This document shows, one piece after another, positions 1 through 64,000 of a DNA stretch of 64,000 nt. The notes under the pieces are model-generated. The model saw nothing but the letters and a program-made list of their open reading frames with translations. It was not told the DNA's origin and made no database searches. Position 1 is the stretch's first letter. Each line of letters opens with the position of its first letter. Origin of the DNA: Deltaproteobacteria bacterium (GTDB lineage Bacteria > JAGRBM01 > JAHCIT01); NCBI GenBank assembly GCA_026129095.1, contig JAHCIT010000005.1:1-64000 (forward strand), written 5' to 3'. The translations under genes were made by a program, and so were the position numbers.

Positions 1-140
1 TGGCCATTTACTCTTCACAATATAGTCGTTGACAAACTTTAAAGTAAAGTGTTTACTATGCTTTAGCGATACGCTAAGACTAGCAACGTAAAAGGTAAGG
101 CCTTCGATACAGCCACATACCTAGTCAAAGGAGATTTTCA

Positions 141-1073
141 ATGAATCAGACGGTTCAACGCGCGACGCAAGAACAGCTCACCAAGGTCGACACGAGCGAT
201 AACATTTACAAGGTGGACCTTTGGCTAAAGAGCGCCCCTCAGGGTTACCTTCAAAAGACGCGCTATGGAAAATATGAGGATTGGCCTATCGAAGAAAATC
301 CTCTCCTTTTCCAAGACGGAGATCTGCGTGACCAGCAGCTGATGATGCTGGCGCACTTCGTTGTGGGTGAAAGGGCGGCGCTTTTCTCGGCAGCTGGCTG
401 CATCCCACGGGAGCCCGATCATGCTGCTCGGGGCTTCCTTTCGACTCAGACCGCGGACGAGGGCCGTCATGTGGAAGTATTCTCACAGCGGCTGTTTGAC
501 CTTGGCGTGCGCAAGGATCAGTTCGAGAGTTTTCTCGATACTTGGACGAACCCGCACCTCAAGAACTTCTGCCTGGCGCTGGACGATCTGGTGAAGAACG
601 GGGATTACGTTGCCGCCATTGTCGGCAATAACATTATCCTGGAAGGTCTCGCTTTCAGCGTTTTCGAGTTCTCCAGAGGGATGAGCAAGTTTAGCGATCC
701 CGTGGGTGAACAGGTGCTCTGCGGCGTGATCGCTGATGAACGCCGGCATGTGGGATTTGGCGAAAACCATCTGGCAAAGCTGATCGCCCGTTATCCGGAA
801 AGCCGTGCAAAAGTTCAGGCCGCACAGAAAGAGTTGACAGGTTTCATGTTCGCAAGTTTCAAGAGCATGCTGAAAACTTTTGGCCGGACGATGGAGCGGA
901 CGATCGGGGAGTACAAGGAGGTGCTCGGGGATTTCGAGCCTTACCCTGGAATTAAGCTGTCGCAGGCCAAAGCGGATACCTTGATGGATGCTATGTGGAA
1001 TAAAATGGAAGGTGAATTCAAAGGCCGGCTCCATCGGCTCGGTGTCGAGTATCAAGAACCCTACGCAAGCTGA
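141..1073 (+). CDS. Ferritin-like di-iron protein (AurF/aldehyde-decarbonylase-like fold)
   Basis: 310 aa, RBS AAAGGAG; two ExxH motifs (DEGRH, DERRH), each preceded by a Glu-bearing helix (VGERAA, ILEGLA). Confidence 0.8.
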   Translation: MNQTVQRATQEQLTKVDTSDNIYKVDLWLKSAPQGYLQKTRYGKYEDWPIEENPLLFQDGDLRDQQLMMLAHFVVGERAALFSAAGCIPREPDHAARGFLSTQTADEGRHVEVFSQRLFDLGVRKDQFESFLDTWTNPHLKNFCLALDDLVKNGDYVAAIVGNNIILEGLAFSVFEFSRGMSKFSDPVGEQVLCGVIADERRHVGFGENHLAKLIARYPESRAKVQAAQKELTGFMFASFKSMLKTFGRTMERTIGEYKEVLGDFEPYPGIKLSQAKADTLMDAMWNKMEGEFKGRLHRLGVEYQEPYAS

Positions 1074-1215
1074 GTGGCGGCATATTTTGGTCCTGGAGGC
1101 GGCCGGGCTCGGACACTACTGTTTCTTCGGAAAGCTTCCTGAAGGCCTTTGGTGCATTCCGCGCCGTCTCACATGAGGCAGTGCCATGGTTTGATATCCA
1201 TAGCTTGGAGACCAG

Positions 1216-3435
1216 ATGAGCAAGTTCCAGAAGGGCCCGAACGTAGAAGACTGGGAACCCGGCAGAAACAAACCGGTTGATGCGCCGCCGGACGATCGGG
1301 AGAGCGTCCCGCCGGTGAGAGTCGTATCCGTAGGTAGAACCTCTGGAGTTTCGGGAGCGTGGAGGCCCAAGCCGCTCAAGATCCCGCCCCCTTCGCGGAT
1401 ACCCACTCATGTGGGTGATGCGCCAACAGCGCCGGAGATAGACATCGAGGGCACAGTCGAGCACCGGGCATTTGACGGTCCGTTACCGATCGACCGGTCG
1501 AAGTGGCAGACATCGGTCTCCGAAAAGGAAGAAGTCGCGGGCAGGATGCGGGTGGAGGCGCCACCGGCGCCGCCGAAAATGGTGCCTCGTCCCGAGGTCG
1601 AACCGGCTGTGGAAGTAGCCGCACCGGCGGACACGGCCGAAACAGGCCGCCGCGAGCCACATGATCACGAGGAAGAGATCATTATCGAGCAGAAGCGGCC
1701 TATTGCGGGAAAAGCCAGCAAGTACGGCCAACTTTGCGATCCGGATGCCTTGTCGGTGCTCGAAAAGCCGAACTACTCGGGAATTCCTGCCGATCCTGAA
1801 ATAAAGATTCCCCGGAATCTCCGGCCGAACCCGGCGAGGCTCTCGGAAATCCTCGGCACTCTGGCGAAGCATGGGATATTCATGCAGGTCGAACGGATGC
1901 TCGATCACCCGAAGGACCGAGCCTTTGCCCGGCGGTTACGAATGGCGTTCGAGGAACTCGGGCCCACGTTTATCAAGCTGGGGCAGATGATTGCTTCAAG
2001 TCCGGGGATATTCCCCGAAACGATATCCGACGAATTCCTCAAGTGCCTCGACAGGGTCCCTCCGTTCCCATATTCCGAAGTAAAGAGAATCCTCCGGGAA
2101 GAACTGGGAGACGACTATAAGTCCAGGTTCCGAAATATCGACGTCAAACCCATCGCCGCTGCCAGCATCGCGCAGGTTCATTTCGCGGAACTGGCGGACG
2201 GAACGCCAGTGGTAATTAAAGTACAGCGGCCGGGCATCAAGGCGGTTGTCGAACGTGACGTCGGCATCTTGTTCCTGATCGCCAAGATGCTGGTCCGGTT
2301 TTTCAGGAACGCCCACCTGGCAAGTCCCGTGGACGTCGTATCGGACTTCAACATAACGCTTCATGAAGAACTCGATTTCCGTCTTGAAGCGAACAGCATG
2401 GAAAAGTTTAACGCCGTGTTCGCGTCGGCGGGGAATAAAAGAATCTACGCGGCGAAGGTCCACCGCGAACATTCGACCAGGCGTGTGCTTGTAATGGAGC
2501 GGCTGTCCGGGGCCCGAGTCGATGATATAAAGGGCATCCGCAAGCTTGGAGCCGATCCGGAAGACGCACTCCGCCTTGGTGTTAAGGCTGTGCTCAGGAC
2601 CATGATGCTCCACGGTTTCTTCCATGGGGACGTGCATGCTGGAAATCTGCTCATCACGCCCGATAACGGGGTCCACTTTATGGATTTCGGCATCGTCGGT
2701 CGTCAATCCGTGGAGAAGAGCAAGCTGATGACGCACCTGCTCGTTTCCATGATGGCGGGTACTTACGAAAATCTGTCTGACGTTCTTATCAAGCTTGGAT
2801 CTGCCCCCGAAAATGTCAATCGTTCGGGGCTGACGAGTGACATCAAGAATCTAATGAGAGAATTTAAAGACTCGCCGCTGGGTGAAATTAACTTTGGCGA
2901 TCTTCTGACCTCGATCGTGCAGGCCGCGGTGAAGAACAACGTGAGGCTGCCGAGGGAATTCATTCTCCTGGTGAAACAGATGGTCTATTTCGACCGTTAT
3001 GCACATCTGCTGGCGCCCGATCTGAACATATTTGAGGATCGTTTCCTGATCGACTTCCTCTGGCGGGATCCGCAGGGACGAGAGCGGTATCCGCAGATGC
3101 AGATGATCGGGATGTTACAGAACGTGAGATCCGTCAAAGACCTGCGGAATAACAAACAGCGTTCGTTCAACGAGCTGCCGGAACGGTATCGTGGCCGGTA
3201 CCGCTATATGGATGGCACGCCAATTACTCCAAACGAATTGCAATGCGTAGTATGCAACATTGTCATTATCGCAAAACGCCCGTTCCAGGCTGGCGACCGT
3301 GCTTTTTGCCAACCGTGCGGAACGAAGATGGTGGTGATTGAGAAAGACGGCAAACTTACCGCCGAACCTATTTATTCACCAGATGCCCAAGCGGTGTTCC
3401 AGGTTACGGAAAACCTGCAGGATTTTGCCCAATAA
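1216..3435 (+). CDS. ABC1/UbiB (AarF)-family atypical kinase with Pro/Glu-rich N-terminal extension and C-terminal Zn-ribbon
   Basis: LGPTFIKLGQ (KxGQ), AAASIAQVH, VIKVQRP, FFHGDVHAGN, MDFGIVG; C-terminal CVVC-x17-CQPC. Confidence 0.92.
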   Translation: MSKFQKGPNVEDWEPGRNKPVDAPPDDRESVPPVRVVSVGRTSGVSGAWRPKPLKIPPPSRIPTHVGDAPTAPEIDIEGTVEHRAFDGPLPIDRSKWQTSVSEKEEVAGRMRVEAPPAPPKMVPRPEVEPAVEVAAPADTAETGRREPHDHEEEIIIEQKRPIAGKASKYGQLCDPDALSVLEKPNYSGIPADPEIKIPRNLRPNPARLSEILGTLAKHGIFMQVERMLDHPKDRAFARRLRMAFEELGPTFIKLGQMIASSPGIFPETISDEFLKCLDRVPPFPYSEVKRILREELGDDYKSRFRNIDVKPIAAASIAQVHFAELADGTPVVIKVQRPGIKAVVERDVGILFLIAKMLVRFFRNAHLASPVDVVSDFNITLHEELDFRLEANSMEKFNAVFASAGNKRIYAAKVHREHSTRRVLVMERLSGARVDDIKGIRKLGADPEDALRLGVKAVLRTMMLHGFFHGDVHAGNLLITPDNGVHFMDFGIVGRQSVEKSKLMTHLLVSMMAGTYENLSDVLIKLGSAPENVNRSGLTSDIKNLMREFKDSPLGEINFGDLLTSIVQAAVKNNVRLPREFILLVKQMVYFDRYAHLLAPDLNIFEDRFLIDFLWRDPQGRERYPQMQMIGMLQNVRSVKDLRNNKQRSFNELPERYRGRYRYMDGTPITPNELQCVVCNIVIIAKRPFQAGDRAFCQPCGTKMVVIEKDGKLTAEPIYSPDAQAVFQVTENLQDFAQ

Positions 3436-3464
3436 TTGATAATAAAAATAGAGGAGCGACAAAG

Positions 3465-4190
3465 ATGAAAAGTCAAAATCCATATGCTCTCCGACCTTTT
3501 CAGGCCTTGGACGCGGTCCATAAGGGAATCCAGAATCCTGACGACACAAAGCAGGCCGCCCGGATGGTTGAGGCAGTTCAGGGGCGAGCGCCGCTGCGGA
3601 TGCTCCGGCGGGTTCGGAGGAATCCTCTGGGACGGAAACTCCTTGCGGAAAAGCCGGATCTCCTTGCCGCACTCCAAGACGCCCAGTGGCTCGCCTCTCT
3701 TCCCGAGGGGACGCTAGGCAGGAGTTATTACGAATTTTGCCGCCGGGAAAAGCTGACGCCCGGAGGGCTATACAAAGCGGTTGAGGATGGATTTGACCGG
3801 GAACGGTTTGAGATGCTTGGCGAAGATGAAAAATTTCTCCAGATGTGGATGCGGGATACTCACGATCTATTCCACGTCGTCACCGGCTACCAGACTGATC
3901 TACTCGGCGAAATAAGCGTGCTGGCGTTCAGTGCGGTCCAGACCCGCAACCCGGGCGTTTGGTTCATGGTTCTGGCTGGAGCGTGCATTCTGGCCCAGCG
4001 GCGAATGATCAACCCGACGCTATTGATGGGGGCCCTTCGGATGGGTATTCGGGCACGAAACGTGGTTGTTACGGACTGGAAAGGTATGCTGTCACTGCCG
4101 CTTGAAGAGGTAAGAAACCGTCTGAACATAACTCCGGCCCCCGCATACGTACCGCTGTATACGAGTCTCGTCCGGATGGAAGTGGCCTGA
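3465..4190 (+). CDS. Coq4-family protein
   Basis: LPEGTLGRSY and HDLFHVVTGY...GE (HDxxH-x11-E metal motif); RBS GAGGAG. Confidence 0.88.
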   Translation: MKSQNPYALRPFQALDAVHKGIQNPDDTKQAARMVEAVQGRAPLRMLRRVRRNPLGRKLLAEKPDLLAALQDAQWLASLPEGTLGRSYYEFCRREKLTPGGLYKAVEDGFDRERFEMLGEDEKFLQMWMRDTHDLFHVVTGYQTDLLGEISVLAFSAVQTRNPGVWFMVLAGACILAQRRMINPTLLMGALRMGIRARNVVVTDWKGMLSLPLEEVRNRLNITPAPAYVPLYTSLVRMEVA

Positions 4191-4235
4191 TATCTGTTCA
4201 CAAGAGGACTCACTCTTCCTAGCAGGAGTTACTAT

Positions 4236-5123
4236 ATGAATGTAAATATCGAACATCTGCTAGATCTTTCGAAAAAAGGACAGTGGTCGGTGAAGGACTA
4301 TGACTGGGCTACGCCGATCCGCGATACCGACGATCTCGGGCCGCGTGAACGCAGGATGCTGGGTCTAGTCTTCCTTTTCACGGCCGGTGTGGAGAAGTTG
4401 GGAGCCGAGGCATTTCGGATCAATGCCAAGAATACCCGGGATTCCGACGTACGGGAATTGTTCGAAATCATAGCCAGTGACGAAGACCGTCATGCCGCTG
4501 CGGAAACGCTTCTGGCAGAGCGATTGGGTGTCGAGTGGGAGGACCTTTCCCCTTTGATCAGGATGGCTTTCAAGAAGCTATCCCGTGATTTACGGCAGAT
4601 GCAAGATTGTCCCTCCCGTGCCTCCCGGGTTTTCCACGAGATCGTCGGAACCCAGATCATTCTGTTCGAACTTGCTCTGGACGCACTCTGGAGTCCGACG
4701 ATCAAGGAAATGATGCGGGATCCGTTCCAGGATGAAATAATCCGCCTGATTGATCGGGATGAGTCGCGCCATCTCGCAATGGATTACTGGCTTCTGGATC
4801 AGAAGGGCTTGGGGTATCACCGGGCGAATCTTAGTCCCGCCGGGATTCTGCTGAACCTGCCTATTCGATTGCCGTCCGCGCTCCTTGGCGGGACGGCATT
4901 TCTCACATTTTTCTGGAAAATGAGAAGCTTGAATATAAATTCGGCTCGCTTCCAGGACTACTGGGACCGGGTGATTGATATCCCCACAAAGGCACCAAAT
5001 GCCCGATGTTTCCCCGTGCACCGGAATACGGTCGAAATACTCCAGCAAACCATCGATTTCCTCAGTGGCCATGACTATTTATTTCGCGGTTTCATGCTCG
5101 GCGTGACTGGCCGGCTGGTCTAG
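4236..5123 (+). CDS. Ferritin-like di-iron protein
   Basis: QWSV..DW N-terminus, GVEKLG, DEDRH, LFELAL, DESRHLAMDY; RBS AGGAG. Confidence 0.8.
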   Translation: MNVNIEHLLDLSKKGQWSVKDYDWATPIRDTDDLGPRERRMLGLVFLFTAGVEKLGAEAFRINAKNTRDSDVRELFEIIASDEDRHAAAETLLAERLGVEWEDLSPLIRMAFKKLSRDLRQMQDCPSRASRVFHEIVGTQIILFELALDALWSPTIKEMMRDPFQDEIIRLIDRDESRHLAMDYWLLDQKGLGYHRANLSPAGILLNLPIRLPSALLGGTAFLTFFWKMRSLNINSARFQDYWDRVIDIPTKAPNARCFPVHRNTVEILQQTIDFLSGHDYLFRGFMLGVTGRLV

Positions 5124-5130
5124 TGACCTC

Positions 5131-5221
5131 AAACCCGGTCACCGGAATCCACATTTAACCACTGCCCGGGTGGTACATTTTTACTCCGCCCTGCCGGTAT
5201 ACTATTAGTCCGACATTGGCG
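5131..5221 (-). mobile_element. Solo, diverged IS21-family right-end remnant
   Basis: Reverse complement (taccggcagggcggagtaaaa..tacca..aatgtggattccggtga.cgggtt) aligns over ~90 bp with the IS21 end at 15383-15473. Confidence 0.85.
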
Positions 5222-5411
5222 CAGGTCATATAACTCGTTGTAATTATTAGTTATGTTAGTATATTTAATAATATGCTATAAAATATACTTAATGCACTCT
5301 TCTCATTGACAGGCTGAAGCTATTAAGACATATATATCTTTATCAGTTTGGTGGGGTCGGCAAAGGTAAATTTGCCCTGAGTCAATCACTCAACATAAGA
5401 GGACAAAAAAC

Positions 5412-6275
5412 ATGGAAGTGAAGCCTATATCTATTGATCGCCATCCTCGGCGTTCACTGCGCAAAACACACGATATCCCAATCCGTAAATTTGACTTCCC
5501 TATCAAGCGGGAAGGGGATTATGCCTTTCCCGACCGTCCTGCAGAATCGCACTTTCTGCACATCCTGTCTCTGTTTTTCCCGGAGGGAGAGCGCTTCTTC
5601 GTCGACTCGGTGATGAATTACCGCGATCAGATCAAGGACGAGAAGCTTCGCCAGCAGATTCGAGGTTTTGCCGGGCAAGAGGCCCAGCACGCAAAGCAGC
5701 ACGCGAAATACAATGACAGAATTGCCAAGCCGCGAATTCGGACGGATTGGCTGGATCCCGTTCAGGATGTACTGTTCAAACTCGCACGGAAGCTGCCCAA
5801 AAAGGTCCAGCTTGCGGCGACAGTCGGTGCCGAACACTTTACGGCGCTTCTGGCCGACAAGGTCCTTCGACACCCGGAGATCGTCAAAGGTTCCAATCCA
5901 GATCATCAGGCCTTGTGGATGTGGCACGCGGCAGAGGAAACCGAACATAAAGCGGTTGCTTTCGACGTCTATCGGGCAATCGGTGGTGGCTATGTAATTC
6001 GTGTGGCCACAATGACAGCGCTATCAACAGCTCTGGTGCCCGGCATCGCGGGAATGATGATCTATTTCATGGCGGCGGACGAGAAGCTGTTCTCTTTTAA
6101 AGACTGGCGCTCTTTTGGGCAATGGGCTTTCGGGGAGGGCGGAATGTTCTCGGATTTTGTGGGCCCTTTTGTCGCTTTCTACCGGCCGGGTTTTCATCCT
6201 TGGCAACAGGATAACTCTGCCCTCTTGGAGAAATGGAAAGGGCTGCAGGGCAATCAGACGTCGGCCCAGGCATGA
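5412..6275 (+). CDS. Predicted metal-dependent hydrolase (Metal_hydrol-type, ferritin-like ExxH ligands)
   Basis: SLFFPEGERFF, GQEAQH, AEHFTA, WHAAEETEHKAVAFDVY, YRPGFHPW. Confidence 0.88.
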   Translation: MEVKPISIDRHPRRSLRKTHDIPIRKFDFPIKREGDYAFPDRPAESHFLHILSLFFPEGERFFVDSVMNYRDQIKDEKLRQQIRGFAGQEAQHAKQHAKYNDRIAKPRIRTDWLDPVQDVLFKLARKLPKKVQLAATVGAEHFTALLADKVLRHPEIVKGSNPDHQALWMWHAAEETEHKAVAFDVYRAIGGGYVIRVATMTALSTALVPGIAGMMIYFMAADEKLFSFKDWRSFGQWAFGEGGMFSDFVGPFVAFYRPGFHPWQQDNSALLEKWKGLQGNQTSAQA

Positions 6276-6362
6276 ATTCCCCCAATATTGGACGGCGAAT
6301 AACTTATGCAGTGGAGGCGATTTTGACACAATCCACGGCAGTATTTAGGGAGCTGAATTATC

Positions 6363-7430
6363 ATGGCGACCACAAAGAAGAATGGTAGCTCAAAACAGCC
6401 GGTGGCCGGAAGTCGCCGGAAGGACGGCTTGGTGCATGCTTCTCCCCGTACCGTAGCCGTCACGGGGTCGTCGGGCAGCCTCGGTGAGGCGGTCATAGAT
6501 CAACTGCTCCGGAGTTTTCCAAAGGTTAAGGTCGTCGCTCTCGATATTGCGCAGCCGCATAGGAATCACGAACCGGAACGATTCAAGTTTATCAAGAGAG
6601 ATGTACGTGACGTGACCCTACAGAAAACTCTAAAGGGCGTGGACGCCGTTATTCATCTTGCATTTATCGTGGACAAGACCGGCGGTCTTACGCCGAAGGA
6701 GATCGAATCTATCAACCTGGATGGTACCCGGAATGTATTCCTGTCGGGGGCGGCAGCCGGGGTAAAGCAGTTCGTCTACGCGTCTTCAGTGGCTGCTTAC
6801 GGGATGCACGCCGATGTAGCGGGCGAACTTCTCACCGAAGAAGCACCGCTTCGCGGGAATCCGGACTTCTTCTACTCGGATCACAAGGCGCGGGTGGAGA
6901 AATGGATCGACGGTTTTGAGAAAGACCGCCCCGGGATTCGTGTCGCACGGCTGCGGCCGTCGATATTCTTAGGTGAGCGTTCCCCGACACGGCCCGTCCG
7001 AATGCTGGCCTATACACCAGTTATACCGTCCATCCGGGGTTTCGATCACGTACGGTTTCAAATCGCCCATGAAGAAGATATCGCCGACGCGTTTTGCGTC
7101 GCTTTCGCTAGCAACGCCCATGGTGCGTTCAATTTAGCCGCTGAAGGAACGCTTAGTCTGCCGGAGATAGCCGCCGAGATGGGCAAGTGGACCTTCCCGC
7201 TTCCGAAGTCGGTTCTCACGATTGGTGCCGTCGCCTACCGTCTCGGCCTTTCACCATGGGACCCGGACTGGCTGATCAAGGCGTCAAGGGCGAATGTCGC
7301 CATGTCCACGGAAAAGGCTCTTAAGGATCTCGGATGGAATCCTCGTTATCGCACGGCTGGTGATGTGCTCCGGGCCGTAGTCGGTGGGAGGCGCACTCCC
7401 CCACAGCCTGTGAAGCTGGCTCAGGCATAA
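6363..7430 (+). CDS. NAD-dependent epimerase/dehydratase (extended SDR)
   Basis: TGSSGSLG Rossmann motif, VIHLA, ASSVAAYG, YSDHK (YxxxK). Confidence 0.88.
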   Translation: MATTKKNGSSKQPVAGSRRKDGLVHASPRTVAVTGSSGSLGEAVIDQLLRSFPKVKVVALDIAQPHRNHEPERFKFIKRDVRDVTLQKTLKGVDAVIHLAFIVDKTGGLTPKEIESINLDGTRNVFLSGAAAGVKQFVYASSVAAYGMHADVAGELLTEEAPLRGNPDFFYSDHKARVEKWIDGFEKDRPGIRVARLRPSIFLGERSPTRPVRMLAYTPVIPSIRGFDHVRFQIAHEEDIADAFCVAFASNAHGAFNLAAEGTLSLPEIAAEMGKWTFPLPKSVLTIGAVAYRLGLSPWDPDWLIKASRANVAMSTEKALKDLGWNPRYRTAGDVLRAVVGGRRTPPQPVKLAQA

Positions 7431-7585
7431 ACGCGTAGGATAACCAACTGTTATCTGTAGGTCTTTGACTCATAAGTCTGTCGTGCGCCGTGGCTCAATT
7501 CTACCTATCGGATATTCGATTCCGGTGTTCACTGAAGACCTAACCGGCATGCGTCCGTGAAGAAGAAATCTGGAAGAAAGAGTCT

Positions 7586-9055
7586 ATGCTCGCCTTCGGT
7601 TTCGCATCCACCCATCCGGTAACGATAAGGCAGATACTCGATTTCACCCGCTGGGAAGTAAGTCTCGCGAAAGACCGATCGCGACGGCCGCATCGGCTTA
7701 CATCTGTCCAATTCGACCAGGTCCGTTATCTGCTCAATTTTTCACGACTGACCCGATTCCGGCCGGGTTCCGCTCGGATCCCGCTGGTGAGCGGCGCAAT
7801 CCGGCCTGAAGCTGACGTGTCCCAGCAGATTACAAATTTACGGAACCGGGTGCACCAGATATTTTCGGTGGCATTCCCAATGGGACGAATCCGCTATGGT
7901 GTGCTGATAAAGGGTGTGCACGAACTCTGGAAAGATATGGCGCAGCTTCGAGGCCAAGTGCTTCGGCACCATTCCGACGAGTTTTCCGAGGAAGAACTAG
8001 ATGCGGAAATCTGCCAGAAAACCTGGGTGAGTGTCGCAGGCGGTGGCGGCGGAGCCGGGTATGTCTATCTCGGCGCCTATATGGAAATGCATGAGGCTGG
8101 ACTCATTCCCGGCTATATTGTCGGATCCTCCATCGGAAGTATCATGGGGCTTCTGCGAGCCCGCAATCGCATTCCAGATTTTCAGCAGATTCTAGACCTC
8201 TCCTATTCGTTGAGAAGGGATAGTCTCCTGCGTGTGATCAGCATGAAGCGTAGATACGGCATGCCGGGTTTGTTCAGGCTGTATCTCCGTGGCGGAATTA
8301 GTCCACATTTTTCAGGATCTGGCGGCACACCCATGCGGCTTACGGATCTGGAAATTCCGTATGAAGCCGTTGTCGCCGGTATTCCAAGAGGCGCCCTTCG
8401 CGAATCGATGGATGACCTGGATCGTGATTTTTATCCGTACGCCGGTCAGGTTCCTGCCTGGAAAATTCGGGCGAAGATCGCGGAACAATTCGTCAAACTA
8501 ATGGGCTACCTGAACCCGCTGCTTTGCAAGGAGATACTGATCGGTTCCACTCCGCTTACCAGGGATTTTGACGCGGTAGATGCAGTTGGTTTCTCTTCCG
8601 CAGTGCCAGGAATTATCCATTATGACGTAACACGGGAAGATCCTCGGATGCACGACATCCTCTCGAGTCTCTTTCGCCAGGAAGACCTAGCAGCACTTGT
8701 GGACGGTGGAGTAGCCAACAACGTTGCCTGCCGGACTGCGTTCCAACGTGTGATGGAGGGGAACATCGGCACCCGGAATGCATTGATAATCGGATTTGAT
8801 TGCTTCGCGCCCAAAATTCTGCAAGACCAGCATCTTTATCCCATTCAGGCTGTCGTGCAACTTCAGGTAGCACTTAACCGGCCATATGCGGCGACGATCA
8901 TAAATTTTCCCAGAACTCTGTCCCCTTTCAATGTCATGCCTTCGCGGGTCGAAATTGACTGGTCTGTCGATGAGGGCCGACGCGTAATAGGCAGGGAACT
9001 GGAGTGGATCAGACTTATTATGAGTCCTGCCAAATTCGTTCGGGAAATTTTCTGA
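7586..9055 (+). CDS. Patatin-like phospholipase
   Basis: GGGGGAG oxyanion motif, GSSIG nucleophile elbow, DGG; start uncertain. Confidence 0.85.
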   Translation: MLAFGFASTHPVTIRQILDFTRWEVSLAKDRSRRPHRLTSVQFDQVRYLLNFSRLTRFRPGSARIPLVSGAIRPEADVSQQITNLRNRVHQIFSVAFPMGRIRYGVLIKGVHELWKDMAQLRGQVLRHHSDEFSEEELDAEICQKTWVSVAGGGGGAGYVYLGAYMEMHEAGLIPGYIVGSSIGSIMGLLRARNRIPDFQQILDLSYSLRRDSLLRVISMKRRYGMPGLFRLYLRGGISPHFSGSGGTPMRLTDLEIPYEAVVAGIPRGALRESMDDLDRDFYPYAGQVPAWKIRAKIAEQFVKLMGYLNPLLCKEILIGSTPLTRDFDAVDAVGFSSAVPGIIHYDVTREDPRMHDILSSLFRQEDLAALVDGGVANNVACRTAFQRVMEGNIGTRNALIIGFDCFAPKILQDQHLYPIQAVVQLQVALNRPYAATIINFPRTLSPFNVMPSRVEIDWSVDEGRRVIGRELEWIRLIMSPAKFVREIF

Positions 9056-9077
9056 GTTTCAGTCGCACCATCTCGTG

Positions 9078-10487
9078 CTATGCGGTGGTCGCGCGCTGTT
9101 CCGTGGTAGCTTTGCTAGATAATACGCTGAGGTAGGTTATCGCAATCGGCAGAAAATCGACCTTCGGCATATGCAATTCGAGAGGTACCGGCGCGGTGGC
9201 GAGTACGCGGGCGAGCAGCGCGTAATGATGGGGAACGGACACTATCCGATGTTCATCGTTCAGGGCCACGAATTCCGCAGTCATTTCCGAGAGATTATTC
9301 CGTAACAGATCGATCAGGCTGGTGCCATCCCGGAAAAATCCCAGTATCTCGTCAGTTATCCGGATCCCTTGTCTGACCCACAGATCGAACGATTCACGCG
9401 TCTGGAGCCGGGTCCGGAACCCCTGGTTCCAAAGTGCATCAGTAATCTGATCATGTTGACGCGTCAGATAGCCGTTAACCACGCGAACTACGTCGGTCCG
9501 AAAACCTTCCGGGAAATCCTTGGTGCATCCAAAGTCGAGCATGACCAAAGTCGCGGTGGATCCTGAGGATCCCGGCGTCTCATCGAGCACCATGAAATTA
9601 CCAGGATGCGTATCGGCTTGGAAGAAGCCGTAGTATGAAATCGTGAAAAACAGACATTCGACCAAGCAGCGGAATATCCAGTTCTTTTTATCAGTTGGAA
9701 CCTGCGGATCGGAGTACCAGGGAACGATCTTGCGTGCCTGGATAAATTCCATGCAAAGAATAGCATCGCGGCAATACTCTTCATAAAGGCGCGGTACAAC
9801 GACCATTCTGCGGTCCCTCAGCCCTTTAAGCTGCTCGTACATCCGGATCTGATTCCGGGCCTCGTTGCGATAATCGAGTTCAAGATGGATGTGGGTCGTA
9901 AACTCGTCGATCAATACTGAAAATTCAATGCCTGACGATTCGCGATAAAATCCCCATTCGAGGATTTTGACGAAAATAGGCAGCATAAGCCGGACAACCT
10001 TGATGTCAGCGAAAAAGAACTTGTCGATTCCAGGATATTTGACCTTGATGACGGCTTCCCGGCCGTCTTGGAGCGTGACGCGATGGACTTGTCCGATGGA
10101 AGCACATGCCAGAGGGACTGGATCGAATTTCGCGAACACCTCTTCGGCCGGCTTGCCATACTGTTCGATAATCCGCTGGCGAACCTCCTTCTCGGAGGCT
10201 GTAGGCATCTGATCCTGCATTTTGACCATCTCCATCAGATATTGCGTGGGAAGAAATGCAGCCTGAGTGGAGAGGAACTGTCCGATTTTGATATACACGC
10301 CCTTAAGACGGACAAAATCCGCATAAAGCCGCTGGGCATTTCGGCTATGCAGGGCGTCCATCTTTTCCCGCCGAATCCCTTTCGGTGTACGACGATATGT
10401 CACAAGCCCAAACCACACGTAGCTGGCGAGTATCTTTGAGAATAATAAAACAGCAATGACCGCGCGGATTGAGCGGAATTTTAGCAT
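9078..10487 (-). CDS. ABC1/UbiB (AarF)-family kinase with N-terminal hydrophobic segment
   Basis: YIKIGQ, ACASIGQVH, VIKVKYP, FFQADTHPGN, LDFG; ATG 10487 chosen from the upstream GGAGG/AAGGA. Confidence 0.9.
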   Translation of the reverse strand: MLKFRSIRAVIAVLLFSKILASYVWFGLVTYRRTPKGIRREKMDALHSRNAQRLYADFVRLKGVYIKIGQFLSTQAAFLPTQYLMEMVKMQDQMPTASEKEVRQRIIEQYGKPAEEVFAKFDPVPLACASIGQVHRVTLQDGREAVIKVKYPGIDKFFFADIKVVRLMLPIFVKILEWGFYRESSGIEFSVLIDEFTTHIHLELDYRNEARNQIRMYEQLKGLRDRRMVVVPRLYEEYCRDAILCMEFIQARKIVPWYSDPQVPTDKKNWIFRCLVECLFFTISYYGFFQADTHPGNFMVLDETPGSSGSTATLVMLDFGCTKDFPEGFRTDVVRVVNGYLTRQHDQITDALWNQGFRTRLQTRESFDLWVRQGIRITDEILGFFRDGTSLIDLLRNNLSEMTAEFVALNDEHRIVSVPHHYALLARVLATAPVPLELHMPKVDFLPIAITYLSVLSSKATTEQRATTA

Positions 10488-10599
10488 TTTATCAATTTCC
10501 TTTCCTCCAGACAATAGCCCACCATCAAAGCGGCCAAAGATCGTCATGTCTCCACGGCTCGAAGGATAGAGCATAATATAAATTTAATACTAGACATAC

Positions 10600-10616
10600 T
10601 AGCATAGTTATTGCTA
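10600..10616. promoter_or_regulatory. Palindrome TAGCA-N7-TGCTA in an AT-rich divergent promoter region
   Basis: tagca tagttat tgcta between the divergent ABC1 kinase and MBL hydrolase genes. Confidence 0.35.
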
Positions 10617-10756
10617 TATTTGCCGAGGGGCGTGAGCTAAGAGCATTGTCTTTTAATAGGTCTAGGGGCCCAGATTGTGCAATTGGGCCACAAAGGCGTG
10701 GGCTTTACCTGTAGAAGATTTCGCAAGGGATTTGGTTATAAGGCATCGAAGAATAA

Positions 10757-11884
10757 ATGGAAGATTTCTCCGCCGTCGGCAACTCGATTCGTGAAATATT
10801 TCCGGGATTGTTTCGCATCCGCCTTCCTCAGCCACGATATGGAAGCGTATACGTGCATCTAGCGAAAGGCGGCTCTGGGCCCCTGACACTCTTCGACGCC
10901 GGCCTGCCACACCCTCTGACACAGAACGCCCTGCGTCGGCATCTGGGTGAGTTGGACGTTTCGGTCTCCGACTTAGAACAAATTGTCTATACTCACTCCC
11001 ACATAGATCACATGGGCGGCGGTTCAGTCATATCCGGCCTGACGGATAGGCCCAAGCATATCGCTTTTCAGGGTTGTTTAGGAGTTTGCGAAGACTATCA
11101 AGAGTACAACCGCAGGGCTAGTTCCTGGAAATCGCTGATTCAGCACCTGAGCTATACGCCAGGTATGAAGGACCGGATTGTTCAGCTTTTGCCGATAGAA
11201 TCTCGCGCGAAAGGGAATCTGCTGGATGGGAATATTTCGGTAGAAGACGCAGACCAAACCTATCATCTCTTCGATAAGGGGGCAGCCGAAATCAGGTTCG
11301 ACCGGGGCATTTCGGATGGAGATTCGTTTGAGGCAGGCCCCTATGCATGGTCCGTGATCGAAACCCCGGGACACAATCCGCATCATGTCGTATTGGTAGA
11401 ATCGGAAAACCGCTTTTCGGTTACCGGGGATATGATCCTGGATCACGGAACGCCGATTATGCGTTCCATGGGAGACGACGTGTCCGTATATCTCGCGTCC
11501 CTGCTAAAACTGAGGCGGACCGTACTGGGAACCGCGCTCACGTCGCACGGGTGCGTGTTTCCAGACGGTAATACCGCACTTTGTCGTGTGCTGGAGGAGC
11601 GCGAAGCGTTACTCGAGTGGGTATGGGCGGCGATACAGGACAGGCCTCAACGTCTGGTGGATATTTCGATGGCGGCCGGCGCGGCGGGAGTCGCAGGGAA
11701 AAAAGTAAATCCTATGTTGCTCATGGGTGTGCTTGATTCTGCGGTACATGTCTGGTCCGAACGGGGAGCGGTCTGGGTTGATCCATCTAACGGAATAGTG
11801 TCGATCAAATCCGACAAATGGGGTAGCTCCGCGGATGCTGAAGCGATGATTCCGCTCGATGAAGAACGTCCCAATATCGCGTAA
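10757..11884 (+). CDS. MBL-fold metallo-hydrolase
   Basis: LFDAG, THSHIDH (HxHxDH), TPGH, TGDMIL, TSHG. Confidence 0.9.
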   Translation: MEDFSAVGNSIREIFPGLFRIRLPQPRYGSVYVHLAKGGSGPLTLFDAGLPHPLTQNALRRHLGELDVSVSDLEQIVYTHSHIDHMGGGSVISGLTDRPKHIAFQGCLGVCEDYQEYNRRASSWKSLIQHLSYTPGMKDRIVQLLPIESRAKGNLLDGNISVEDADQTYHLFDKGAAEIRFDRGISDGDSFEAGPYAWSVIETPGHNPHHVVLVESENRFSVTGDMILDHGTPIMRSMGDDVSVYLASLLKLRRTVLGTALTSHGCVFPDGNTALCRVLEEREALLEWVWAAIQDRPQRLVDISMAAGAAGVAGKKVNPMLLMGVLDSAVHVWSERGAVWVDPSNGIVSIKSDKWGSSADAEAMIPLDEERPNIA

Positions 11885-11904
11885 CTTGATAAGGATCGGG
11901 TCAC

Positions 11905-12360
11905 ATGAATGAGAAGCTAACCAAAGACTTGATGGAAAAATTTAACCCTCAGCTGGCTTCGGCGATCCAGTCGGCTAATAACGCAATGGCCGGGCTGCCC
12001 AAATTTCTCGGATGCAGAGTGACCGAACTTACACCGGGCAGGCTCATGGCCAATCTTCCGGTCCGCAAAGAACTGCTGACGCCTATTGGGAATTTGCATG
12101 GAGGTGTCCTTGCCGGGTTTGTCGACCACATTCTCGGGGTTGTGCTTTATCCCGTCATGAAGCCGGGACAATGGGCGGCTACCACCGAATTCAAGCTGAA
12201 CTATCTCGCGCCAATCAAAGACGGGGTTCTGCTGGCGGAGTCGTCGGTGATTGCGATGACACGAAATACGGCTGTTGTGCGGGCGGAAGTTTCCAATGGG
12301 GAACGCCTCGTCTGTGCAGCCCAAGGCACGTTGCTGATTAGAGATCCGAAGGGCTCCTGA
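11905..12360 (+). CDS. PaaI-family (hotdog) thioesterase
   Basis: GNLHGGVLAGFVD; TTEFKLNYLAP. Confidence 0.9.
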   Translation: MNEKLTKDLMEKFNPQLASAIQSANNAMAGLPKFLGCRVTELTPGRLMANLPVRKELLTPIGNLHGGVLAGFVDHILGVVLYPVMKPGQWAATTEFKLNYLAPIKDGVLLAESSVIAMTRNTAVVRAEVSNGERLVCAAQGTLLIRDPKGS

Positions 12361-12386
12361 AGTTTAATCGCAGGGAGACAGTCTCA

Positions 12387-13736
12387 ATGGCAATCAGTGG
12401 ATTGAAGAGTCTGGTACAGCCAGCAATGGATTCGTTTGATTCTGGGAAGTCACGGCCGTTGGAGTGGCGTCAGCGCCAGCTTACAGGGATTATCCGTTTC
12501 TGTTTCAATCGTCGCCAGGAAATTCTGGCGGCCCTGCGCGACGATCTCGGAAAACCCACGAGGGAGGCTGTCGCTGCGGATATTGGGGCATCGATTATCG
12601 AAGCAGTCACTCTCAAGATGAATCTTCGGAAGTGGGCAAAGCGGGAACGGGTGTCCACACCTTTCCCCCTGCTTCCCGCCAACAGCTATATCGAAAAGGA
12701 ACCATTCGGAGTCGTGCTGATTATCGGAGCCTGGAACTATCCACTCCAGCTGACTCTACTGCCCTTGGCCGGAGCTGTTGCTGCGGGCAATTGTGCGATT
12801 ATCAAGCCTTCCGAAGTTGCACCTCGTACGTCGGAACTTCTCTCACGGGTACTCCCGGACTTCATCGATTCCGACTGCATCAGGGTGGTCGAGGGGGGGC
12901 CGGACGTGACCAGCCAGCTGTTGCAGGAACCGTTCGATTACATTTTCTATACAGGAAGCGGGGCGATCGGAAAGATCGTCATGAGGGCGGCTGCAGAGCG
13001 CTTGATACCGGTAACCCTTGAGCTGGGCGGCAAGAGTCCGTGTCTGGTGGATAGGGATATCAGTATTCAGGTGGCTGCCAAACGGATAGCGCTCGGCAAA
13101 TGGATGAACGCTGGGCAGACCTGCATCGCGCCGGACTACGTTCTCGTCCACCAACAGGCTGAAGGCCGTTTGCTCGAAGCGCTAAGAGGCACGATACAGT
13201 CGTTTTATGGAAACAATCCGCAGAAAAGTCCGAATTACGCACGGATCGTCAATAAAAAGCATTTCGACCGGATTTCGAAATTCCTAAAAGATGGGAAAGT
13301 AGTGATCGGCGGGGAAAGCGACCCGAAAGACTGCTATATTGCGCCGACTGTCATCCGCGTTACCGATGGTAATGCACCGGTCATGCAGGAGGAGGTTTTC
13401 GGCCCTCTACTGCCGGTCATGGCGGTGCGTGACATGGAAGAAGCAATTGCGTTCGTTCGCTCCCGACCGAAACCCCTTGCCCTGTATCTTTTTTCAAACA
13501 ACACGGATGTTCAGCAACGCGTGATCGCCAAGACATCCGCAGGTGGAGTCTGTATCAATCATACGGTTCTTCACGCGGGAAATCCGAACCTTCCTTTCGG
13601 CGGCGTTGGAGCGAGCGGTATCGGTGCCTATCACGGACGTCGCACCTTCGAGACGTTCACGCACCGAAAACCCGTACTCGAGAAGCCAGTATTTCCGGAT
13701 TTCAGTTTCATGTACCCAAAAGAAAAGTCGGATTAA
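12387..13736 (+). CDS. Aldehyde dehydrogenase (ALDH3/fatty-aldehyde type)
   Basis: AWNYP, KPSE, YTGS, LELGGKSP, NAGQTCIAPDY, EEVFGP, PFGGVGASG. Confidence 0.95.
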   Translation: MAISGLKSLVQPAMDSFDSGKSRPLEWRQRQLTGIIRFCFNRRQEILAALRDDLGKPTREAVAADIGASIIEAVTLKMNLRKWAKRERVSTPFPLLPANSYIEKEPFGVVLIIGAWNYPLQLTLLPLAGAVAAGNCAIIKPSEVAPRTSELLSRVLPDFIDSDCIRVVEGGPDVTSQLLQEPFDYIFYTGSGAIGKIVMRAAAERLIPVTLELGGKSPCLVDRDISIQVAAKRIALGKWMNAGQTCIAPDYVLVHQQAEGRLLEALRGTIQSFYGNNPQKSPNYARIVNKKHFDRISKFLKDGKVVIGGESDPKDCYIAPTVIRVTDGNAPVMQEEVFGPLLPVMAVRDMEEAIAFVRSRPKPLALYLFSNNTDVQQRVIAKTSAGGVCINHTVLHAGNPNLPFGGVGASGIGAYHGRRTFETFTHRKPVLEKPVFPDFSFMYPKEKSD

Positions 13737-13851
13737 GGGGCAGAGTAAATTAGCGTCATCTCAAAATAGCCATCAACGAATTGAGGCTTAGAGGGTCCAG
13801 CTCGCGGGAAAATATGCAGTTGTCCGAGTCGAATTACGAAAGGCGGTTGAC

Positions 13852-15375
13852 ATGCAGAGCCAAGATTTCGATGTTCTAATTATCGGTGCAGGAATCTCTG
13901 GGATCGGAGCGGCCTGCCATTTAAGCCGCGAATGCCCGAACAGGCGGGTCGCCATCATCGAAAGGCGCAAGGCCATGGGCGGGACGTGGGATCTGTTTCG
14001 TTATCCGGGTATCCGCTCTGATTCCGATATGTTTACCTTTGGCTACAACTTCCGGCCTTGGACCAACCCGAAGACGCTGGCCGACGGTCCATCGATCAAG
14101 CGATACGTCATGGATGCCGCGCGAGAGAGTGGGGTCGACAAGAAAATCCACTACGGCTTGAGCGTGACCGGTGCCTTCTGGAACAGTAAGGACCAGCAGT
14201 GGACGATCGAAACACTGAGGGAAGAAAATGGCGAGGTCCAGAGCTATACATGCAGCTTTCTGCTGATTTGTACGGGGTATTACAATTACGACAAGGGCTA
14301 TAAGCCAGACTTTCCGGGGGAAAAGGACTTTGAGGGCCGGGTAATCCATCCCCAGCAGTGGCCCGAGGATCTAGACTACAGCGGCAAGCGTGTAGTCGTC
14401 ATCGGCAGCGGCGCGACGGCCGTCACTCTGATCCCGGCAATGGCAGATAAGACCTCACACATTACCATGTTGCAGCGGTCGCCGACATACATGATGTCGC
14501 TTCCGGAAGTGGACCCGATCGCCTCGCGACTGATGGGCTTGCTGCCCGAAATGGCGACCTACCGTATCATGCGCGCGCGCAATATCGCCCTGCAGTACTG
14601 GTCGTTCGTGATTTCGCGGAAATATCCCAAGCAGGCGCGCGAGCTATTTCTGGCTCTGGCCCGTTGGCAGCTTGGCAAGGACATCGACATGCGCCATTTC
14701 ACTCCTAGCTACAATCCATGGGATGAACGCATCTGCGCGATGCCTGGAGGCGATCTGTTCAAGGCTATACGTAGTGGTCGCGCCTCGATTGTGACTGATA
14801 AAATAAAGACCTTTATTCCGAACGGGATATTATTGGAGTCGGGAAAGGAGCTGGAGGCCGACATCATAGTCTCAGCCACCGGCCTGGACCTGCAGTTCCT
14901 AGGCGGTATGAAACTTACTGTCGACGGAAAGGTTCGCCTTCCCAGGGAAGCGATGCTGTACAAGAGTGTGCTGCTCGAAGGCATTCCCAATGCTTCGATC
15001 GTGATCGGCTATACCAACGCCTCGTGGACGCTGCGGGCGGATCTGGCGGCCGAGTACCTTTGTCGCCTGCTCAACCACATGGACAAGAAGGGCTACGCCG
15101 TAGTGACGCCCGTTGACCGCGAGGGGTGCCGGACCGAGGAATCGGTCATGGGATCATTGAAGTCGGGCTACGTCTACCGTGCCATCGATAAGATGCCCCG
15201 TCAGGGTAGGCACGGCCCGTGGAAACTCACCCACAACTACTATCGGGACATTCTGATGCTGCGCAAGGGAGTGATCGAGGACCAGTATCTGGAGTTCTCG
15301 CGGGCGAAGTCCCCGATGTCACGTAGTCTTACATTGCATGAGATGGTCGATCGTGTCACAAAAGCCGCGGGGTGA
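13852..15375 (+). CDS. FAD-dependent monooxygenase, EthA/AlmA-like BVMO
   Basis: GAGISG, GGTWDLFRYPGIRSDSD, FxGxxxHxxxWP (FEGRVIHPQQWP), GSGATAVT, ATG. Confidence 0.93.
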   Translation: MQSQDFDVLIIGAGISGIGAACHLSRECPNRRVAIIERRKAMGGTWDLFRYPGIRSDSDMFTFGYNFRPWTNPKTLADGPSIKRYVMDAARESGVDKKIHYGLSVTGAFWNSKDQQWTIETLREENGEVQSYTCSFLLICTGYYNYDKGYKPDFPGEKDFEGRVIHPQQWPEDLDYSGKRVVVIGSGATAVTLIPAMADKTSHITMLQRSPTYMMSLPEVDPIASRLMGLLPEMATYRIMRARNIALQYWSFVISRKYPKQARELFLALARWQLGKDIDMRHFTPSYNPWDERICAMPGGDLFKAIRSGRASIVTDKIKTFIPNGILLESGKELEADIIVSATGLDLQFLGGMKLTVDGKVRLPREAMLYKSVLLEGIPNASIVIGYTNASWTLRADLAAEYLCRLLNHMDKKGYAVVTPVDREGCRTEESVMGSLKSGYVYRAIDKMPRQGRHGPWKLTHNYYRDILMLRKGVIEDQYLEFSRAKSPMSRSLTLHEMVDRVTKAAG

Positions 15376-15514
15376 TGACTCATGTCAGGGGCGGACCAAA
15401 CGTGTACCGGCAGGGCGGAGTAAAAGTTTACCACTTGGAGCGGGGGTTTAATGTGGATTCCGGTGATCGGGTTCGGGCTGGAAATGGCTGGTTTTGACCC
15501 ATCCCGGGGTGCGT

Positions 15515-15552
15515 GAAAAGGAAACGGGGCTGTACGGCCCCGTTTCCTTTTC
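15515..15552. terminator. Perfect 16-bp hairpin downstream of istB
   Basis: gaaaaggaaacggggc-tgtacg-gccccgtttccttttc. Confidence 0.6.
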
Positions 15553-15569
15553 GCGTGGTGGGCCAACGG

Positions 15570-15806
15570 TCAGGCCAGTCGGCGTTCCTTCTTGCTCCTG
15601 GCGAGGCGGTAGCTTTCGCCGTTCATCTCCAGAATGTGGAAATGGTGGGTGAGGCGGTCGAGCAGCGTCCCGGTGAGCTGCTCAGAGCCCATGATCTCGG
15701 TCCATTCGTCGAAGGGGAGATTGCTGGTGACGAGAACCGATCCCCGCTCGTACCTCTGGCTGAAAACCTCGAATAGCAGTTCCGCCCCGGTCTTGGAGAG
15801 CGGCAC
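15570..15806 (-). pseudogene. istB: IstB ATPase C-terminal fragment
   Basis: AELLFEVFSQRYERGSVLVTSNLPFDEW...LLDRLTHH..ILEMNGESYRL. Confidence 0.92.
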
Positions 15807-16435
15807 TGCCCCGTACCTCTCTTTGGGTCCGCACTAAACTGAAAGCTCCGGCGGGTTGAACGTCGTGCATCCTTCAGGCTGGCCTGCGGCCCTTATTCGG
15901 TCCCGCACGGGCACCAGTTCTCGTTCAGGCACTCGTCCCGCATCCGTCCGTTGAAACTCTCCACGTAGGCATTCTGGATGGGCTTGCCCGGCTCGATAAA
16001 CGCCAGCCGGATTCCCGTCTCGAACGCCCACTGGCCCACCAGCCGGCAGGCCCGCCGCTGCGGAAGGCCGTGCTCGTTCTCCGCGAACCCGCACGCCTTC
16101 CGCCTCGCGGCGGGCGTTACCAATTTTTCGCGATGATTGCCCGCGCCGCCTGAAGGTCCAAGGCCCGATTGACCACCAGCTGCCTCAGTTAGCGGTTTTC
16201 CTCTTCCAGCGCATTCAGACGCATTGCATCCGACACTTCCAGCCCGCCGCAATTCGCTTTCCACCGGTACAACGTGCCTGCGCTGATCCCGTGGCGGCGG
16301 GTGATGTCCTCTACCGCCGTCCCGGCCTCATGCTCCTTCAGGATTCCAATGACCTGCTCTTCGCTAAAACGGCTTTTCTTCACCGTCGTCTCCAGTTCCA
16401 AAGCTGTCCGCCATTGAACCACGGCGGACAGGTCA
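15807..16435 (-). mobile_element. IS3-family remnant (orfA with premature stop, orfB internally deleted)
   Basis: Left end TGACCTGTCCGCC at 16435; KKSRFSEEQ..GIS..TLYRWK orfA; FIEPGKPIQNAYVESFNGRMRDECLNE orfB. Confidence 0.88.
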
Positions 16436-16713
16436 GGCCGGTTTCTTTCATTATACGACGGACCGGAACGGTGGGTACGGGTCAGGTCGTCATCCAGAAT
16501 CCCATCGATGACCCCGGTATACGCCGCCAGCTTCGGCTTCGCCGTCGGTTCCTTTCGGCAGTAGCCCGGCGAAACCGAAAACATCAGTATCTCCCTCACC
16601 GTATTCCGGTGAACCCCGAACCGGCTCGGCGCTTCACGGCCGCTTAATCTCTCAACCTGACACGCCCGTCTAATCCTCGCATACAACTCCACTTTGTACA
16701 TCTCCCTGGACAC
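16436..16713 (-). pseudogene. istA: IstA transposase N-terminal fragment
   Basis: MYKVELYARIRRAC..LSGRE..RFGVHRNTV..PGY..PKL..Y..ID.IL.DD; truncated near the IS3 end. Confidence 0.85.
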
Positions 16714-16803
16714 GCCTCCCGTCCGGCTTTTCCCTCATTCCAGGATCTACCTGACCGAAGGGCTTGCCGGCGGTTCACTTTTGCTCCGCCCTTCACACAC
16801 AAT

Positions 16804-17499
16804 ATGGCCGAATACTCGGCGAACCGGCCTGAGCGGCGTACGGTCAAAAGCTATCTCCAGGACGGGACCCTTTCCCCAGAAGCCATGGAACGGGTTTTTC
16901 TGATCGCAGAGAAATTCTTTCATGTAGCTCCTTGGGATGCGACCGGAGGTGACAATCCTTTTCATCTAAATGCTCCCGGTTGGGGGCTGTCGGACGCGAC
17001 CGTCGTGGTAATCGGAGCGTCCGGGGAAAGTGTCGGCCTGCCGATTTTTGCATCGTCTGATTACATCTGTCGTTTCACGATATGGCGCTGGTATTTTTCG
17101 ACGGTTCAACGCCCGATCCTGAGCTCCTGAAGTCGGTGCGATCCAACAATTTCGAGCGGAAACGGGAGATGCCGAAACCGATGCTGGCCGAAATCGGGAA
17201 ATCCGGCTGGCCGGTCGCCGGGCCCGATGCCTACCCCCGCATCTTGTGGACAGATACGGGTAATGTAAACAAACCGATTACGGAGCGGGAGGTTGATCTT
17301 TAGTACGGCGGTCGCCACTGGCGTGACCGCTTTCATGCGCCTGAACTCGGAAATATTCGATGAACCGTACCCGGAACCTGTCGAGATGACCGTCGCCTGT
17401 GCGGGGTTGCCTGGAATGCCCTCGATTACGCATACGCTCCCGCACCAGATTATCCCTTGGATCGACGAATTGGGGGACGGGCCAGACGATATCGGCTGA
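16804..17499 (+). pseudogene. Frameshifted hypothetical gene in three pieces, abutting the IS21 end
   Basis: Three overlapping protein-like frames (..HVAPW..IGASGES.. / ..GWPVAGPDAYP.. / ..AFMRLN..). Confidence 0.6.
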
Positions 17500-18080
17500 T
17501 ATCCGGCCGCGTCGGACGTAAAATCGACGTATCTCGCGCGGCGGCATCGTTCAATGCGCCCGGTACGGCACTGGTTCCACAGGTGGCGTAAGGGTCCTGT
17601 AGCGTCACGTCTACGGGCTCCCGTGACAGCGGCTCACCAGACGTACGTCATTGGCAGCACCACGTATTTCGCACGGTAGTTTCGCCTCGGCCACGTATTT
17701 CCGGTGTAAATAGCCCCCCATTATTCCTGATAATGCCGCGCTTCCGGGCCGCACCAGGCAATGGTTTCCCGGTTTACCTGCGCGAATTAGTCATGTGCGC
17801 AAGTTCAGCCCATTTTTATGCAAATGGTTCGTCGCTAACTTGGTTCGGTGATGACCGGCGAGGCCCGAAATGGGTGTCCGCCCAAAAGGGTCATTGTTGA
17901 GCAGACGCGGAACCCGCAGATTGGTGATGAAAGGTCAGGCTGAATCTTGCGCAAGGAAAGATCATTTTTGCTCGGTCCCAGATTCGCCAGAGTTTCAGTG
18001 GGGACGAAAATTCCGGATTTCTGGCCATTTTATTTACCTCCCCTCCGGCCGCATCCTGATCCTGGAAAAGGAGATCGACA

Positions 18081-18341
18081 TTGGAACCTCAACTCTCTCC
18101 ACTCGCCAGATTCATCTTCGCCAGACTCAAGCGGCGCTCGGCGGTAATTCCCCAGGCATCCCTGTTCATCCGGGATCTGAAAAGCGCCATCCGTCGTCAG
18201 GGCTACGAAATCGCCGGCGATGAACTGGGGCAGGCCTTCGATGAGCTGATCAGGGCAGGTCTGGCGCACCTTAAGGTTCGCAAGGACTACATGGGGCTTA
18301 TCGCGCTAAAACGGTTCGAAGGCCTTAAATCTCAAGATTAA
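18081..18341 (+). CDS. Small hypothetical protein, possibly winged-helix
   Basis: TTG start 7 nt after AAGGAG; AFDELIRAGL pattern; directly upstream of xis. Confidence 0.5.
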   Translation: MEPQLSPLARFIFARLKRRSAVIPQASLFIRDLKSAIRRQGYEIAGDELGQAFDELIRAGLAHLKVRKDYMGLIALKRFEGLKSQD

Positions 18342-18359
18342 CCTCAAAGGAGAAACGCC

Positions 18360-18578
18360 ATGAACAACAATTCCCTCAAGCTGGTGGATGCCGGACTCGT
18401 CCGGATCGACGAATGCTGCCGGTTCCTCGGCATCAGCAGGGCGAAGCTATACGAGGTCATGGACCAGGGTGAACTTCCTTATGTGAAGATCGGCCGATCG
18501 CGGCGGATCCCGCAGCAGGCGATGAAGGAGTTCGCGGCGAGCAGGATAGTGGGCTTAGGCGATTCGCACACCGGCTGA
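18360..18578 (+). CDS. Excisionase-type HTH DNA-binding protein
   Basis: IDECCRFLGISRAKLYEVMDQGELPYVKIGRSRRIP; RBS AAAGGAG; precedes the integrase. Confidence 0.9.
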   Translation: MNNNSLKLVDAGLVRIDECCRFLGISRAKLYEVMDQGELPYVKIGRSRRIPQQAMKEFAASRIVGLGDSHTG

Positions 18579-18642
18579 TCCCGGGTTAAGATGCTTAGTT
18601 AACCTGACCGGGGAAGGTTCCCGGTAGCTACGGAGTCGGAAC

Positions 18643-19944
18643 GTGTCCAGGCGGCGTGGAAAAGGCGAAGGTTCGATTGTCGAGCGAAGGCCCGGCCAGT
18701 GGCTGGCCGTCCTGACCGTCGGCATTGATGCGAACGGCCGCCGGCGGCGGAAGTACGTTTATGGAACGACCAAGAAGGCGGTTCAGGATAAACTGCTGGC
18801 GCTCCGGAGCGATGCCGCGCGGGGATTGATTGTGGCCACCGACCGGATGACGATTGCGGAATTCCTCCGCCGATGGCTCAAGGATTCAGCAAAACTCAGA
18901 TTGAGGCCCACGTCCTATGACCGGTTCGAATGGTTTGTCGAGAAGCAGATTCTGCCGCGAATTGGCGGGGTGCAGCTTACCGCACTAACGCCTGCCCACG
19001 TCCAGGCGCTTTATGCCTCTATGATTCGGGACAAGAAGTCTGCGCGCGCATGCCAGCATGTGCATGTGATTCTTCATTCTGCATTAAACGAGGCCCTGAG
19101 ATGGGGCCTTGTCTCCCGTAACGTCTGCGACGCTGTCCGGAGACCCCGGCATGTGAGCAAGCCTATCCAACCTCTGGATAAGGAACAGGTTCAGAAGTTT
19201 CTCAAACATACCCGCGGAAAGAGGCTTGAAGCGCTCATGATCCTGGCGCTGACCACAGGACTCCGGCAGGGAGAGCTTCTTGCTCTCGATTGGAAGGATC
19301 TGGACCTTGCCGCCGGCACGGTGAGTGTGCGGAAGACGCTTGTAGAGATCAAAGGGGAGTTCTCCATCGGTGAACCCAAGACCGCGCAATCGAACCGGCA
19401 GGTACGGCTGCCGGAAATCGCAGTGCAGGTTCTGAAGGTGCATAAGGAAAAGATGCTGGCCGAAGGGAACATCTCGGCACCGGTATTCTGCGACTCGGAC
19501 GGCGGATATATCCGCAAGAGCAATCTGCTTCGTCGGGACTTCCGGGGGATACTCAAGGCAGCGAAGTTGCCGATGATCCGGTTCCATGACCTGCGCCATA
19601 CGTTTGCGACACTGTCGATTGCCGAAGGCGTACCGATCAAGGTGATCCAGGAGGCGCTTGGTCATAGTTCCGTCACCCTTACGCTCGGGACCTATTCCCA
19701 TGTGCTTCCATCGATGCAGGAAGAGGCCGTCACGAAGCTGAATCGGCTGTTCGGAACGCTGGATTCCCAAGATAGGTTGTACTTAGGTTGTACGAAGGCT
19801 CCGGAGGGTGCCCCAGCGAAGAAGCGGGCTCGGAGAAAGTCCAAGGAAAAACAGGAAGTTAACGATGGTGGCTGGGGTGGGGGTCGAACCCACGACCTAC
19901 GGCTTATGAGACCGTCCGAGATGGGGTTCCACAGGTGGCAATGA
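18643..19944 (+). CDS. Tyrosine recombinase/integrase
   Basis: RRGKGEGSI arm-binding N-terminus; TGLRQGE, PKT, FHDLRHT, LGHS, TYSH catalytic residues. Confidence 0.95.
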   Translation: MSRRRGKGEGSIVERRPGQWLAVLTVGIDANGRRRRKYVYGTTKKAVQDKLLALRSDAARGLIVATDRMTIAEFLRRWLKDSAKLRLRPTSYDRFEWFVEKQILPRIGGVQLTALTPAHVQALYASMIRDKKSARACQHVHVILHSALNEALRWGLVSRNVCDAVRRPRHVSKPIQPLDKEQVQKFLKHTRGKRLEALMILALTTGLRQGELLALDWKDLDLAAGTVSVRKTLVEIKGEFSIGEPKTAQSNRQVRLPEIAVQVLKVHKEKMLAEGNISAPVFCDSDGGYIRKSNLLRRDFRGILKAAKLPMIRFHDLRHTFATLSIAEGVPIKVIQEALGHSSVTLTLGTYSHVLPSMQEEAVTKLNRLFGTLDSQDRLYLGCTKAPEGAPAKKRARRKSKEKQEVNDGGWGGGRTHDLRLMRPSEMGFHRWQ

Positions 19945-20047
19945 CGATCCAGAATCGTCTGAAAATCAATAGGTTGCATTGCTTTTGAAATCTGCTGGCG
20001 TCTGCTGAAACCACCTGTTTCCATGGATAGGTTGTACGGGGTTGCTC
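19773..20047. other. attP-like site: tRNA(CAT) 3' half flanked by arm-type repeats and an IHF box
   Basis: Minus strand 19911-19866 reads tctcataagccgtaggtcgtgggttcgacccccaccccagccacca; TAGGTTGTAC at 19773, 19784 and 20028; AATCAATAGGTTG (WATCAANNNNTTR) at 19964-19976. Confidence 0.85.
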
Positions 20048-20184
20048 ACGGCAGGGCGATACGGACCGATAAGGGCTCCCTCTGCGACTGTTGCTCATGC
20101 TCAGTGTAAGAACTTCCTCACTGCTGCGTCCTCCATTCCAGGGAAAGCCACTTATCTGGCACCCACAGACAGGAGTAATCGGAA

Positions 20185-22413
20185 ATGCCACGCGACCACA
20201 CTTTTCACCACACACACACACGCAGTAATGGCAACGACCACAATTGTCATGCTCATGGCCACGCCAGGCATTCTCCAGCCGTCACACCCGCCAAGTCTGA
20301 TTTTTACACCTGCCCAATGCATCCCGAAGTAGTGCAGGAAGGGCCGGGAAATTGTCCCAAATGCGGGATGGCACTGGAGCCAGTGACTATTGCTGTCCAG
20401 ACCGAAGAAAACACTGAATTCAATGACATGTCACGCCGGTTCTGGATCAGTCTAGCGCTGACGTTCCCCATATTTCTCCTCGCCATGGGTGAGATGATCC
20501 CCGGGCAATCATTGAGCTGGCTGTTACCGCCGCAACCGACACGCTGGATCCAGTTTTTTCTTGCTACCCCAGTTGTAATGTGGGGTGGCTGGCCATTTTT
20601 CGAACGGATGTGGACATCTTTTCGCAACCGTCACCTGAACATGTTCACCTTGATTGGCATTGGCACCGGTGCTGCATGGGGCTTTAGTGTAGCGGCATTA
20701 CTGGTTCCAGAAATGTTTCCGGCCGGATTCCGGGGACATAACGGAGAAGTTGGGATCTATTTCGAAGCAGCTTCTGTGATTGTTGTGCTTGTTTTGCTCG
20801 GCCAGGTTCTGGAATTGAAAGCGAGAGACCGCACAGCAGGCGCGATCCGGACGTTAATGGATATGGCACCCAAGGTAGCACGGCGCGTAGATCCAGATGG
20901 AACGGAAACAGATATACCCCTGGAGCAAGTTGCAACGAACGACATCCTCCGGGTGCGGCCAGGCGAAAAAATCCCCGTTGACGGGATCATCCAGTCTGGG
21001 AGAAGTTCAGTGGATGAAGCACTTCTTTCGGGCGAGTCCATTCCAGTTGAAAAGGGACCAGGAGATTCGGTCACCGGCGCGACCCTCAACGTAAATGGCA
21101 CATTTTTGATGCAAGCCAGGCAGGTCGGTTCAGCTACAGTTCTGGCCCGTATCGTGCAAATGGTTGGAGAAGCTCAACGCAGCCGTGCTCCGCTCCAGAA
21201 ACTTGCTGACCGGGTTTCAGGGATATTTGTTCCAGCAGTAATTGCCATCGCGGCGATTTCCTTTGCTATTTGGTCAATATGGGGGCCTCAACCTGCATAT
21301 GCATATGCGTTAGCCAGTTCGGTAACCGTGCTCATTATCGCCTGCCCATGCGCACTAGGCTTGGCAACGCCAATGTCAGTCATGGTAGGCGTCGGCCGGG
21401 GAGCGACGATGGGAGTGTTGATCCGAAATGCTGAAGCACTGGAGGCAATGTCCAAAATCGATACCCTTGTCGTTGACAAGACCGGAACACTGACCGACGG
21501 TCGGCCTAAACTGACAAGCATTGAGTCTCTCGGCAGTTGGAATGAGGAAGAGATTCTTCGTCTTGCTGCCGGGCTTGAATTGGGTAGTGAGCATCCACTG
21601 GCTGCATCTATCCTGGCAGCAGCAGAAGACCGGAAACTATCTCCGTCGCTGGTCAGCGGCTTCCAGTCAATCCCGGGGCAAGGCATAGTTGCTTCTCTGA
21701 ACGGAGAACCGGTCGTGCTCGGCAACACCAAACTGATGGATGCCCAGGGGATTGATGTGAATAGTGCAGGAGACCGAGCGAATACAATGCGCTCTCATGG
21801 ACAGACGGTAATGTTTCTCGCTGTCGCGAACCGCTTGCAGGGACTCATAGGTGTCGCTGATCCTGTACGTGAGAGTACTCCTGAGGCAATCCGGGCACTT
21901 CGTGAAGAAGGCGTGCATATTATAATGTTGACCGGAGACAGCCGGATTACAGCCAAGGCAGTCGCCAGTACGTTAGGAATTGACGAGGTATACGCAGAGG
22001 TTTCACCGGCCCAAAAGCATTCGGCAATAAAGCGACTCCAGGCTGAGGGGCGTAAAGTCGCCATGGCGGGCGACGGAGTAAATGATGCCCCCGCCCTGGC
22101 TCAGGCCCATGTTGGAATCGCCATGGGTAATGGCACCGATGTGGCCATGGAGAGTGCGGGAATCACCCTTTTAAAAGGGGACCTTCGAGGCATTGTCAAG
22201 GCACGCCGTCTTAGCCGGGCGACTGTGCAGAATATCCGACAAAACCTGTTTTTTGCCTTTATATACAATGCATTGGGAGTACCAGTGGCAGCTGGAGCTC
22301 TGTATCCCGCATTCGGCATTCACCTCAATCCCATGTTCGCTGCTGCCGCCATGAGTCTTAGCTCGGTATCGGTCATCGTAAATGCCCTGCGGCTCCGAAA
22401 GACGGCCCTATAG
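20185..22413 (+). CDS. copA: Copper-translocating P1B-type ATPase
   Basis: His-rich N-terminus, [38 protein letters not shown] and MSLSS (P1B-1 motifs). Confidence 0.95.
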
Positions 22414-22511
22414 TGATGATCTCCGTTACGCGGACACTTTCCACAGGTTCACGCCTCCTTTGCCTAAGTGGACTTGCTCCCATTCTGAACAGCGATCAAA
22501 ATGGAAAAGGC

Positions 22512-22916
22512 ATGCGGTTAAAGAAGGCTATACCCGTCGCGCTGGTTGCGTTTTTCACGCTGCAGACAGCTGTCTCGCTTGCCTGTGAGCAGCGGTGCCA
22601 TCGTCCCCTACAAACCGTCAATGAGGTTGAAGTCGATGCCGATTTACCGCCCTGCCACCGGGGAGCCGCAACGCCGGACAACTCTCCGGTAGACAGCCAG
22701 CCCTGCTCCTTCAAGGGATGCATGGACTTGCGGTCATTGGATTCTTCCCACGCAAGCGCGCCGGTCAGTATTCCACTTTCAGGAATCATGATCGCCTTCC
22801 TGTCGTATGCTCCAGGAGTGGATACAAACAAGACTGCCGTTTTCAGCCAATATGCCGGCTTAAGCCCCCCGGCAACCGCGGCTCAAAATCTTGCCACGGT
22901 CATCCTGACACTCTGA
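22512..22916 (+). CDS. Small exported Cys/His-containing protein upstream of the cus operon (DUF2946/CutF-like?)
   Basis: Signal-like N-terminus, CEQRCH, PPCH, CSFKGC, C-terminal SPP plus hydrophobic end. Confidence 0.6.
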   Translation: MRLKKAIPVALVAFFTLQTAVSLACEQRCHRPLQTVNEVEVDADLPPCHRGAATPDNSPVDSQPCSFKGCMDLRSLDSSHASAPVSIPLSGIMIAFLSYAPGVDTNKTAVFSQYAGLSPPATAAQNLATVILTL

Positions 22917-23020
22917 TCTGTATGTAGTGCCGGTGCATTCTCGCGCCTGCATGTAGCCCTTCGTCGCATCCACCTGTTTCCGGCTCTGGAGCCTGCGTCC
23001 AAGTAACCTATTCTTGGGCG

Positions 23021-24430
23021 ATGACTCGGAGGCCTTGGCACGGCGAAACTGGTTCGCCGATGGATCTGGTCATGAAACCACTATCTTCTGTCAATAATCA
23101 TTTTTCCCGGTGCATCCGGCTTTCGGCCTTGCTGCTTGCCGCCGCACTGGGCTTTGCGGTTCCGGGGTTTGCTGCCCCCCCACCCGTTACGCTGGAGGCA
23201 CTTCTGGCAGAGGCCATCCGCGTCAACCCGCAGCTTGCCGCCGCCCGGTCAAGCGCAGAAGCAGCACAGCAGATGGAACACATCGAAGGCGCGCTGCCGG
23301 ATCCGGAGTTTGTGTTCCAGTACATGGTTACGCCCGCTGAAACCAGGGCTGGGCCGATTCGCTACCGCTTTGAACTGGAGCAAATGGTTCCCTTCTGGGG
23401 CATACGGGGCTTCCGCCGGGAGGCGGCACGAAAGGAGGCAAAGGCGATACGACTGGACTCGGTGGAACGTGAACTTGACGTACTGAGTGAACTGGCCGTC
23501 GCATTCCACGACTGGGATTACGCAGAAGCGGCGCTCAGGATCAACTTCAAAAACAGGGACTTGCTCAATCAGCTCCGCGAGCTGGCTGAACAGCTCTATG
23601 CCGCCGGACAGGTTCCACAAAGCGATACTCTCAAGGCTGTTGTGGAAATAGCCCGGGCCGATGTGGCCGATGCCGGGTTCCGGCGAATGTCGGAGACCGC
23701 TCAAGCGGAAATAAGCGCAATCCTGAACCGCCCGCTTGCCGTCAGCCTGGGCCAGCCGCTCACTGCGGATATGAACTACCCGGTACCAGATCTCGATTCA
23801 CTGGCCGCACGGGCACTTGTCCGGCGCCCGGATCTCCTGGCTGCCGAAGCGATGACAGAGGCCGAACAGGCGCGTCTGGACCTTGCGCGGCGTGAATACT
23901 GGCCAGACCTCAAACTCGGAGCCATGTATGCGCCCGTCAAGGGTGGAACCAACCCCACATTCATGGCTGACGGAGACGACGATTTCGCCATCAAGGCGGG
24001 CATCAACATACCGCTGCAAATCGGACGCCGCCGGGCAGCAGTCGCGGGCAGTACAGCCCGGCTGGAGGCACGCCGGCATGAGCGGGAAGCGCTTAAGGTT
24101 CAGTTGATCCATAAGATTCACGAGCGCCACGAACGGGTACGGGAAACGGAGGCCGTGCTTGATCTCTACCGGAGCCGGATACGCCCCGCTGCAGAGCTTG
24201 AGCTGGAATCAGCCAGGGAAGGATATGTAACCGGACGACTCGGCTTTATCGGCCTGCTCGACAGCCAGCGTTCCTATATAGGTGTCTTGTTTGAAGAAGC
24301 TGCCGCACGGCGCGATCACCGGCAGGAACTGGCCCGACTTTTCAGAACCGCAGGGCTGCTGCCGACAGGGCAGGAGCCGGCCGGGTCCGGCGAACCTCCA
24401 TCTACCCGCCTTGAAAGGAATCTCCCATGA
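23021..24430 (+). CDS. TolC-family outer-membrane efflux factor (CusC-like)
   Basis: Signal peptide, NPQL, ALPDP, RRPDL, YWPDL, NIPL; overlaps the adaptor start (ATGA); true start may be 23060/23072. Confidence 0.9.
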   Translation: MTRRPWHGETGSPMDLVMKPLSSVNNHFSRCIRLSALLLAAALGFAVPGFAAPPPVTLEALLAEAIRVNPQLAAARSSAEAAQQMEHIEGALPDPEFVFQYMVTPAETRAGPIRYRFELEQMVPFWGIRGFRREAARKEAKAIRLDSVERELDVLSELAVAFHDWDYAEAALRINFKNRDLLNQLRELAEQLYAAGQVPQSDTLKAVVEIARADVADAGFRRMSETAQAEISAILNRPLAVSLGQPLTADMNYPVPDLDSLAARALVRRPDLLAAEAMTEAEQARLDLARREYWPDLKLGAMYAPVKGGTNPTFMADGDDDFAIKAGINIPLQIGRRRAAVAGSTARLEARRHEREALKVQLIHKIHERHERVRETEAVLDLYRSRIRPAAELELESAREGYVTGRLGFIGLLDSQRSYIGVLFEEAAARRDHRQELARLFRTAGLLPTGQEPAGSGEPPSTRLERNLP

Positions 24431-25719
24431 AAACATTCATCGAAAAATACCGGACTCTCATCGGGAGCATGGCCATCGTCGCCGGCGGGCTCCTGATCTA
24501 CCTGTATCTGAACCCTCCAGCAGACACCTCTAGCTTGCATTCCCATGATGCGGGTCTGGAAACCCATGGCAGCCATGGTACGGTGACTCAGGCAGAACTG
24601 TGGACCTGCTCCATGCATCCGCAGATCCGTCACGATAAACCGGGTGCATGTCCCATTTGCGGGATGCCACTTGTACCGGTAACGGGCCAGGCCGCCAACA
24701 AGCTTGCTGTGGAAACCGATATTGTCCGGAGGCAGCCGCTTAACCGGGAAATACGGGCGGTCGGCAAACTCGCTGTCGATGAAACACGACTTGGATATAT
24801 CACGGCCCGCGTGGGCGGACGTGTGGACCGGCTTTATGTGGGTTTTGTGGGAGCCCCCGTCAGGAGAAACGACCCGCTCGCGGAAATCTACAGTCCGGAA
24901 CTGCTCGTCGCCCAGCGCGAACTGCTGCTCGCTGCCTCCAGGCCGGGCGCATCCGGACAGTTGCTGGAACTGGCCCGGACGAAACTCCGGTTATGGGGCC
25001 TGCTGCCAGCCCAGATAAGCGAAATTGAGGCATCCGGACAGCCCCGGACCCATATCACTCTTTTTGCGCCCCAGGCCGGAACAGTAATCGAAAGGAATGT
25101 TCTTGAAGGCCAGTACGTGAAAGAGGGTGATGTGCTGTTCCAGATTGCCGACTTGAGCACGCTGTGGCTCAACCTCGATATCTACGAAAGCGACTTGTCC
25201 TGGATACGAACCGGCCAGACAGTCGATATCAATGTTGAATCGTACCCCGGCGAATGGTTTTCGGGAACCGTCGCCTTTATTACACCGATGATGGATGACG
25301 CCACGCGTACGGTTCGGGTGCGCGTAAACGTCAGCAACCCGGATGGGCGGATGAAACCGCTGATGTACGCATCGGCGGTCATCCGTGTGCCGTGGAAGTC
25401 CGGAACAGAAAAATTGCCTCTGGCGGTTCGGGCCTCGGCAGTGCTGGATACCGGCACGCGCAAGGTTGTCTACCGGCAGACTCCAGACGGGAATTTTGAG
25501 CCTGTGGACGTAAAACTAGGCCCCCTGTCCCTGGGGGATGACGCGCAGTCCAGGCCCGGACGCTACTACCCAGTGATAGACGGACTCGGCGAAGGTGATG
25601 AGGTGGCCGTCCGCGGCGCTTATCTCATCGACAGCCAGCGGCAGATTGATGGATCGCCAAGCCTTCTGTACCCGGAAGGGCATGGCGGAACCCATGACCA
25701 TTCCCATCACGGGCACTGA
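24427..25719 (+). CDS. cusB: RND periplasmic adaptor with heavy-metal-binding domain (CusB-like)
   Basis: WTCSMHPQI..PGACPICGM, YSPEL, IADLSTLW, TRTVRVR, LIDS; His-rich C-terminus. Confidence 0.88.
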   Translation: MKTFIEKYRTLIGSMAIVAGGLLIYLYLNPPADTSSLHSHDAGLETHGSHGTVTQAELWTCSMHPQIRHDKPGACPICGMPLVPVTGQAANKLAVETDIVRRQPLNREIRAVGKLAVDETRLGYITARVGGRVDRLYVGFVGAPVRRNDPLAEIYSPELLVAQRELLLAASRPGASGQLLELARTKLRLWGLLPAQISEIEASGQPRTHITLFAPQAGTVIERNVLEGQYVKEGDVLFQIADLSTLWLNLDIYESDLSWIRTGQTVDINVESYPGEWFSGTVAFITPMMDDATRTVRVRVNVSNPDGRMKPLMYASAVIRVPWKSGTEKLPLAVRASAVLDTGTRKVVYRQTPDGNFEPVDVKLGPLSLGDDAQSRPGRYYPVIDGLGEGDEVAVRGAYLIDSQRQIDGSPSLLYPEGHGGTHDHSHHGH

Positions 25720-25738
25720 AACGCAGGGTATAAGAATC

Positions 25739-28700
25739 ATGAGCTATCTTATCCGCTGGTGTCTCGATAACCGCCTCCTCGTCGTCATACTGTCGGCGGC
25801 CATCCTCGCTGGAGGCTTTCTTTCACTCCGCCATCTTCCGGTCGATGCAATTCCCGACATCGGCGAAAAACAGGTGATCGTTTACGCCGACTGGCCGGGC
25901 CGTTCCCCCCAGGATGTCGAAGACCAGGTGACCTACCCGCTTGGCGTAAGCCTTCAGGGAACACCCGGTGTCCGCAACATCCGCACCATGTCGGGATTCG
26001 GCTTTTCAATGGTATTCGTCATTTTCCGGGATGAGGTGGACTACTACTGGGCCCGCTCACGGACGCTGGAAAGGCTCAGTGCCGCGCAATCCCGCCTTCC
26101 TCAGGGGGTGGTGCCCGTCCTCGGCCCGGATGCGACGGCACTGGGACAGATCTACTGGTACACGCTGGAAGCCGATGGCGCGAATCCGGCCCAGCTCCGG
26201 TCCCTGCAGGACTGGTACGTCCGCTACCAGCTCAATGCGGTCGAGGGTGTATCCGAAGTCGCAAGTGTCGGAGGATATGTCCGGCAGTACCAGATCGATG
26301 TGCATCCCGACCGCCTGCGGGCTCACCGGGTCACGCTTCCGGAGGTGTACGAGGCTGTTGTCCGGAGCAATATCGACGTCGGAGCCAAGGTGGTCGAGCA
26401 GAACGGGCTTGAATTTTTCATCCGGGGTGTCGGGTTTCTCAAAGGCATCGAGGATATTGAAAACATTGTGATCCGGCAGGAAGGCGGAACTCCCCTCCTT
26501 GTCCGGAATGTCGCACACGTCACCATGGGCCCGGATTTCCGCCGTGGCGGCCTGGACAAGAGGGGCCGGGAGGCAGTGGGCGGAGCCGTCACCATGCGGT
26601 ATGGCGAGAACCCCCTGGCAGTACTGGAACGGGTCAAGGAGCGGATCAGGGAGATAGAATCCGGCCTCACGATAACGCTTTCAGACGGCCGGCAGGTTCC
26701 GGTGCATATCGTCCCGTTCTACGACCGTAGCGCTATCATTCAGGAGACTCTCGATACACTGGCCAAGGCACTGACTGAGGAAGTGCTGGTTGTGGCCGGC
26801 ATCGTGCTGGTCTTCCTGCTGCACCTGCGCAGTTCACTCGTCATACTTCCCACGCTGCCGCTGGCGCTCGCGAGCAGTTTTCTCCTGATGTACTGGCTGG
26901 GCGTCGACGGCAACATCATGTCCATGGCGGGTCTGGCCATCGCGATCGGCGACATTGCCGACATGGGCATCATCATGACCGAGAACATCTACCGGCGGCG
27001 GCTCGAGGAACCGGACCGTCCCCATCTGGAGCTGGTCCGGGAAGCAGCGGCCGAGGTGGCGACCCCCATCTTCACGGCCGTTTCAAACACGCTGATATCC
27101 TTTATCCCTGTCTTTTTTCTTACCGACCAGGAAGGGAAACTGTTCAAGCCGCTCGCTTATACAAAGACATTCGCCATCGGTGCGGCCGTGGTATTTGCCA
27201 TCGTGCTGGTTCCAGTTCTTTCCTACTACCTGCTGAATCCGAAACGGCTTTCGGTGCGGGTTTCAGGCCTCGTGGCATCACTCACCGGGATAGCGGCCTC
27301 GATTGCATCGGGACTGCTGATTACCAGCTCACTCGAAGGCCGGGCCGGATGGACCGGCTGGCCGGCGGCCGCCGGTATCGGCGTGATTTCGGGTTTCATC
27401 GTTTACCGGCTGGGCCGCGAGCGCCTGATACCGGTGGATGACAACGTGGTATCACGCTTCATCCACGGTGCCTACCGTCCGGCGCTCCGGTGGGTACTCG
27501 CCCACAAGATGCTGTTCCTGATGCTGCCCGCCGGCCTCGTTGCCACCGGTTTCATGATTTTTGTCCGGACCGGGCGGGAGTTCATGCCACCTCTGGATGA
27601 GGGGTCCATTCTCTACATGCCATCCCTGCTTCCATCGGCGTCGCTGACCGAGGTACAGGCCGCACTGGCCAGGCAGAACGTGGCGATCGAATCGGTTCCG
27701 GAAATAGCCAGTGTCGTCGGCAAGTTCGGCCGCACCGATTCCCCCCTCGATCCGGCCCCGGTCAGCATGATCGAGACCGTGATCATGCTGAAACCAAAGG
27801 GACAGTGGCGGCCGGTCCCCGTCGAGCGGTGGCATACCGGAGTGCACTGGCTTTCCGTACTGCACCCGCTGCTAGACAGGGTGTGGCCTCCATACCGGGA
27901 TCGCACGAAGGAGGATATTCTCGCCGAGCTACAGGAAGTTACCGATATCCCCGGGGTGCTGCCGACATGGCTCCAGCCAATCCAGACGCGCCTTATCATG
28001 CTGCAGACCGGATTCCGGGCGATGATGGGGGTGAAGATCTACGGCTCCGACCTGAAGGAAATCGAGCGTATCGGACTTGAAATGGAGCAGATCCTGAAAG
28101 CGGTCCCCGGCGCGACCGACATCGTGGCCGACCGGATCATCGGAAAGCCCTATCTGGAGTATGAAATCGACCGCCAGGCCATCGCCCGGTACGGGGTCAG
28201 CGTTCGTGATGTACAGGACATCATTGAAATGGGCATTGGCGGCGAAAACCTTACGAGTACGGTCGAAGGCCGTGAACGCTATCCAGTACGCGTCAGATAC
28301 CCCAAGGAGTTGCGCGAGGATTTTGACAGCCTCCAGCGGATACCGGTTCCTGCCGCCACTGGCGCCCAGATTCCGATCTCGCAGCTTGCCCGCATACGGC
28401 ACCGGACCGGCCCACAGGAAATCAAAGGCGAAAACGGCCTGCTGGTCGGCTATGTGACGATGAATACCCGCGACCGGGACGAAGTGAGCGTGGTTGAGGA
28501 TGCCGAGCGGCTGCTTCGCGCCGAAAAGGAAAAAAGCGACCGCCTCCTCTCGGAAGGCCGGCCTGGAGAAGTCACGCTACACGTACCGCCCGGTTACCAC
28601 TGGGAGTGGGGCGGGCAGTTCGAGAATCAGCGCCGGGCGGCGGAGCGGCTCGCCGTGCTCGTGCCACTCGTCCTTCTCGGAATGTTCATCATGATCTATC

Positions 28701-29170
28701 TGGGCTTCGGGAAATGGTGGCTCGCCCTGCTGGTGTTTTTTTCCATTCTGGTCGCGGCTTCCGGCGGTTTTATTCTCCTGAACTGGTGGGGAGCGAACCT
28801 GAGCGTTGCCGTATGGGTGGGCTTCATCGTGCTGTTTGGCGTCGCCGATGACGACAGCGTGGTGATGCTCTCTTACCTGGAACGGAACTTCAGGGACCGG
28901 CGGGAAACAGGCAGTCCTGTTTCCCGCGAGGAAATCCGCGAACTGGTCGTCAATGCAGGGCTGAAGCGCATCCGGCCCTCGCTCATGGCACTTTCCACCA
29001 GCGTGATCGGGCTCCTGCCGGTGATGCTCGCGCAGGGACGCGGATCCGATATCATGCAGCCCATGGCAATCCCCAGCGTCGGCGGCATGGCGATACACGT
29101 CATTACCCTGTTTGTAACGCCGTGCATCTACTGCGCCGTGATGGAGCGAAAACTCCTGGGATCTCACTGA
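25739..29170 (+). CDS. cusA: CusA/CzcA-family heavy-metal RND permease
   Basis: DAIPDIGEKQVIV, LGPDATALG, LQDWYVRY, LFKPLAYTKT, EFMPPLDEG, RIRP, MQPMAIP; ATG 25739 follows the cusB stop. Confidence 0.93.
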   Translation: MSYLIRWCLDNRLLVVILSAAILAGGFLSLRHLPVDAIPDIGEKQVIVYADWPGRSPQDVEDQVTYPLGVSLQGTPGVRNIRTMSGFGFSMVFVIFRDEVDYYWARSRTLERLSAAQSRLPQGVVPVLGPDATALGQIYWYTLEADGANPAQLRSLQDWYVRYQLNAVEGVSEVASVGGYVRQYQIDVHPDRLRAHRVTLPEVYEAVVRSNIDVGAKVVEQNGLEFFIRGVGFLKGIEDIENIVIRQEGGTPLLVRNVAHVTMGPDFRRGGLDKRGREAVGGAVTMRYGENPLAVLERVKERIREIESGLTITLSDGRQVPVHIVPFYDRSAIIQETLDTLAKALTEEVLVVAGIVLVFLLHLRSSLVILPTLPLALASSFLLMYWLGVDGNIMSMAGLAIAIGDIADMGIIMTENIYRRRLEEPDRPHLELVREAAAEVATPIFTAVSNTLISFIPVFFLTDQEGKLFKPLAYTKTFAIGAAVVFAIVLVPVLSYYLLNPKRLSVRVSGLVASLTGIAASIASGLLITSSLEGRAGWTGWPAAAGIGVISGFIVYRLGRERLIPVDDNVVSRFIHGAYRPALRWVLAHKMLFLMLPAGLVATGFMIFVRTGREFMPPLDEGSILYMPSLLPSASLTEVQAALARQNVAIESVPEIASVVGKFGRTDSPLDPAPVSMIETVIMLKPKGQWRPVPVERWHTGVHWLSVLHPLLDRVWPPYRDRTKEDILAELQEVTDIPGVLPTWLQPIQTRLIMLQTGFRAMMGVKIYGSDLKEIERIGLEMEQILKAVPGATDIVADRIIGKPYLEYEIDRQAIARYGVSVRDVQDIIEMGIGGENLTSTVEGRERYPVRVRYPKELREDFDSLQRIPVPAATGAQIPISQLARIRHRTGPQEIKGENGLLVGYVTMNTRDRDEVSVVEDAERLLRAEKEKSDRLLSEGRPGEVTLHVPPGYHWEWGGQFENQRRAAERLAVLVPLVLLGMFIMIYLGFGKWWLALLVFFSILVAASGGFILLNWWGANLSVAVWVGFIVLFGVADDDSVVMLSYLERNFRDRRETGSPVSREEIRELVVNAGLKRIRPSLMALSTSVIGLLPVMLAQGRGSDIMQPMAIPSVGGMAIHVITLFVTPCIYCAVMERKLLGSH

Positions 29171-29189
29171 TTCTTCTCCACTGAAAATA

Positions 29190-29316
29190 ACCGAGGTTGG
29201 CCGTGCCGCCGCCAAACAGGATCGGGTCCCTGGCGAGCCAGCGGCCGGTCCTGGGGTCGTAGTCCCGCGCCCCGAAGCGGTACAAACGCGTGTCGGGGTC
29301 GTGCAGCCCGCCCGCG
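29190..29316 (-). pseudogene. Rhs repeat-associated core fragment
   Basis: AGGLHDPDTRLYRFGARDYDPRTGRWLARDPILFGGGTANL. Confidence 0.88.
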
Positions 29317-29448
29317 CAGGGCGCCGCAGGCTGAAAGGAGAGAACAACGAAAACAGGAACAGAAGAATTGACGCACCAGCAGGAACAAAATTATTAACCG
29401 ATCTCAGGGAAAAAGCGAAACTTTCAGGACACTACCACCATTTATACG

Positions 29449-29892
29449 TCACGAGGATGACAGGCGAGACGATGCATTCGCCGTGATCCACCAAGAAAGA
29501 AATGATGCACCAATCATCCCTGCTGTCCATATCAATACGACAAAAATCAAATTGTCTCGAACTGTTATTTTTGGATCAGATAATCGTGATATTTCTGGAT
29601 TAGACTTCATGAAGATTAGATGTATATGGCCCCCGACTTCGCATTTTTCTTCCGGCCGAACGTAGCTATTATATACACACGATGTTGAGTATATTTGACT
29701 ATTCACTTCATATTCTATTACTCCAACACGAACTCCATTCCGGTCACTTACAGAAACAACAGCCGCTTTTATTGTATCCCCACTACGATACAATTCGAGT
29801 TCTTCGAGAGTACTCCAGATCACGCCAATACTGACTATTGCAAGAAATGCGGAAAATATGTAAAATATGCGTCTTCTGACTTTATTTTCCAT
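29449..29892 (-). CDS. Two-TM membrane protein (DUF3592-like), candidate Rhs immunity protein
   Basis: N- and C-terminal hydrophobic helices; AT-rich DNA; start overlaps the stop of the upstream toxin-tip-like ORF. Confidence 0.6.
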   Translation of the reverse strand: MENKVRRRIFYIFSAFLAIVSIGVIWSTLEELELYRSGDTIKAAVVSVSDRNGVRVGVIEYEVNSQIYSTSCVYNSYVRPEEKCEVGGHIHLIFMKSNPEISRLSDPKITVRDNLIFVVLIWTAGMIGASFLSWWITANASSRLSSS

Positions 29893-30241
29893 GGCAGTTA
29901 TTCAGTCCCCTTGATATCACTTCAGTATTAGTGACCGACCCGCCCTGATAGGCCGCAACACCGGCGCCGGGACTAAGAGCAATGCTATGGATGGTTTTGC
30001 CTTCACTATTCTTACCCCATGACCAAGTAGCTGAGCTCTTGCCGATAAGTCCGAGATCCAGAGTTAGGGTTTTCGACAAACCTTGGAGATCAGATTCTTT
30101 GTTGGCAGTGGTAAGGATAAGACCCACCGAAACACCAATTCGACCACCCAAACCATACCCAGCATTTGCTCCACCTTCATCTTCGGGAATACTCACCCCT
30201 GAACGGACAAGACCTTTTGCAGCTCCATAGGTTATGAACCC
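29882..30241 (-). pseudogene. Putative Rhs C-terminal tip truncated by IS3
   Basis: Gly-rich GYGLGGRIGVSVG..DLQG..; position upstream of the membrane ORF and the Rhs core remnant; 5' end cut at the IS boundary. Confidence 0.5.
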
Positions 30242-31519
30242 TGACCTGCCCCCGCAAATTTGAGCCAAACCGAGTGAGAGTCCAAACTGCCCTTTGAGGG
30301 CTGGAGACTCCCCGATGAAAAGCAGAAAGAGGCACGCGCCGGAGGCGATCGTAAAGAAACTCCGGGAGGTGGACGCAGAGCTGGCCGCCGGTACGCCGAT
30401 GGGCCAGGTGTGCCAGAAGCTCGAAGTGAGCGAGCAGACCTACTACCGCTGGAAGCGGAAATACGGCGGCCTGAGCATGGACGAGGCGAAGCGGCTCAAG
30501 GCACTCGAAGAAGAGAACGGACGGCTGAAGAAGCTCGTGGCGGATCTCTCCCTCGACAAGGAAATGCTGAAGGAACTCGTCAAGGGAAACTTCTAAGCCC
30601 CGAACGCCGACGCAGGGCCGTCAGAAAGCTCCGGGACCGGTACCCGGTCTCGGACCGACGGATCTGCCGGCTGGTGAAGCAGCCCAGATCGACTCAGGTG
30701 TATGTGCCAAGGGTGAAGGACGAGAACCAGCAGATCGTCGAACGGATGCTGGAACTGGTCAGGGTTTACCCAAGGTACGGATACCGGAGAATCTGCGCGA
30801 AGCTCCGCCAGGAAGAGTGGCAGGTGAGCGAGAAGCGCGTTCACCGGCTCTGGAAGCGTGAGGGGCTGAAAGTGCCCAGAAAGCCACGAAAACGGCGCAG
30901 GCTGGGCCTGAGCGCAAACAGCATCGTCTGCTACCGGGCCGAGCACAAGGACCATGTCTGGACGTGGGATTTCGTCCATGACCGGACGGAAGAGGGCCGT
31001 ACCCTCAAGTGGCTCACCCTCGTGGATGAGTTCACGCGGGAGTGTCTGGCCTTAAAGGTCGAACGGAAACTGAAGTCGGAAGACGTGATCGAGGTGCTGG
31101 AAGAACTGATCGCCACGCGGGAACTCCCGAGGTTTATCCGCAGCGACAACGGATCGGAGTTTATCGCCAAGGCGCTGAAGAACTGGCTGGCCGAGGCCCA
31201 TGTCGGCACGCTCTATATCGCGGCCGCTTCACCGTGGGAAAACGGCTACGCCGAGAGCTTTAACGGCAAGCTCCGGGACGAGCTTCTGGAGTGTGAACTG
31301 TTCTACAGCCTCGACGAGGCAAAATTCCTGGGACAGGAATGGAAGGATGAGTATAATAACGAACGACCGTACAGCAGTCTGGACTACCTGACGCCTGCGG
31401 AGTTCGCCCAGTGCTTGGTAGATTCGGCTTCCGGGGCTTCGCCCCTCCAGCCGATTCTACCGGGTCAGATGTACAACCCGACTAACACTCGGAGTGGCCC
31501 GGAAATGTAGGGCTGGTCA
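30242..31519 (+). mobile_element. IS3-family element (IS407-like group), apparently intact, 1278 bp
   Basis: Ends TGACCTGCCCC ... GGGCTGGTCA; orfA/orfB in -1 overlap; no TSD. Confidence 0.93.
30315..31510 (+). CDS. IS3 transposase OrfAB via programmed -1 frameshift
   Basis: orfA 30315-30596 (EQTYYRWKRKYGG); slippery G-GGA-AAC at 30584-30590; orfB WTWDF, VDEFTRE, SDNGSEF, ESFNGKLRDE. Confidence 0.92.
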
Positions 31520-31682
31520 CGTCCATCCCAAGATCGTCCAGGAGCGTCTGGGACACTCCCAGATCTCGGTCACGCTCGATACCTACAGCCATGTTCTCCC
31601 CGGCATGCAGCGCGACGCCGCCGACAGGCTGGATGCGCTGCTAAACCCCTCGTCTGGCCCGTCAGCCCCCATGAAACGCTAG
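31520..31682 (+). pseudogene. Tyrosine integrase C-terminal fragment
   Basis: VHPKIVQERLGHSQISVTLDTYSHVLPGMQ, homologous to the C-terminus of the integrase at 18643. Confidence 0.9.
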
Positions 31683-33169
31683 ATATCCCGGGGGTCAAAA
31701 GGCGGAAAATCAGCCCAGGGGTGCGACGAGCCGCTGAAGACGGACGACGACTCCAGCCGGTAGTCCTCAGACTTTACTTCATAGGTCCCCCGCTCCCGCG
31801 CCCCCTCCCTCGCTATCCAGCAGGCCATGAGCCGGTCCCCGGTATGGGAGTCGGGATGGTAGAGGAGGCAGTCGCTGATCCAGTTCTGGATCTCCGGCGA
31901 CGAGTCGGGACCCGGTATCTCCCACAGCCCCTGCTCAAACTCGGCGAAAACCGACTCCACGCCATAGGCCTCGTGGTGCTTGTTGAGGCCCGTCTGGTGG
32001 GCCTCGACCGGAAGCCCCGGGTTTCTCTCCACAAGCGCCTGGCGAAGATAGTCCTGCGCGCCGTTGCTTTCGAGAAAGACGACCGAACTCCACCTCGCCT
32101 GCACGGCGATGATCCGCTCCAGGATCATGGGGAGCGCCCACTGGCCGCTCTCGATGCCCATGACCCGGCGGATATTCGTGGCCCGGTTGACCGCGATCGT
32201 GAAGATGGCCGTGAGATCATGGCTCTTCCCCCGCCCCACGGCCGGATCGACTCCGGTAAAGAGCGCCCATTCCTCCGGATGCACCGGCTCGCCGGGCTTC
32301 AGGTCACTCCGGATGCACCGGTTTACCCAGGCCTCCTTGCAGCGGGCCGCCTCGTCCGACCGGGGTTCGTTCAGGAACTGACGCGCAAAGGCCAGCGGGC
32401 CCAGTTCATCGCGCCTTTTCTGTATACGCTGCTCCGTCCACCCAAACGGTACATCCGGCTTTCCCCGTGGCTTTGGCCACAGGATCCTGCCATCCGAGAC
32501 CGCCCGGTCCAGGTGGTGATAAAACCCCGGCCGGCGTGCCAGTTCGAACATCGCATCCCCGGGGTGCCAGGCCGTGCCGATGGCGATCAGCCTGCCGCCG
32601 TCCACGAGACGGCCCAGCACCTCGCTCTCGATCCACGCCAGCACCTTCCGCCTCGAACTTTCCGTAAAGGTGTTTTCGAACCCCAGGACGTCGTCCAGGA
32701 TGACGAGATCGAGGCGGCTCCCGTTAATCGGCCCGAAGGCCCCCGTCACCTGGACCGTCCGGTCCTTGTGAAACGCCGTCCTCCTGAGGCTGATCGCCCC
32801 CTGCCCCCACGGCGTCCCCGGCCGGACATGGGGAAAGACCTCCCGGTAACGGGGGTTCTCAATGACATGCCGCGAGATCGTCTGCAGGAACTTCTCGGCC
32901 TGCGGATTGCTCGTGGCCGAAATGATGGCGATGCGTGTGTTGGGATCGCGGCCCATGAGCCACAGGGGCCTCAGGATGCTCATCTGCTCGGACTTGCCGT
33001 GCTCGACCGGCGCATGGAGGATGAGCCGGTCGTGACGGCCAGCCAGTTCATGCCAGTGCCGGTGGAAGGGTTCGTTCCGGTAGCCGCCCACGTAGGCGGC
33101 GAAGAAGTTGATGTCCCGGCGGGACATCAGCCGGAAATAGTCCAGACGGTCCTTACTGCTGGTCTTCAA
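31679..33169 (-). CDS. terL: Phage terminase large subunit
   Basis: Walker A APVEHGKS, Walker B LVILDD, FARQF.NEP, nuclease GVDPA..DLTA..ESNG.Q..DRLMA. Confidence 0.88.
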   Translation of the reverse strand: MKTSSKDRLDYFRLMSRRDINFFAAYVGGYRNEPFHRHWHELAGRHDRLILHAPVEHGKSEQMSILRPLWLMGRDPNTRIAIISATSNPQAEKFLQTISRHVIENPRYREVFPHVRPGTPWGQGAISLRRTAFHKDRTVQVTGAFGPINGSRLDLVILDDVLGFENTFTESSRRKVLAWIESEVLGRLVDGGRLIAIGTAWHPGDAMFELARRPGFYHHLDRAVSDGRILWPKPRGKPDVPFGWTEQRIQKRRDELGPLAFARQFLNEPRSDEAARCKEAWVNRCIRSDLKPGEPVHPEEWALFTGVDPAVGRGKSHDLTAIFTIAVNRATNIRRVMGIESGQWALPMILERIIAVQARWSSVVFLESNGAQDYLRQALVERNPGLPVEAHQTGLNKHHEAYGVESVFAEFEQGLWEIPGPDSSPEIQNWISDCLLYHPDSHTGDRLMACWIAREGARERGTYEVKSEDYRLESSSVFSGSSHPWADFPPFDPRDI

Positions 33170-33569
33170 TGAGCGCCTCCAGCCGTTTCAGCAGATCCTC
33201 TTCCTCATCCGGCCGCATCTGGTACTCCATCCGCTGCGTCGGCTCCCCCTCCATCAGGAGGCACTTGTCGGTGACGATTCCATAAGCGACCGGGAGCCGC
33301 TCCGGGGGGATCATTCCCTCCATGACCGCCTGCAGGAGCCGGATGGCGGCGGCCGCCTGCAGGCGGTTGGCCATCTGGAGCCGCTCGGCCCGCTTGTGGC
33401 GCCGGTAGGTTTCAAACTCCTCGCTCCCGGACCAGCTCTTGTGCCACTCGACCGTTGTCGTTTCCGGCAACCTGAGCTTCCGGGCCACCTCGGCGTTCGT
33501 CAAGTCCCCGGCGAACAGCCGGTAGGCCTCGTCCCGGAGCTTTGGATCGTGTTTCTTACCCCTTGGCAC
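33153..33569 (-). CDS. Putative terminase small subunit (N-terminal HTH)
   Basis: GTG start; EAYRLF..TNAEVARKLRLPETTTVEW; GIVTDK..L.GEPT; overlaps the terL start. Confidence 0.7.
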   Translation of the reverse strand: MPRGKKHDPKLRDEAYRLFAGDLTNAEVARKLRLPETTTVEWHKSWSGSEEFETYRRHKRAERLQMANRLQAAAAIRLLQAVMEGMIPPERLPVAYGIVTDKCLLMEGEPTQRMEYQMRPDEEEDLLKRLEALIEDQQ

Positions 33570-34809
33570 GGCGCGCCTTCTTTCCGGCAAAGGTCTCAAA
33601 TCTCTGGACGATGACGTCGCAGTAAACCGGGCTGATCTCGAGGCCATGGCACCGGCGGCCCAGTTCCTCGGCCGCGATGAACTGCGAGCCGCTCCCGGCA
33701 AAGGGCTCGTAGCAGAGCTCGCCCGGTTTGGTGTGCTGGCGGATGGGCAGGCGAAACAGTTCCACCGGCTTTGACGTCGGATGACTGGTCGGCGTGCCCG
33801 GTGCGACCGTCGGAACCTGCCAGACGGTGCTTGAAAAGCCCTCCACGATCCGCTCAGGCCGGTGGGGCCTTTGCCACCCGAACAGGCACGGCTCGTGCTG
33901 CCACAGGTACCACGACCGGGTGAGCACTGGCCGGTCCTTCATCCAGATGATCTGCTGGTGGACAAAGGCATTGTTGTCATTCCATACCTTCTCAAGCATC
34001 GCCTGGCGGCGGCTCGCGTGCCAGCAGTACCAGGCCGCCCCGGGGAGCACGGCCTCCTTTACTGCCACCCGGTAGAAGTCCTCGTAGAGCTTTATCCCCT
34101 GGGCCGACTCGTCCCATGTAAGCCCATAGCTGCCGGACCAGTCCTTGTTCCGTTTTTTCCCCTCATTCCACCGGTGCGGATGGTTCGTCCCGTCGTAGTC
34201 GACCAGATACGGCGGATCGGTCGCAAACAGTTTTGCCTTCTCGCCCTGCATCACCCGGACAACGTCGGCCTCCTTTGTCGAATCTCCGCACAGGAGCCGG
34301 TGATTGCCCAGAATCCACAGGTCACCCGGCCGTGTGACCGGCCGTTTCGGGGGCTCAGGGACCGCTTCCGGGTCGCCCTGCTGGGTCTGGACATATGGCC
34401 TCCCAAGGCGGTCCAGAAGGCCATTCAGGGCGTCCCGGTCGTAGCCCGTGCCGTGAAGGCTGCCCGATGTCTTTTCGACCGACTCCAGCAGCGCCGCCAG
34501 CGCCTCCGTGTCATACCCCGCCACGTCGTTCGTCCGGTTATCGGCCAGCAGTATCCGCCGCGCCTCCTCGTCGGTGCAGTCGACCCAGATCACCGGTATC
34601 TCCCGCGCCCGCATCCGCCGGGCCGCCTCCAGCCGGTGGTTCCCGGCCAGCACGTGCCCCGTCGACCGCTGGGCCACGACCGCCCCGTAGAAGCCATTCT
34701 GTTCAATCGACTCGCTGATCGCCCGCAAATCCCCCCGGCGGGGGTTTTCGGGGTGGGGCTTCAGTTTCGACAGCAGTTCCATCCCCTGCCCGGCATTCCG
34801 GATCTCCAT
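33556..34809 (-). CDS. ParB-like N-terminal domain fused to an N4/N6 DNA methyltransferase
   Basis: LKPHPENPR..AGNHRLEAA..LADNR; HRLLCGDST, TDPPY, HPTSKP, EPFAGSGS; RBS GAGGAG. Confidence 0.92.
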   Translation of the reverse strand: MEIRNAGQGMELLSKLKPHPENPRRGDLRAISESIEQNGFYGAVVAQRSTGHVLAGNHRLEAARRMRAREIPVIWVDCTDEEARRILLADNRTNDVAGYDTEALAALLESVEKTSGSLHGTGYDRDALNGLLDRLGRPYVQTQQGDPEAVPEPPKRPVTRPGDLWILGNHRLLCGDSTKEADVVRVMQGEKAKLFATDPPYLVDYDGTNHPHRWNEGKKRNKDWSGSYGLTWDESAQGIKLYEDFYRVAVKEAVLPGAAWYCWHASRRQAMLEKVWNDNNAFVHQQIIWMKDRPVLTRSWYLWQHEPCLFGWQRPHRPERIVEGFSSTVWQVPTVAPGTPTSHPTSKPVELFRLPIRQHTKPGELCYEPFAGSGSQFIAAEELGRRCHGLEISPVYCDVIVQRFETFAGKKARRAKG

Positions 34810-34904
34810 AAATCGCTCCTCATCGGCTACAGTCCCCACCCGTAGGGCAATATTAGGTGGTCCGCCGGGGGCAGCGGGGACTTGGGAAGAAACCGGAGAT
34901 TCCA

Positions 34905-35339
34905 ATGGGACACGAACGCGATCCGATGACCGGACTCACCATCTGGGGGCAATCGAAGCACTTCAATCGGAACTATCTGAACGGAGACGATACCTTCAAC
35001 ACCGCCCCTTATTCCGATTGCGACATCTTCTGCACAGCTTCGATCGCCGCTGAGTTCGGCATGAACCCCGATTATTCCCGGAAGGTGATCATTCGCCAGT
35101 ACTGGGAAATGTTTGGCTTCCGGCGGGTCAGGGGTGATTCCGGCGAGAGCATTTTCATGACCCACACCCAGTCGGCCGCCGCGGCGGCAAACTCCTGGCA
35201 CACAGCGCGGCTCCTCCGCCGCCGGGAACGGGTACCGGGGTGGACGGGCGTCTCGTCCGCCTCTGCACCCGCGTATCTTCCATCCGGCTATTTCCCGTCC
35301 AGCTACAACGCCACGGCAGTTTCCTCACTGGGGGGTTAG
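34905..35339 (+). CDS. Hypothetical protein or gene fragment
   Basis: ATG with upstream GGAG; no recognised motif. Confidence 0.35.
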   Translation: MGHERDPMTGLTIWGQSKHFNRNYLNGDDTFNTAPYSDCDIFCTASIAAEFGMNPDYSRKVIIRQYWEMFGFRRVRGDSGESIFMTHTQSAAAAANSWHTARLLRRRERVPGWTGVSSASAPAYLPSGYFPSSYNATAVSSLGG

Positions 35340-35451
35340 GGGCGATAAAACGGACGGAGGTGCGGGTTTCTGCTGTCTACAGCAAGACCGCGAGTCAGTT
35401 GCAACCCGCGCCCATCAACAGAATAATGTGACGAAACAGTCTGGCCGCAGA

Positions 35452-35811
35452 TCAGGCCAGTTGCAGGAAGTTGGCAGGCGCGAATATGCCGTGCCGGCGG
35501 AGCGGCTCTGGCGACTCACGCTCGCACAGCGCCTTCACGCTTTTCAGCCGCTCGGCGGCCGCGAGCGCGAAAAATGGCGTACCCAGTACGCCTTCATTCT
35601 TCGTCCATTCAGGAGCATTGGTCCGGCCACGTTCGGCCAGAAGCTCCGCCAGTGCGGCAGCGACAATCCGCACCTGACGGTTGCCAGATTCCGGTGGTGC
35701 AAACGACACCCTTGGATCGCGCAGCCGGGTCCATTCGAGCGTCAGTTCCCTGAGCCGCAGGGCGTCCCGTGCGATCAGCGCTTCCGCCATCTGTTCCAGC
35801 AAGGGTTTCAC
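35452..35811 (-). CDS. Hypothetical partner of the nucleotidyltransferase (candidate antitoxin)
   Basis: GTGA-coupled to the upstream gene; AAALAELLA..PEW..ESPEPLRRHGIF. Confidence 0.65.
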   Translation of the reverse strand: MKPLLEQMAEALIARDALRLRELTLEWTRLRDPRVSFAPPESGNRQVRIVAAALAELLAERGRTNAPEWTKNEGVLGTPFFALAAAERLKSVKALCERESPEPLRRHGIFAPANFLQLA

Positions 35812-36335
35812 AACGTCTCCCAGAGGTCTTCCAGCGCGTATTTTGCCTTCAGTTCGGCTCCCGGTTCAAGGTACGGCAGCATCGCGCTCCAGGCAGCTTC
35901 GCGGCTCATCCCGGCATCCCTGAGCTTGCGGACCAGAAGCTCGGCGTCCGAGATGTCCAGATCATCCCGCCATGCCGACAGTTTCATGGCCGCCAGCTGG
36001 ACAACCGACGGCATCGCCACCTCAATCCCCGGAGCCCTTAATATGACCGTTTCCTGTACCGGCGGCCGGACGTACGCCTTTGCCGCATCATTCAGCCAGC
36101 CATCGGGCAGGCCGAGGTTCGATCCCACTCCGGCAACGAGTCTCCGGATATGCGACGAATCGGCTGGTTCGAGAAAAACCGAGTCGATATCGTACGTGCT
36201 TTCCCGGCTGCCGAATCCCAAAGTCATGGCTGCTCCACCAACAACCAGCAGCCGTATATGCGTTCCATCTGCAAGAGCGGCCTGGCCCAGTTCACGGAGG
36301 GCATTCTCGATTTCGGCTTTTGACAGGCGGGACAC
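35808..36335 (-). CDS. DUF6036/AbiEii-like nucleotidyltransferase
   Basis: LVVGGAAM..R.T.DID..WLND..LAAMKL.A.R..D..D; RBS GGAGG. Confidence 0.82.
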   Translation of the reverse strand: MSRLSKAEIENALRELGQAALADGTHIRLLVVGGAAMTLGFGSRESTYDIDSVFLEPADSSHIRRLVAGVGSNLGLPDGWLNDAAKAYVRPPVQETVILRAPGIEVAMPSVVQLAAMKLSAWRDDLDISDAELLVRKLRDAGMSREAAWSAMLPYLEPGAELKAKYALEDLWETL

Positions 36336-36484
36336 GCCGTGGACCTCCGCAGGATTCCCTGCCGCCAGATCTTAACCGATTTTCCGCCATACCAGTGGTC
36401 CCACCGGCAAAGACCACCCCAGCAATCTCGCTGGAAATCACCCTCCACCCAGCCTTCGGGAAAAGCCGCACCTGGTTGAGGGAC

Positions 36485-36788
36485 CCCCGCCTTATATCAG
36501 CCTTACGTACCAGCGGGCGCACATGACTTTGCTTTTTTGTCCGGAAACCTACGAACTTCTACGAACCTTGAGAGTTACTGGTATTTCTTGCCGCAATTCG
36601 CAGAAAACCAGTGCCGGACTCTTAATCAGCGGGTCGCCGGTTCGAGCCCGGCATCTCCCACCACACCTTTCCCCGGCAACTAAACCCCTGGTATCCCTGT
36701 CAGATTGCAGGAATGGGTCCATTACGGCCGGTTCCGGCTGAAACCGCCCGAATTGCTGGAAACCAGGAGCGGATGACTTTGGGACAGC
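36485..36788 (+). repeat. att-like repeat copy 1 with tRNA-Lys(CTT) 3' half (36617-36663)
   Basis: gactcttaatcagcgggtcgccggttcgagcccggcatctcccacca; ctacgaac tandem repeat upstream. Confidence 0.92.
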
Positions 36789-36849
36789 ATTTTCGCTGGC
36801 CATCGGGGCTGGTTTTGGGGTGAGCTCACAAGGCCGGTTTCTTTTCAGT

Positions 36850-37146
36850 TTACGACGGACCGGGAAGACGGGTACGGGTCAGCTCTGCGTTGCGGATATC
36901 GGCTATGTATTCCGACCGCTCCATCGGCGGTTCTCCTAGTATTCGCCGCTTCTCGTTTTCCTTTTCTTCAAGCGCCAAGAGATCAGGCGTCATATTTTCA
37001 TCTCTTGATGGCTCCAGAGACTCGAAGGTCAGCGACACGCACGCATACACCTGGCTCTCATAGATATCCGCCTTGCACCCATCGCACTCCAGGACGATCG
37101 GTTTGAGGGACAGGCTCTTCAAAAGACGCGGGTTCAAGCGCACCAT
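36850..37146 (-). CDS. Hypothetical protein (CxxC), possibly truncated
   Basis: Overlaps the ArdC-like stop; RBS GGAGG; CDGC. Confidence 0.45.
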   Translation of the reverse strand: MVRLNPRLLKSLSLKPIVLECDGCKADIYESQVYACVSLTFESLEPSRDENMTPDLLALEEKENEKRRILGEPPMERSEYIADIRNAELTRTRLPGPS

Positions 37147-38195
37147 GTGTATTCCTCCGGTTTGGGGTTTTCGGTGATATGTCCTGTGACAAGGGGTTTC
37201 GGTTTCGGCGGCCGCTTCCGCTCGGCGGCGCGGAGGATCTTCTGGGCGGCGCGCTGGATGCGGTTCATGGACTGCTCCAGATCCTCCACTCCGCCCTGGA
37301 GCCAGTTCCGGTCCTCCCAGTAGGCGATATAGGTCGGGGCCCGGGTCGGCAGCCCGAGGGCCCGGGCCACGATATAAGCGACCGACTCCGCCTCCATCTC
37401 GTAACGGGCCTTCAGAAGTATCCTGATGACCTGATAGGCCACGTCACTGGTGTCGCCGCCGCATTTCTTCAGCAACTCCTCGTTCTGAGGGGCGTGCAGA
37501 ATTTCGTGCGCCAGCTCATGGATCAGCACCAGCGACCTGCGCAGGGAGGAGAGCGTCAGGTCCACTTCGACCCGCCCGCCCCACGAACGGCCTGAATAGT
37601 TCCCGCCCGGCTCCTTTTTGGGCTCAACCGCGATACCCAGATGGGCCGCGCCGTTGAGCAGCCGGTCCCACCACGGGGTTTCCCCCTCCACCGACCAGCT
37701 GATCGTCGGCAGCGGCTCCCCCTCGGTCTGGGAAATATCGTAGACGCGGCCCAGGCGGAAACTGACCGCACAAACTACCCGGATCGGGAATTCACCCGGT
37801 TTCACCCTGCGGCGGTAACTTTTCCAGACCCGTTCACTGGCTACCCGGGTCGCTTCCGGGAATTGCTCGTAGATCCAGAGGATATTGCTGAAGGAATACC
37901 GGTTAAAGGCGGCGCACGTTTCCAGCCAGATCAGCCACTCATCCGAAAGCCGCGCCGCGTCGGTCTCCTGCGCCAGGTCCTGAACCCACTGGTGAGCCTT
38001 TTCGCGGACCCGCTGCCGGGCCTGCCGGATCTCGAATCCGGCCTCGGGCACCGCTTCCGTCGTGGCCGATGAGCCCGCCAGAAGCACATCCCGTCTAGCT
38101 TCGCGCTCGGCCCGTAGCCTCTGCCCCCATGCCTTCCGCGTGGCCCGCATCTCTTTCCGCCCGTAATTCGATCCGATATTCCGTCTGATCGCCAT
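37134..38195 (-). CDS. ArdC-like ssDNA-binding antirestriction protein with zincin-like domain
   Basis: FNRYSFSNILWI..Q.PEATRVA...W...R.VKPGE; YDISQTEG; LIHELAH..E.EAESVAYIV; RBS GGAGG. Confidence 0.85.
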   Translation of the reverse strand: MAIRRNIGSNYGRKEMRATRKAWGQRLRAEREARRDVLLAGSSATTEAVPEAGFEIRQARQRVREKAHQWVQDLAQETDAARLSDEWLIWLETCAAFNRYSFSNILWIYEQFPEATRVASERVWKSYRRRVKPGEFPIRVVCAVSFRLGRVYDISQTEGEPLPTISWSVEGETPWWDRLLNGAAHLGIAVEPKKEPGGNYSGRSWGGRVEVDLTLSSLRRSLVLIHELAHEILHAPQNEELLKKCGGDTSDVAYQVIRILLKARYEMEAESVAYIVARALGLPTRAPTYIAYWEDRNWLQGGVEDLEQSMNRIQRAAQKILRAAERKRPPKPKPLVTGHITENPKPEEYTWCA

Positions 38196-38234
38196 AACCG
38201 CACCTCCATTGATATAGTCATTATAAGGGATGCC

Positions 38235-38253
38235 TGTGACAGGTAGTGTCACA
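38235..38253. promoter_or_regulatory. Perfect palindrome TGTGACA-N5-TGTCACA upstream of the ardC-like gene
   Basis: tgtgaca ggtag tgtcaca, 40 bp upstream of the start. Confidence 0.6.
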
Positions 38254-38349
38254 AATCTGGATGGGTTCTAAGGGCCATTTGGAGGGGTTATAATGATAAC
38301 GGGACCGGCGACATGATTTGTCATTCGGGGCCGCTACACTGGCGGCCTG

Positions 38350-39399
38350 TCAGCGAAGGTCGTACCAGACCCCGCGGCCACTGCCGTGCTGGTTCAGTGT
38401 GCCCTGTTCGACCAGTGTCCGGAAATGCTGTTTGAGCGTGTTGCGGCTGGCGCCGGTCAGCTTGATCGCCTCGCCGATGGTGACCCGGCCGTGCTCGCGG
38501 GCGAATTCGACGATCCGGAGCGACAGTTCGGGCATCGCCGCCAGCACGATCCTTTCGCGCTCGACCTTCTTCTCCAGCCGCCTGACCTGCTCGGACAGGG
38601 ATCGCAGGAAAAACACGAGCCACGGCTGCCAGTCCGGCGCCCCGGTACGGATCGTACCCTGTGTCTGGCGCAGGGCCAGATAGTAAGCTTCCTTGCTCTG
38701 TTCGATCACGCTTTCCAAGGAGCTGTACGGCACGTAGGCGTAACCGGCCTGCAGGAGCAGGAGCGTTGTCAGCGCCCGGGAGAGCCGGCCGTTGCCATCC
38801 TGGAACGGATGGATCTCCAGAAACACAACAATGCAAAGGGCGATGACCAGCAGCGGATGCAGACGGGCTGCCTCCCGTTCCTGCCTCACCCAGGCCACCA
38901 GCTCCGCCATCAGCCGGGGCGTGTCGAACGGCGTCGCGGTCTCGAATACGACGCCGATCTGCACGCCGGTCTCGTCGAAGGCGGCTACACTGTTCGAATT
39001 CGTCTTGTAATGGCCCCGATGCCGGGTGTCCTTCTCGCTGTATTGCAGAAGGATCTGGTGCAATTGCTTGATGTGATTCTCGGTGAACGGAATGTCCTGC
39101 CAGGACGAGAATACCAGATCCATGAGTCCCGCATAGCCAGCCACCTCCTGCTCATCACGGGTGGCGAAGGACCTGATCTCCAGGTTCGCCAGCAGCCGTT
39201 CAACCTCCCGGTCGGACAGCTTGCTGCCCTCGATACGCGTGGAGGAGCCGATGCTCTCGATGGTGGCCACGCGCCGCAGGGCCGACAGCCGCTCAGGCGC
39301 GAGTGTGCCCAAGGCGCGCCAGGTACCTTTGAATTCGTCGATCCCGGCAATGAGGCCCAGGATCTCCGGGGTGATCTGAATGGTGTCTGCCCGAAGCAT
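38350..39399 (-). CDS. Fic-family protein with C-terminal HTH
   Basis: SSTRIEG inhibitory-type helix; HPFQDGNGRLSR; C-terminal wHTH ending HGSGRGVWY. Confidence 0.93.
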   Translation of the reverse strand: MLRADTIQITPEILGLIAGIDEFKGTWRALGTLAPERLSALRRVATIESIGSSTRIEGSKLSDREVERLLANLEIRSFATRDEQEVAGYAGLMDLVFSSWQDIPFTENHIKQLHQILLQYSEKDTRHRGHYKTNSNSVAAFDETGVQIGVVFETATPFDTPRLMAELVAWVRQEREAARLHPLLVIALCIVVFLEIHPFQDGNGRLSRALTTLLLLQAGYAYVPYSSLESVIEQSKEAYYLALRQTQGTIRTGAPDWQPWLVFFLRSLSEQVRRLEKKVERERIVLAAMPELSLRIVEFAREHGRVTIGEAIKLTGASRNTLKQHFRTLVEQGTLNQHGSGRGVWYDLR

Positions 39400-39580
39400 G
39401 AGCCAATACTACACCCATTTACACCCATTTCCGAGCAGCATCATTATGGCCGGTTTTCACACAATCTACCGGGATTGAGCTTATATGACGGTAACGAGCC
39501 CAATAATGGGGGGGGGGATTCCGGAACCCCAGTCGAAGACACATCCTGTCACTCGCCCGGCTATATTCCCGCTTACGAGC

Positions 39581-40462
39581 ATGCCGCTTAAACTTCTCAT
39601 CACCGATCTCGACCACACGCTCTGGGACTGGGCGGGGTATATCGTGCCGTCGCTGAAGGCGATGGTGGGGTCACTCGAACGGACGACCGGCTATCCCCGT
39701 CCGTTCATCATCCGGTCGCTCCGGCAGGTCTATGGCCGCTACCAGACCACCGAATACGCCTTCGCGCTCCAGCAGTCGGATATCTGGACCCGCTGGCGAA
39801 AGCAGCACGGAAACGATCTCGACGGTTTCCTGGAGAACGTCGTGGCCCCGGCCGCCCTCGCCTACGCCGCCGAACGGAAGAAACGTTTTTGCCTGTATCC
39901 TGGCGTGAAAGAGACGCTTGAGCAGATCAGGCAATCAGGTGTGAAGATCGTCGCTTTATCCGACGCGCCGAGATTTCCTGCCGAGCAGCGGCTGAAGCGC
40001 GCCGGCATCGACGGCGTGTTCGACGCGCTCTATTGCCTGAAGTCCTATCCGATTCCGAAGTCCGGCGGCCGCCACCGGGTCGCGCCGTTCATTGTCGTCA
40101 AAGAGAAGTCCGGCCACTACCGGTCGAAGGTGAAACGGGTCATCGAGCTGCCACCCGCCTGGGAGAAACCGGACCCGCGTGGACTCAGGAAAATCCTGAA
40201 ATCGTTCGGCGTAAAGCCGGAAGAAGCGATCCTCGCCGGCGATTCCCTCCGGAAAGACGGGGCCGTCGCTCACGCCGCCCATGTTCCGTTCTACTGGGCA
40301 CGCTACGGAACCGGGATCCCGGCCAAGGCCCTTGAAGAACTCTCCCTCTATACCCCCGCCGCCGTCCGGCGGCGGAACTCTTCACCGCCAGCGGGAGAAG
40401 TGCACAGGAGGGGAGAACTGGCTTCGTTCGGGGATCTGCTGAGATGTCTCCCCTCAGCCTGA
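39581..40462 (+). CDS. HAD-superfamily hydrolase
   Basis: LITDLDHTLW (DxD), LYPGV, LSD, KPDP, GDS..KD. Confidence 0.88.
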   Translation: MPLKLLITDLDHTLWDWAGYIVPSLKAMVGSLERTTGYPRPFIIRSLRQVYGRYQTTEYAFALQQSDIWTRWRKQHGNDLDGFLENVVAPAALAYAAERKKRFCLYPGVKETLEQIRQSGVKIVALSDAPRFPAEQRLKRAGIDGVFDALYCLKSYPIPKSGGRHRVAPFIVVKEKSGHYRSKVKRVIELPPAWEKPDPRGLRKILKSFGVKPEEAILAGDSLRKDGAVAHAAHVPFYWARYGTGIPAKALEELSLYTPAAVRRRNSSPPAGEVHRRGELASFGDLLRCLPSA

Positions 40463-40520
40463 TCACCCGTCCCGGTTGCAGTTACAAAATCAATACCGGA
40501 ACAGAAGTGCCAGCACCCTC

Positions 40521-40589
40521 CCCCCTCCCTCGTACTATCCAGCTGGCCATGAGCCGGTCCCCAGTATGGGAATCGGGATGATAGAGGAG
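40521..40589 (-). repeat. Duplicated fragment of the terL 3' region (31801-31867)
   Basis: Same sequence with 4 substitutions and a 2-nt insertion. Confidence 0.9.
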
Positions 40590-40894
40590 TGACCCGCCCC
40601 GCCTCATATCAGCCTTATGCCCCCACAGGGCGCACATGGCTTTCCTTTTTTGTCCGGAAACCTACGAACTTCTACGAACTGGCTCGGAGATTTTCCTGTA
40701 ACTGGAGGGGGTTAAAGAGCCGGACTCTTAATCAGCGGGTCGCCGGTTCGAGCCCGGCATCTCCCACCACACCTTCCCCCGCCAATTAACCCCTAGGTAT
40801 CCCTGTCAGATTGCAGGTTTGGGTCCATCGCGGCCGGTTCCGGCTAAAACCGTCCGAACTCCTGAAAAACGGGAGCGGATGACTTTGGGACAGC
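40590..40894 (+). repeat. att-like repeat copy 2 with tRNA-Lys(CTT) 3' half (40723-40769)
   Basis: Identical 47-bp core; flanks shared with copies 1 and 3; begins TGACCCGCCCC. Confidence 0.92.
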
Positions 40895-40974
40895 GAGTAG
40901 AACACGTCCCTCATCTGGCTTTCCTGGTCGCTCCGGTAGGGATGATCGCCCGGACGCCGCGCTCCAGTATCCGG

Positions 40975-41190
40975 TCGAAAACCCCCGGCTTTCCGCCATG
41001 AATTGAACCGGTGATAGACCGGCTGCCACTCGCCGTACCACTCCGGCATGTCCCGCCACGGCATCCCCGCCGACAGCACCCAGAACGTCCCGTTCATGAC
41101 CGTTCGCGGGTCGTTCAGCGGGCCGCCGAACCCCCGTTTGAGCAGTAAATTCTCGATCAGCCTGAACTGGTCTTCCGACAAATCGTACGG
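40975..41190 (-). pseudogene. IS5-family transposase N-terminal fragment
   Basis: YDLSEDQF..IE.LL..R.VMNG.FWVL..G.PWRDMPE.YG.WQ.VY.RF..W. Confidence 0.85.
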
Positions 41191-41385
41191 CGGGCCATCG
41201 GTGCATCTCTCCTGCACCCCCACTCCCCGCCACGGGTAAAAGATTCGTGCCGGAAGTACAAGCACTTTTCAGTCAGAGCCTAGCTACTTTCGGGATACCG
41301 CCACCAGATTGTCAAGAATAGAAATTCCATCCTATTCTGGAGATCCTGTTTCATGTTCTAGTGCAACCACATCCGGCGGGATTCG

Positions 41386-43845
41386 ATGGATATTGGTTTT
41401 GAATCGGCTGCGGGTTGGCTGGTGCCGGCATTACTGGCCGCACTGGCTGGAGCCCTGATTGTCTGTCGGCGGATTTATACCGGATCCCGGACGCTCGAAG
41501 CCGAACTTGTCCGGGGGCAGCACCGCCTCCGGATGGTTCTGGAAACCCTGCCAGACCTGTACTTCATCCAAACGGCTGATGGCGTGTTTCTGGAGTGGTA
41601 CGCATCAAATCCGGAGATGCTTGCACTGCCGCCGGAGCAGTTCGTCGGGCGCTCAATGCGGGAAGTACTGCCGGCCGATCTTTGCGAACTGTCGGCGCAG
41701 GCGTTCCAGGAAGCCCGGGCCCAAGGCGCTGCCACGCCGTTTGAATACGCCCTGAAGTTCCAGGGCATGGAACGGATCTACGAGGCCCGGGTTTTTCCCT
41801 ACGGAGAAAAGGAGTTCCTGACAGTAGCCCGGGATATTACGAACCGCCGGCGCATGGAAGAAGGGCTTGTGCGGTCGCGGGAGTTTCTCCAGGACATTCT
41901 GGATTCCCTGGCTTCTTCTATTGCCATTCTGGACTGGAACGGGGTGATTCTGTCGGTCAACGCTGAATGGAACCGTTTTGCGTCCGAAAACGGCGGCAAT
42001 CCACAGACTTGCGGTGCCGGGGCCAGTTATCTGAAGGTTTGCCACCGGGCCAATGGCCCGGGATCGGAAGCGGCCGGAGTGGTCGCGGCCGCCATCGTGG
42101 ATCTGGCGGCGGGAAACCGGGACCGTTGCGAGGTTGAATATCCCTGCCACGGAAACGGAGAGGACCGCTGGTTCGTCGTGCGGCTGAGCAGGTTCAGCCA
42201 TCATGGTCAGGTCCGCATTGTTGCCGCGCACACCGACATAACTGCGAGGAAGCAGTCCGAGATGGCTCTGGCCTCCACGTTCCGGCAGATACAGCAGATC
42301 AAGCGCGAGTGGGAAGCAACCGTCGACACCCTGCCGGAACTGGTTTGCCTTCTTGACAACTCGGGCCGCGTGGTACGTGCAAATCGGCGCATGCTCGACT
42401 GGGGTATTTCAACTTTCGCGGGACTGCCGACACGGCCGCTACCAGATCTGATTTTCCGTGATGCCGGCCCAGGCCCCACTCTCCTGTGGAGCGAGGCATG
42501 GAACCGGATGAAGGCAGAGGGAGTCGGTGGATTTGATCTGGATACACCAGTTTCCGGCCGGTACCTGAAGATCGACCTGAGACCGGTCAGCCAGGAACTC
42601 GGCTCCACGGGAGAAAGTCTGGTGCCATATGCGGTTGCTACCGTTTATGACATCAGCGCACAGGTGAAAGCTGCCCAGTTACGTCAGCAGCTTGAAGAGC
42701 AATTACGTCAGGCGCAGAAAATGGAGATCGTCGGACAGCTGGCCGGTGGGGTGGCGCACGATTTCAACAACCTGCTGGTTGTCATCAACGGATATGCGCA
42801 TGTGCTGATGGCCCAGCTGGACCCGTCGTCACAGATGTGGGAAGACGCCCGGAGCATTTTTGAAACCGGCGAACGTGCGGCCGCCCTGACTCGCCAGCTT
42901 CTCACGTTCAGCCGTCAGCAGATCGCCGAGCCAAGACTGCTCAATGTGGGTGAGGTCGTCGGGGGAATGGAAAAGATTCTCCGCCGCCTGATTCGGGAAA
43001 ACGTGGTCCTGCATTTCAACCTAGAGGCTGGGGGCTGGGAAGTCAGGGCTGATCCCCGCCACCTGGAGCAGATAGTCGTGAACCTGGCGCTGAACTCACA
43101 GGATGCGATGCCCGAAGGCGGTACACTATCCATTTCGGTCCGGGAAATGGTGGATGGCGACGGGCAGGTGCGGTTCGTGGTGCTGGAAACCTCTGATACC
43201 GGAACGGGAATGCCGGCACATGTGAAGGCGCGCATCTTCGAGCCGTTTTTCACCACGAAGGAGGTTGGCAAGGGTACGGGGCTCGGCCTCTCGGTGGTCT
43301 ACGGTATTGTGCAGGGGCTCGGGGGACATGTCGAGGTGGACAGCGAGGAAGGCAGGGGAACCCGGATTCAGATACGGATTCCTGCTGTCGCTTCGACTGA
43401 GGCAGCGGATGAAACCGATGCCCCGCCACTGCCCTCTGGCGGGCAGGAAACGATTCTGGTGGTTGAGGATGAAGAAGCCGTCCGGCAGGTCGCGGTCCGG
43501 ACACTGAAGGGGCTGGGATACCAATTACTTGAATCATCAAGCGGTGAAGATGCCCTACGGATCGCTGCCGCACATCGGGGGGAGATTCACCTGCTGCTTA
43601 CGGATGTCGTGATGCCTGGCATGAGCGGCATCGCACTGGCAAGAGCCATCCAATCAGTCCGGCCGGGAACCCGCTATCTGCTGGTTTCCGGGTATGCGGG
43701 TGACGCCCTGAATGCACTGCCCGGCGTACCGGAACGGCATCTCGTCCTGAAGCCATACCGCCCGGATGACCTCGCCCGAAAGATACGTGAGATACTGGAC
43801 GGTCCGGTCGAACCGGTCCCGGAAGCGAATCCAAATATTCCTTGA
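41386..43845 (+). CDS. Hybrid sensor histidine kinase (TM-PAS-PAS-PAS-HisKA-HATPase-REC)
   Basis: GQLAGGVAHDFNNLL, NLALNSQDAM, FEPFFTTK..GKGTGLGL, VVEDE..TDVVMP..KPY. Confidence 0.93.
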   Translation: MDIGFESAAGWLVPALLAALAGALIVCRRIYTGSRTLEAELVRGQHRLRMVLETLPDLYFIQTADGVFLEWYASNPEMLALPPEQFVGRSMREVLPADLCELSAQAFQEARAQGAATPFEYALKFQGMERIYEARVFPYGEKEFLTVARDITNRRRMEEGLVRSREFLQDILDSLASSIAILDWNGVILSVNAEWNRFASENGGNPQTCGAGASYLKVCHRANGPGSEAAGVVAAAIVDLAAGNRDRCEVEYPCHGNGEDRWFVVRLSRFSHHGQVRIVAAHTDITARKQSEMALASTFRQIQQIKREWEATVDTLPELVCLLDNSGRVVRANRRMLDWGISTFAGLPTRPLPDLIFRDAGPGPTLLWSEAWNRMKAEGVGGFDLDTPVSGRYLKIDLRPVSQELGSTGESLVPYAVATVYDISAQVKAAQLRQQLEEQLRQAQKMEIVGQLAGGVAHDFNNLLVVINGYAHVLMAQLDPSSQMWEDARSIFETGERAAALTRQLLTFSRQQIAEPRLLNVGEVVGGMEKILRRLIRENVVLHFNLEAGGWEVRADPRHLEQIVVNLALNSQDAMPEGGTLSISVREMVDGDGQVRFVVLETSDTGTGMPAHVKARIFEPFFTTKEVGKGTGLGLSVVYGIVQGLGGHVEVDSEEGRGTRIQIRIPAVASTEAADETDAPPLPSGGQETILVVEDEEAVRQVAVRTLKGLGYQLLESSSGEDALRIAAAHRGEIHLLLTDVVMPGMSGIALARAIQSVRPGTRYLLVSGYAGDALNALPGVPERHLVLKPYRPDDLARKIREILDGPVEPVPEANPNIP

Positions 43846-43945
43846 ATATCAAAGCAATATGGGGCGGGCACTACCAAAGCATGTCTTTCCAGAAGCCAAG
43901 GTTCCGGTTTTGATATGACCCAGCCTTCCTGAAGCCGGCAATCCT

Positions 43946-46018
43946 TCAAACCTCGACTGACGCCGCTTTTGCAGGGTCTTCCGCATCGGGCAACCACATC
44001 ATGGGGGTTGCCGTATCGGCAAAAATCACTTGCCGGCGGCCGGACTCCTTGGCGCGGTATAATCTGCGGTCTGCAACCTTCAGAAGATCATCCAGGCTTT
44101 CGCCATCCGCGCCGAATGACGCCACTCCTGCACTGAAAGAGCATCTGAAATTGCCTCCATGATCGTCCGGGAATGCAAGCTCACAGAATTCGTTCAGGAG
44201 CCGATCAATAATCTGGCCAGCAGTTGCTGCGTTCTGGCCGGGCAACATGAGAACAAACTCCTCGCCACCCCACCGCCCTCGAAGGTCTTCCTTCCGGAAT
44301 CGCAACTGCACAAGATGCCCAAAACCGGAAATTACGCGGTCGTCAGCCAAATGTCCCCGCTGATCGTTCACCTGCTTGAACCGGTCGATATCAATCAGGC
44401 ACAGGGACACGGGCCTGTCCCTCCGCCGTGCGTCAGCAAGGATGACCTGGGCATTTTCGGCAAAAGGCCGGCGGAGAAGCAGGCCCGTCAGCGAATCCTT
44501 TGCAGCCAGTTCCCTTTCGAGCCGGGCACGATCCAGCCGCACCTTGATCCGGGCCAGCAACTCCGCTTCCACGAATGGCTTGCTGACATAGTCGTCCGCA
44601 CCGGCACGAAAGGCCGCCAGCCGCACATCAAGGCCGGTCAGTGCGGTCGTTACGATTATGGGCAGGTTTCTCCATGCGGTTGACTGGCGAAGCAGCTTGC
44701 AAATATCAAAACCGCTGACTCCAGGCATCAGGATATCCAGTATCAGAAGTCCAGGCCGCACTTCCGACATCGCCTCCATGATGTGGGCAGTAGACGTTAG
44801 AGTATATGTTGAAAAACCGTTTCGGGTCAGAATATTGCTGGCAAGTACAGAGAACCGTTCGTCATCATCCACAATCATGACCGGTATGCCTGTGTTTAGC
44901 CTCGCATCCCTGAACTCCCTGAAGGTGCCACGGACAGTCTCCAGATCAAGTGGTTTCTCCAGAAAACGCGCTGCGCCAAAATGGACAGAATCAATACGGT
45001 CCTGAAAGCGGCCTGCCATGCCGATAAACGCAACCGGCACATCCGGAAATACCCTGGTCAGATTCATGGCCTCACGTCTGTCCTCCGGACCGGGCAGTTC
45101 GAAGTCTATAAAGAGCCCTTGCAGCTTGCCCTGACCCTTTTCGATTGCCAGAGCATCAGCCAGTGTGGCGGCCACCAGCGAACGGACTCCAGCTTCAAGG
45201 CAGCAAGCCTCAACCGCCCGAACGACATTCCTGTCTGTCGAGATGACAAGCATGGTCGCTGCTTCCACTCCCAGACAGTCCTCATGACTCTCTTTTCCCT
45301 CTTCTGGTGAAATGGCCGCACATGAGCTGGAGAACCGCGCGAGACGTAGTTTAGCAGTTTCGGCAAGAACTCCGCTCTCAGGCGCAGCCATGAGTTCGAC
45401 CAAGACGTCCTCAAGCTCTGCCGCAGCGGTTCCAACTTCCAGAAAACCGTACAATGCGGCTGTGCCCCGGATATTGTGTACCTTGATCCGTGCGTGGGCT
45501 ACGTCGGTTTCGGAATACCCAATGTTGAGCAATCGTGTGACCACATGCTCAAGTTCTTTGACAACGTGGACCAAGGAACCTTGGAACTCCCTGTGCAGTT
45601 CATTGATCTCAGGATCATGCAGGCCTGCAATACACTTCACAGGTGGTATGGGCTTTTTCGGAAGCAGCATCTCTATCTGTTCCACCAGGACCGGAATCTG
45701 AACCGGCTTGTGCACCACGAGCATCACACCCAGATCATTGGTCAGGAGCTGATAGCTCTTGAAATCCCTCCAGAATGAAGAGACAAATACCACCGCGACC
45801 TGGCACCCGCTGGAGCGAATGCCGGCTATCCAGTCCAGCCCATTCGTATCCGGCAGAAGACCGTCCACAACCACCAGATCAATAGTGCAATGCCTAAGAT
45901 GTTCGGTAGCCTCCCGCCCGGTAGCGGTGGTAGTGACGTCATGGCCAGCCAAACGGAACTGTGCCGCCAGTGGTTCGGAAAAATGACGGTCGTCTTCCAG
46001 TAGCAGAATTGATGCCAT
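43946..46018 (-). CDS. REC-Hpt-REC(degenerate)-REC-GGDEF diguanylate cyclase
   Basis: LLEDD..VDGLLP; HNIRGTA..YG (Hpt); LDILMP; DIDRFKQVND..RKED..RWGGEEF. Confidence 0.9.
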   Translation of the reverse strand: MASILLLEDDRHFSEPLAAQFRLAGHDVTTTATGREATEHLRHCTIDLVVVDGLLPDTNGLDWIAGIRSSGCQVAVVFVSSFWRDFKSYQLLTNDLGVMLVVHKPVQIPVLVEQIEMLLPKKPIPPVKCIAGLHDPEINELHREFQGSLVHVVKELEHVVTRLLNIGYSETDVAHARIKVHNIRGTAALYGFLEVGTAAAELEDVLVELMAAPESGVLAETAKLRLARFSSSCAAISPEEGKESHEDCLGVEAATMLVISTDRNVVRAVEACCLEAGVRSLVAATLADALAIEKGQGKLQGLFIDFELPGPEDRREAMNLTRVFPDVPVAFIGMAGRFQDRIDSVHFGAARFLEKPLDLETVRGTFREFRDARLNTGIPVMIVDDDERFSVLASNILTRNGFSTYTLTSTAHIMEAMSEVRPGLLILDILMPGVSGFDICKLLRQSTAWRNLPIIVTTALTGLDVRLAAFRAGADDYVSKPFVEAELLARIKVRLDRARLERELAAKDSLTGLLLRRPFAENAQVILADARRRDRPVSLCLIDIDRFKQVNDQRGHLADDRVISGFGHLVQLRFRKEDLRGRWGGEEFVLMLPGQNAATAGQIIDRLLNEFCELAFPDDHGGNFRCSFSAGVASFGADGESLDDLLKVADRRLYRAKESGRRQVIFADTATPMMWLPDAEDPAKAASVEV

Positions 46019-46038
46019 GCCTTACCCTCAAACCTCGC

Positions 46039-46494
46039 TCAAGCCGCCACGCTAGATATTTCTGGTTGAACCGCCGCCCGTACGTCGGCCAGGCCAGCGG
46101 CATTTGATCTGCGGCGGGCAAGGATCTGTTCGACGTTCTCAACCAGAGAGGCAGGAATGAAAGGCTTTCGAATCGTGGCGATTGCGCCTATGGATCTGTA
46201 GAAATCTGCCGCTCCGGCATCCGAAGCGGCGGTCAGGAAAGCGACCGGAATGCTAGCAGTAGCCGCCGACTTGAGAATGTATTTGAGCGTCTCAGGTCCG
46301 CTCATCACTGGCATGATTGAATCCAGCAGAATCAGGTCAGGAAGATTTTCACCAATTACCGCGAGGCCTTCCACTCCGGAGGCCACTGAAATGACATCCA
46401 TTTTCCCGATTCTGCGCAAGGAGATTTCCACCAATCGCCGGACGAACCGGTCATCATCAATCACGAGAATCTTGGGTTGGATGCTTCCAAGCAT
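46039..46494 (-). CDS. Single-domain response regulator
   Basis: VIDDD, LDSIMP, FLTA, KPF. Confidence 0.9.
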   Translation of the reverse strand: MLGSIQPKILVIDDDRFVRRLVEISLRRIGKMDVISVASGVEGLAVIGENLPDLILLDSIMPVMSGPETLKYILKSAATASIPVAFLTAASDAGAADFYRSIGAIATIRKPFIPASLVENVEQILARRRSNAAGLADVRAAVQPEISSVAA

Positions 46495-46585
46495 TTTGTT
46501 TCCCTTTTAAGTCCAAGCTCCCCCTGGCATTTTGGAAGTGTGGGCTGGAGCGGGTTCTTCCCGGTCATGAAACAGGCAAGAGAGA

Positions 46586-47188
46586 TCAATTGAACTCCTT
46601 GGAGCCGCTCCCCGCGGTCGCCAGCCGGATCTCACGGGCATCCCGGAGATCTGGACCCAGAAACTGCCGGTTGAGGAAGGTCATCGCTATCGGCATGCTC
46701 GAGAAGCTCCCCAGAGGCGTCAGCGATGCGGTGAAGGGACCGGACTCTGTAACCCTGTGCTCCAGCCAGATGAGATGCAGCTTTTCCAAGCGAGCTACCG
46801 CGTCCATGACCTGGGTACGTGTCAGTCCGCTTTCCCGGGCGAACTCCCGAAGACCCGCCCGGTCGTGCTTGTTCAGCACCGTCAGCAGCATCATGTCGCT
46901 GCGCGTGACAGGAACGTCCAGAATGATAGACAGTTCCCGGGCCCCGGCATCGAGACGGGCATAGTCTTCTTCGCGGCCCCTGGGCGGCTGAAGGCCATCG
47001 AACAAGCCGGTATGCACCCCCGCCGCCTCGGCTGTCACCGGGCTCATCATGGCGGTAACACCAATAGATATGGGGTTTGTCCCCACCGCACTTATCGCGA
47101 CAATTTCAGCACCCGCACAGGCCTGGAGCAGCAGAATGGAAACCGTACCAAGCATCCGGATCGGCGATTTGAAGAAACAGGCTTTCAT
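46586..47188 (-). CDS. Hypothetical protein with lipoprotein-like signal and C-terminal wHTH-like region
   Basis: SILLLQAC at Cys24; LREFARESGLTRTQVMDAVARLEKLHLI..SLTPLG; RBS GGAG; sigma-54 motif upstream. Confidence 0.6.
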   Translation of the reverse strand: MKACFFKSPIRMLGTVSILLLQACAGAEIVAISAVGTNPISIGVTAMMSPVTAEAAGVHTGLFDGLQPPRGREEDYARLDAGARELSIILDVPVTRSDMMLLTVLNKHDRAGLREFARESGLTRTQVMDAVARLEKLHLIWLEHRVTESGPFTASLTPLGSFSSMPIAMTFLNRQFLGPDLRDAREIRLATAGSGSKEFN

Positions 47189-47234
47189 GGTCATTCTCCC
47201 CGGGGTCTCAGGCCCCATGCACGCCACGACTAAT

Positions 47235-47249
47235 ACAAGCGCCGTGCCA
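47235..47249 (-). promoter_or_regulatory. Sigma-54 (-24/-12) promoter
   Basis: TGGCAC-GGCGC-TTGT (T instead of C at -12); perfect IHF box at 47266-47278; palindromes further upstream. Confidence 0.75.
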
Positions 47250-47388
47250 TCCGGCGAGGGACTTGTAACTCGTTGATTGGGCGAGGATTTCGTATTTGTC
47301 CGGATCGCAAGGCCCTCGATCCACTGGGTCAACGGCAACCCTGGTTTGCTTTATGTGGTCAGCAATTACCCCGCCCCTGGAGGAAAAA

Positions 47389-47435
47389 GTTACGTCAGTA
47401 GTCGTAACCAGAAGCCGTTTGCGTAAAAACGCAAA
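47389..47435. promoter_or_regulatory. Candidate enhancer (UAS) palindromes
   Basis: GTTACG-N8-CGTAAC (47389-47408) and TTTGCGT-N4-ACGCAAA (47418-47435), 140-185 bp upstream of the sigma-54 motif. Confidence 0.6.
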
Positions 47436-47487
47436 TGCACAAGCTCCAGACCAGAAGCTGTGGCTGATTAGGTGATGGTATATCGAT

Positions 47488-47970
47488 TCAGCCGGACACT
47501 GAGCTGCGCAGCAAGTATCCTTCCGGATAAAGTGCCCGATCCGGAGACGTATCGCGCTCAGGCTCGTGCGCCAGCCGCCGACGAATATCCACGGTCAGGC
47601 GGTCAGGCTGAAAACTACCCTTGGCGAGCATTTCCAAAACATCGGCCTTCGACAGGTAGAGGTCCACGCCATCCCGGACCCCGCAATAGGGATCCTCTGT
47701 ATCCGGGCTTCCAGTCATCACAACGGTCATCGGCCGGGAATCCGCAAAAGCTCCGCGCGCTGCGATCCGTTCGCAAAAATCGAAGCCCGATGGGCCCGGC
47801 ATGATCTGGTCGGCAAATATGATATCGGGACGAGCAAAGGGCACCAGTTCCAGTCCCTCGCGGGCATTTGCGGCGTACCACACCCGATGCCCGGCCTGCT
47901 CAAGGGGTTTTCCCAGACGGCGGCGAAAGAACGGGTCGTCGTCAACGATCAGTGTCCGTGGGTTCCTCAT
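47488..47970 (-). CDS. Response regulator receiver protein with short C-terminal extension
   Basis: IVDDD, ADQIMP, VMTG, YLSK. Confidence 0.85.
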   Translation of the reverse strand: MRNPRTLIVDDDPFFRRRLGKPLEQAGHRVWYAANAREGLELVPFARPDIIFADQIMPGPSGFDFCERIAARGAFADSRPMTVVMTGSPDTEDPYCGVRDGVDLYLSKADVLEMLAKGSFQPDRLTVDIRRRLAHEPERDTSPDRALYPEGYLLRSSVSG

Positions 47971-48011
47971 TTCTGGATACGCTCCATTTGTCCGCAGGTT
48001 TCCCAGGCCAG

Positions 48012-48515
48012 TCAGGACGCAAGTGCGATCACCGGAAGCGGCTTGAACCGGGCCACATGACGATTGCCTGCTTCATCCGGAACCGCTCCGGCCAGCCAGC
48101 GGGGCTCCTGCTCGCTTACCAGCCGCCGGCGAATATCGTGAGGAAGTCTCTCATTCTGGAAAGCCCGGCTATCCATGAGACGGATAAAATCCCTCTTGGA
48201 CATGTAAAGATCGACTCCGAAATCAGTCGCATGAAAATGGTCGTTCGCTTCCGGGCTGGCCGTAACGACGAAAGTCCAGGGGCCGTCCTCTTCGCTTAGC
48301 GGTGGCCTGGCCAGGCTGCATACCTCGATACCGGTCAAATACGGCATCAGTTCGTCGGCCACCACCACATCCGGGCGCACCCGGCGGCAAATCCGCGAGG
48401 CCTCTTCGCCATTCGCGGCCGTCCAGACCCGGTGACCTTCCTCATGCATGTGGTCTGCCACCACTTTCACAAAAAACGGGCTGTCATCAGCTACAAGGAC
48501 TCGCAGTTTTCTCAT
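48012..48515 (-). CDS. Response regulator receiver protein (tandem paralog)
   Basis: VADDS, ADELMP, VVTA, YMSK; shares GHRVW.A.N, GVDLY.SK and DIRRRL with its neighbour. Confidence 0.85.
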   Translation of the reverse strand: MRKLRVLVADDSPFFVKVVADHMHEEGHRVWTAANGEEASRICRRVRPDVVVADELMPYLTGIEVCSLARPPLSEEDGPWTFVVTASPEANDHFHATDFGVDLYMSKRDFIRLMDSRAFQNERLPHDIRRRLVSEQEPRWLAGAVPDEAGNRHVARFKPLPVIALAS

Positions 48516-48545
48516 GGCAATCTCCCAACTCCTGGAGATGCTCAA

Positions 48546-48560
48546 GCAAACCGCGGGCCC
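48546..48560 (-). promoter_or_regulatory. Sigma-54 promoter (variant)
   Basis: GGGCCC-GCGGT-TTGC (GG-N10-GC), 30 bp upstream of the ATG at 48515. Confidence 0.6.
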
Positions 48561-48761
48561 TTCATGATGAGATGGACTGCCGAAACGAGAGAATGCACGA
48601 AAATCTAGATATCCTCTTTAAAATCAAGTGGATGGGCGATTTTCAAATTCGCCAATATGATCAGGCCTTGAGGTGGGAGCCCCGGTTTCCACCATTTTCC
48701 TGCTGCCAGAGGGGAGGTTCGCAGTCATAAGAAACCCGGGGTGGGTAGGTAAGCAGCGGCC

Positions 48762-50204
48762 TTATGCTTCTGGATCGCCTTCATCTCCATTTGCATCTGA
48801 CCCGTGCAAGCCGCTCTTCTGGAGCAGACGCCGGAAATTGCTTCGATCCATGCCGGCCAGCGAAGCCGCCTTGGAAATGTTCCCGTCCGCCTGTTTCACC
48901 ATGTAACTGAGATAGGCGGCATTGAACTGCTGGAGAAAGCGGTCCTTTTCATCCTGGTAGCTCCCGCCAAACGGGCCTGCCATGTCCATTCCTCCAGGAA
49001 TGGCCTCGCCAGCAGTCAACGGGCCGGGTGATGCAGCCGTGCCGGGAATCCCCTGGACCGCAATCAGTCCACCCTTCCCGAACACAACAGACCGTTCCAC
49101 CACATTCTTCAACTCACGGATATTGCCCGGCCAGGAATAGCTGCGTATCGCCGCCATGCCCTCTGGTGTGAAACCTTCAGCAGGCTTACCGTACTTTTTC
49201 GCAAACATCTGGAGAAACAGGTGAGCAAGCAGCTCGGCATCTCCCGGCCGGGACCGGAGCGGCGGGGCCTCGATGCGGATTACATTCAGCCTGTAGAACA
49301 GGTCCTCCCGGAAGGTCTTCTTGCGGACTTCAGCCTCAAGATCACGGTTGGTGGCTGCAATGATCCGGGTATTGACAGTACGGGTCTGGGAGCTTCCCAC
49401 CCGGCGCACTTCCCCTTCCTGTATGGCTCGCAGCAGCTTGGCCTGGAGCTGAAGGGCGAGTTCGCCAATCTCATCCAGAAAAAGCGTGCCGCCGTCAGCC
49501 GCCTCAAACAGGCCGGCACGGGGCTTGTCGGCACCGGTAAAGGCCCCCTTTTCGTGGCCGAACAGTTCCGATTCGACCAGCGTTTCAGTAAAGGCCGAGC
49601 AGTTGGCTATGACAAACGGCCCATCGCGGCGTTCCGAATGCTCGTGGAGCGACCGGGCAAGAAGTTCCTTGCCAGTTCCGCTGTCACCGGTAATCAGTAC
49701 CGGAGCACCGGTCGGCCCAGCCGTCTCCACCAGGCGGCGAATCTCCTCAATCTGGGAGCTTTGACCCAGGATCATTGCTGCCGCCGGCTGGTTTGACTGC
49801 TCCAGTTCCCGCGCCTTGCGGCGCAGCCGGACCAGTTCTCCGGCACGCTGGACAAGGAAAACAAGCCGCTCGGCATCGAACGGTTTCAATAGGTAATCAT
49901 AGGCTCCCTCGCGTACCGCGGTAATCGCCTGCGGCACGTCGCCATGGGCCGTGATAAAGATGACCTCCGGTTCGCCGGGTAGTTTCCGATAGTCCGAAAG
50001 AGCATCGAGTCCCGTGCGGCGCGGCATCGAAACGTCAGAAACCACGACATCCACTGTTCCGTCAGGAAATCCATTTAACGCCCGTTCCACATCCGGGAAA
50101 GTCCGCACACTCATCCCTTTCCCACCCAGAATACGCGAATACAGGGTCAGGATGGCCTGCTCATCATCGACCAGGGCGACAACCAGCGGAGTATCAAACT
50201 GCAT
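48762..50204 (-). CDS. Sigma-54-dependent response regulator (NtrC/AtoC family)
   Basis: REC, GDSGTGKE, ELFGHEKGAFTGA, LFLDEIG, FREDLFYRL, WPGNIREL, Fis-type HTH. Confidence 0.95.
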   Translation of the reverse strand: MQFDTPLVVALVDDEQAILTLYSRILGGKGMSVRTFPDVERALNGFPDGTVDVVVSDVSMPRRTGLDALSDYRKLPGEPEVIFITAHGDVPQAITAVREGAYDYLLKPFDAERLVFLVQRAGELVRLRRKARELEQSNQPAAAMILGQSSQIEEIRRLVETAGPTGAPVLITGDSGTGKELLARSLHEHSERRDGPFVIANCSAFTETLVESELFGHEKGAFTGADKPRAGLFEAADGGTLFLDEIGELALQLQAKLLRAIQEGEVRRVGSSQTRTVNTRIIAATNRDLEAEVRKKTFREDLFYRLNVIRIEAPPLRSRPGDAELLAHLFLQMFAKKYGKPAEGFTPEGMAAIRSYSWPGNIRELKNVVERSVVFGKGGLIAVQGIPGTAASPGPLTAGEAIPGGMDMAGPFGGSYQDEKDRFLQQFNAAYLSYMVKQADGNISKAASLAGMDRSNFRRLLQKSGLHGSDANGDEGDPEA

Positions 50205-50347
50205 TCGCCGGGAAATCCTTCCGATGGATCCAGTGGAGCTTGGACTTGTGAAAGGAACTGTAGCCTTATCAGAATGTAGTAGCCAGCCATGAAATCCCGT
50301 TATCCGGATCGTCATGGACTGCCTCGCTGTTCCCTGCGCGGCCGGCA

Positions 50348-50749
50348 TCAGACACCCGGCCTGATATCCAGAAATTCTCCCAGGCGGCTCAGCACATCCA
50401 CCAGCACGGAAAGTGGCCGCCTCCACCTGTCACCGACGGAGTCACGCGCCCCCCTCGACAGCAGTTCAAGCTCCGTTTCGGCCCGGCCCGCCATCATGCC
50501 AATACTCTCAAAACCGAATATCCCAGCTCCACCGGCGATTGAATGGACAAGGCGGTGGAGCTTGCGGGCTTCCCCGGGCTGCGGCCGGGCGGCACCAGGT
50601 GCCAGAAAGGGCTCGCACAGGCTGGCCGTTCGCACCGCCTCGGTCAGGAATTCGATCTGGAGATCGTCGATATTGTCGCCAACTCCCTGTGCAATACCGA
50701 AGGAACGTGCCGGGGTGTCCGCGAGAGCCTGTGTAGCAGCGCCTTGCAT
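50348..50749 (-). CDS. Stand-alone Hpt domain protein
   Basis: LHRLVHSIAGGAGIFGF..A...E; RBS GGAGG. Confidence 0.85.
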   Translation of the reverse strand: MQGAATQALADTPARSFGIAQGVGDNIDDLQIEFLTEAVRTASLCEPFLAPGAARPQPGEARKLHRLVHSIAGGAGIFGFESIGMMAGRAETELELLSRGARDSVGDRWRRPLSVLVDVLSRLGEFLDIRPGV

Positions 50750-50811
50750 GACTGGAATCCTCCGTTGACCTGCCTTCCTGACTCAACCGCCAGCGGGGCG
50801 GCGCCGGTGGA

Positions 50812-51399
50812 CTAAAGCGAGATCCGGGTATCGGGTTCCGGCTGCATCCCCCAAGACTTCGTTTCGTAGGCATAGACCGCTGCATCTGGCGGAATGGCTC
50901 CGGCAGTATTCACGCTGCCATCGATCCGGGCGCCGCGCAGATCGGCCCCAGCCAGCCGGGCGCCTTCCAGCCGGGCGCCGCGCAGATCGGCGCCGCGCAG
51001 ATCGGCGAAGGAGAGGTCCGCATTCTCCAAGTTGCTGCCCCGCAGGTCGGCCCCCTGAAGTTTGGATCGTGACAGATTCGCACCACTGAAGTCGGACCCA
51101 CTGGCCGCAGTCTCATTGAGAACAGCGAATCTCAGGTCTGCCTGAATGAACTTCACGCCCGAGATATCCCGGCCAGTCAGATTGGCAGCGGCAAGCCGGG
51201 CTCCCTCGCAGGAAAACCCCGAATCCAACAGGATATTATCGTGACACATCAAACGTCCGTCGAGACGGGTATGCATGTTGTCCGCGACGATCGGTCCCTT
51301 CATCGCACACCCAGACGACAGGGCAATGTGCAGTAAACCGATGATGGCCGTAATGACGACGTTGAAGGCCAGTTTCGTTTCGATGGTTCCGGTTTTCAT
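50812..51399 (-). CDS. Pentapeptide-repeat lipoprotein
   Basis: Lipobox-like LSSGC; repeated A(D/N)LxG units; RBS GAGGAG. Confidence 0.85.
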   Translation of the reverse strand: MKTGTIETKLAFNVVITAIIGLLHIALSSGCAMKGPIVADNMHTRLDGRLMCHDNILLDSGFSCEGARLAAANLTGRDISGVKFIQADLRFAVLNETAASGSDFSGANLSRSKLQGADLRGSNLENADLSFADLRGADLRGARLEGARLAGADLRGARIDGSVNTAGAIPPDAAVYAYETKSWGMQPEPDTRISL

Positions 51400-51427
51400 G
51401 ATCGCAGTCTCCTCGACTGTGCCAAGA

Positions 51428-51442
51428 GCAACCGGAGTGCCA
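51428..51442 (-). promoter_or_regulatory. Sigma-54 promoter
   Basis: TGGCAC-TCCGG-TTGC, a perfect consensus, 28 bp upstream of the pentapeptide gene. Confidence 0.85.
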
Positions 51443-51737
51443 TCGCTTACAAAAGGATGGCGACGAATATGAGGGAAGAGCTGCAAGCCCATGGAAATCC
51501 TTGGATATCCGGATTTTCCATCTGCGGCAGGCAACCCGTTTTTGATCTGCTAGGATCCCTACTTTCCCGGTGTCCAATGTTACCCGCCGGGTTCCTAATG
51601 ACCCCAAAATACAGATCCGATCTGCCTCCTTGCTGGTACTGGCACCAAAACTCCGACAGGAGCCAGGCACCATGCAGAACGCTAAAATCATTGGGTTCTG
51701 CCTCCTTGAGGCAAATTGTATCCAGGTTTGGGTTGTT

Positions 51738-51752
51738 TGGCCCGGCTGTTGC
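51738..51752 (+). promoter_or_regulatory. Sigma-54 promoter (divergent)
   Basis: TGGCCC-GGCTG-TTGC, ~50 bp upstream of the ATG at 51802. Confidence 0.75.
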
Positions 51753-51801
51753 TTCATCCAGAAGCGGGCACATCGTGCCCCGGAAGAGGAAGTACCCGAG
51801 G

Positions 51802-52722
51802 ATGAATGCAAAACCGAAGACAAAAACCCAAAGTACGCAACGCAAGGTGCGCCCTGCCGGAGCCAAGAAGTCCGCCCTTACCGGGGCACGTTCCAGCAAG
51901 CGCGTTTCCATGAAGGAAGGCGCTGACAAGCCTGCACCGGCCCGTCGAAAGGTATCTGTCCCGGCCCGGCGCAGTATGCGCCGGAAGATACCCACTGCGG
52001 CCGACGCCATCATGGCAATTCCACTCGGCCACAAGCCCGAAGTCCGTCGGAACCCGGACCGCCGCTTGGAAGTCATTTCGGCAGGAGCCGTGCTGGTGGC
52101 CTCGGTGGCCATTGTCCTTGGGATAGCGCTCACCGGGCCCGAGCCCGTTCCTCCAACACCCGTTCCGGCCACTACCGCACCTGCTGATAGCGCAGTGCCC
52201 ACGCCCGCCGAACCAGAGCAGACTGCCAAGCCCCAGCCCGACACAAAACCCCCGGCAGCACGGAAGACTACCGCGGCCAAGCCGAAACCTGCCCCGGTAG
52301 TTCTGGCCGAATGGGCCCGCCCGGCCATCGACGTACGGATGCACAACATCAGACGGCTCTATTGGAACATCATGCAGGACGGCGAAGGGCCTGTGGGTGA
52401 GCTGGCCGTCCACCTTCAGGTAGAACCGGAGGGACATGTGAGCCGTGCCTGGGTTGAGCGGAGCACGCTCGCCCGCAATTACGGGTCTTTCGAAGCCAGT
52501 GTGGTGAGGGAACTCATCTCTGCACCCTTCAACGCAACTGGCGCGGACCGGCCACTGGGCGTCGTTGTCCCGATCGCGTTCGACGGCACGCAGAGCATTG
52601 TCGAACGGATCCTGGCAAGCGACGCAACGGATCCGGTCAGTTCCGGACGGCCTTATGCACAAGTCTTGACGCGGGAAATGCCGGGGGTGGCAGATGCCAG
52701 CCGGCATGCCTCCGCTTCCTGA
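51802..52722 (+). CDS. Bitopic membrane protein with TonB-like AgmX/PglI-type C-terminal domain
   Basis: Lys/Arg-rich N-terminus, one TM, Pro/Ala/Thr linker, IRRLY..G.L.V.L.V.PEG.V....VERSTL..VVVPIAF. Confidence 0.7.
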   Translation: MNAKPKTKTQSTQRKVRPAGAKKSALTGARSSKRVSMKEGADKPAPARRKVSVPARRSMRRKIPTAADAIMAIPLGHKPEVRRNPDRRLEVISAGAVLVASVAIVLGIALTGPEPVPPTPVPATTAPADSAVPTPAEPEQTAKPQPDTKPPAARKTTAAKPKPAPVVLAEWARPAIDVRMHNIRRLYWNIMQDGEGPVGELAVHLQVEPEGHVSRAWVERSTLARNYGSFEASVVRELISAPFNATGADRPLGVVVPIAFDGTQSIVERILASDATDPVSSGRPYAQVLTREMPGVADASRHASAS

Positions 52723-52746
52723 AACGTCCCTTACCTCCTCCTCCAT

Positions 52747-52782
52747 GGCAGCTCTCTCATGACGAGGGAGCTGCCCCTTTTT
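52747..52782 (+). terminator. Rho-independent terminator
   Basis: ggcagctctctc-atgac-gagggagctgcc followed by a T-tract. Confidence 0.8.
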
Positions 52783-52947
52783 GTTACAAAAATATCAACG
52801 GAAGCCAGCGGGAAAATGGTTCTCCGCCTTGCCAGCAGAAAACGCAATCATTAAAATGTTTTTCAGTTTCGACATTTTTCACCTTTACTGTTTTGGCTGT
52901 GCCGCGCCATCAAGCGCGAATATGGACAAGGCAAGAGCAGATCAGGC

Positions 52948-54753
52948 ATGAGACTCAACTTTGACCGGAAATCTGCTTTGGGACTGGTTGCTGCCATCCT
53001 GCTGGTTGTCGCAGCAGGCACGGCTGCCTATCTCGATCTCCACCAGTTCCGCGACACAGTCAAACGCGTTTCACATAGCCATAGAGTTCTTCTGAAGTTG
53101 GAACATATTCGCTCGCTCATGCAGGATGAGCAGATCGGTGTACGTGGCTTCGTCATTACCGGTGACGCCCGCTCGCTGGAGACCTATTTCCATACGCGAG
53201 CAGTGATTTCCGATGAGCTGGGCAGCCTCCGCCGGCTGACATCCGATAACCCGGCATACCAGGCCCGCATCCAGAAACTGGAATCCCTGATTCGCCAGCG
53301 GTTCGACCTGAGCGAACAGATCATCAACCAGCGGAAAACCACCGGGGCAGAAACCGGGGAAGCCCTGTCTCTGATTACCCATGCCGCACAGTATATGGAA
53401 CGTATTCGCGGGATTGTCGATGCAATCGAAACCGGGGAAACCCGGTTCCTCGAAGAGCGTACCCGCCGGGCAGAAGCCGATTCCCGGATGACACTGATGA
53501 CGCTGGGGGTATTCGGAACGCTCGGGGTCGTGGCCATTGTCGCGTTTGTCATGCTGCTCAACCGGGAGCTCGGCCGCAGCCAGCAGTTCGAGCAGGCACT
53601 TCGCCGGGAAGAAGAACGGCTCAGATCCATCATGGACAACAGTCCGCTTGTCATTTTTCTAAAGGATACCGAAGGCCGCCACCAGTTCGTCAACCAGGAG
53701 TTCCTGGACGCCTTCCGGCTGGACCGTTCCCACGTCATCGGCCGTGCCGATAGGGAAATCTTTCCTCCTGAAATCGCCGACAAGTTCATGTCAAACGACC
53801 GCGAAGTAATGGCGACCGGCCATCCCGCCCAGTTCGAGGAAACCGCCAACCGTGATGGAGTCCCTCATATTTACTCTGTCGCCAAGTTCCCGCTCCGTGA
53901 GCCCGGCGGAAGGATATATGCCATTTGCGGCATGGCCTCCGACATTACTGAACGGAAGAAAGCCGAAGAAACGATCCGGGGGCTGAGCGATTCCCTCATT
54001 TCCCGCACCCAGCAGCTCGAAGCCGCCAATCACGAGCTTGAGGCTTTCAGTTATTCCGTTTCTCATGATCTCCGGGCACCACTCCGGAGCATCAATGGCT
54101 TCAGCCAGGCCCTGATAGAGGATTACCGGGACAAGCTGGAGCCCGCCGCACAGGACTATCTGAACCGGATCATGGTGGCCACCCGGCGCATGGGGCATCT
54201 CATTGACGATCTGCTGGAACTGTCACGGGTCACACGCGCTGACATATGCGGACAGTGGGTGGACCTGAGTGCTCTTGCCCGGAGCGTCATGGACGAACTC
54301 CGGCAGTCAGCACCCGGCCGGGAAGTCCACGCCACCATTAAAGATGGCATCTCCGGCTGGGGAGACACCAGACTCCTCCGGGTCATCCTGACAAACCTTC
54401 TTGGTAACGCCTGGAAGTTCACTTCAAAAACTCCTTGCCCATCCATTGAATTCGGGAGCATTGCGCATCCGGACGGCACTGCTACCATTTTTGTACGTGA
54501 CAACGGCGCCGGCTTCGACATGGCCCACGCAAAAAACCTCTTTGGCGTGTTTCAGCGCCTTCATTCTACATCAGAGTTCGAAGGAACAGGGATTGGCCTG
54601 GCGACCGTCCGGAGGATCGTGCAGCGGCACGGCGGTATGGTCCGGGGCGAAGGCCGGCCGGGTGAAGGCGCGGTATTTTACTTCACGCTGGGCCGCCCCC
54701 GGGTGTCTGCGGAAGGAGCAGCTGGTGAGCAGCAAATATATTCTGCTGGTTGA
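52948..54753 (+). CDS. Sensor histidine kinase (TM-CHASE3-TM-PAS-HisKA-HATPase)
   Basis: VSHSHRVL..G.RGFVITGD (CHASE3); FSYSVSHDLRAPLR; NAWKF; FQRLH..FEGTGIGLA. Confidence 0.93.
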   Translation: MRLNFDRKSALGLVAAILLVVAAGTAAYLDLHQFRDTVKRVSHSHRVLLKLEHIRSLMQDEQIGVRGFVITGDARSLETYFHTRAVISDELGSLRRLTSDNPAYQARIQKLESLIRQRFDLSEQIINQRKTTGAETGEALSLITHAAQYMERIRGIVDAIETGETRFLEERTRRAEADSRMTLMTLGVFGTLGVVAIVAFVMLLNRELGRSQQFEQALRREEERLRSIMDNSPLVIFLKDTEGRHQFVNQEFLDAFRLDRSHVIGRADREIFPPEIADKFMSNDREVMATGHPAQFEETANRDGVPHIYSVAKFPLREPGGRIYAICGMASDITERKKAEETIRGLSDSLISRTQQLEAANHELEAFSYSVSHDLRAPLRSINGFSQALIEDYRDKLEPAAQDYLNRIMVATRRMGHLIDDLLELSRVTRADICGQWVDLSALARSVMDELRQSAPGREVHATIKDGISGWGDTRLLRVILTNLLGNAWKFTSKTPCPSIEFGSIAHPDGTATIFVRDNGAGFDMAHAKNLFGVFQRLHSTSEFEGTGIGLATVRRIVQRHGGMVRGEGRPGEGAVFYFTLGRPRVSAEGAAGEQQIYSAG

Positions 54754-55162
54754 GGACAATCCCGATGACGAGGCGCTCACATTGCGTACGCTCCGCAAAT
54801 GTGGTCTTGCCAACGAAGTACATGTTGTCCGCGACGGTGCTGAAGCACTCGATTTTCTTTTCAAGGCCGGTCGCTACGAGAACCGGAGCCCCAATGACCT
54901 GCCAGCCCTGATCCTCCTGGATCTCAAGCTGCCGAAAATTGACGGGCTGGATGTCCTGAAGCGGATACGTGCGGATACCGGCACGAAGCTGCTGCCGGTC
55001 GTCATATTCACTTCATCGAAAGAGCAGCAGGATCTCCTTGCCGGGTATACGAATGGTGCAAACGGATATGTACGGAAGCCTGTTGATTTCGCCGAATTCG
55101 CCGAAGCGGTGGCGGCCCTTCACCTCTACTGGATGATTACCAACGAGCCCATCCCAAGGTGA
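54725..55162 (+). CDS. Single-domain response regulator (Rcp1-like)
   Basis: GTG start; LLVEDNPDD, LLDLKLPKIDG, FTSS, RKPVDF. Confidence 0.92.
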   Translation: MSSKYILLVEDNPDDEALTLRTLRKCGLANEVHVVRDGAEALDFLFKAGRYENRSPNDLPALILLDLKLPKIDGLDVLKRIRADTGTKLLPVVIFTSSKEQQDLLAGYTNGANGYVRKPVDFAEFAEAVAALHLYWMITNEPIPR

Positions 55163-55177
55163 TCCGGGAAAGTAACA

Positions 55178-57133
55178 ATGAGTGAGAGCCCGCAGATCAG
55201 GGTCCTTTTCATAGAAGATTCCGAGGATGACGCCCTGCTCGCCATCCGTGAAATCAGTCATGGCGGATTCTCCGTGGATTACCAGCGTGTGGAGACTGCT
55301 GATCAAATGCAGACGGCGCTGGAAAAATCCGAATGGGATGTGGTGATCTGCGACCATCACATGCCCAGGTTCAACAGCTTTTCCGCCTTGCGTCTCCTCA
55401 AGACGATGCGGCCCGACATCCCGTTCATTTCCGTGTCTGGTACGCTCGGAGAGGATATGGCCGTCGAGGCAATGCGGGCAGGTGCCTATGACTACATGAT
55501 CAAGTCCAACCTGAAGCGCCTCGTTCCCTCCATCAGCCGCGCACTTCGGGAAAACGAGAGCCGCAAGGCCCATCGGGCGGCCGAAGACCAGCTTCGCCTG
55601 CTGGAGGCCGCCATACGAGGCATTCATGAGGGTGTAGTGGTGACGGATGCCCGGCTTGATCCTCCCGGTCCAACCATCGTCTTCGTGAATGACTACCTCT
55701 GCCGGCTGACGGGGTATGCTCCAGGTGAACTGATCGGCAAAACCCCCCGCCTGTTCCAGGGATCCAAAACCGACCGGCAGTTGCTGGATTCACTGAAGAG
55801 GGCTCTCCGTTCCGGACAGCCATTCACTGGCGAAACGGTCAACTACCGGAAGGACAGATCTGAATACCTGGCGGAGTGGCATATTTCGCCGGTCAGGGAC
55901 CGCGATGGAAACATATCGAATTTCATCTCAACACAGCGGGATCTGACAGAACGCCGGCGGGCCGAGCAGCGGCACGCCGAAATGGAACGCCAGTTCCGGG
56001 TGGCCCAGAAACTGGAAGCGGTGGGCCAACTCGCTGGCGGCATTGCTCACGATTTCAACAATCTGCTGGTGGTCATCAACGGATACGCACAAATGCTCCG
56101 TAACAATCTCGCCGGCCAGGCCCGGCAGCAGGAAGATGCCGGGTTGATTCTCCAGGCAGGCGAGCGGGCCGCCGATCTCACACGGCGGCTGTTGACATTC
56201 AGCCGGCAGGACACCCGTAATCCACGCCGGACTACCCTGAATGATATTATCAAAGGGTTTGAGAAGATGCTCCGGCGGCTCGTCCGGGAAGACATAGACC
56301 TGCAATTCCACCTCGCATCCGATATCCGCCACATAAAGGTAGATCCGGGCCAAATGGAACAGATTCTGCTGAACCTCAGCATCAACGCATCCGATGCCAT
56401 GCCCCACGGCGGCATACTTGCGATTGAAAGCCGGAATGGGGAGCTGTCCGCATCCAACCTCAATCCACTTTTTGACGCAAAACCGGGGCATTACTCAGTC
56501 CTGACGGTTCGCGACAACGGCACTGGCATCAGCGAGGACATCCTGTCCCGTATTTACGAGCCGTTTTTCACCACCAAGGGAGACGGAAAAGGAACAGGCC
56601 TGGGGCTCGCCACCGTGCTTGGAATTGTGAAAGCCCACGGTGGCCTAATCCGGGTTCGCAGCCGCGAGGGCGAGGGAACCGAGTTCCAGATATATCTACC
56701 AGAGAATACCGCCGCACAGGAACAGTCCGCACGGCCTATCCAACCCGTGACCGGTGGTAGCGAGACTATACTGCTCGTCGAAGACCAGCCCGAGGTTCGG
56801 ACCGTAGCAGCACGCATACTGGCCGGGTTTGGCTACCAGGTGATAGAGGCGGGCAATGGCGAGGAAGCGCTCGAAGCCGCTGCACGGCATTCGGGACCAG
56901 TCCACCTGCTGCTTTCCGATGTAATCATGCCCCGGATGAGCGGTCCGGCACTGGCCGACCGCCTCCTGCAGCAGAGGCCGGATACCCGTGTCCTGTTCGT
57001 ATCCGGTCACATTTCGGACGTGACTGGCAAGCACGTTCTCCTGAATGAATCGTCCGAACTGCTCAGAAAACCCTACCATCCAGACGATCTGGCCAGAGCG
57101 GTGCGAAGCGCTCTTGACCGGAAAAGACCGTGA
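55178..57133 (+). CDS. Hybrid kinase REC-PAS-HisKA-HATPase-REC
   Basis: IEDSEDD..CDHHMP; PAS with NYRKD; GQLAGGIAHDFNNLL; PFFTTK; SDVIMP. Confidence 0.93.
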   Translation: MSESPQIRVLFIEDSEDDALLAIREISHGGFSVDYQRVETADQMQTALEKSEWDVVICDHHMPRFNSFSALRLLKTMRPDIPFISVSGTLGEDMAVEAMRAGAYDYMIKSNLKRLVPSISRALRENESRKAHRAAEDQLRLLEAAIRGIHEGVVVTDARLDPPGPTIVFVNDYLCRLTGYAPGELIGKTPRLFQGSKTDRQLLDSLKRALRSGQPFTGETVNYRKDRSEYLAEWHISPVRDRDGNISNFISTQRDLTERRRAEQRHAEMERQFRVAQKLEAVGQLAGGIAHDFNNLLVVINGYAQMLRNNLAGQARQQEDAGLILQAGERAADLTRRLLTFSRQDTRNPRRTTLNDIIKGFEKMLRRLVREDIDLQFHLASDIRHIKVDPGQMEQILLNLSINASDAMPHGGILAIESRNGELSASNLNPLFDAKPGHYSVLTVRDNGTGISEDILSRIYEPFFTTKGDGKGTGLGLATVLGIVKAHGGLIRVRSREGEGTEFQIYLPENTAAQEQSARPIQPVTGGSETILLVEDQPEVRTVAARILAGFGYQVIEAGNGEEALEAAARHSGPVHLLLSDVIMPRMSGPALADRLLQQRPDTRVLFVSGHISDVTGKHVLLNESSELLRKPYHPDDLARAVRSALDRKRP

Positions 57134-57264
57134 AATGCTGGGAACCAAGCAAACCCTGCGGCCTGTCCTTTATAATCAGCGCAGAACCTGCCGACCCAGA
57201 TGCCCCGGCGCGCCATACCCTTAGGAGATTGTCGTCTCCACTCCTTAACTGGAACCACACCCCT

Positions 57265-57524
57265 ACCCGCCCCGCCTCATATCAGCCTTATGCCCCCACA
57301 GGGCGCACATGACTTTGCTTTTTTGTCCGGAAACCTACGAACTTCTACGAACTGGCGCGGCGATTTCCCCGTAACTGGAGAGGGTTAAAGGGCCGGACTC
57401 TTAATCAGCGGGTCGCCGGTTCGAGCCCGGCATCTCCCACCACACCTTCCCCCGGCAGTTAAACCCCTCATATCCCTGTCAGATTGCAGGTTTGGGTCCA
57501 TCTCGGCCGGGTCAGGTCGAAACC
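57265..57524 (+). repeat. att-like repeat copy 3 with tRNA-Lys(CTT) 3' half (57396-57442)
   Basis: Identical 47-bp core; flanks close to copy 2; similarity fades ~80 bp after the CCA. Confidence 0.92.
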
Positions 57525-57543
57525 TGCCACCCGGGAGTTCTAA

Positions 57544-58521
57544 TCAGCCCCCAATTCCCGACATGGGAAATGCCTGTGTCCCCTGCTCGCCGCATTCGGG
57601 GTGAAAGGACCGCTTGCCAGCGATGATCTGCCGCAGTTTTCCTTCTGCCGCCGCTTCATCCTGTTCCCACTCCTGAAGCAGCGAGAGAATATCCACGCCG
57701 TCCGGTTCATACAGGCATCCCCTCAAACGGCCGTCGGCGGTCAGCCGGATACGGTTGCAGCGATCACAGAACGGCTCGGTTTCAGATGCAATGAAACCAA
57801 TTCTGCCGGCGCCGTTGGCAATCCTGAATTCGCGGGCTGGCCCAGAAGCATCCTCTCCAACGCATGGGATCAGATCAAACTCCCGTGCAATAATACGTCG
57901 TGCATGGTCAGCAGAAACGAACCTTGAATGCACGAATTCCGGCGCCGGACCGGTGTTCATCAGCTCGATGAACCGGACGGTGATGTTCCGGCTGACCGAA
58001 AAATTGCAGAAATCGACAAGTTCATCGTCGTTGATGCCCGCCATCAGGACCGTATTCACCTTCACCGGGGAAAGTCCCGCCTGTACGGCGGTATCGATAC
58101 CGGCGATGACTGCATCCAGCCGGTCCCTGCCGGTGATCTTCAGGAAGCGGTCCGGGCGAAGCGTGTCCAGGTGGATATTTATGCGATCAAGCCCGGCCTG
58201 ACGGAGCCGGTGCGCCTGCCTGGCCAGCCATTCTCCGTTCGTCGTCAGAGCGATATCCCTGATTTCCCGGTTCACACGGATCTGGCTGATAATCCCGGCA
58301 CAATCGGGACGGGAAAGCGGTTCGCCGCCCGTAAGGCGAACGCGGTTCACCCCGATCCGCGACAACATCCAGACAAGCCGGCTGATTGTCCTGGCCGGCA
58401 GGACCGGCAGCGACGGGGTTCCAGCCAGCCCTTCCGGCTGGCAGTATGCACATTTGAACGGGCACACCGGCGTTATTGACAGCCGCAAGCTGATGTCGCG
58501 TGTTGTCACCCCAGCCGTCAA
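57544..58521 (-). CDS. moaA: GTP 3',8-cyclase (molybdenum cofactor biosynthesis)
   Basis: LRLS..CPFKCAYC, RLTGGEP, TTNG, RFIELM, CDRCNRIRLTADG.L..C, terminal MSGIGG; start uncertain. Confidence 0.92.
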   Translation of the reverse strand: MTAGVTTRDISLRLSITPVCPFKCAYCQPEGLAGTPSLPVLPARTISRLVWMLSRIGVNRVRLTGGEPLSRPDCAGIISQIRVNREIRDIALTTNGEWLARQAHRLRQAGLDRINIHLDTLRPDRFLKITGRDRLDAVIAGIDTAVQAGLSPVKVNTVLMAGINDDELVDFCNFSVSRNITVRFIELMNTGPAPEFVHSRFVSADHARRIIAREFDLIPCVGEDASGPAREFRIANGAGRIGFIASETEPFCDRCNRIRLTADGRLRGCLYEPDGVDILSLLQEWEQDEAAAEGKLRQIIAGKRSFHPECGEQGTQAFPMSGIGG

Positions 58522-58552
58522 ATGGCACCCGCTCTTCTGTCCTTCCGGGATT

Positions 58553-58711
58553 TTACGAACTCCCGCTTTCGTCGTTGCCACGCAGGGAATCCCGCAACGA
58601 CCTGATTCCCCGGCCAATGGAGCTTCCCAGCGCAGGCAGCTTGCTGCCCCCAAACAGGAAGAGAAGCATGACCAGGAGAACGATCAGTTCTGTCGTGCCT
58701 ATTCCCAGCAT
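58553..58711 (-). CDS. tatA: Twin-arginine translocase TatA/E subunit
   Basis: MLGIGTTELIV..LLFLFGGSKLP.LG.SIGRGIR. Confidence 0.88.
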   Translation of the reverse strand: MLGIGTTELIVLLVMLLFLFGGSKLPALGSSIGRGIRSLRDSLRGNDESGSS

Positions 58712-60384
58712 GAAACACCTCGCCTGGCCCGGGAACGTGCCCAACGCCTGCGGATCACAAAGGCTGGTACAAGTGCAACCAGCAACAGCACGGTCCCGGA
58801 ATCGGCAGCAACCCCCATGCCGCATCCACTTCCATTCTTTCCGGATGGTGCGCCTTTCAGCGCATCCGGGGATTCCAGATTGAACGAATGCCATCCAGAT
58901 ACGAGTTTCTGGCCGTTCCGGTCGCCCTCCCGGCCATCCCACACGGCAACAGCGATCCGCAAGGCATCAGCGGCTTCGCGGGTAAACTGGACATCACCTG
59001 CACCAGCGGTCCGGAGCCGCCGCCTGAAGACAACCCGCCACTTTCCATCGGCCCAGATACCCCGCCCCTCGACGTCCTGATCGGATTCCATCTGTGAGGT
59101 CAGACTTCCCTGGCCAGCCGAATTGAGATCTTCGACCGGGCTCCTCCGCGTACGGCTTGCCATTGGATTGTTTGCCGCCCAGCCCGTGAGGAAAACCTTC
59201 TGTTCCGTGGCTTCCCGTGGATACTGGTCGATCGCGTTCCCCGAGTACTGGCTGGCTATATCCCCAAAGCGGGCCGCATCCTGCTGCCAGTCGGCGCGCC
59301 AGTGCCAGATATTGACCAGCTTGCTCTTCTCACCCATCCCGTAAAACGGCGCGCTGCTGTCAGCAGATACCGGTAAAACCGGAAACTGGAGCGCTACCGA
59401 GTCGCGGAAATCCTCGGTCCTGAGCACGGACCGGTCGGCCAGTTCATCAGGCCATTCGACCAGGAAGCCGATCTCTCTGCCATTGGTAAGGCCGCGGACA
59501 ATCACATAGTCAGGCGCCCGGTCACGCTCCCACAGGGGCCGCACCGGAACCGGTACACCCGGAGCGAGGTGCCAGACAGGATCGGCTGGATCGACAGGAA
59601 CTTCACCACTGATTCCATTCACCGGTACGAGGCCGTCACCGGGGCGTACCAGGTGAGCTGGCTTGATGGCCAATGACTGGACGTAATGTACCAGATCCCA
59701 GGTATCCCGCTCACTCAGGCCGTAGCCCGCCATCGGGGTTCCTTCCAGACCCACCATGATTGCCCGGTAGATATCTGCAGGCTGCTTGCCTCCCCGGATA
59801 CGGTCTCCAAACGAAAAATTCCTTGGACGGGCAGGATAGCCATCATCCCCCTTCAGGCCCATTGCAGACTGTCCATCGCCTCTACCCGAAACCCCGTGGC
59901 AGGTATCGCAGGCGTTGACCTTGTACAGTTTCTTCCCGCGTTCAAGGCTTTCCTGATCCACTGGAGGCTGAGGACCAATGGCGATTGGCTCTCCCGGTTC
60001 TTCCTCCTGAAACCGGGTGGAAAATGACTTGACGTGCTGGAGAAGTCCCTTGAGCTCGGCATCGGTAAGCATGTCCCAGTTGGGCATGGATGTTCCGGGA
60101 ATGCCTGCCTTGAGAACTCTCAGCAGATCCTGATCTGTCGGGAGCGAACCTATGGAAGTGGATTTGAACTTGTAAACCCCCTGCGTAAAGTCACGCGGTT
60201 TGGGGCTGAGCAGATAAGCGGCTGTTCCTTTGCCGTCACCATTTACTCCATGGCACACGGAGCACTTCGAAGCGAACAGTTCAGCAGCCGGAGCCGTTTG
60301 CGCCACGGCGTGGCTGGTGGAGATCACAATTACAACAGGCAGTAACCAGTAGAACCAGCGGGACATCATCGCAGCCTCCATCAA
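58699..60384 (-). CDS. Di-heme c cytochrome fused to an ethylbenzene-dehydrogenase-type heme b domain; candidate Nxr gamma subunit
   Basis: Signal peptide; CSVCH..PRDF..MP; CDTCH..PRNF; D..A.QFP..MG...VNIWHWRAD..W.VVF.R..A.AVWDG..R..QK; C-terminal GC-TM-RRR. Confidence 0.85.
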   Translation of the reverse strand: MMEAAMMSRWFYWLLPVVIVISTSHAVAQTAPAAELFASKCSVCHGVNGDGKGTAAYLLSPKPRDFTQGVYKFKSTSIGSLPTDQDLLRVLKAGIPGTSMPNWDMLTDAELKGLLQHVKSFSTRFQEEEPGEPIAIGPQPPVDQESLERGKKLYKVNACDTCHGVSGRGDGQSAMGLKGDDGYPARPRNFSFGDRIRGGKQPADIYRAIMVGLEGTPMAGYGLSERDTWDLVHYVQSLAIKPAHLVRPGDGLVPVNGISGEVPVDPADPVWHLAPGVPVPVRPLWERDRAPDYVIVRGLTNGREIGFLVEWPDELADRSVLRTEDFRDSVALQFPVLPVSADSSAPFYGMGEKSKLVNIWHWRADWQQDAARFGDIASQYSGNAIDQYPREATEQKVFLTGWAANNPMASRTRRSPVEDLNSAGQGSLTSQMESDQDVEGRGIWADGKWRVVFRRRLRTAGAGDVQFTREAADALRIAVAVWDGREGDRNGQKLVSGWHSFNLESPDALKGAPSGKNGSGCGMGVAADSGTVLLLVALVPAFVIRRRWARSRARRGVSCWE

Positions 60385-61142
60385 AAAAGCTCGTAATCCT
60401 GATCTGTTGCCGGTGCGGCACCGCAGCCGAAAACGTCAGGGGCGTGTTCCTCGGCAATTCTTTCTGTGGGGGGCGGGGCGAGATCCGGGGATATGCCCTG
60501 GATCCCGAGAAGTTCTATTTCCCGGTTTACAGCCAGTTTTCCCAGGCTTGCGGCGGCGAGATAACACTCGCCAGCGGCGCTTTTCCCGATACGATCAAAA
60601 ACAACAGGCACCCAGCGTCCGGCATGCTCCTCGACAAAACGCCGGCGAGCCTCTTCACAGATCAGGGCATCTTCCAGCCGTCCATCATCCCGCGCCAACG
60701 CCTCCTTGTGATTGAGAAGCGCCAGAAATTCGAGTTCAGGCCCCAGATGATCGGGGCGTTCGGCAAATTCTGATGACGGTTTGGCACCGAACGCCAGGTA
60801 GAAGCCGGCGATGTCGGCGAGTGTCTGGGACTGGGAAAAAGTGCTGGCGCCAAGATAGGACGTCTCGTAGGGCGACAGCGCACCTGCGGGAACATGCCCG
60901 AATGTCCGGGGATAGAGTCCCCGCAGGTTATCCGCCGCCGCCTGGCGTCTGATCTCGGCAACAAGTGCCTGCCCGTTTGCTATCGGATTCCCCATCATCC
61001 CAAGCAGGTCGGAAACGACCTCGCATTCGGAACAGATGGCTGCCGTATCCGGCCCGTCGGAAGAATCCATGAAGACAAGCGCAAGTAATCCGAATAGCCG
61101 GCTGTGTGTCACGAGATCGAGTAGTTTGCTGTCGTCGTCCAT
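60381..61142 (-). CDS. TorD/DmsD-family molybdoenzyme chaperone
   Basis: SPYETSY, LADIAGFY.AFG, ERPDHL..ELEF, F..EH..RW. Confidence 0.88.
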   Translation of the reverse strand: MDDDSKLLDLVTHSRLFGLLALVFMDSSDGPDTAAICSECEVVSDLLGMMGNPIANGQALVAEIRRQAAADNLRGLYPRTFGHVPAGALSPYETSYLGASTFSQSQTLADIAGFYLAFGAKPSSEFAERPDHLGPELEFLALLNHKEALARDDGRLEDALICEEARRRFVEEHAGRWVPVVFDRIGKSAAGECYLAAASLGKLAVNREIELLGIQGISPDLAPPPTERIAEEHAPDVFGCGAAPATDQDYELF

Positions 61143-61160
61143 ATACACTCCGGTAGCCGC

Positions 61161-62438
61161 TCAGATTGAGTTGTAATGCTGCTTCGGTCGCATATGGAAC
61201 GGCTCCTCGACTGTCGTGCGGACGATTTCCTTTCCGGTAGGTCCGTATCCAACAACAGTGTCGTTATACAGGGCGAAGGGCTTTCCACGGACGGTTGTTT
61301 CAAACGCCGGTTTCGCTGCCTTTTCAATTTTGTACTTGAAGATGATTTCCTGGCTTGCCCGGAACAGCTGCATGACGGCCAGCAATTCCCTCGACGGCCG
61401 TTCATAGGCATCTATCGCACCATCAACACCGGGACCGAACATCTGTCTCAGGTATGGACGGGATACCCAGCGTGGAGGGATGTAAAACCCGTTCGGCTGG
61501 GTGCCAAACTGCGGATATAGCGGCAGGGCCACCTTGGCGACTTTGACCATGTAATAAAGCGGATTGTCGGGTTCTTCAGCCCAGTCCCCCGTCTTGGGAT
61601 CTATCCGCACCAGTCCCTGCATGCGAATCTTGCCGACGCACGCCGTCATACACCTTGTTTCCATTGGCATCCCGTTGCAGAGCGGGTCCTTCCCCTCAAT
61701 TCTGGGATAACAACCAATGCATTTTTCGGAGACGCGAGTGGTCGAGCGGTACATCGACTTTTTATACGGACAGGCCTCGACGCATTTTCGATACCCGCGG
61801 CACCGCTCCTGATCGATCAGGACGATGCCGTCCTCCTTGCGCTTGTAAATCGCATTCCGCGGACAGGCGGCCAGGCATGCCGGATAGGTGCAGTGATTGC
61901 AGATTCTCTGCAGATAGAAAAACCAGCTTCCATGCTCGGGAAGGTCGGCTCCGGATTTGGCCAGACCGAACGGACCAGTCTGGTATTTCGTCGAAGCGTC
62001 TTCGCCCATATTGGGGAAACGCCAGTCGTCGTCTTTCGGCAGATATCCCAGCACACGGCCGCCACCATTGCCTGAGCCACCGGTCTTTTCGGCTGCCTCG
62101 AAGATTGTATCCCCCTTGAACACGCCATACGCGGCATCCTTGCCGCCACCTTCTCCGCTCCATGTTTGCCCGCCGGGGTTCTGTTCTTCGAGCATCTGGA
62201 GGATGCGAATATCCCATCCATGCGGGTAACCGCCGTACGGCTTGGTCTCGACATTATTCCACCACATGTATTCCTGCCCCCGCGAGAACGTCCATGTGGA
62301 CTTGCACGCCATGGTGCAGGTCTGACAGCCAATACAGCGGTTGATGTTGAATACGAAGGCAAACTGCGCGTCCGGATGCGCTTCCTCATGCGGGTAGCTC
62401 ATCTCTCGGCCGATCTGCCAGTTTTGCACTTTAGGCAT
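61161..62438 (-). CDS. nxrB: Nitrite oxidoreductase/nitrate reductase beta subunit, Nitrospira/anammox type
   Basis: NWQIGR..YP; FVFNINRCIGCQTCTMACKSTW; WWNNVETKPYGGYP; RICNHCTYPAC; CRGYRKC; LPLYPQFGT.PN. Confidence 0.9.
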   Translation of the reverse strand: MPKVQNWQIGREMSYPHEEAHPDAQFAFVFNINRCIGCQTCTMACKSTWTFSRGQEYMWWNNVETKPYGGYPHGWDIRILQMLEEQNPGGQTWSGEGGGKDAAYGVFKGDTIFEAAEKTGGSGNGGGRVLGYLPKDDDWRFPNMGEDASTKYQTGPFGLAKSGADLPEHGSWFFYLQRICNHCTYPACLAACPRNAIYKRKEDGIVLIDQERCRGYRKCVEACPYKKSMYRSTTRVSEKCIGCYPRIEGKDPLCNGMPMETRCMTACVGKIRMQGLVRIDPKTGDWAEEPDNPLYYMVKVAKVALPLYPQFGTQPNGFYIPPRWVSRPYLRQMFGPGVDGAIDAYERPSRELLAVMQLFRASQEIIFKYKIEKAAKPAFETTVRGKPFALYNDTVVGYGPTGKEIVRTTVEEPFHMRPKQHYNSI

Positions 62439-62468
62439 CGCTACTCTCCTTGGAGGATGACAAACTTG

Positions 62469-62717
62469 TCAGCTGGACAGTCCGCCACCGCGGACCTGCC
62501 CGATCACGTCGATCACAAACTGCTCTCCGTACTGCTGGAAAATGCGGTTGACACCGAGATAAAAGGGATCGCGGAAAAGCATGAGAAGCTCCTCGTCCGA
62601 ATATCCCATCATCATGTATTCCTCGACGAAACATTCCGTCATTTTCCGGTCATCTCCGGGCACCAGCATGCCGACCATCTCGAACGGGTCTTCGACATCG
62701 GGTTCATTCTTTGGCAT
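62469..62717 (-). CDS. Small acidic protein between nxrA and nxrB
   Basis: 82 aa, co-oriented and tightly packed; EDPFEMVG..MTECFVEEY..LFRDPFY. Confidence 0.75.
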   Translation of the reverse strand: MPKNEPDVEDPFEMVGMLVPGDDRKMTECFVEEYMMMGYSDEELLMLFRDPFYLGVNRIFQQYGEQFVIDVIGQVRGGGLSS

Positions 62718-62723
62718 TTTCTT

Positions 62724-64000
62724 TCAACCTTTCCGGGTGAGCTCGCCAGCCAGATAGCGTTGCATCCATCCGGACTCGTTTCCGGGCATCATCCCGCGCC
62801 TGGTGGGCGCAAACAGCCCTACTCCACCCAAGCCCCCATCTTCGGCCTTGGATACCTTGACCAGTGTCTCTTTCGGAACGGTGTTGACCGCGTGGTTGTC
62901 GGCTTCGCCGCCAAACAGGTAGCTCATGTACACTTTGGCCTTGTGGAACAGGCTGTCGAGCTGATGCATCGGCATCAGCCAGCCCCGTGTGATCGACTGG
63001 TGGGATCCGTACCGGTAGTTCGACTGGTATCCCGTATCGAGTGACTGGGCCCGCCCGTCTGGGCGCGTTTCGGCCGCTTTCACGGTACGCTCGGTTGCCA
63101 TCCATGCACCGTGCTTGATCATCACTATTCCATACGGATAGGCAGGGTTGTATCTCGCCCGCAGCATCAGCCGGGAAACCCGGTAGAACGGGTCATCGGG
63201 TTTCCAACCGGTATACGGCCGGTCGGCGGGATTAGCGTCCACATACACGTAGTCCCCATCCTCAATGCCCATTTCCCTGGCTGCCTGCGGATTGATATGA
63301 ACCTGATGTTCACCAACGCCAGCGGCACGTTTGTCCAGCCGGTAGGGGTCACCAAAATCGTTGTTCCAGATGAAATGCCAGTCCGTCGTAAACCAGGAAG
63401 AATGGGTGGAATGCCGGGACTTCGGCGTAAGGCAGATAAACTTGTAGCCTTTCTCCCATAACGGGTTCTTTGTCTTTTTGACTTCCTTCCATGGCAGCCT
63501 GATGTTGCGGATCTGCCGCTCATCCGCACCCATGTGGCCGGGAGGAATCCCGTAATCCTCCGGACGAATAAAGGGATTCGAGCTGACAATAACGTTTGGC
63601 AGGTAGGGGGTCGCTTCCGGACCTTCCCTGTGAACAATGAAGTTCTCGCCGTATTCGATCACCTCGGGCTCATCGTTGTATGCCTGGAGACGGCCCGTTG
63701 GTGTGTAGAATGGCTGTGGATCGTGAATCTGCTCATAGAATGCCACTCTCGGATAGGTCCGGAAATTAAGAAGGGCGACGCCGGACTCCCCGTACTTGCC
63801 GGACATGATATCGGCGAGCTTGTAACCGCGTGTCGTGGTGGAAGAGTCGAGCAGACGCTGGATATAGGCATCCGTGGAACCTTCCAGAACGAACTTCCAC
63901 ATGTCCGCAAACCGCGACTCTCCAACGAGATCTCCTATCTTCTTCGACATCTCCGCCAGGATTCGCGCATCGTCGCGGGTGTCATAAACCGGAGCCAGCC
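62724..64000 (-). CDS. nxrA: Nitrite oxidoreductase/nitrate reductase alpha subunit (Mo-bisPGD), C-terminal part; runs off the window
   Basis: FRTYPR, GENFIVHREGPEATPYLPN, TPKSRHSTHS, FGDPYR.DKR, YVDANPADRPY, RYGSHQSITR, NTVPKETLVK. Confidence 0.9.
   Translation of the reverse strand, partial: LAPVYDTRDDARILAEMSKKIGDLVGESRFADMWKFVLEGSTDAYIQRLLDSSTTTRGYKLADIMSGKYGESGVALLNFRTYPRVAFYEQIHDPQPFYTPTGRLQAYNDEPEVIEYGENFIVHREGPEATPYLPNVIVSSNPFIRPEDYGIPPGHMGADERQIRNIRLPWKEVKKTKNPLWEKGYKFICLTPKSRHSTHSSWFTTDWHFIWNNDFGDPYRLDKRAAGVGEHQVHINPQAAREMGIEDGDYVYVDANPADRPYTGWKPDDPFYRVSRLMLRARYNPAYPYGIVMIKHGAWMATERTVKAAETRPDGRAQSLDTGYQSNYRYGSHQSITRGWLMPMHQLDSLFHKAKVYMSYLFGGEADNHAVNTVPKETLVKVSKAEDGGLGGVGLFAPTRRGMMPGNESGWMQRYLAGELTRKG

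Follow-up and report, generated by a model that had tools for sequence, protein, structure and literature searches.

Three direct copies of one 260-nt repeat family lie in the window, the whole 64,000-nt stretch of DNA analysed here, which lies on contig C19. A repeat search with the copy at 40592-40851 as reference places the other two at 36486-36745 and 57265-57524, the latter with 92% gapless identity to the reference. In gapped blastn comparisons with this second copy, the first shows 82.5% identity over 309 nt (E 1e-82) and the third 91.9% over 260 nt (E 2e-104), a similarity far beyond chance. The alignment contains a 57-nt block that is invariant across the three copies, the middle 47 nt of which match the 3′ portion of tRNA-Lys(CTT) exactly, anticodon stem through CCA, and both flanks of this core are conserved among the copies. 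Upstream of the core each copy carries the tandem element CTACGAAC-TT-CTACGAAC, at 36549, 40662 and 57335, respectively. ARAGORN calls no tRNA anywhere in the window and no Rfam family reaches its gathering score there, and therefore no copy has a tRNA 5′ half. A preliminary description of this DNA had reported the three repeats with their shared tRNA 3′ half, the tandem repeats upstream of it, the conservation on both sides and the lacking 5′ half, and all of this is borne out.

Each copy is a junction with the layout P-core-P′ on the forward strand. Junction 1 comprises a type A P arm (36485-36616, with the two CTACGAAC repeats at 36549-36566), a 47-nt core (36617-36663) identical to positions 30-76 of a tRNA on a separate contig, C14, and a P′ arm (36664-36830), the first 89 nt of which are 100% identical to the sequence that follows that tRNA. 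Junctions 2 and 3 possess type B P arms (40597-40722 and 57270-57395, with the repeats at 40662-40679 and 57335-57352), the same 47-nt core (40723-40769 and 57396-57442) and P′ arms at 40770-40900 and 57443-57524, the latter being shorter, with divergence beyond ~80 nt. A fourth full copy, junction 4, is found beyond the window at C19:67413-67716, its P-core-P′ structure starting at 67418.

Genome-wide blastn returns exactly six repeat-related places: the four full copies, C19:75051-75194, where the match covers the P arm and core only, and C14:1-136, where it covers the core and P′. The search for further copies and for a full tRNA-Lys(CTT), which the preliminary description had proposed, thus adds three sites outside the window. 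All six sites share one orientation and one locus, and genome motif scans allowing up to three mismatches likewise confine the P head, arm repeat, core and P′ tail to the array locus. The genome’s sole tRNA-Lys(ctt) was located by ARAGORN at C14 c[90,165], and here, at the end of C14, the intact gene followed by a P′ arm forms the attL (C14:1-136). The 47-nt core is identical in the four junctions and in this tRNA gene itself. The decayed attR (C19:75051-75194) consists of a P arm and core that give way to unrelated sequence; its core has one G-to-A change, the last five tRNA bases are gone and ordinary chromosome lies beyond. Because the tRNA end of attR is not intact, the right border may reflect a later deletion instead of the original attB flank.

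An intact tRNA at one end of the array and, at the other, a partial copy beyond which chromosome resumes is the arrangement that distinguishes attL from attR. Indeed, the six-way alignment of the sites has an attL/attP-like/attR pattern, in which the outer sites show the exact hybrid structure expected for attL and attR. Contig C14 breaks inside the repeat, since C14:1-136 is 100% identical to C19:36617-36752, and from this sequence identity we infer that the attL of C14 is physically joined to the C19 array. The junctions delimit at least five tandem site-specifically integrated units: E0, which ends at junction 1, and E1 (3.8 kb), E2 (16.4 kb), E3 (9.9 kb) and E4 (7.3 kb), each of these four bounded by two core-bearing sites with arms. 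With an attL on C14, an attR at C19:75051-75194 and four same-orientation junctions between them, the decayed tandem island array that the preliminary description had offered as one reading is upheld.

P-arm identity is 88-92% among junctions 2, 3 and 4, 76% between junction 1 and attR, and 53-67% between these two groups, and the identity of the P′ arms to that of attL is 100% for junction 1, 93% for junction 4, 87% for junction 2 and 80% for junction 3. The arms are therefore mosaic, two types being combined independently, as would be expected if several related elements had contributed to the array. The CTACGAAC pair, with 10-bp phasing, is present in all five P arms here and in the one P arm of G001, a genome from a sister genus of the same family, and it is absent from every P′ arm; the 8-mer CTACGAAC itself has only 71 occurrences in 3.67 Mb. 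The P arm has a constant left border, shared by all copies and by G001. No further example of these arms came from pattern scans of metagenome contigs (0 matches) or from a search among phage and plasmid records.

Left of junction 1, E0 encodes a 72-aa excisionase or recombination directionality factor (18360-18578, forward strand; Pfam HTH_17 3.2e-12 and Phage_AlpA 5.5e-4; NCBIfam TIGR01764 ‘excise’ 1.2e-11, above cut-off) directly upstream of a 433-aa tyrosine integrase (18643-19944, forward strand), which combines the PF00589 domain (1.3e-27) with a SAM-like N-terminal domain and matches the phrog_1 integrase family (1.9e-82). The integrase aligns with Tn1549 Int, and in this alignment the R/HxxR/H/Y catalytic motifs are kept, with GLR..E, HDLRH, GHS and YSH all present. 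The locus is thus not integrase-less; the preliminary description, which spoke of integrase-less cargo cassettes, had not linked this integrase to the repeats. In a six-frame genome search PF00589 is found in seven places, one of them at 19174-19707 and none in C19:36-75 kb, and the serine recombinase domain PF00239 in two places, none on C19. The nearest att site is 16.7 kb from the integrase, a distance that tells against their association.

Next in E0 is a cargo block (20185-31510) with a heavy-metal P-type ATPase, an outer-membrane efflux protein, an RND pump and an IS3-family transposase (30410-31510), assigned by Pfam, and then a conserved end module of two reverse-strand genes. The first encodes a phage terminase large subunit, TerL (31679-33169; phrog_38 1.2e-62; NCBIfam termin_lrg_T7 3.3e-19, below cut-off), that is 25-28% identical to phage terminases across 85-92% of its length and 75% identical in amino acids to its G001 homolog (dN/dS 0.11). 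The second encodes a fusion of ParB-N and an N6_N4 DNA methyltransferase (33556-34905; Pfam N6_N4_Mtase 4.5e-17, ParB_N 3.5e-4), with 79-80% amino acid identity to G001 (dN/dS 0.10). Judging from these ratios, the TerL and ParB-methylase genes beside the att site are under purifying selection. As regards a possible prophage or phage satellite, the excisionase-integrase pair and TerL are there, and the ORFs scanned in C19:1-36 kb include no gene for a capsid, portal or tail.

In G001 the order is integrase homolog (44%), TerL (75%), ParB-methylase (79%), then the same P arm, with two CTACGAAC repeats, and the core, with the E0 cargo block absent between the integrase and TerL homologs; beyond that core is a one-gene nitroreductase unit and then a further core, and the intact tRNA-Lys of G001 carries a homologous P′. 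It is this synteny in the sister genus that ties the integrase at 18643-19944 to the P arm and core, and the recombinase that serves the att sites is therefore likely to be this one. Each of the two integrases is the other’s best match, at 44%, the next best among the seven being 32%; however, an identity of only 44% where the neighboring genes show 75-79% counts against the linkage. Two other members of the family, G002 and G003, match the native tRNA part only, which suggests that their sites are unoccupied. Gene order around tRNA-Lys is not kept in G001 or G002, and these relatives are too distant for a test of the flanks.

In Pfam, NCBIfam and Atlas scans the ORFs of E1-E4, several of which match no family at all, yielded no gene for a recombinase, a relaxase or type IV secretion. 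The absence of a recombinase between the repeats, which the preliminary description had noted, accordingly holds for PF00589, PF00239 and the Pfam scans of ORFs, and the only mobile-element match by Pfam among the ORFs between the window copies is an IS5-family DUF4096 fragment. The cargo of E1 (36850-40462, Pfam) consists of a 98-aa ORF and genes for an ArdC-N-like protein (37134-38252, reverse strand), a Fic/DOC-HTH protein (38350-39399, reverse strand) and a HAD hydrolase (39485-40462, forward strand). E1 shares 3 kb, at 70-82% nucleotide identity, with a segment of an integrase-bearing ssrA island on contig C1. At its right end, abutting the junction 2 P arm, is a deletion scar in the form of a 69-nt TerL gene remnant (40521-40589, reverse strand), 91% identical to 31801-31867 (E 2e-20) and corresponding in tblastn to TerL residues 435-462 (71%); blastn and tblastn found no remnant of this type in E2-E4.

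The left end of E2 holds the reverse-strand ORF with the IS5-family transposase fragment (40786-41265, DUF4096 only; PF13340 4.7e-19), and its signalling cargo (41386-57133, Pfam) includes two PAS hybrid histidine kinases, a CHASE3 kinase, an RR-GGDEF protein, three single receiver proteins, a sigma-54 activator and a pentapeptide-repeat protein. E3 cargo (Pfam), on the reverse strand, runs from 57544 to the end of the window at 64000 and on to C19:67224, with a MoaA-like radical SAM protein, a cytochrome c-EB_dh protein, a NarJ-like chaperone, a 4Fe-4S subunit and a 1161-aa alpha subunit of the type II DMSO-reductase family (NCBIfam TIGR03479 5.9e-106, below cut-off). In composition E2-E4 do not stand out from the genome (72nd-77th percentile among its 5-kb windows), and it is consequently the att sites, and these alone, that point to a foreign origin. 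The marks of decay in the array are the TerL fragment at junction 2, the IS5 fragment after it and the shortened attR, and those units that lack an integrase resemble decayed islands of the CIME type.

The three repeats of the window are very probably internal attP-like junctions of a tandem island array at a single tRNA-Lys(CTT). The anatomy of the sites, their single locus, the recombinase-free E1-E4 and the arrangement in G001, where integrase, TerL and ParB-methylase are linked with the P arm and core, are direct observations; that the E0 integrase works on the sites, how events followed one another and whether anything still moves today are matters of inference. The lambda-type tyrosine integrase and the excisionase, both of E0, would recombine the 47-nt core, with crossover probably within its anticodon stem-loop part, and the two phased CTACGAAC repeats of each P arm would serve as arm-type sites that position the integrase. 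Related elements would have entered core-carrying sites one after another, and an integrase of their own would have been lost from E1-E4 or never present there, leaving them CIME-like. The E0 enzymes may still excise E1-E4, singly or in blocks.

A different reading is a live, integron-like cassette platform in which the integrase-less units are maintained as a system, the single Int/Xis pair excises, reorders and exchanges units in trans and the internal sites are under present selection. The four internal junctions do keep both arms in full, the phased CTACGAAC pair and a 47-nt core free of mutations, the constant left border of the P arm here and in G001 and the one-gene unit between two cores in G001 are in keeping with cassettes, and site-to-site recombination could also produce mosaic arm types. 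We nevertheless regard such a platform as unlikely. An incoming element that targets a tRNA gene must bring the exact tRNA 3′ half in order to rebuild the gene; core identity is therefore expected already at the time of integration, and the ongoing selection on the sites that the preliminary description had read from the invariant core does not follow. The decay marks also speak against a platform, as do the units themselves, which are 4-16 kb multi-gene blocks with their own regulators rather than promoterless cassettes. For the shuffling in trans that the preliminary description had entertained there is no evidence: neither a circle nor a deletion junction appears among contigs assembled from four public runs, although rare forms could be missed in such contigs; the ‘goes back’ joints 40589-to-35300 and 55299-to-42757 in metagenome contigs fall at internal repeats, and the X2 joint 40837-to-40592, of ambiguous meaning, falls within junction 2. 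Moreover, mobilisation of CIMEs has already been described in a review (PMC5704250), so even proven activity would not make this array a new kind of system.

Spread of the junctions from a single ancestral one, through segmental duplication or homologous recombination in place of repeated insertion by an integrase, could account for the 136-nt stretch common to attL and junction 1 at 100% identity and for the 88-92% identity of the P arms of junctions 2-4. It is scarcely probable, given that blastn and tblastn of the array find the inter-junction blocks unrelated and with no shared backbone, that each junction has the exact P-core-P′ layout, that the two arm types combine independently and that the outer sites are hybrid exactly as attL and attR should be. 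A collapsed or chimeric repeat in the assembly, one of the findings that the preliminary description had named as able to overturn its reading, has a very small chance of being correct: the end of C14 within the repeat indicates that the assembler had trouble, but the copies are 8-18% different with unique flanks, contigs from the runs of other studies span E1 and E2 and reach ~30 nt into the junction 2 P arm (for example, X1 record 4, 36852-40621, and X2 records 14 and 16), and a related layout is found in the independent genome G001. Another of them, a dispersed non-autonomous MITE-like element, has next to no likelihood, and so has a family of tRNA-like RNA genes. The small size of the repeat (~300 bp) and its partial derivation from a tRNA could suggest either, but the six sites are all found at a single locus and point the same way, which led us to reject the dispersed-repeat class, no tRNA or Rfam family is called, and a tRNA part devoid of its 5′ half can form no cloverleaf.

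The tandem island array can be compared with several known systems. Tandem accretion and CIMEs are described in a review for the ICESt1/ICESt3-related elements of Streptococcus thermophilus (PMC5704250), and the units here, like CIMEs as presented there, are att-flanked and devoid of integration genes, and they form a tandem with an integrase-bearing element where a target gene has its 3′ end. The three-step history proposed there, integration followed by decay and further integration into a core-carrying site, fits as well. Unlike that case, the array belongs to another bacterial lineage, has four integrase-less units in a row and a phage terminase and ParB-methylase module in E0, lacks conjugation genes in Pfam scans and, as far as excision and transfer are concerned, is known from sequence alone. 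The tandem ssrA-specific islands of Dehalococcoides, 15 of them without an integration module and discussed as possible CIMEs (PMC3146451), are similar in that many islands with metabolic cargo and 3′-end direct repeats lie downstream of one small-RNA gene. According to that account, the target there is ssrA, with a 20 bp repeat and a serine recombinase next to attL; here it is tRNA-Lys(CTT), the 47-nt core is flanked left and right by conserved arms of ~130 nt, and the recombinase is a tyrosine enzyme encoded far off, at the other end of its unit. In Streptococcus agalactiae, the composite that IME_Sag2603_tRNAlys forms with a decayed ICE at a tRNA-Lys gene (PMC5704250) likewise has tandem elements in the tRNA-Lys 3′ end with complex possible excision patterns, but in the review’s account that composite, with unrelated host and elements, has two units and tested excision, as against at least five units and sequence data only here.

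The array resembles integrons in having a row of recombination sites that a single tyrosine recombinase, with its gene toward one end, would serve. However, the sites are ~300-bp attP-like tRNA-core junctions, not attC hairpins, and the units are multi-gene with their own regulators. We rejected membership of the integrons on the basis of the tRNA-core sites, the 4-16 kb units and the scores of integron-integrase models on the E0 integrase, which at 48.9 and 34.5 bits fall far short of the respective cut-offs of 265 and 435. The array belongs to a known kind, in which islands accrete in tandem at a tRNA gene, and serial island insertion at one tRNA gene is a known route of bacterial genome growth, of which this locus is an ordinary example.

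Repeat search of the window returned one direct-repeat family with three copies, at 36486, 40592 and 57265, whose gapped alignment gives ~300 nt of homology including a 57-nt invariant block. The central 47 nt (36617-36663, 40723-40769 and 57396-57442) are the 3' part of tRNA-Lys(CTT), which runs from its anticodon stem through CCA, and every window copy carries CTACGAAC-TT-CTACGAAC 5' of this core. In blastn of copy 2 against the whole assembly (23 contigs, 3.67 Mb), the other copies scored E values of 1e-82 to 1e-124 and six places matched: the three in the window, a fourth full copy further along the same contig (C19:67413-67716), a P (upstream) arm with core only (C19:75051-75194), and a core with P' (downstream) arm on the reverse strand of a second contig (C14:1-136). 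ARAGORN places the single full tRNA-Lys(CTT) gene of the genome at C14 c[90,165] and calls no tRNA in the window, where Rfam likewise gives no match at gathering score; these empty results mean that the repeat does not belong to a described RNA family. Genome-wide scans for four segments of the repeat, allowing up to three mismatches, matched at these sites only, so the repeat is not dispersed, and its reading as a MITE is rejected. The preliminary description of three direct repeats with a tRNA-Lys(CTT) core, arm repeats upstream and no tRNA 5' half was correct, and the dispersed copies that it had named as the mark of a MITE did not appear.

Six-way alignment orders these sites. At C14 the tRNA 5' half is followed by core and P', the arrangement of an attL, and in the four full C19 copies P, core and P' follow one another, as in the attP-like junctions between tandem elements (junctions 1-4). 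The C19:75051 site has P and a core with one G-to-A change, leaves the tRNA five bases before its end and continues into unrelated DNA; it is a decayed attR. C14:1-136 matches C19:36617-36752 at 100% identity, and because C14 ends at this shared stretch, attL lies on a separate contig; C19 position 1 is a unique contig start without the repeat. At this locus, integrated elements form a tandem array on tRNA-Lys(CTT), to which attL would be joined on the strength of sequence identity, and of the two alternatives first proposed the decayed tandem island array is the one that the pattern of attL, four junctions and decayed attR bears out.

Successive integrase-mediated insertions at tRNA-Lys(CTT) would build such an array, and later decay would leave one Int/Xis pair, in the unit left of junction 1 (E0), together with four integrase-less, att-flanked units (E1-E4). 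Each element would have to bring an exact tRNA 3' half, since integration would otherwise kill the single tRNA-Lys(CTT) gene, and the internal core copies would be the residue of each integration. Because an exact 3' half is required at integration, the identity of the cores needs no present selection; rebuilding of the tRNA explains what had been taken as a sign that the sites are still selected.

The description of the cargo as integrase-less is right for the inner units only. Six-frame searches found no recombinase in C19:36-75 kb, against seven PF00589 and two PF00239 places genome-wide, and one PF00589 place, inside the window, is a 433-aa tyrosine integrase at 18643-19944, in E0, with a 72-aa excisionase-family protein upstream (18360-18578). 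The integrase aligns with Tn1549 Int, its Arg, His-x-x-Arg, His and Tyr motifs present; it is far below the integron cut-offs and its sites are of another kind, so the locus is not an integron. The stretch from integrase to junction 1 first encodes a metal P-type ATPase, an outer-membrane factor, an RND pump and an IS3 transposase, then a terminase large subunit (TerL, 31679-33169; phrog_38, 1.2e-62), a ParB-methyltransferase fusion (33556-34905) and two ORFs without family. A 55-nt repeat (85% identity) links IS debris upstream of xis-int (16435-16488) with a stretch just past the junction-1 P' arm (36831-36885), and an IS3-type HTH forms the end of the 16189-16713 ORF.

A genome of another genus in the same family (G001) provides the closest comparison. 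There an integrase homologue (44% identity) is followed directly by TerL (75%), ParB-methylase (79-80%), two small ORFs and a P arm with two CTACGAAC repeats at the same distance to the core as in the source genome; beyond this arm come core, P' arm, a lone nitroreductase gene and a further partial core. The latter stretch, on G001 contig C4 (L003:17657-18930), is a one-gene unit (nitroreductase, 17999-18838) with a full P-core-P' junction on one side and a partial core on the other, and both cores share a T-loop variant unlike the functional tRNA-Lys of that genome. The intact tRNA-Lys(CTT) of G001 is on another contig, where a homologous P' arm and then a type I restriction gene come after it. 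Each of the two integrases is the best match of the other, at 44% versus 32% for the next best of the seven integrases of the source genome. Given this linkage with TerL, methylase, P arm and core in G001, the integrase at 18643 is likely the cognate enzyme of the att sites, as judged from gene order; in the source genome it is displaced from its att site by inserted metal-resistance cargo and IS.

P arm and core are 78% identical between the two genera, and alignments show a common P-arm start for all copies and G001. Conservation across two genera with a common start argues that the arms are functional within the element family, which need not hold for each internal site today. The TerL/ParB-methyltransferase pair (31679-34905; L003:13423-16547) is 75-80% identical across the genera, more than the neighbouring integrase, and no further phage structural genes were seen near it. 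TerL and methylase have dN/dS ~0.1, at a dS of ~1.4-1.5 that is near saturation. The integrase/terminase/ParB-methylase module beside the att site is conserved in two genera, and E0 might be viewed not as the remnant of a prophage but as a satellite-like island that still works, whose Int/Xis would excise any contiguous run of adjacent integrase-less units and whose own terminase would package them into helper-phage capsids. We consider this very improbable; if true, it would make the tRNA-Lys locus a modular, transducible array of cargo islands.

Searches outside these two genomes gave no further example of the arms. Of 61 genomes (the source included), 27 match some of the 311-nt junction, nearly always in the tRNA part alone, and the P arm is matched only in the source genome and G001. 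Two further members of the family, G002 and G003 (the latter 83% complete), are matched by their native tRNA alone, which suggests that their tRNA-Lys sites would be unoccupied; no homologues of the proteins flanking the C14 tRNA and C19:75.2 kb were found beside the tRNA-Lys of G001 or G002. Among the loci of 80 methylase relatives retained out of 501 (ParB-methylase alignment, ~45-62% identical, many phyla), five have a TerL homologue adjoining the methylase, and none has an integrase homologue, the P-arm motif or the core. Neither the P arm plus core pattern nor the two-P-arm-block pattern matched any metagenome contig. The 18-nt arm motif matched six times in viral contigs, never with a core nearby, and these matches are put down to chance. 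The att site had no match among phage records, and the six plasmid records that it matched share the tRNA part only.

The arms also record the history of the array. P arms fall into two types, with junctions 2, 3 and 4 (88-92% mutual identity) set against junction 1 and attR (76%), and 53-67% identity across types, while P' identity to attL is 100% at junction 1, 93% at junction 4, 87% at junction 2 and 80% at junction 3. By unit, one arm type bounds E0 and E4, the other bounds E2 and E3, and E1 has both, so several related elements contributed. The junction-2 P arm is abutted by 69 nt that share 91% identity with an internal stretch of the TerL gene and look like a deletion scar of an element that once had an E0-type end module; this TerL fragment was the only remnant of integrase, TerL, methylase or neighbouring genes found in C19:36.4-76 kb. 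E1 shares ~3 kb (an ArdC-N-like/HAD segment) at 70-82% nucleotide identity with an island on contig C1. That ~41-kb island (C1:201970-242943; L094 is C1:230001-245000) sits at the tmRNA gene, with its own integrase and a 25-nt direct repeat. Three more tyrosine integrase genes lie beside or near tRNAs, those for Gln(ctg), Leu(caa) and Lys(ttt), in regions C20:1997-2805, C20:119398-120146 and C19:108174-112196. Several small-RNA genes of this genome, tmRNA included, seem to carry islands.

The G+C content of E2-E4 is 57-58% versus 61.5% for the genome, and their tetranucleotide use is normal (72nd-77th percentile); the first 15 kb of C19 is the sole outlier (97th percentile). This low-G+C cluster (141-15375; 53.6%) encodes two ABC1/UbiB-like kinases, Coq4, a metal hydrolase, an epimerase, a patatin, a metallo-beta-lactamase-fold protein, an aldehyde dehydrogenase and a flavin monooxygenase, most with paralogues elsewhere in the genome at 36-63% identity.

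The four inner units carry distinct cargo. E1 (36.8-40.6 kb) encodes a 98-aa ORF, an ArdC-N-like protein, a Fic/DOC-HTH protein and a HAD hydrolase. E2 (40.9-57.3 kb) begins with an IS5 DUF4096 fragment and holds hybrid histidine kinases, receiver proteins, an RR-GGDEF protein, a sigma-54 activator and a pentapeptide-repeat protein; its first and last large genes (41386-43845 and 55178-57133) are paralogous PAS hybrid histidine kinases with 48-49% amino-acid identity, which accounts for a 107-nt repeat at 42700-42806 and 55991-56097. E3 (57.5 kb to C19:67.4 kb) holds a complete-looking operon (57544-64000, on to C19:67224; L093:1-7224) of a MoaA-like enzyme, a cytochrome c/ethylbenzene-dehydrogenase-gamma-like fusion (EB_dh), a NarJ-like chaperone, a 4Fe-4S beta subunit and a 1161-aa alpha subunit, assigned to the type II DMSO-reductase family with the alpha subunit far under every equivalog cut-off. 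E4 (C19:67.7-75.05 kb) encodes a sigma-54 activator, an HTH_3 regulator and two proteins with Atlas leads only, one of 978 aa whose C-terminal part is adenylate-forming-like and one of 552 aa.

The other alternative first proposed was a cassette array whose units are excised and shuffled in trans. Logan contigs of four public metagenome runs from four studies (X1, X2, X5 and X6) were aligned to window positions 35300-55299, the uncovered parts of X5 and X6 carrying no information; they span E1 and E2 and reach the junction arms. None of them shows a new arrangement across the junctions, one joint within junction 2 (40837->40592; X2, side 34) being ambiguous, and shuffling in trans finds no support in them. 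The proposed circles were looked for in the same contigs and none was seen, although contigs drop rare variants and cannot show rare forms, so excision may still occur. Several apparent rearrangements were set aside: an X1 joint (40589->35300) equals a 69-nt repeat of 31801-31867, the joint 55299->42757 falls at the kinase-paralogue repeats, and several loose ends at 40592-40872 match junctions 1, 3 and 4 and reflect cross-mapping. Skips of ~450 nt at 42.77-43.24 kb have sides of just 22-26 nt. In X1, one contig runs along the junction-1 P' arm as far as 36881 and from there enters sequence absent from the assembly (no place at up to two mismatches), which may come from a different strain or from a different element with a similar P' arm. 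Depth in X1 is 31.8 on the E1 contig (36852-40621) versus 13.1-15.5 on most of E2 and 15.6-20.4 on the left flank, with 7.2-8.8 on two short E2 contigs (45.0-46.2 kb); the E1 excess could reflect a second copy, a circle or another carrier, depths not being copy numbers. In X2, depths are alike.

The tandem array at tRNA-Lys has the same layout and proposed history as the CIME/accretion model reviewed in PMC5704250, and is alike in both respects to the tandem ssrA islands of Dehalococcoides, 15 of which lack an integration module (PMC3146451). Particular to the tRNA-Lys array are the number of consecutive integrase-less units, the long two-sided arms, and a terminase/ParB-methylase pair that purifying selection has maintained next to the att site of both genera. 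The locus is a clean natural case of island accretion at a tRNA gene, a known kind of system, in a host lineage that is poorly sampled and comes from metagenomes of sludge and soil. One tRNA-Lys gene has at least 75 kb of cargo behind it, which includes metal-efflux genes, a block of signalling genes and a molybdoenzyme operon and is apparently served by one integrase. Its six sites, two arm types and candidate arm-type motif offer defined substrates for the mobilisability of integrase-less islands, and the locus lets the role of an att-adjacent terminase in island spread be tested.

Follow-up and report, generated by a model that had tools for sequence, protein, structure and literature searches.

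A linked phosphorelay, cyclic di-GMP and sigma-54 gene cluster, probably a single circuit, within a tRNA-Lys island array of an uncultured deltaproteobacterium

INTRODUCTION

The 64,000-nucleotide window analysed here, from contig C19 of a deltaproteobacterial genome (G000), holds some 16 kb of mostly signalling genes lying between two repeats, and the question it raises is whether these genes form one circuit and, if so, whether that circuit is a portable one. A first-pass annotation had described the block as a self-contained module carried as apparent mobile cargo. In this report, we compare the cluster with its counterparts in two genomes of a sister genus in the same family (G001 and G002), and we propose that the block is probably one multi-input phosphorelay restricted to a small uncultured bacterial family. 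What is unusual about the cluster is how its familiar parts are arranged; it does not represent a new kind of system.

RESULTS

Gene content of the cluster

Pfam searches and refined gene starts place 13 genes at 41386-57133, between repeat copies 2 and 3, which encode three histidine kinases, 11 REC domains, two Hpt domains, a GGEEF cyclase and an NtrC-type sigma-54 activator, the rest being two lipoproteins and one TonB-like protein. These counts agree with those first proposed (about 11 REC domains), except that an IS5-family transposase fragment also lies in the unit. The two lipoprotein-like genes and the TonB/AgmX-like gene had likewise been recognized, but one lipoprotein proves to be a pentapeptide-repeat protein and the other carries a MarR-like winged helix. 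The features are:

40592-40895, plus strand: attP-like junction, copy 2, the left boundary (P arm 40592-40722; 47-nt core 40723-40769; P' arm 40770-40895)
40786-41265, minus strand: IS5-family (DUF4096) transposase fragment, a truncated ORF running into the P' arm
41386-43845, plus strand: HK1, hybrid histidine kinase with TM, two to three PAS, HisKA, HATPase and REC (Pfam)
43946-46018, minus strand: REC-Hpt-REC-REC-GGDEF diguanylate cyclase (Pfam) with GGEEF, RxxD I-site and Hpt His181
46039-46494, minus strand: RECa, single-domain response regulator (Pfam)
46586-47194, minus strand: winged-helix lipoprotein with LQAC lipobox, disordered tether and MarR-like winged-helix domain
47488-47970, minus strand: RECb, single-domain response regulator, paralog of RECc (Pfam)
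48012-48515, minus strand: RECc, single-domain response regulator (Pfam)
48762-50204, minus strand: NtrC-type enhancer-binding protein with REC, sigma-54 AAA+ with GAFTGA, and Fis-type HTH (weak Pfam match)
50348-50749, minus strand: stand-alone Hpt phosphotransfer protein (Pfam), GGAGG ribosome-binding site 8 nt upstream
50812-51399, minus strand: pentapeptide-repeat lipoprotein (Pfam) with SGC lipobox
51427-51442, minus strand: sigma-54 promoter TGGCAC-N5-TTGCT
51738-51753, plus strand: weaker sigma-54-like element TGGCCC-N5-TTGCT, before the TonB-like gene
51802-52722, plus strand: TonB-like protein with basic cytoplasmic N-terminus, one TM helix, Pro-rich linker and TonB-CTD-fold C-terminal domain; monocistronic
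52747-52775, plus strand: intrinsic terminator (12-bp stem, 8 G-C pairs, T tract), directly 3' of the TonB-like gene
52829-52857, plus strand: sigma-70-like promoter TTGCCA-17-TAAAAT (10/12), preceding the CHASE3 kinase operon
52948-54753, plus strand: CHASE3-PAS histidine kinase without receiver domain (Pfam)
~54740-55162, plus strand: RECd, single-domain response regulator (Pfam), start codon not fixed; overlaps the 3' end of the CHASE3 kinase gene
55178-57133, plus strand: HK3, hybrid kinase, REC-PAS-HisKA-HATPase-REC (Pfam)
57265-57524, plus strand: attP-like junction, copy 3, the right boundary (P arm 57265-57395; 47-nt tRNA-Lys core 57396-57442; P' arm 57443-57524)

All 11 REC domains retain both the phospho-acceptor Asp and the conserved Lys, the H-box of the CHASE3-PAS kinase (SHDLRAP) is canonical, and HK1 and HK3 are paralogs (48% over the kinase core and REC). 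The stand-alone Hpt scores 28.6 bits against a Pfam cut-off of 24.6; the Hpt inside the cyclase falls under the cut-off at 22.4 bits but has the His-x-x-Arg-Gly motif and a G002 ortholog that reaches 29.2 bits. The cyclase has GGEEF at residue 584 with the RxxD I-site five residues upstream, and GAFTGA is readable in the activator. At E 1e-5, neither the G001 nor the G002 cluster yields a counterpart of the stand-alone Hpt, and the cyclase and RECa are also absent from the G001 cluster; thus, the relay path is not conserved in detail.

Sigma-54 promoters and the envelope genes

The genome encodes rpoN (C17:71242). In all three genomes a perfect sigma-54 match, TGGCAC-N5-TTGCT, aligns in register some 27 nt ahead of the ATG of the pentapeptide lipoprotein gene, and an opposite-facing GG-N10-GC element precedes the TonB-like ATG in each (by 64 nt in G000, 75 nt in G001 and 91 nt in G002), the three genomes being kin and not independent. 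A weak sigma-54-like element also lies upstream of RECc (48560-48545), with stronger ones at the equivalent place in G001 and G002. Because the strict consensus is no commoner genome-wide than composition predicts (3 observed versus 3.2 expected), promoter support comes from position and conservation. A sigma-54 promoter before the lipoprotein gene and a weaker one facing the TonB-like gene suggest that these two genes are likely the outputs of the circuit, and the envelope-located outputs proposed at first pass are plausible. Some 20 paralogs of the sigma-54 activator are encoded in G000 (20 tblastn matches). The cluster's activator is 61-62% identical to its G001 and G002 counterparts versus at most 42% to its four best G000 paralogs; judging by adjacency alone, it would be the one that serves the lipoprotein and TonB-like promoters.

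For each of the two lipoproteins, the lipobox Cys is invariant in 3/3 orthologs. G000 encodes the winged-helix lipoprotein three times, once in the module and twice as paralogs elsewhere; because kinase or activator genes lie no more than about 3 kb from each copy, a role as signalling accessory is more likely than one as output. With the C-terminal domain model of the TonB-like protein, all seven top Foldseek rows are TonB-family CTDs (TM by target, 0.34-0.66).

The flanking repeats belong to a tRNA-Lys island array

The repeats noted at first pass are real (40592-40851 and 57265-57524, 92% identity over 260 nt). On C19, a 47-nt sequence matching the tRNA-Lys(CTT) 3' end at 100% identity recurs at four places, and a fifth, degenerate copy adjoins core genes; each internal copy sits between conserved P and P' arms, which differ by 3-16%. 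Both flanking repeats are attP-like junctions within a tandem array whose elements are inserted at tRNA-Lys(CTT). The unit lacks integrase, excisionase and transfer genes, none of the 13 encoding an integrase; bounded by two such junctions, the module resembles a cis-mobilizable element (CIME). In the array, the member that does have an integrase encodes a tyrosine recombinase, alongside terminase-like and ParB-methylase genes, and a related element on G001:C4 has an integrase (44% identity) followed by terminase-like and ParB-methylase genes (72-79%), ending at the same P-O-P' sequence. At the left end of the module, the IS5 stretch 40960-41283 shares 92% DNA identity with G001:C30. The next array unit is a type II DMSO-reductase-family respiratory operon (57544-67224), and directly upstream of it lies a second sigma-54 activator, without a receiver (C19:68129-69634). 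The minus strand of every P' arm carries a sigma-54-like element, which is weak (12.5 on a scale of 16.5 points). No sign of excision appeared in the assembled contigs of public runs, which break at the repeats; the one 'skip' joint in them is accounted for by another array unit.

The cluster is conserved in relatives

Counterparts of 12 of the 13 genes lie together in G002 (C3, 7.1-24 kb) and of 10 of the 13 in G001 (C5, 104-117.5 kb), at 42-65% amino-acid identity; the scattering in relatives that had been named as the refuting outcome was not observed. Gene order is shuffled among the three genomes, and all three link the winged-helix lipoprotein, REC, activator, CHASE3 kinase, REC, HK3, pentapeptide lipoprotein, TonB-like and HK1 genes. 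The G001 and G002 clusters lie among core genes, and the locus is different in each of the three genomes; the cluster contigs of these two relatives have no att repeat and no integrase beside the cluster, and G000 has no second copy. G001 and G002 proteins are closer to each other than either is to G000 (activator 79%, HK3 60%, HK1 50.5%, lipoprotein 56%), and the G000 proteins form the outgroup to those of the sister genus, which fits vertical descent. Since the module proteins are less conserved (42-65%) than eight flanking core genes (61-82%) and the locus differs in each genome, the cluster may have been exchanged within the lineage.

The TonB-like protein is found in three of the six species genomes of the phylum, and the winged-helix lipoprotein in all three other family members and in neither of the two genomes from the other family. 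Exhaustive profile searching across 1.84 billion representative proteins gave four matches, and a metagenome scan gave one locus. A fourth, metagenomic contig groups REC, REC and lipoprotein genes with a convergent hybrid kinase. By these searches, the accessory proteins are nearly confined to the six-species phylum. The cluster is old in the family rather than newly acquired from a different phylum.

DISCUSSION

The mobile-cargo reading stands insofar as the genes are one linked module between att-type repeats; as a portable circuit in the broad sense it is not supported, because descent looks vertical, the accessory proteins are nearly lineage-confined, the unit itself encodes no integrase, the relatives keep the cluster among core genes without att repeat or integrase, and public contigs show no excision. 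The same evidence, together with the lack of excisionase and transfer genes and protein distances that track species relationships, makes it unlikely that an integrase elsewhere (e.g. 18643-19944) still excises the unit at the att cores and that it passes between strains alone or with neighbouring units. That reading nevertheless has points in its favour: identical cores within divergent arms fit repeated site-specific recombination, the module fills the inter-arm space almost exactly (40895 to 57265), the cluster locus differs in each genome, and CIMEs and tandem accretion are known elsewhere (outlined in PMC5704250 and PMC3146451). In addition, the IS fragment at 92% far exceeds the roughly 70% DNA identity of the cluster genes, which indicates recent DNA movement in the lineage, and contig C14 (the tRNA plus 89 nt) runs into the copy 1 right arm at 100% identity, which suggests alternative joins in the sampled population.

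Shuffled gene order, the genes missing from G001 and the recent paralogy of HK1 and HK3 would also be expected if unrelated two-component systems had gathered in a plastic region, with the three non-signalling genes as bystanders, and such clusters are frequent in genomes with many two-component genes. We consider this improbable, however, because a nine-gene core set is linked in 3/3 genomes despite rearrangement, the metagenomic contig repeats part of the grouping, and the block contains both the Hpt that hybrid kinases require and the sigma-54 promoters that a sigma-54 activator requires. It is very improbable that the true target lies outside the module, such as the respiratory operon, with the envelope genes served by another activator. 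Although that operon is the next array unit and one of the P'-arm elements lies upstream of it, these elements are weak, the operon has a receiver-less sigma-54 activator directly upstream, and no such operon adjoins the cluster in G001 or G002.

For the single phosphorelay that we favour, we infer the following order of phosphotransfer. The CHASE3 kinase would sense an extracytoplasmic cue and act on RECd and/or the N-terminal receiver of HK3, while HK1 and HK3 would pass phosphate through the Hpt domains, one stand-alone and one within the cyclase protein. The endpoints would be the NtrC-type activator and the REC-Hpt-REC-REC-GGDEF cyclase, which would make c-di-GMP, and the activator would act at the sigma-54 promoters of the two divergent envelope genes; in G000, the lipoprotein promoter may read through into the Hpt gene, the activator gene and the genes behind, giving positive feedback. 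No curated family or paper names such a module, in keeping with the initial impression that it is not a described system.

The closest parallel to the proposed relay is Vibrio quorum sensing, in which the hybrid kinases LuxN, LuxQ and CqsS feed the Hpt LuxU and the sigma-54 activator LuxO (as described in PMC5394107). Both would run from several hybrid kinases through a small Hpt to a REC-AAA+-HTH activator, and in both the Hpt and activator genes are adjacent (PMC5394107). The cluster's activator is not a LuxO ortholog (346.7 bits against a model cut-off of 800). The inputs here are CHASE3 and PAS domains rather than autoinducer receptors, genes for two envelope proteins rather than Qrr sRNAs are the likely targets, and the cluster adds a cyclase branch, four single receivers and a receiver-gated kinase. 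As in PleD and WspR-type cyclases, receivers would gate a GGDEF domain bearing GGEEF and the RxxD I-site, whereas here an Hpt is built into the protein, which scores 221 bits against the PleD model (cut-off 474).

The array resembles the ICESt1/ICESt3-related islands and the S. agalactiae tRNA-Lys composite island, with CIMEs and tandem accretion at tRNA or tmRNA genes (PMC5704250), and the Dehalococcoides ssrA islands (PMC3146451). As those sources describe, co-oriented direct repeats of a small-RNA-gene 3' end bound successive units downstream of the gene, some units lack integration genes, and whole functional modules are carried, including a respiratory enzyme. Here, however, the junctions keep conserved arms of 130-150 nt on both sides and therefore look like whole attP sites, the recombinase is of the tyrosine type rather than the serine type of Dehalococcoides (PMC3146451), and the cargo, whose mobilization is putative, is a signalling circuit that relatives retain as part of the chromosome. 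Finally, the C-terminal domain model of the TonB-like protein matches the CTD structures of FusB, HasB and TonB, and the protein shares a TM helix and Pro-rich linker with the dedicated TonB paralogs HasB and FusB. Unlike these, it has no Pfam TonB_C match and no His in the TM helix, the module has no ExbBD genes and no ExbBD or TonB-dependent receptor genes lie near, and its gene stands under a sigma-54-type promoter, paired with that of a pentapeptide-repeat lipoprotein.

Composition of the signalling module

The source genome (G000; 3.67 Mb in 23 contigs, 96.65% completeness) carries a signalling module between the second and third copies of a 260-nt repeat. Pfam searches, ORF translations and start-site checks bear out the 13 genes that the first-pass annotation had counted at 41386-57133 of the window. 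They are arranged as follows.

Plus strand: hybrid kinase HK1, PAS-PAS-HisKA-HATPase-REC
Minus strand, in order:
50812-51399, pentapeptide-repeat lipoprotein
50348-50749, stand-alone Hpt protein
NtrC-type activator
two paralogous single receivers
46586-47194, 202-residue lipoprotein
further receiver
REC-Hpt-REC-REC-GGDEF protein
Plus strand, in order:
51802-52722, TonB-like protein
CHASE3-PAS kinase
receiver
hybrid kinase HK3, REC-PAS-HK-REC

The acceptor Asp and the conserved Lys are retained in every one of the 11 receiver domains. None of the 13 proteins reaches a curated whole-protein cut-off of NCBIfam (equivalog, subfamily or exception), and the sole NCBIfam cut-off passed is that of the generic GGDEF domain model (131.6 bits against 37.4). 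Full-text literature searches returned no paper combining CHASE3, sigma-54, Hpt and diguanylate cyclase, and none combining pentapeptide repeat, TonB and sigma-54; the initial impression that this is not a described system is therefore upheld, both at the level of whole proteins and at that of the combination of parts.

The receivers RECb and RECc (window 47488-48515), together with relatives in the two related genomes G001 and G002 and at a further locus (L103), share a C-terminal extension with the motif R-L-x-x-D-I-R-R-R-L and have Ser-Lys-Ala or Ser-Lys-Arg in place of the usual Lys-Pro; they may form a distinct receiver subfamily.

Activator, phosphotransfer domains and cyclase

The activator has the make-up of an NtrC-family enhancer-binding protein, with Pfam matches to Response_reg (6.7e-26), Sigma54_activat (2.9e-70) and AAA_lid_14 (2e-20), a GAFTGA motif read from the translation and a weak HTH_8 match (E 0.0038), and rpoN is encoded elsewhere in the genome. 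The stand-alone Hpt protein scores 28.6 bits against a Pfam cut-off of 24.6. The Hpt domain inside the cyclase protein lies under the same cut-off at 22.4 bits and has the His-x-x-Arg-Gly motif, and its ortholog in G002 reaches 29.2 bits. The GGDEF domain (Pfam 3.4e-33) contains a GGEEF active site and, five residues upstream at the canonical spacing, an RxxD I-site (RKEDLRGRWGGEEF, residues 575-588), so that by its motifs the protein is predicted to be an active diguanylate cyclase.

Conserved promoters and a proposed circuit

A scan for GG-N10-GC found a perfect TGGCAC-N5-TTGCT element at 51442-51427 on the minus strand, about 27 nt upstream of the ATG of the pentapeptide lipoprotein gene, with a GAGGAG ribosome-binding site between the two; the element is in register in G001 and G002. 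Since the strict sigma-54 consensus occurs three times genome-wide, against 3.2 occurrences expected, we place weight on the position and conservation of this promoter and not on its rarity. Facing the opposite way is a weaker sigma-54-like element, which in the source genome, G001 and G002 is situated 64, 75 and 91 nt, respectively, upstream of the ATG of the TonB-like gene. A strong terminator closes that gene, and a separate sigma-70-like promoter serves the CHASE3 kinase operon; this division into separate TonB-like and kinase units matches the arrangement in G001 and G002, in which the lipoprotein/TonB-like pair lies apart from the kinases. The receiver gene that follows the activator gene has a sigma-54-like element in front of it as well, in G001, in G002 and, as a weak match, in the source genome; G002 has a further one before the receiver-cyclase operon.

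We pair the activator, by inference, with the lipoprotein and TonB-like promoters, though it has 20 tblastn matches in the source genome. In the circuit that we propose, the kinases would pass phosphate to the Hpt domains, in an order of transfer from kinase to Hpt to activator like that of LuxU-LuxO, and from the Hpt domains it would reach both the activator and the cyclase; the two envelope genes would then be driven by the activator. In the source genome, where the lipoprotein gene stands ahead of the Hpt and activator genes, the activator may in addition control the operon that encodes it.

Three probable envelope proteins

The three non-signalling proteins are probably directed to the envelope. 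The lipobox Cys of each of the two lipoproteins is invariant in three orthologs. The pentapeptide lipoprotein is clearly recognized by PF00805 (127.6 bits against a cut-off of 20.2) and reaches no NCBIfam equivalog cut-off. A structural model of the 202-residue lipoprotein, built on a five-row alignment, has a disordered tether (residues 1-71) followed by a winged-helix core (residues 72-160, pLDDT about 85), the best PDB matches of which are MarR-family proteins (TM 0.4-0.5, E about 1e-3). We considered whether it might instead be a cytoplasmic transcription factor of the MarR family; the Pfam winged-helix scores are sub-threshold (MarR_2, 18.6 bits against 27; HVO_A0114, 20.6 against 27.6) and the lipobox is conserved, which argues against that assignment, and the conserved lipobox predicts export. 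The module copy and its two paralogs in the source genome are all found no more than about 3 kb from a kinase or activator gene, so that an accessory role in sensing would fit.

The TonB-like protein has a basic N-terminus, one transmembrane helix, a Pro-rich linker and a C-terminal domain (residues 165-285) that AF2 models with a pLDDT of 85-93. All of the top seven Foldseek matches of this domain in the PDB are FusB, HasB or TonB C-terminal domains, and the ESM Atlas gives the protein feature scores of 0.94 and 0.93 to clusters in which 31% and 43% of members contain TonB_C; the domain is thus predicted to adopt the TonB fold. A Pfam search returned no TonB_C family (PF03544) even at E up to 5, and a word-based homolog search recovered nothing beyond the query, probably because the query's Lys- and Pro-rich words swamped it. 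In TonB, a Ser/His motif of the transmembrane helix couples the protein to ExbB-ExbD. The transmembrane segment has no His in any of the three orthologs, and no ExbBD genes are found among the 13 module genes. The protein shares the predicted fold of dedicated TonB paralogs but lacks their sequence signature and, within the module, their partner genes.

A tandem array at a tRNA-Lys gene

Copies of the 260-nt repeat are found at six genomic positions. Five (36485, 40592, 57265, 67413 and a partial copy at 75051) share one orientation and fall within 39 kb of contig C19, of which the window covers positions 1-64000. Contig C14 has the sixth at its edge, where it is the genome's only tRNA-Lys(CTT) gene (c90-165). 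With this distribution we reject a dispersed repeat or MITE. The last 47 nt of the tRNA gene are 100% identical in the four full copies on C19; in the fifth, 41 of 42 aligned core positions agree (97.6%), the final 5 nt of the core are gone, and core metabolic genes come next. Beside each core, a left arm of about 132 nt (P) and a right arm of 82-154 nt (P') are conserved. Rfam and ARAGORN called nothing in the window. The repeats are best read as a tandem array of integrated elements that begins with the tRNA (attL), continues through a run of attP-like junctions and ends in attR. Its four units, and the two cores with P and P' arms that bound the module, are these.

36.7-40.6 kb, ArdC-like, Fic and HAD genes
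40592-40895, left boundary of the module
signalling module, following the ArdC-like/Fic/HAD unit
57265-57524, right boundary of the module
57.5-67.4 kb, MoaA and a type II DMSO-reductase-family operon
67.7-75.05 kb, receiver-less sigma-54 activator, two large unknown proteins and an XRE regulator

An integrase is absent from all four units. To the left of copy 1 lie a tyrosine integrase gene (18643-19944), copper/cation efflux genes and terminase-like and ParB-methylase genes, and a related stretch on contig C4 of G001 comprises an integrase (44% identity), then terminase-like and ParB-methylase genes (72-79%), and closes with the P-O-P' sequence seen here. The arms can therefore be assigned to a family of phage-like elements that carry an integrase.

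The module occupies the interval from the end of one P' arm at 40895 to the start of the next P arm at 57265, with an IS5-family fragment as the sole addition. PMC5704250 describes cis-mobilizable elements as att-bounded units without an integrase, formed and linked by accretion. The module agrees with that description on both counts: it is bounded by att sites, and it brings no genes for integration or transfer, as Pfam finds no recombinase, relaxase or transfer family in its 13 genes; among mobile-DNA genes it has just the transposase fragment.

The neighbouring units have features of their own. The unit to the right (window 57544-64000, continuing to C19:67224; locus L007:1-5224) encodes MoaA and a divergent type II DMSO-reductase-family enzyme consisting of a 1161-aa alpha subunit, a 425-aa Fe-S beta subunit, a chaperone and a gamma subunit in which two cytochrome c domains are fused to an EB_dh heme-b domain; all parts score well under the NCBIfam subfamily cut-offs (for example, 355 bits against 985 for alpha), and the unit may be a mobile respiratory module. 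In the last unit, an XRE-type HTH gene follows the genes for two large adjacent proteins (978 and 552 aa; C19:69645-74712, L007:7645-12712) that match no Pfam or NCBIfam family. A sigma-54-like TGGACCC-N4-CTGCA element (score 12.5 of 16.5) is conserved on the minus strand of every P' arm (window 36721, 40827 and 57500; C19:67648). Each reads toward the preceding unit. The one at copy 4 points at the respiratory operon, and just beyond this element lies the receiver-less activator gene.

In the integrase-bearing element (window 18643-36485), the terminase large-subunit homolog is T7-like at 69 bits, under the cut-off. Its counterpart in G001 (L104, C4:12400-17850) packs the integrase, terminase-like and ParB-N/DNA-methylase genes into about 5 kb, much as in phage satellites; in the source genome, the integrase is separated from the terminase/methylase genes by copper/cation efflux genes (CopA-like ATPase, CusCBA-like) and an IS. 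The ArdC-like/HAD-hydrolase pair (window 37134-40462) has a second copy at C1:236983-239112 (64% and 84% identity), beside a 434-aa ORF and about 4 kb from the tmRNA gene (C1:242919-243284), which points to another island with similar content at ssrA. Farther left, a 60-nt inverted repeat, 77% complementary (window 5170-5229 and 15375-15434), brackets about 10 kb of metabolic genes immediately left of IS fragments and could be a composite transposon or an IS-end remnant.

Relatives and the question of mobility

A DNA search of 61 genomes, including the source, matched 44, and multi-segment matches on one contig were found, besides the source, only in G001 (C5) and G002 (C3), two members of one genus in the same family; the other matches listed are mostly conserved AAA+ or ATPase cores. 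With tblastn, counterparts of 12 of the 13 genes were located at G002:C3:7.1-24 kb (the stand-alone Hpt is missing) and of 10 at G001:C5:104-117.5 kb (Hpt, cyclase and RECa are missing), at 42-65% identity, so the linkage on which the idea of a single system depended is conserved. The genes around both clusters are core genes (2-oxoacid dehydrogenase, acyl-CoA ligase, aldehyde dehydrogenase, PhoX and amidase), with no integrase nearby and no att repeat on those contigs. A search for a second, native copy in the source genome found none. G001 and G002 resemble each other more than either resembles the source (activator, 79% against 61-62%; HK3, 60% against 48%; lipoprotein, 56% against 49-54%), and the distances among cluster proteins thus track species relationships. 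A wider scan of genome contigs with the activator gave 36-47% identity in all 80 kept of 602 confirmed stretches; we do not take the scan matches as counterparts, for they are generic NtrC-family paralogs from many phyla and carry no synteny information.

The accessory proteins are likewise lineage-restricted. The TonB-like protein occurs in three of the six species genomes of the phylum, the winged-helix lipoprotein in all three other genomes of the family and in neither of the two of the sister family; when 1.84 billion representative proteins were searched exhaustively with a profile, four matched at E <= 0.001, and a metagenome scan yielded one 3.3-kb contig with the local gene order of the module. 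Taken together, these comparisons indicate a cluster that is specific to the lineage and chromosomal in the relatives.

Some mobility is nevertheless favoured by several observations: the locus differs in each of the three genomes, the module proteins are less conserved than eight flanking core genes (61-82%), and the IS fragment has 92% DNA identity to G001. In public runs from several studies (soil, activated sludge and wastewater), the module is nearly unchanged. Four runs were compared as contigs, not reads, which puts rare forms out of reach, and these assembled contigs, which break at the repeats, contain no valid excision joint. A joint in run X3 that skips 16405 nt (40895 to 57301) could be taken for excision or a circle, but a contig spanning the unit from copy 4 to copy 5 explains it, because the right arms of copies 4 and 2 are 90% alike up to 40895 and from 57301 the left arm of copy 5 matches that of copy 3; a joint in run X1 that goes back 18309 nt is likewise explained by a contig running from 57471 to copy 4. 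A further point for some mobility comes from contig C14, which ends 89 nt after the intact tRNA-Lys(CTT) gene and is 100% identical there to the right arm of copy 1 (136 nt of core plus arm), so that the assembly graph has two ways into that junction (C14:1-165; window 36617-36752). This suggests more than one join in the sampled population: either strains differ in array content, or some of the population has excised the region left of copy 1.

The first-pass annotation had called the module apparent mobile cargo and a portable circuit with envelope-located outputs. Structurally the first description is apt, since the module lies inside an array of mobile elements, and the second holds to the extent that the circuit is real and linked and its outputs likely; the relatives carry the cluster in the chromosome, however, and present-day mobility is unproven. 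It is conceivable, though we think it improbable, that the array is an exchange site for large cassettes, in which integrase-less modules are shuffled between strains by the integrase of the phage-like element acting in trans, and circuits with sigma-54-controlled envelope outputs are traded within the phylum; if so, the cassettes would include a signalling circuit, a respiratory molybdoenzyme operon and a regulator set.

If the reading of a lineage-specific circuit caught between attachment sites holds, the module would be a compact many-kinase relay ending in sigma-54 transcription and c-di-GMP synthesis, with two direct targets identified by conserved promoters. It would also contain three protein families nearly confined to an uncultured phylum of six species, namely a lipid-anchored winged-helix protein, a pentapeptide-repeat lipoprotein and a divergent TonB-like protein. 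What is a chromosomal regulatory cluster in one genus would then stand between attachment sites in a sister genus, possibly a snapshot of arrays of integrative elements capturing or releasing host circuits.

Comparison with known systems

The module extends familiar themes to a poorly sampled lineage and does not overturn current ideas. Its cyclase resembles PleD (REC-REC-GGDEF), with a built-in Hpt domain and a third receiver in addition, and falls outside the PleD family (NF007135, 221.2 bits against a cut-off of 474). The likeness to LuxU-LuxO lies in HK1 and HK3, which end in a receiver, in the separate Hpt protein and in the receiver-bearing sigma-54 activator; the activator is no member of the LuxO equivalog (NF041946, 346.7 bits against 800), and the relay would be alike in logic to the Vibrio LuxN/LuxQ/CqsS-LuxU-LuxO cascade (PMC5394107), while standing outside that family. 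For the array, the closest described picture is the chain of islands at ssrA in Dehalococcoides, some of which are without integration genes (PMC3146451).
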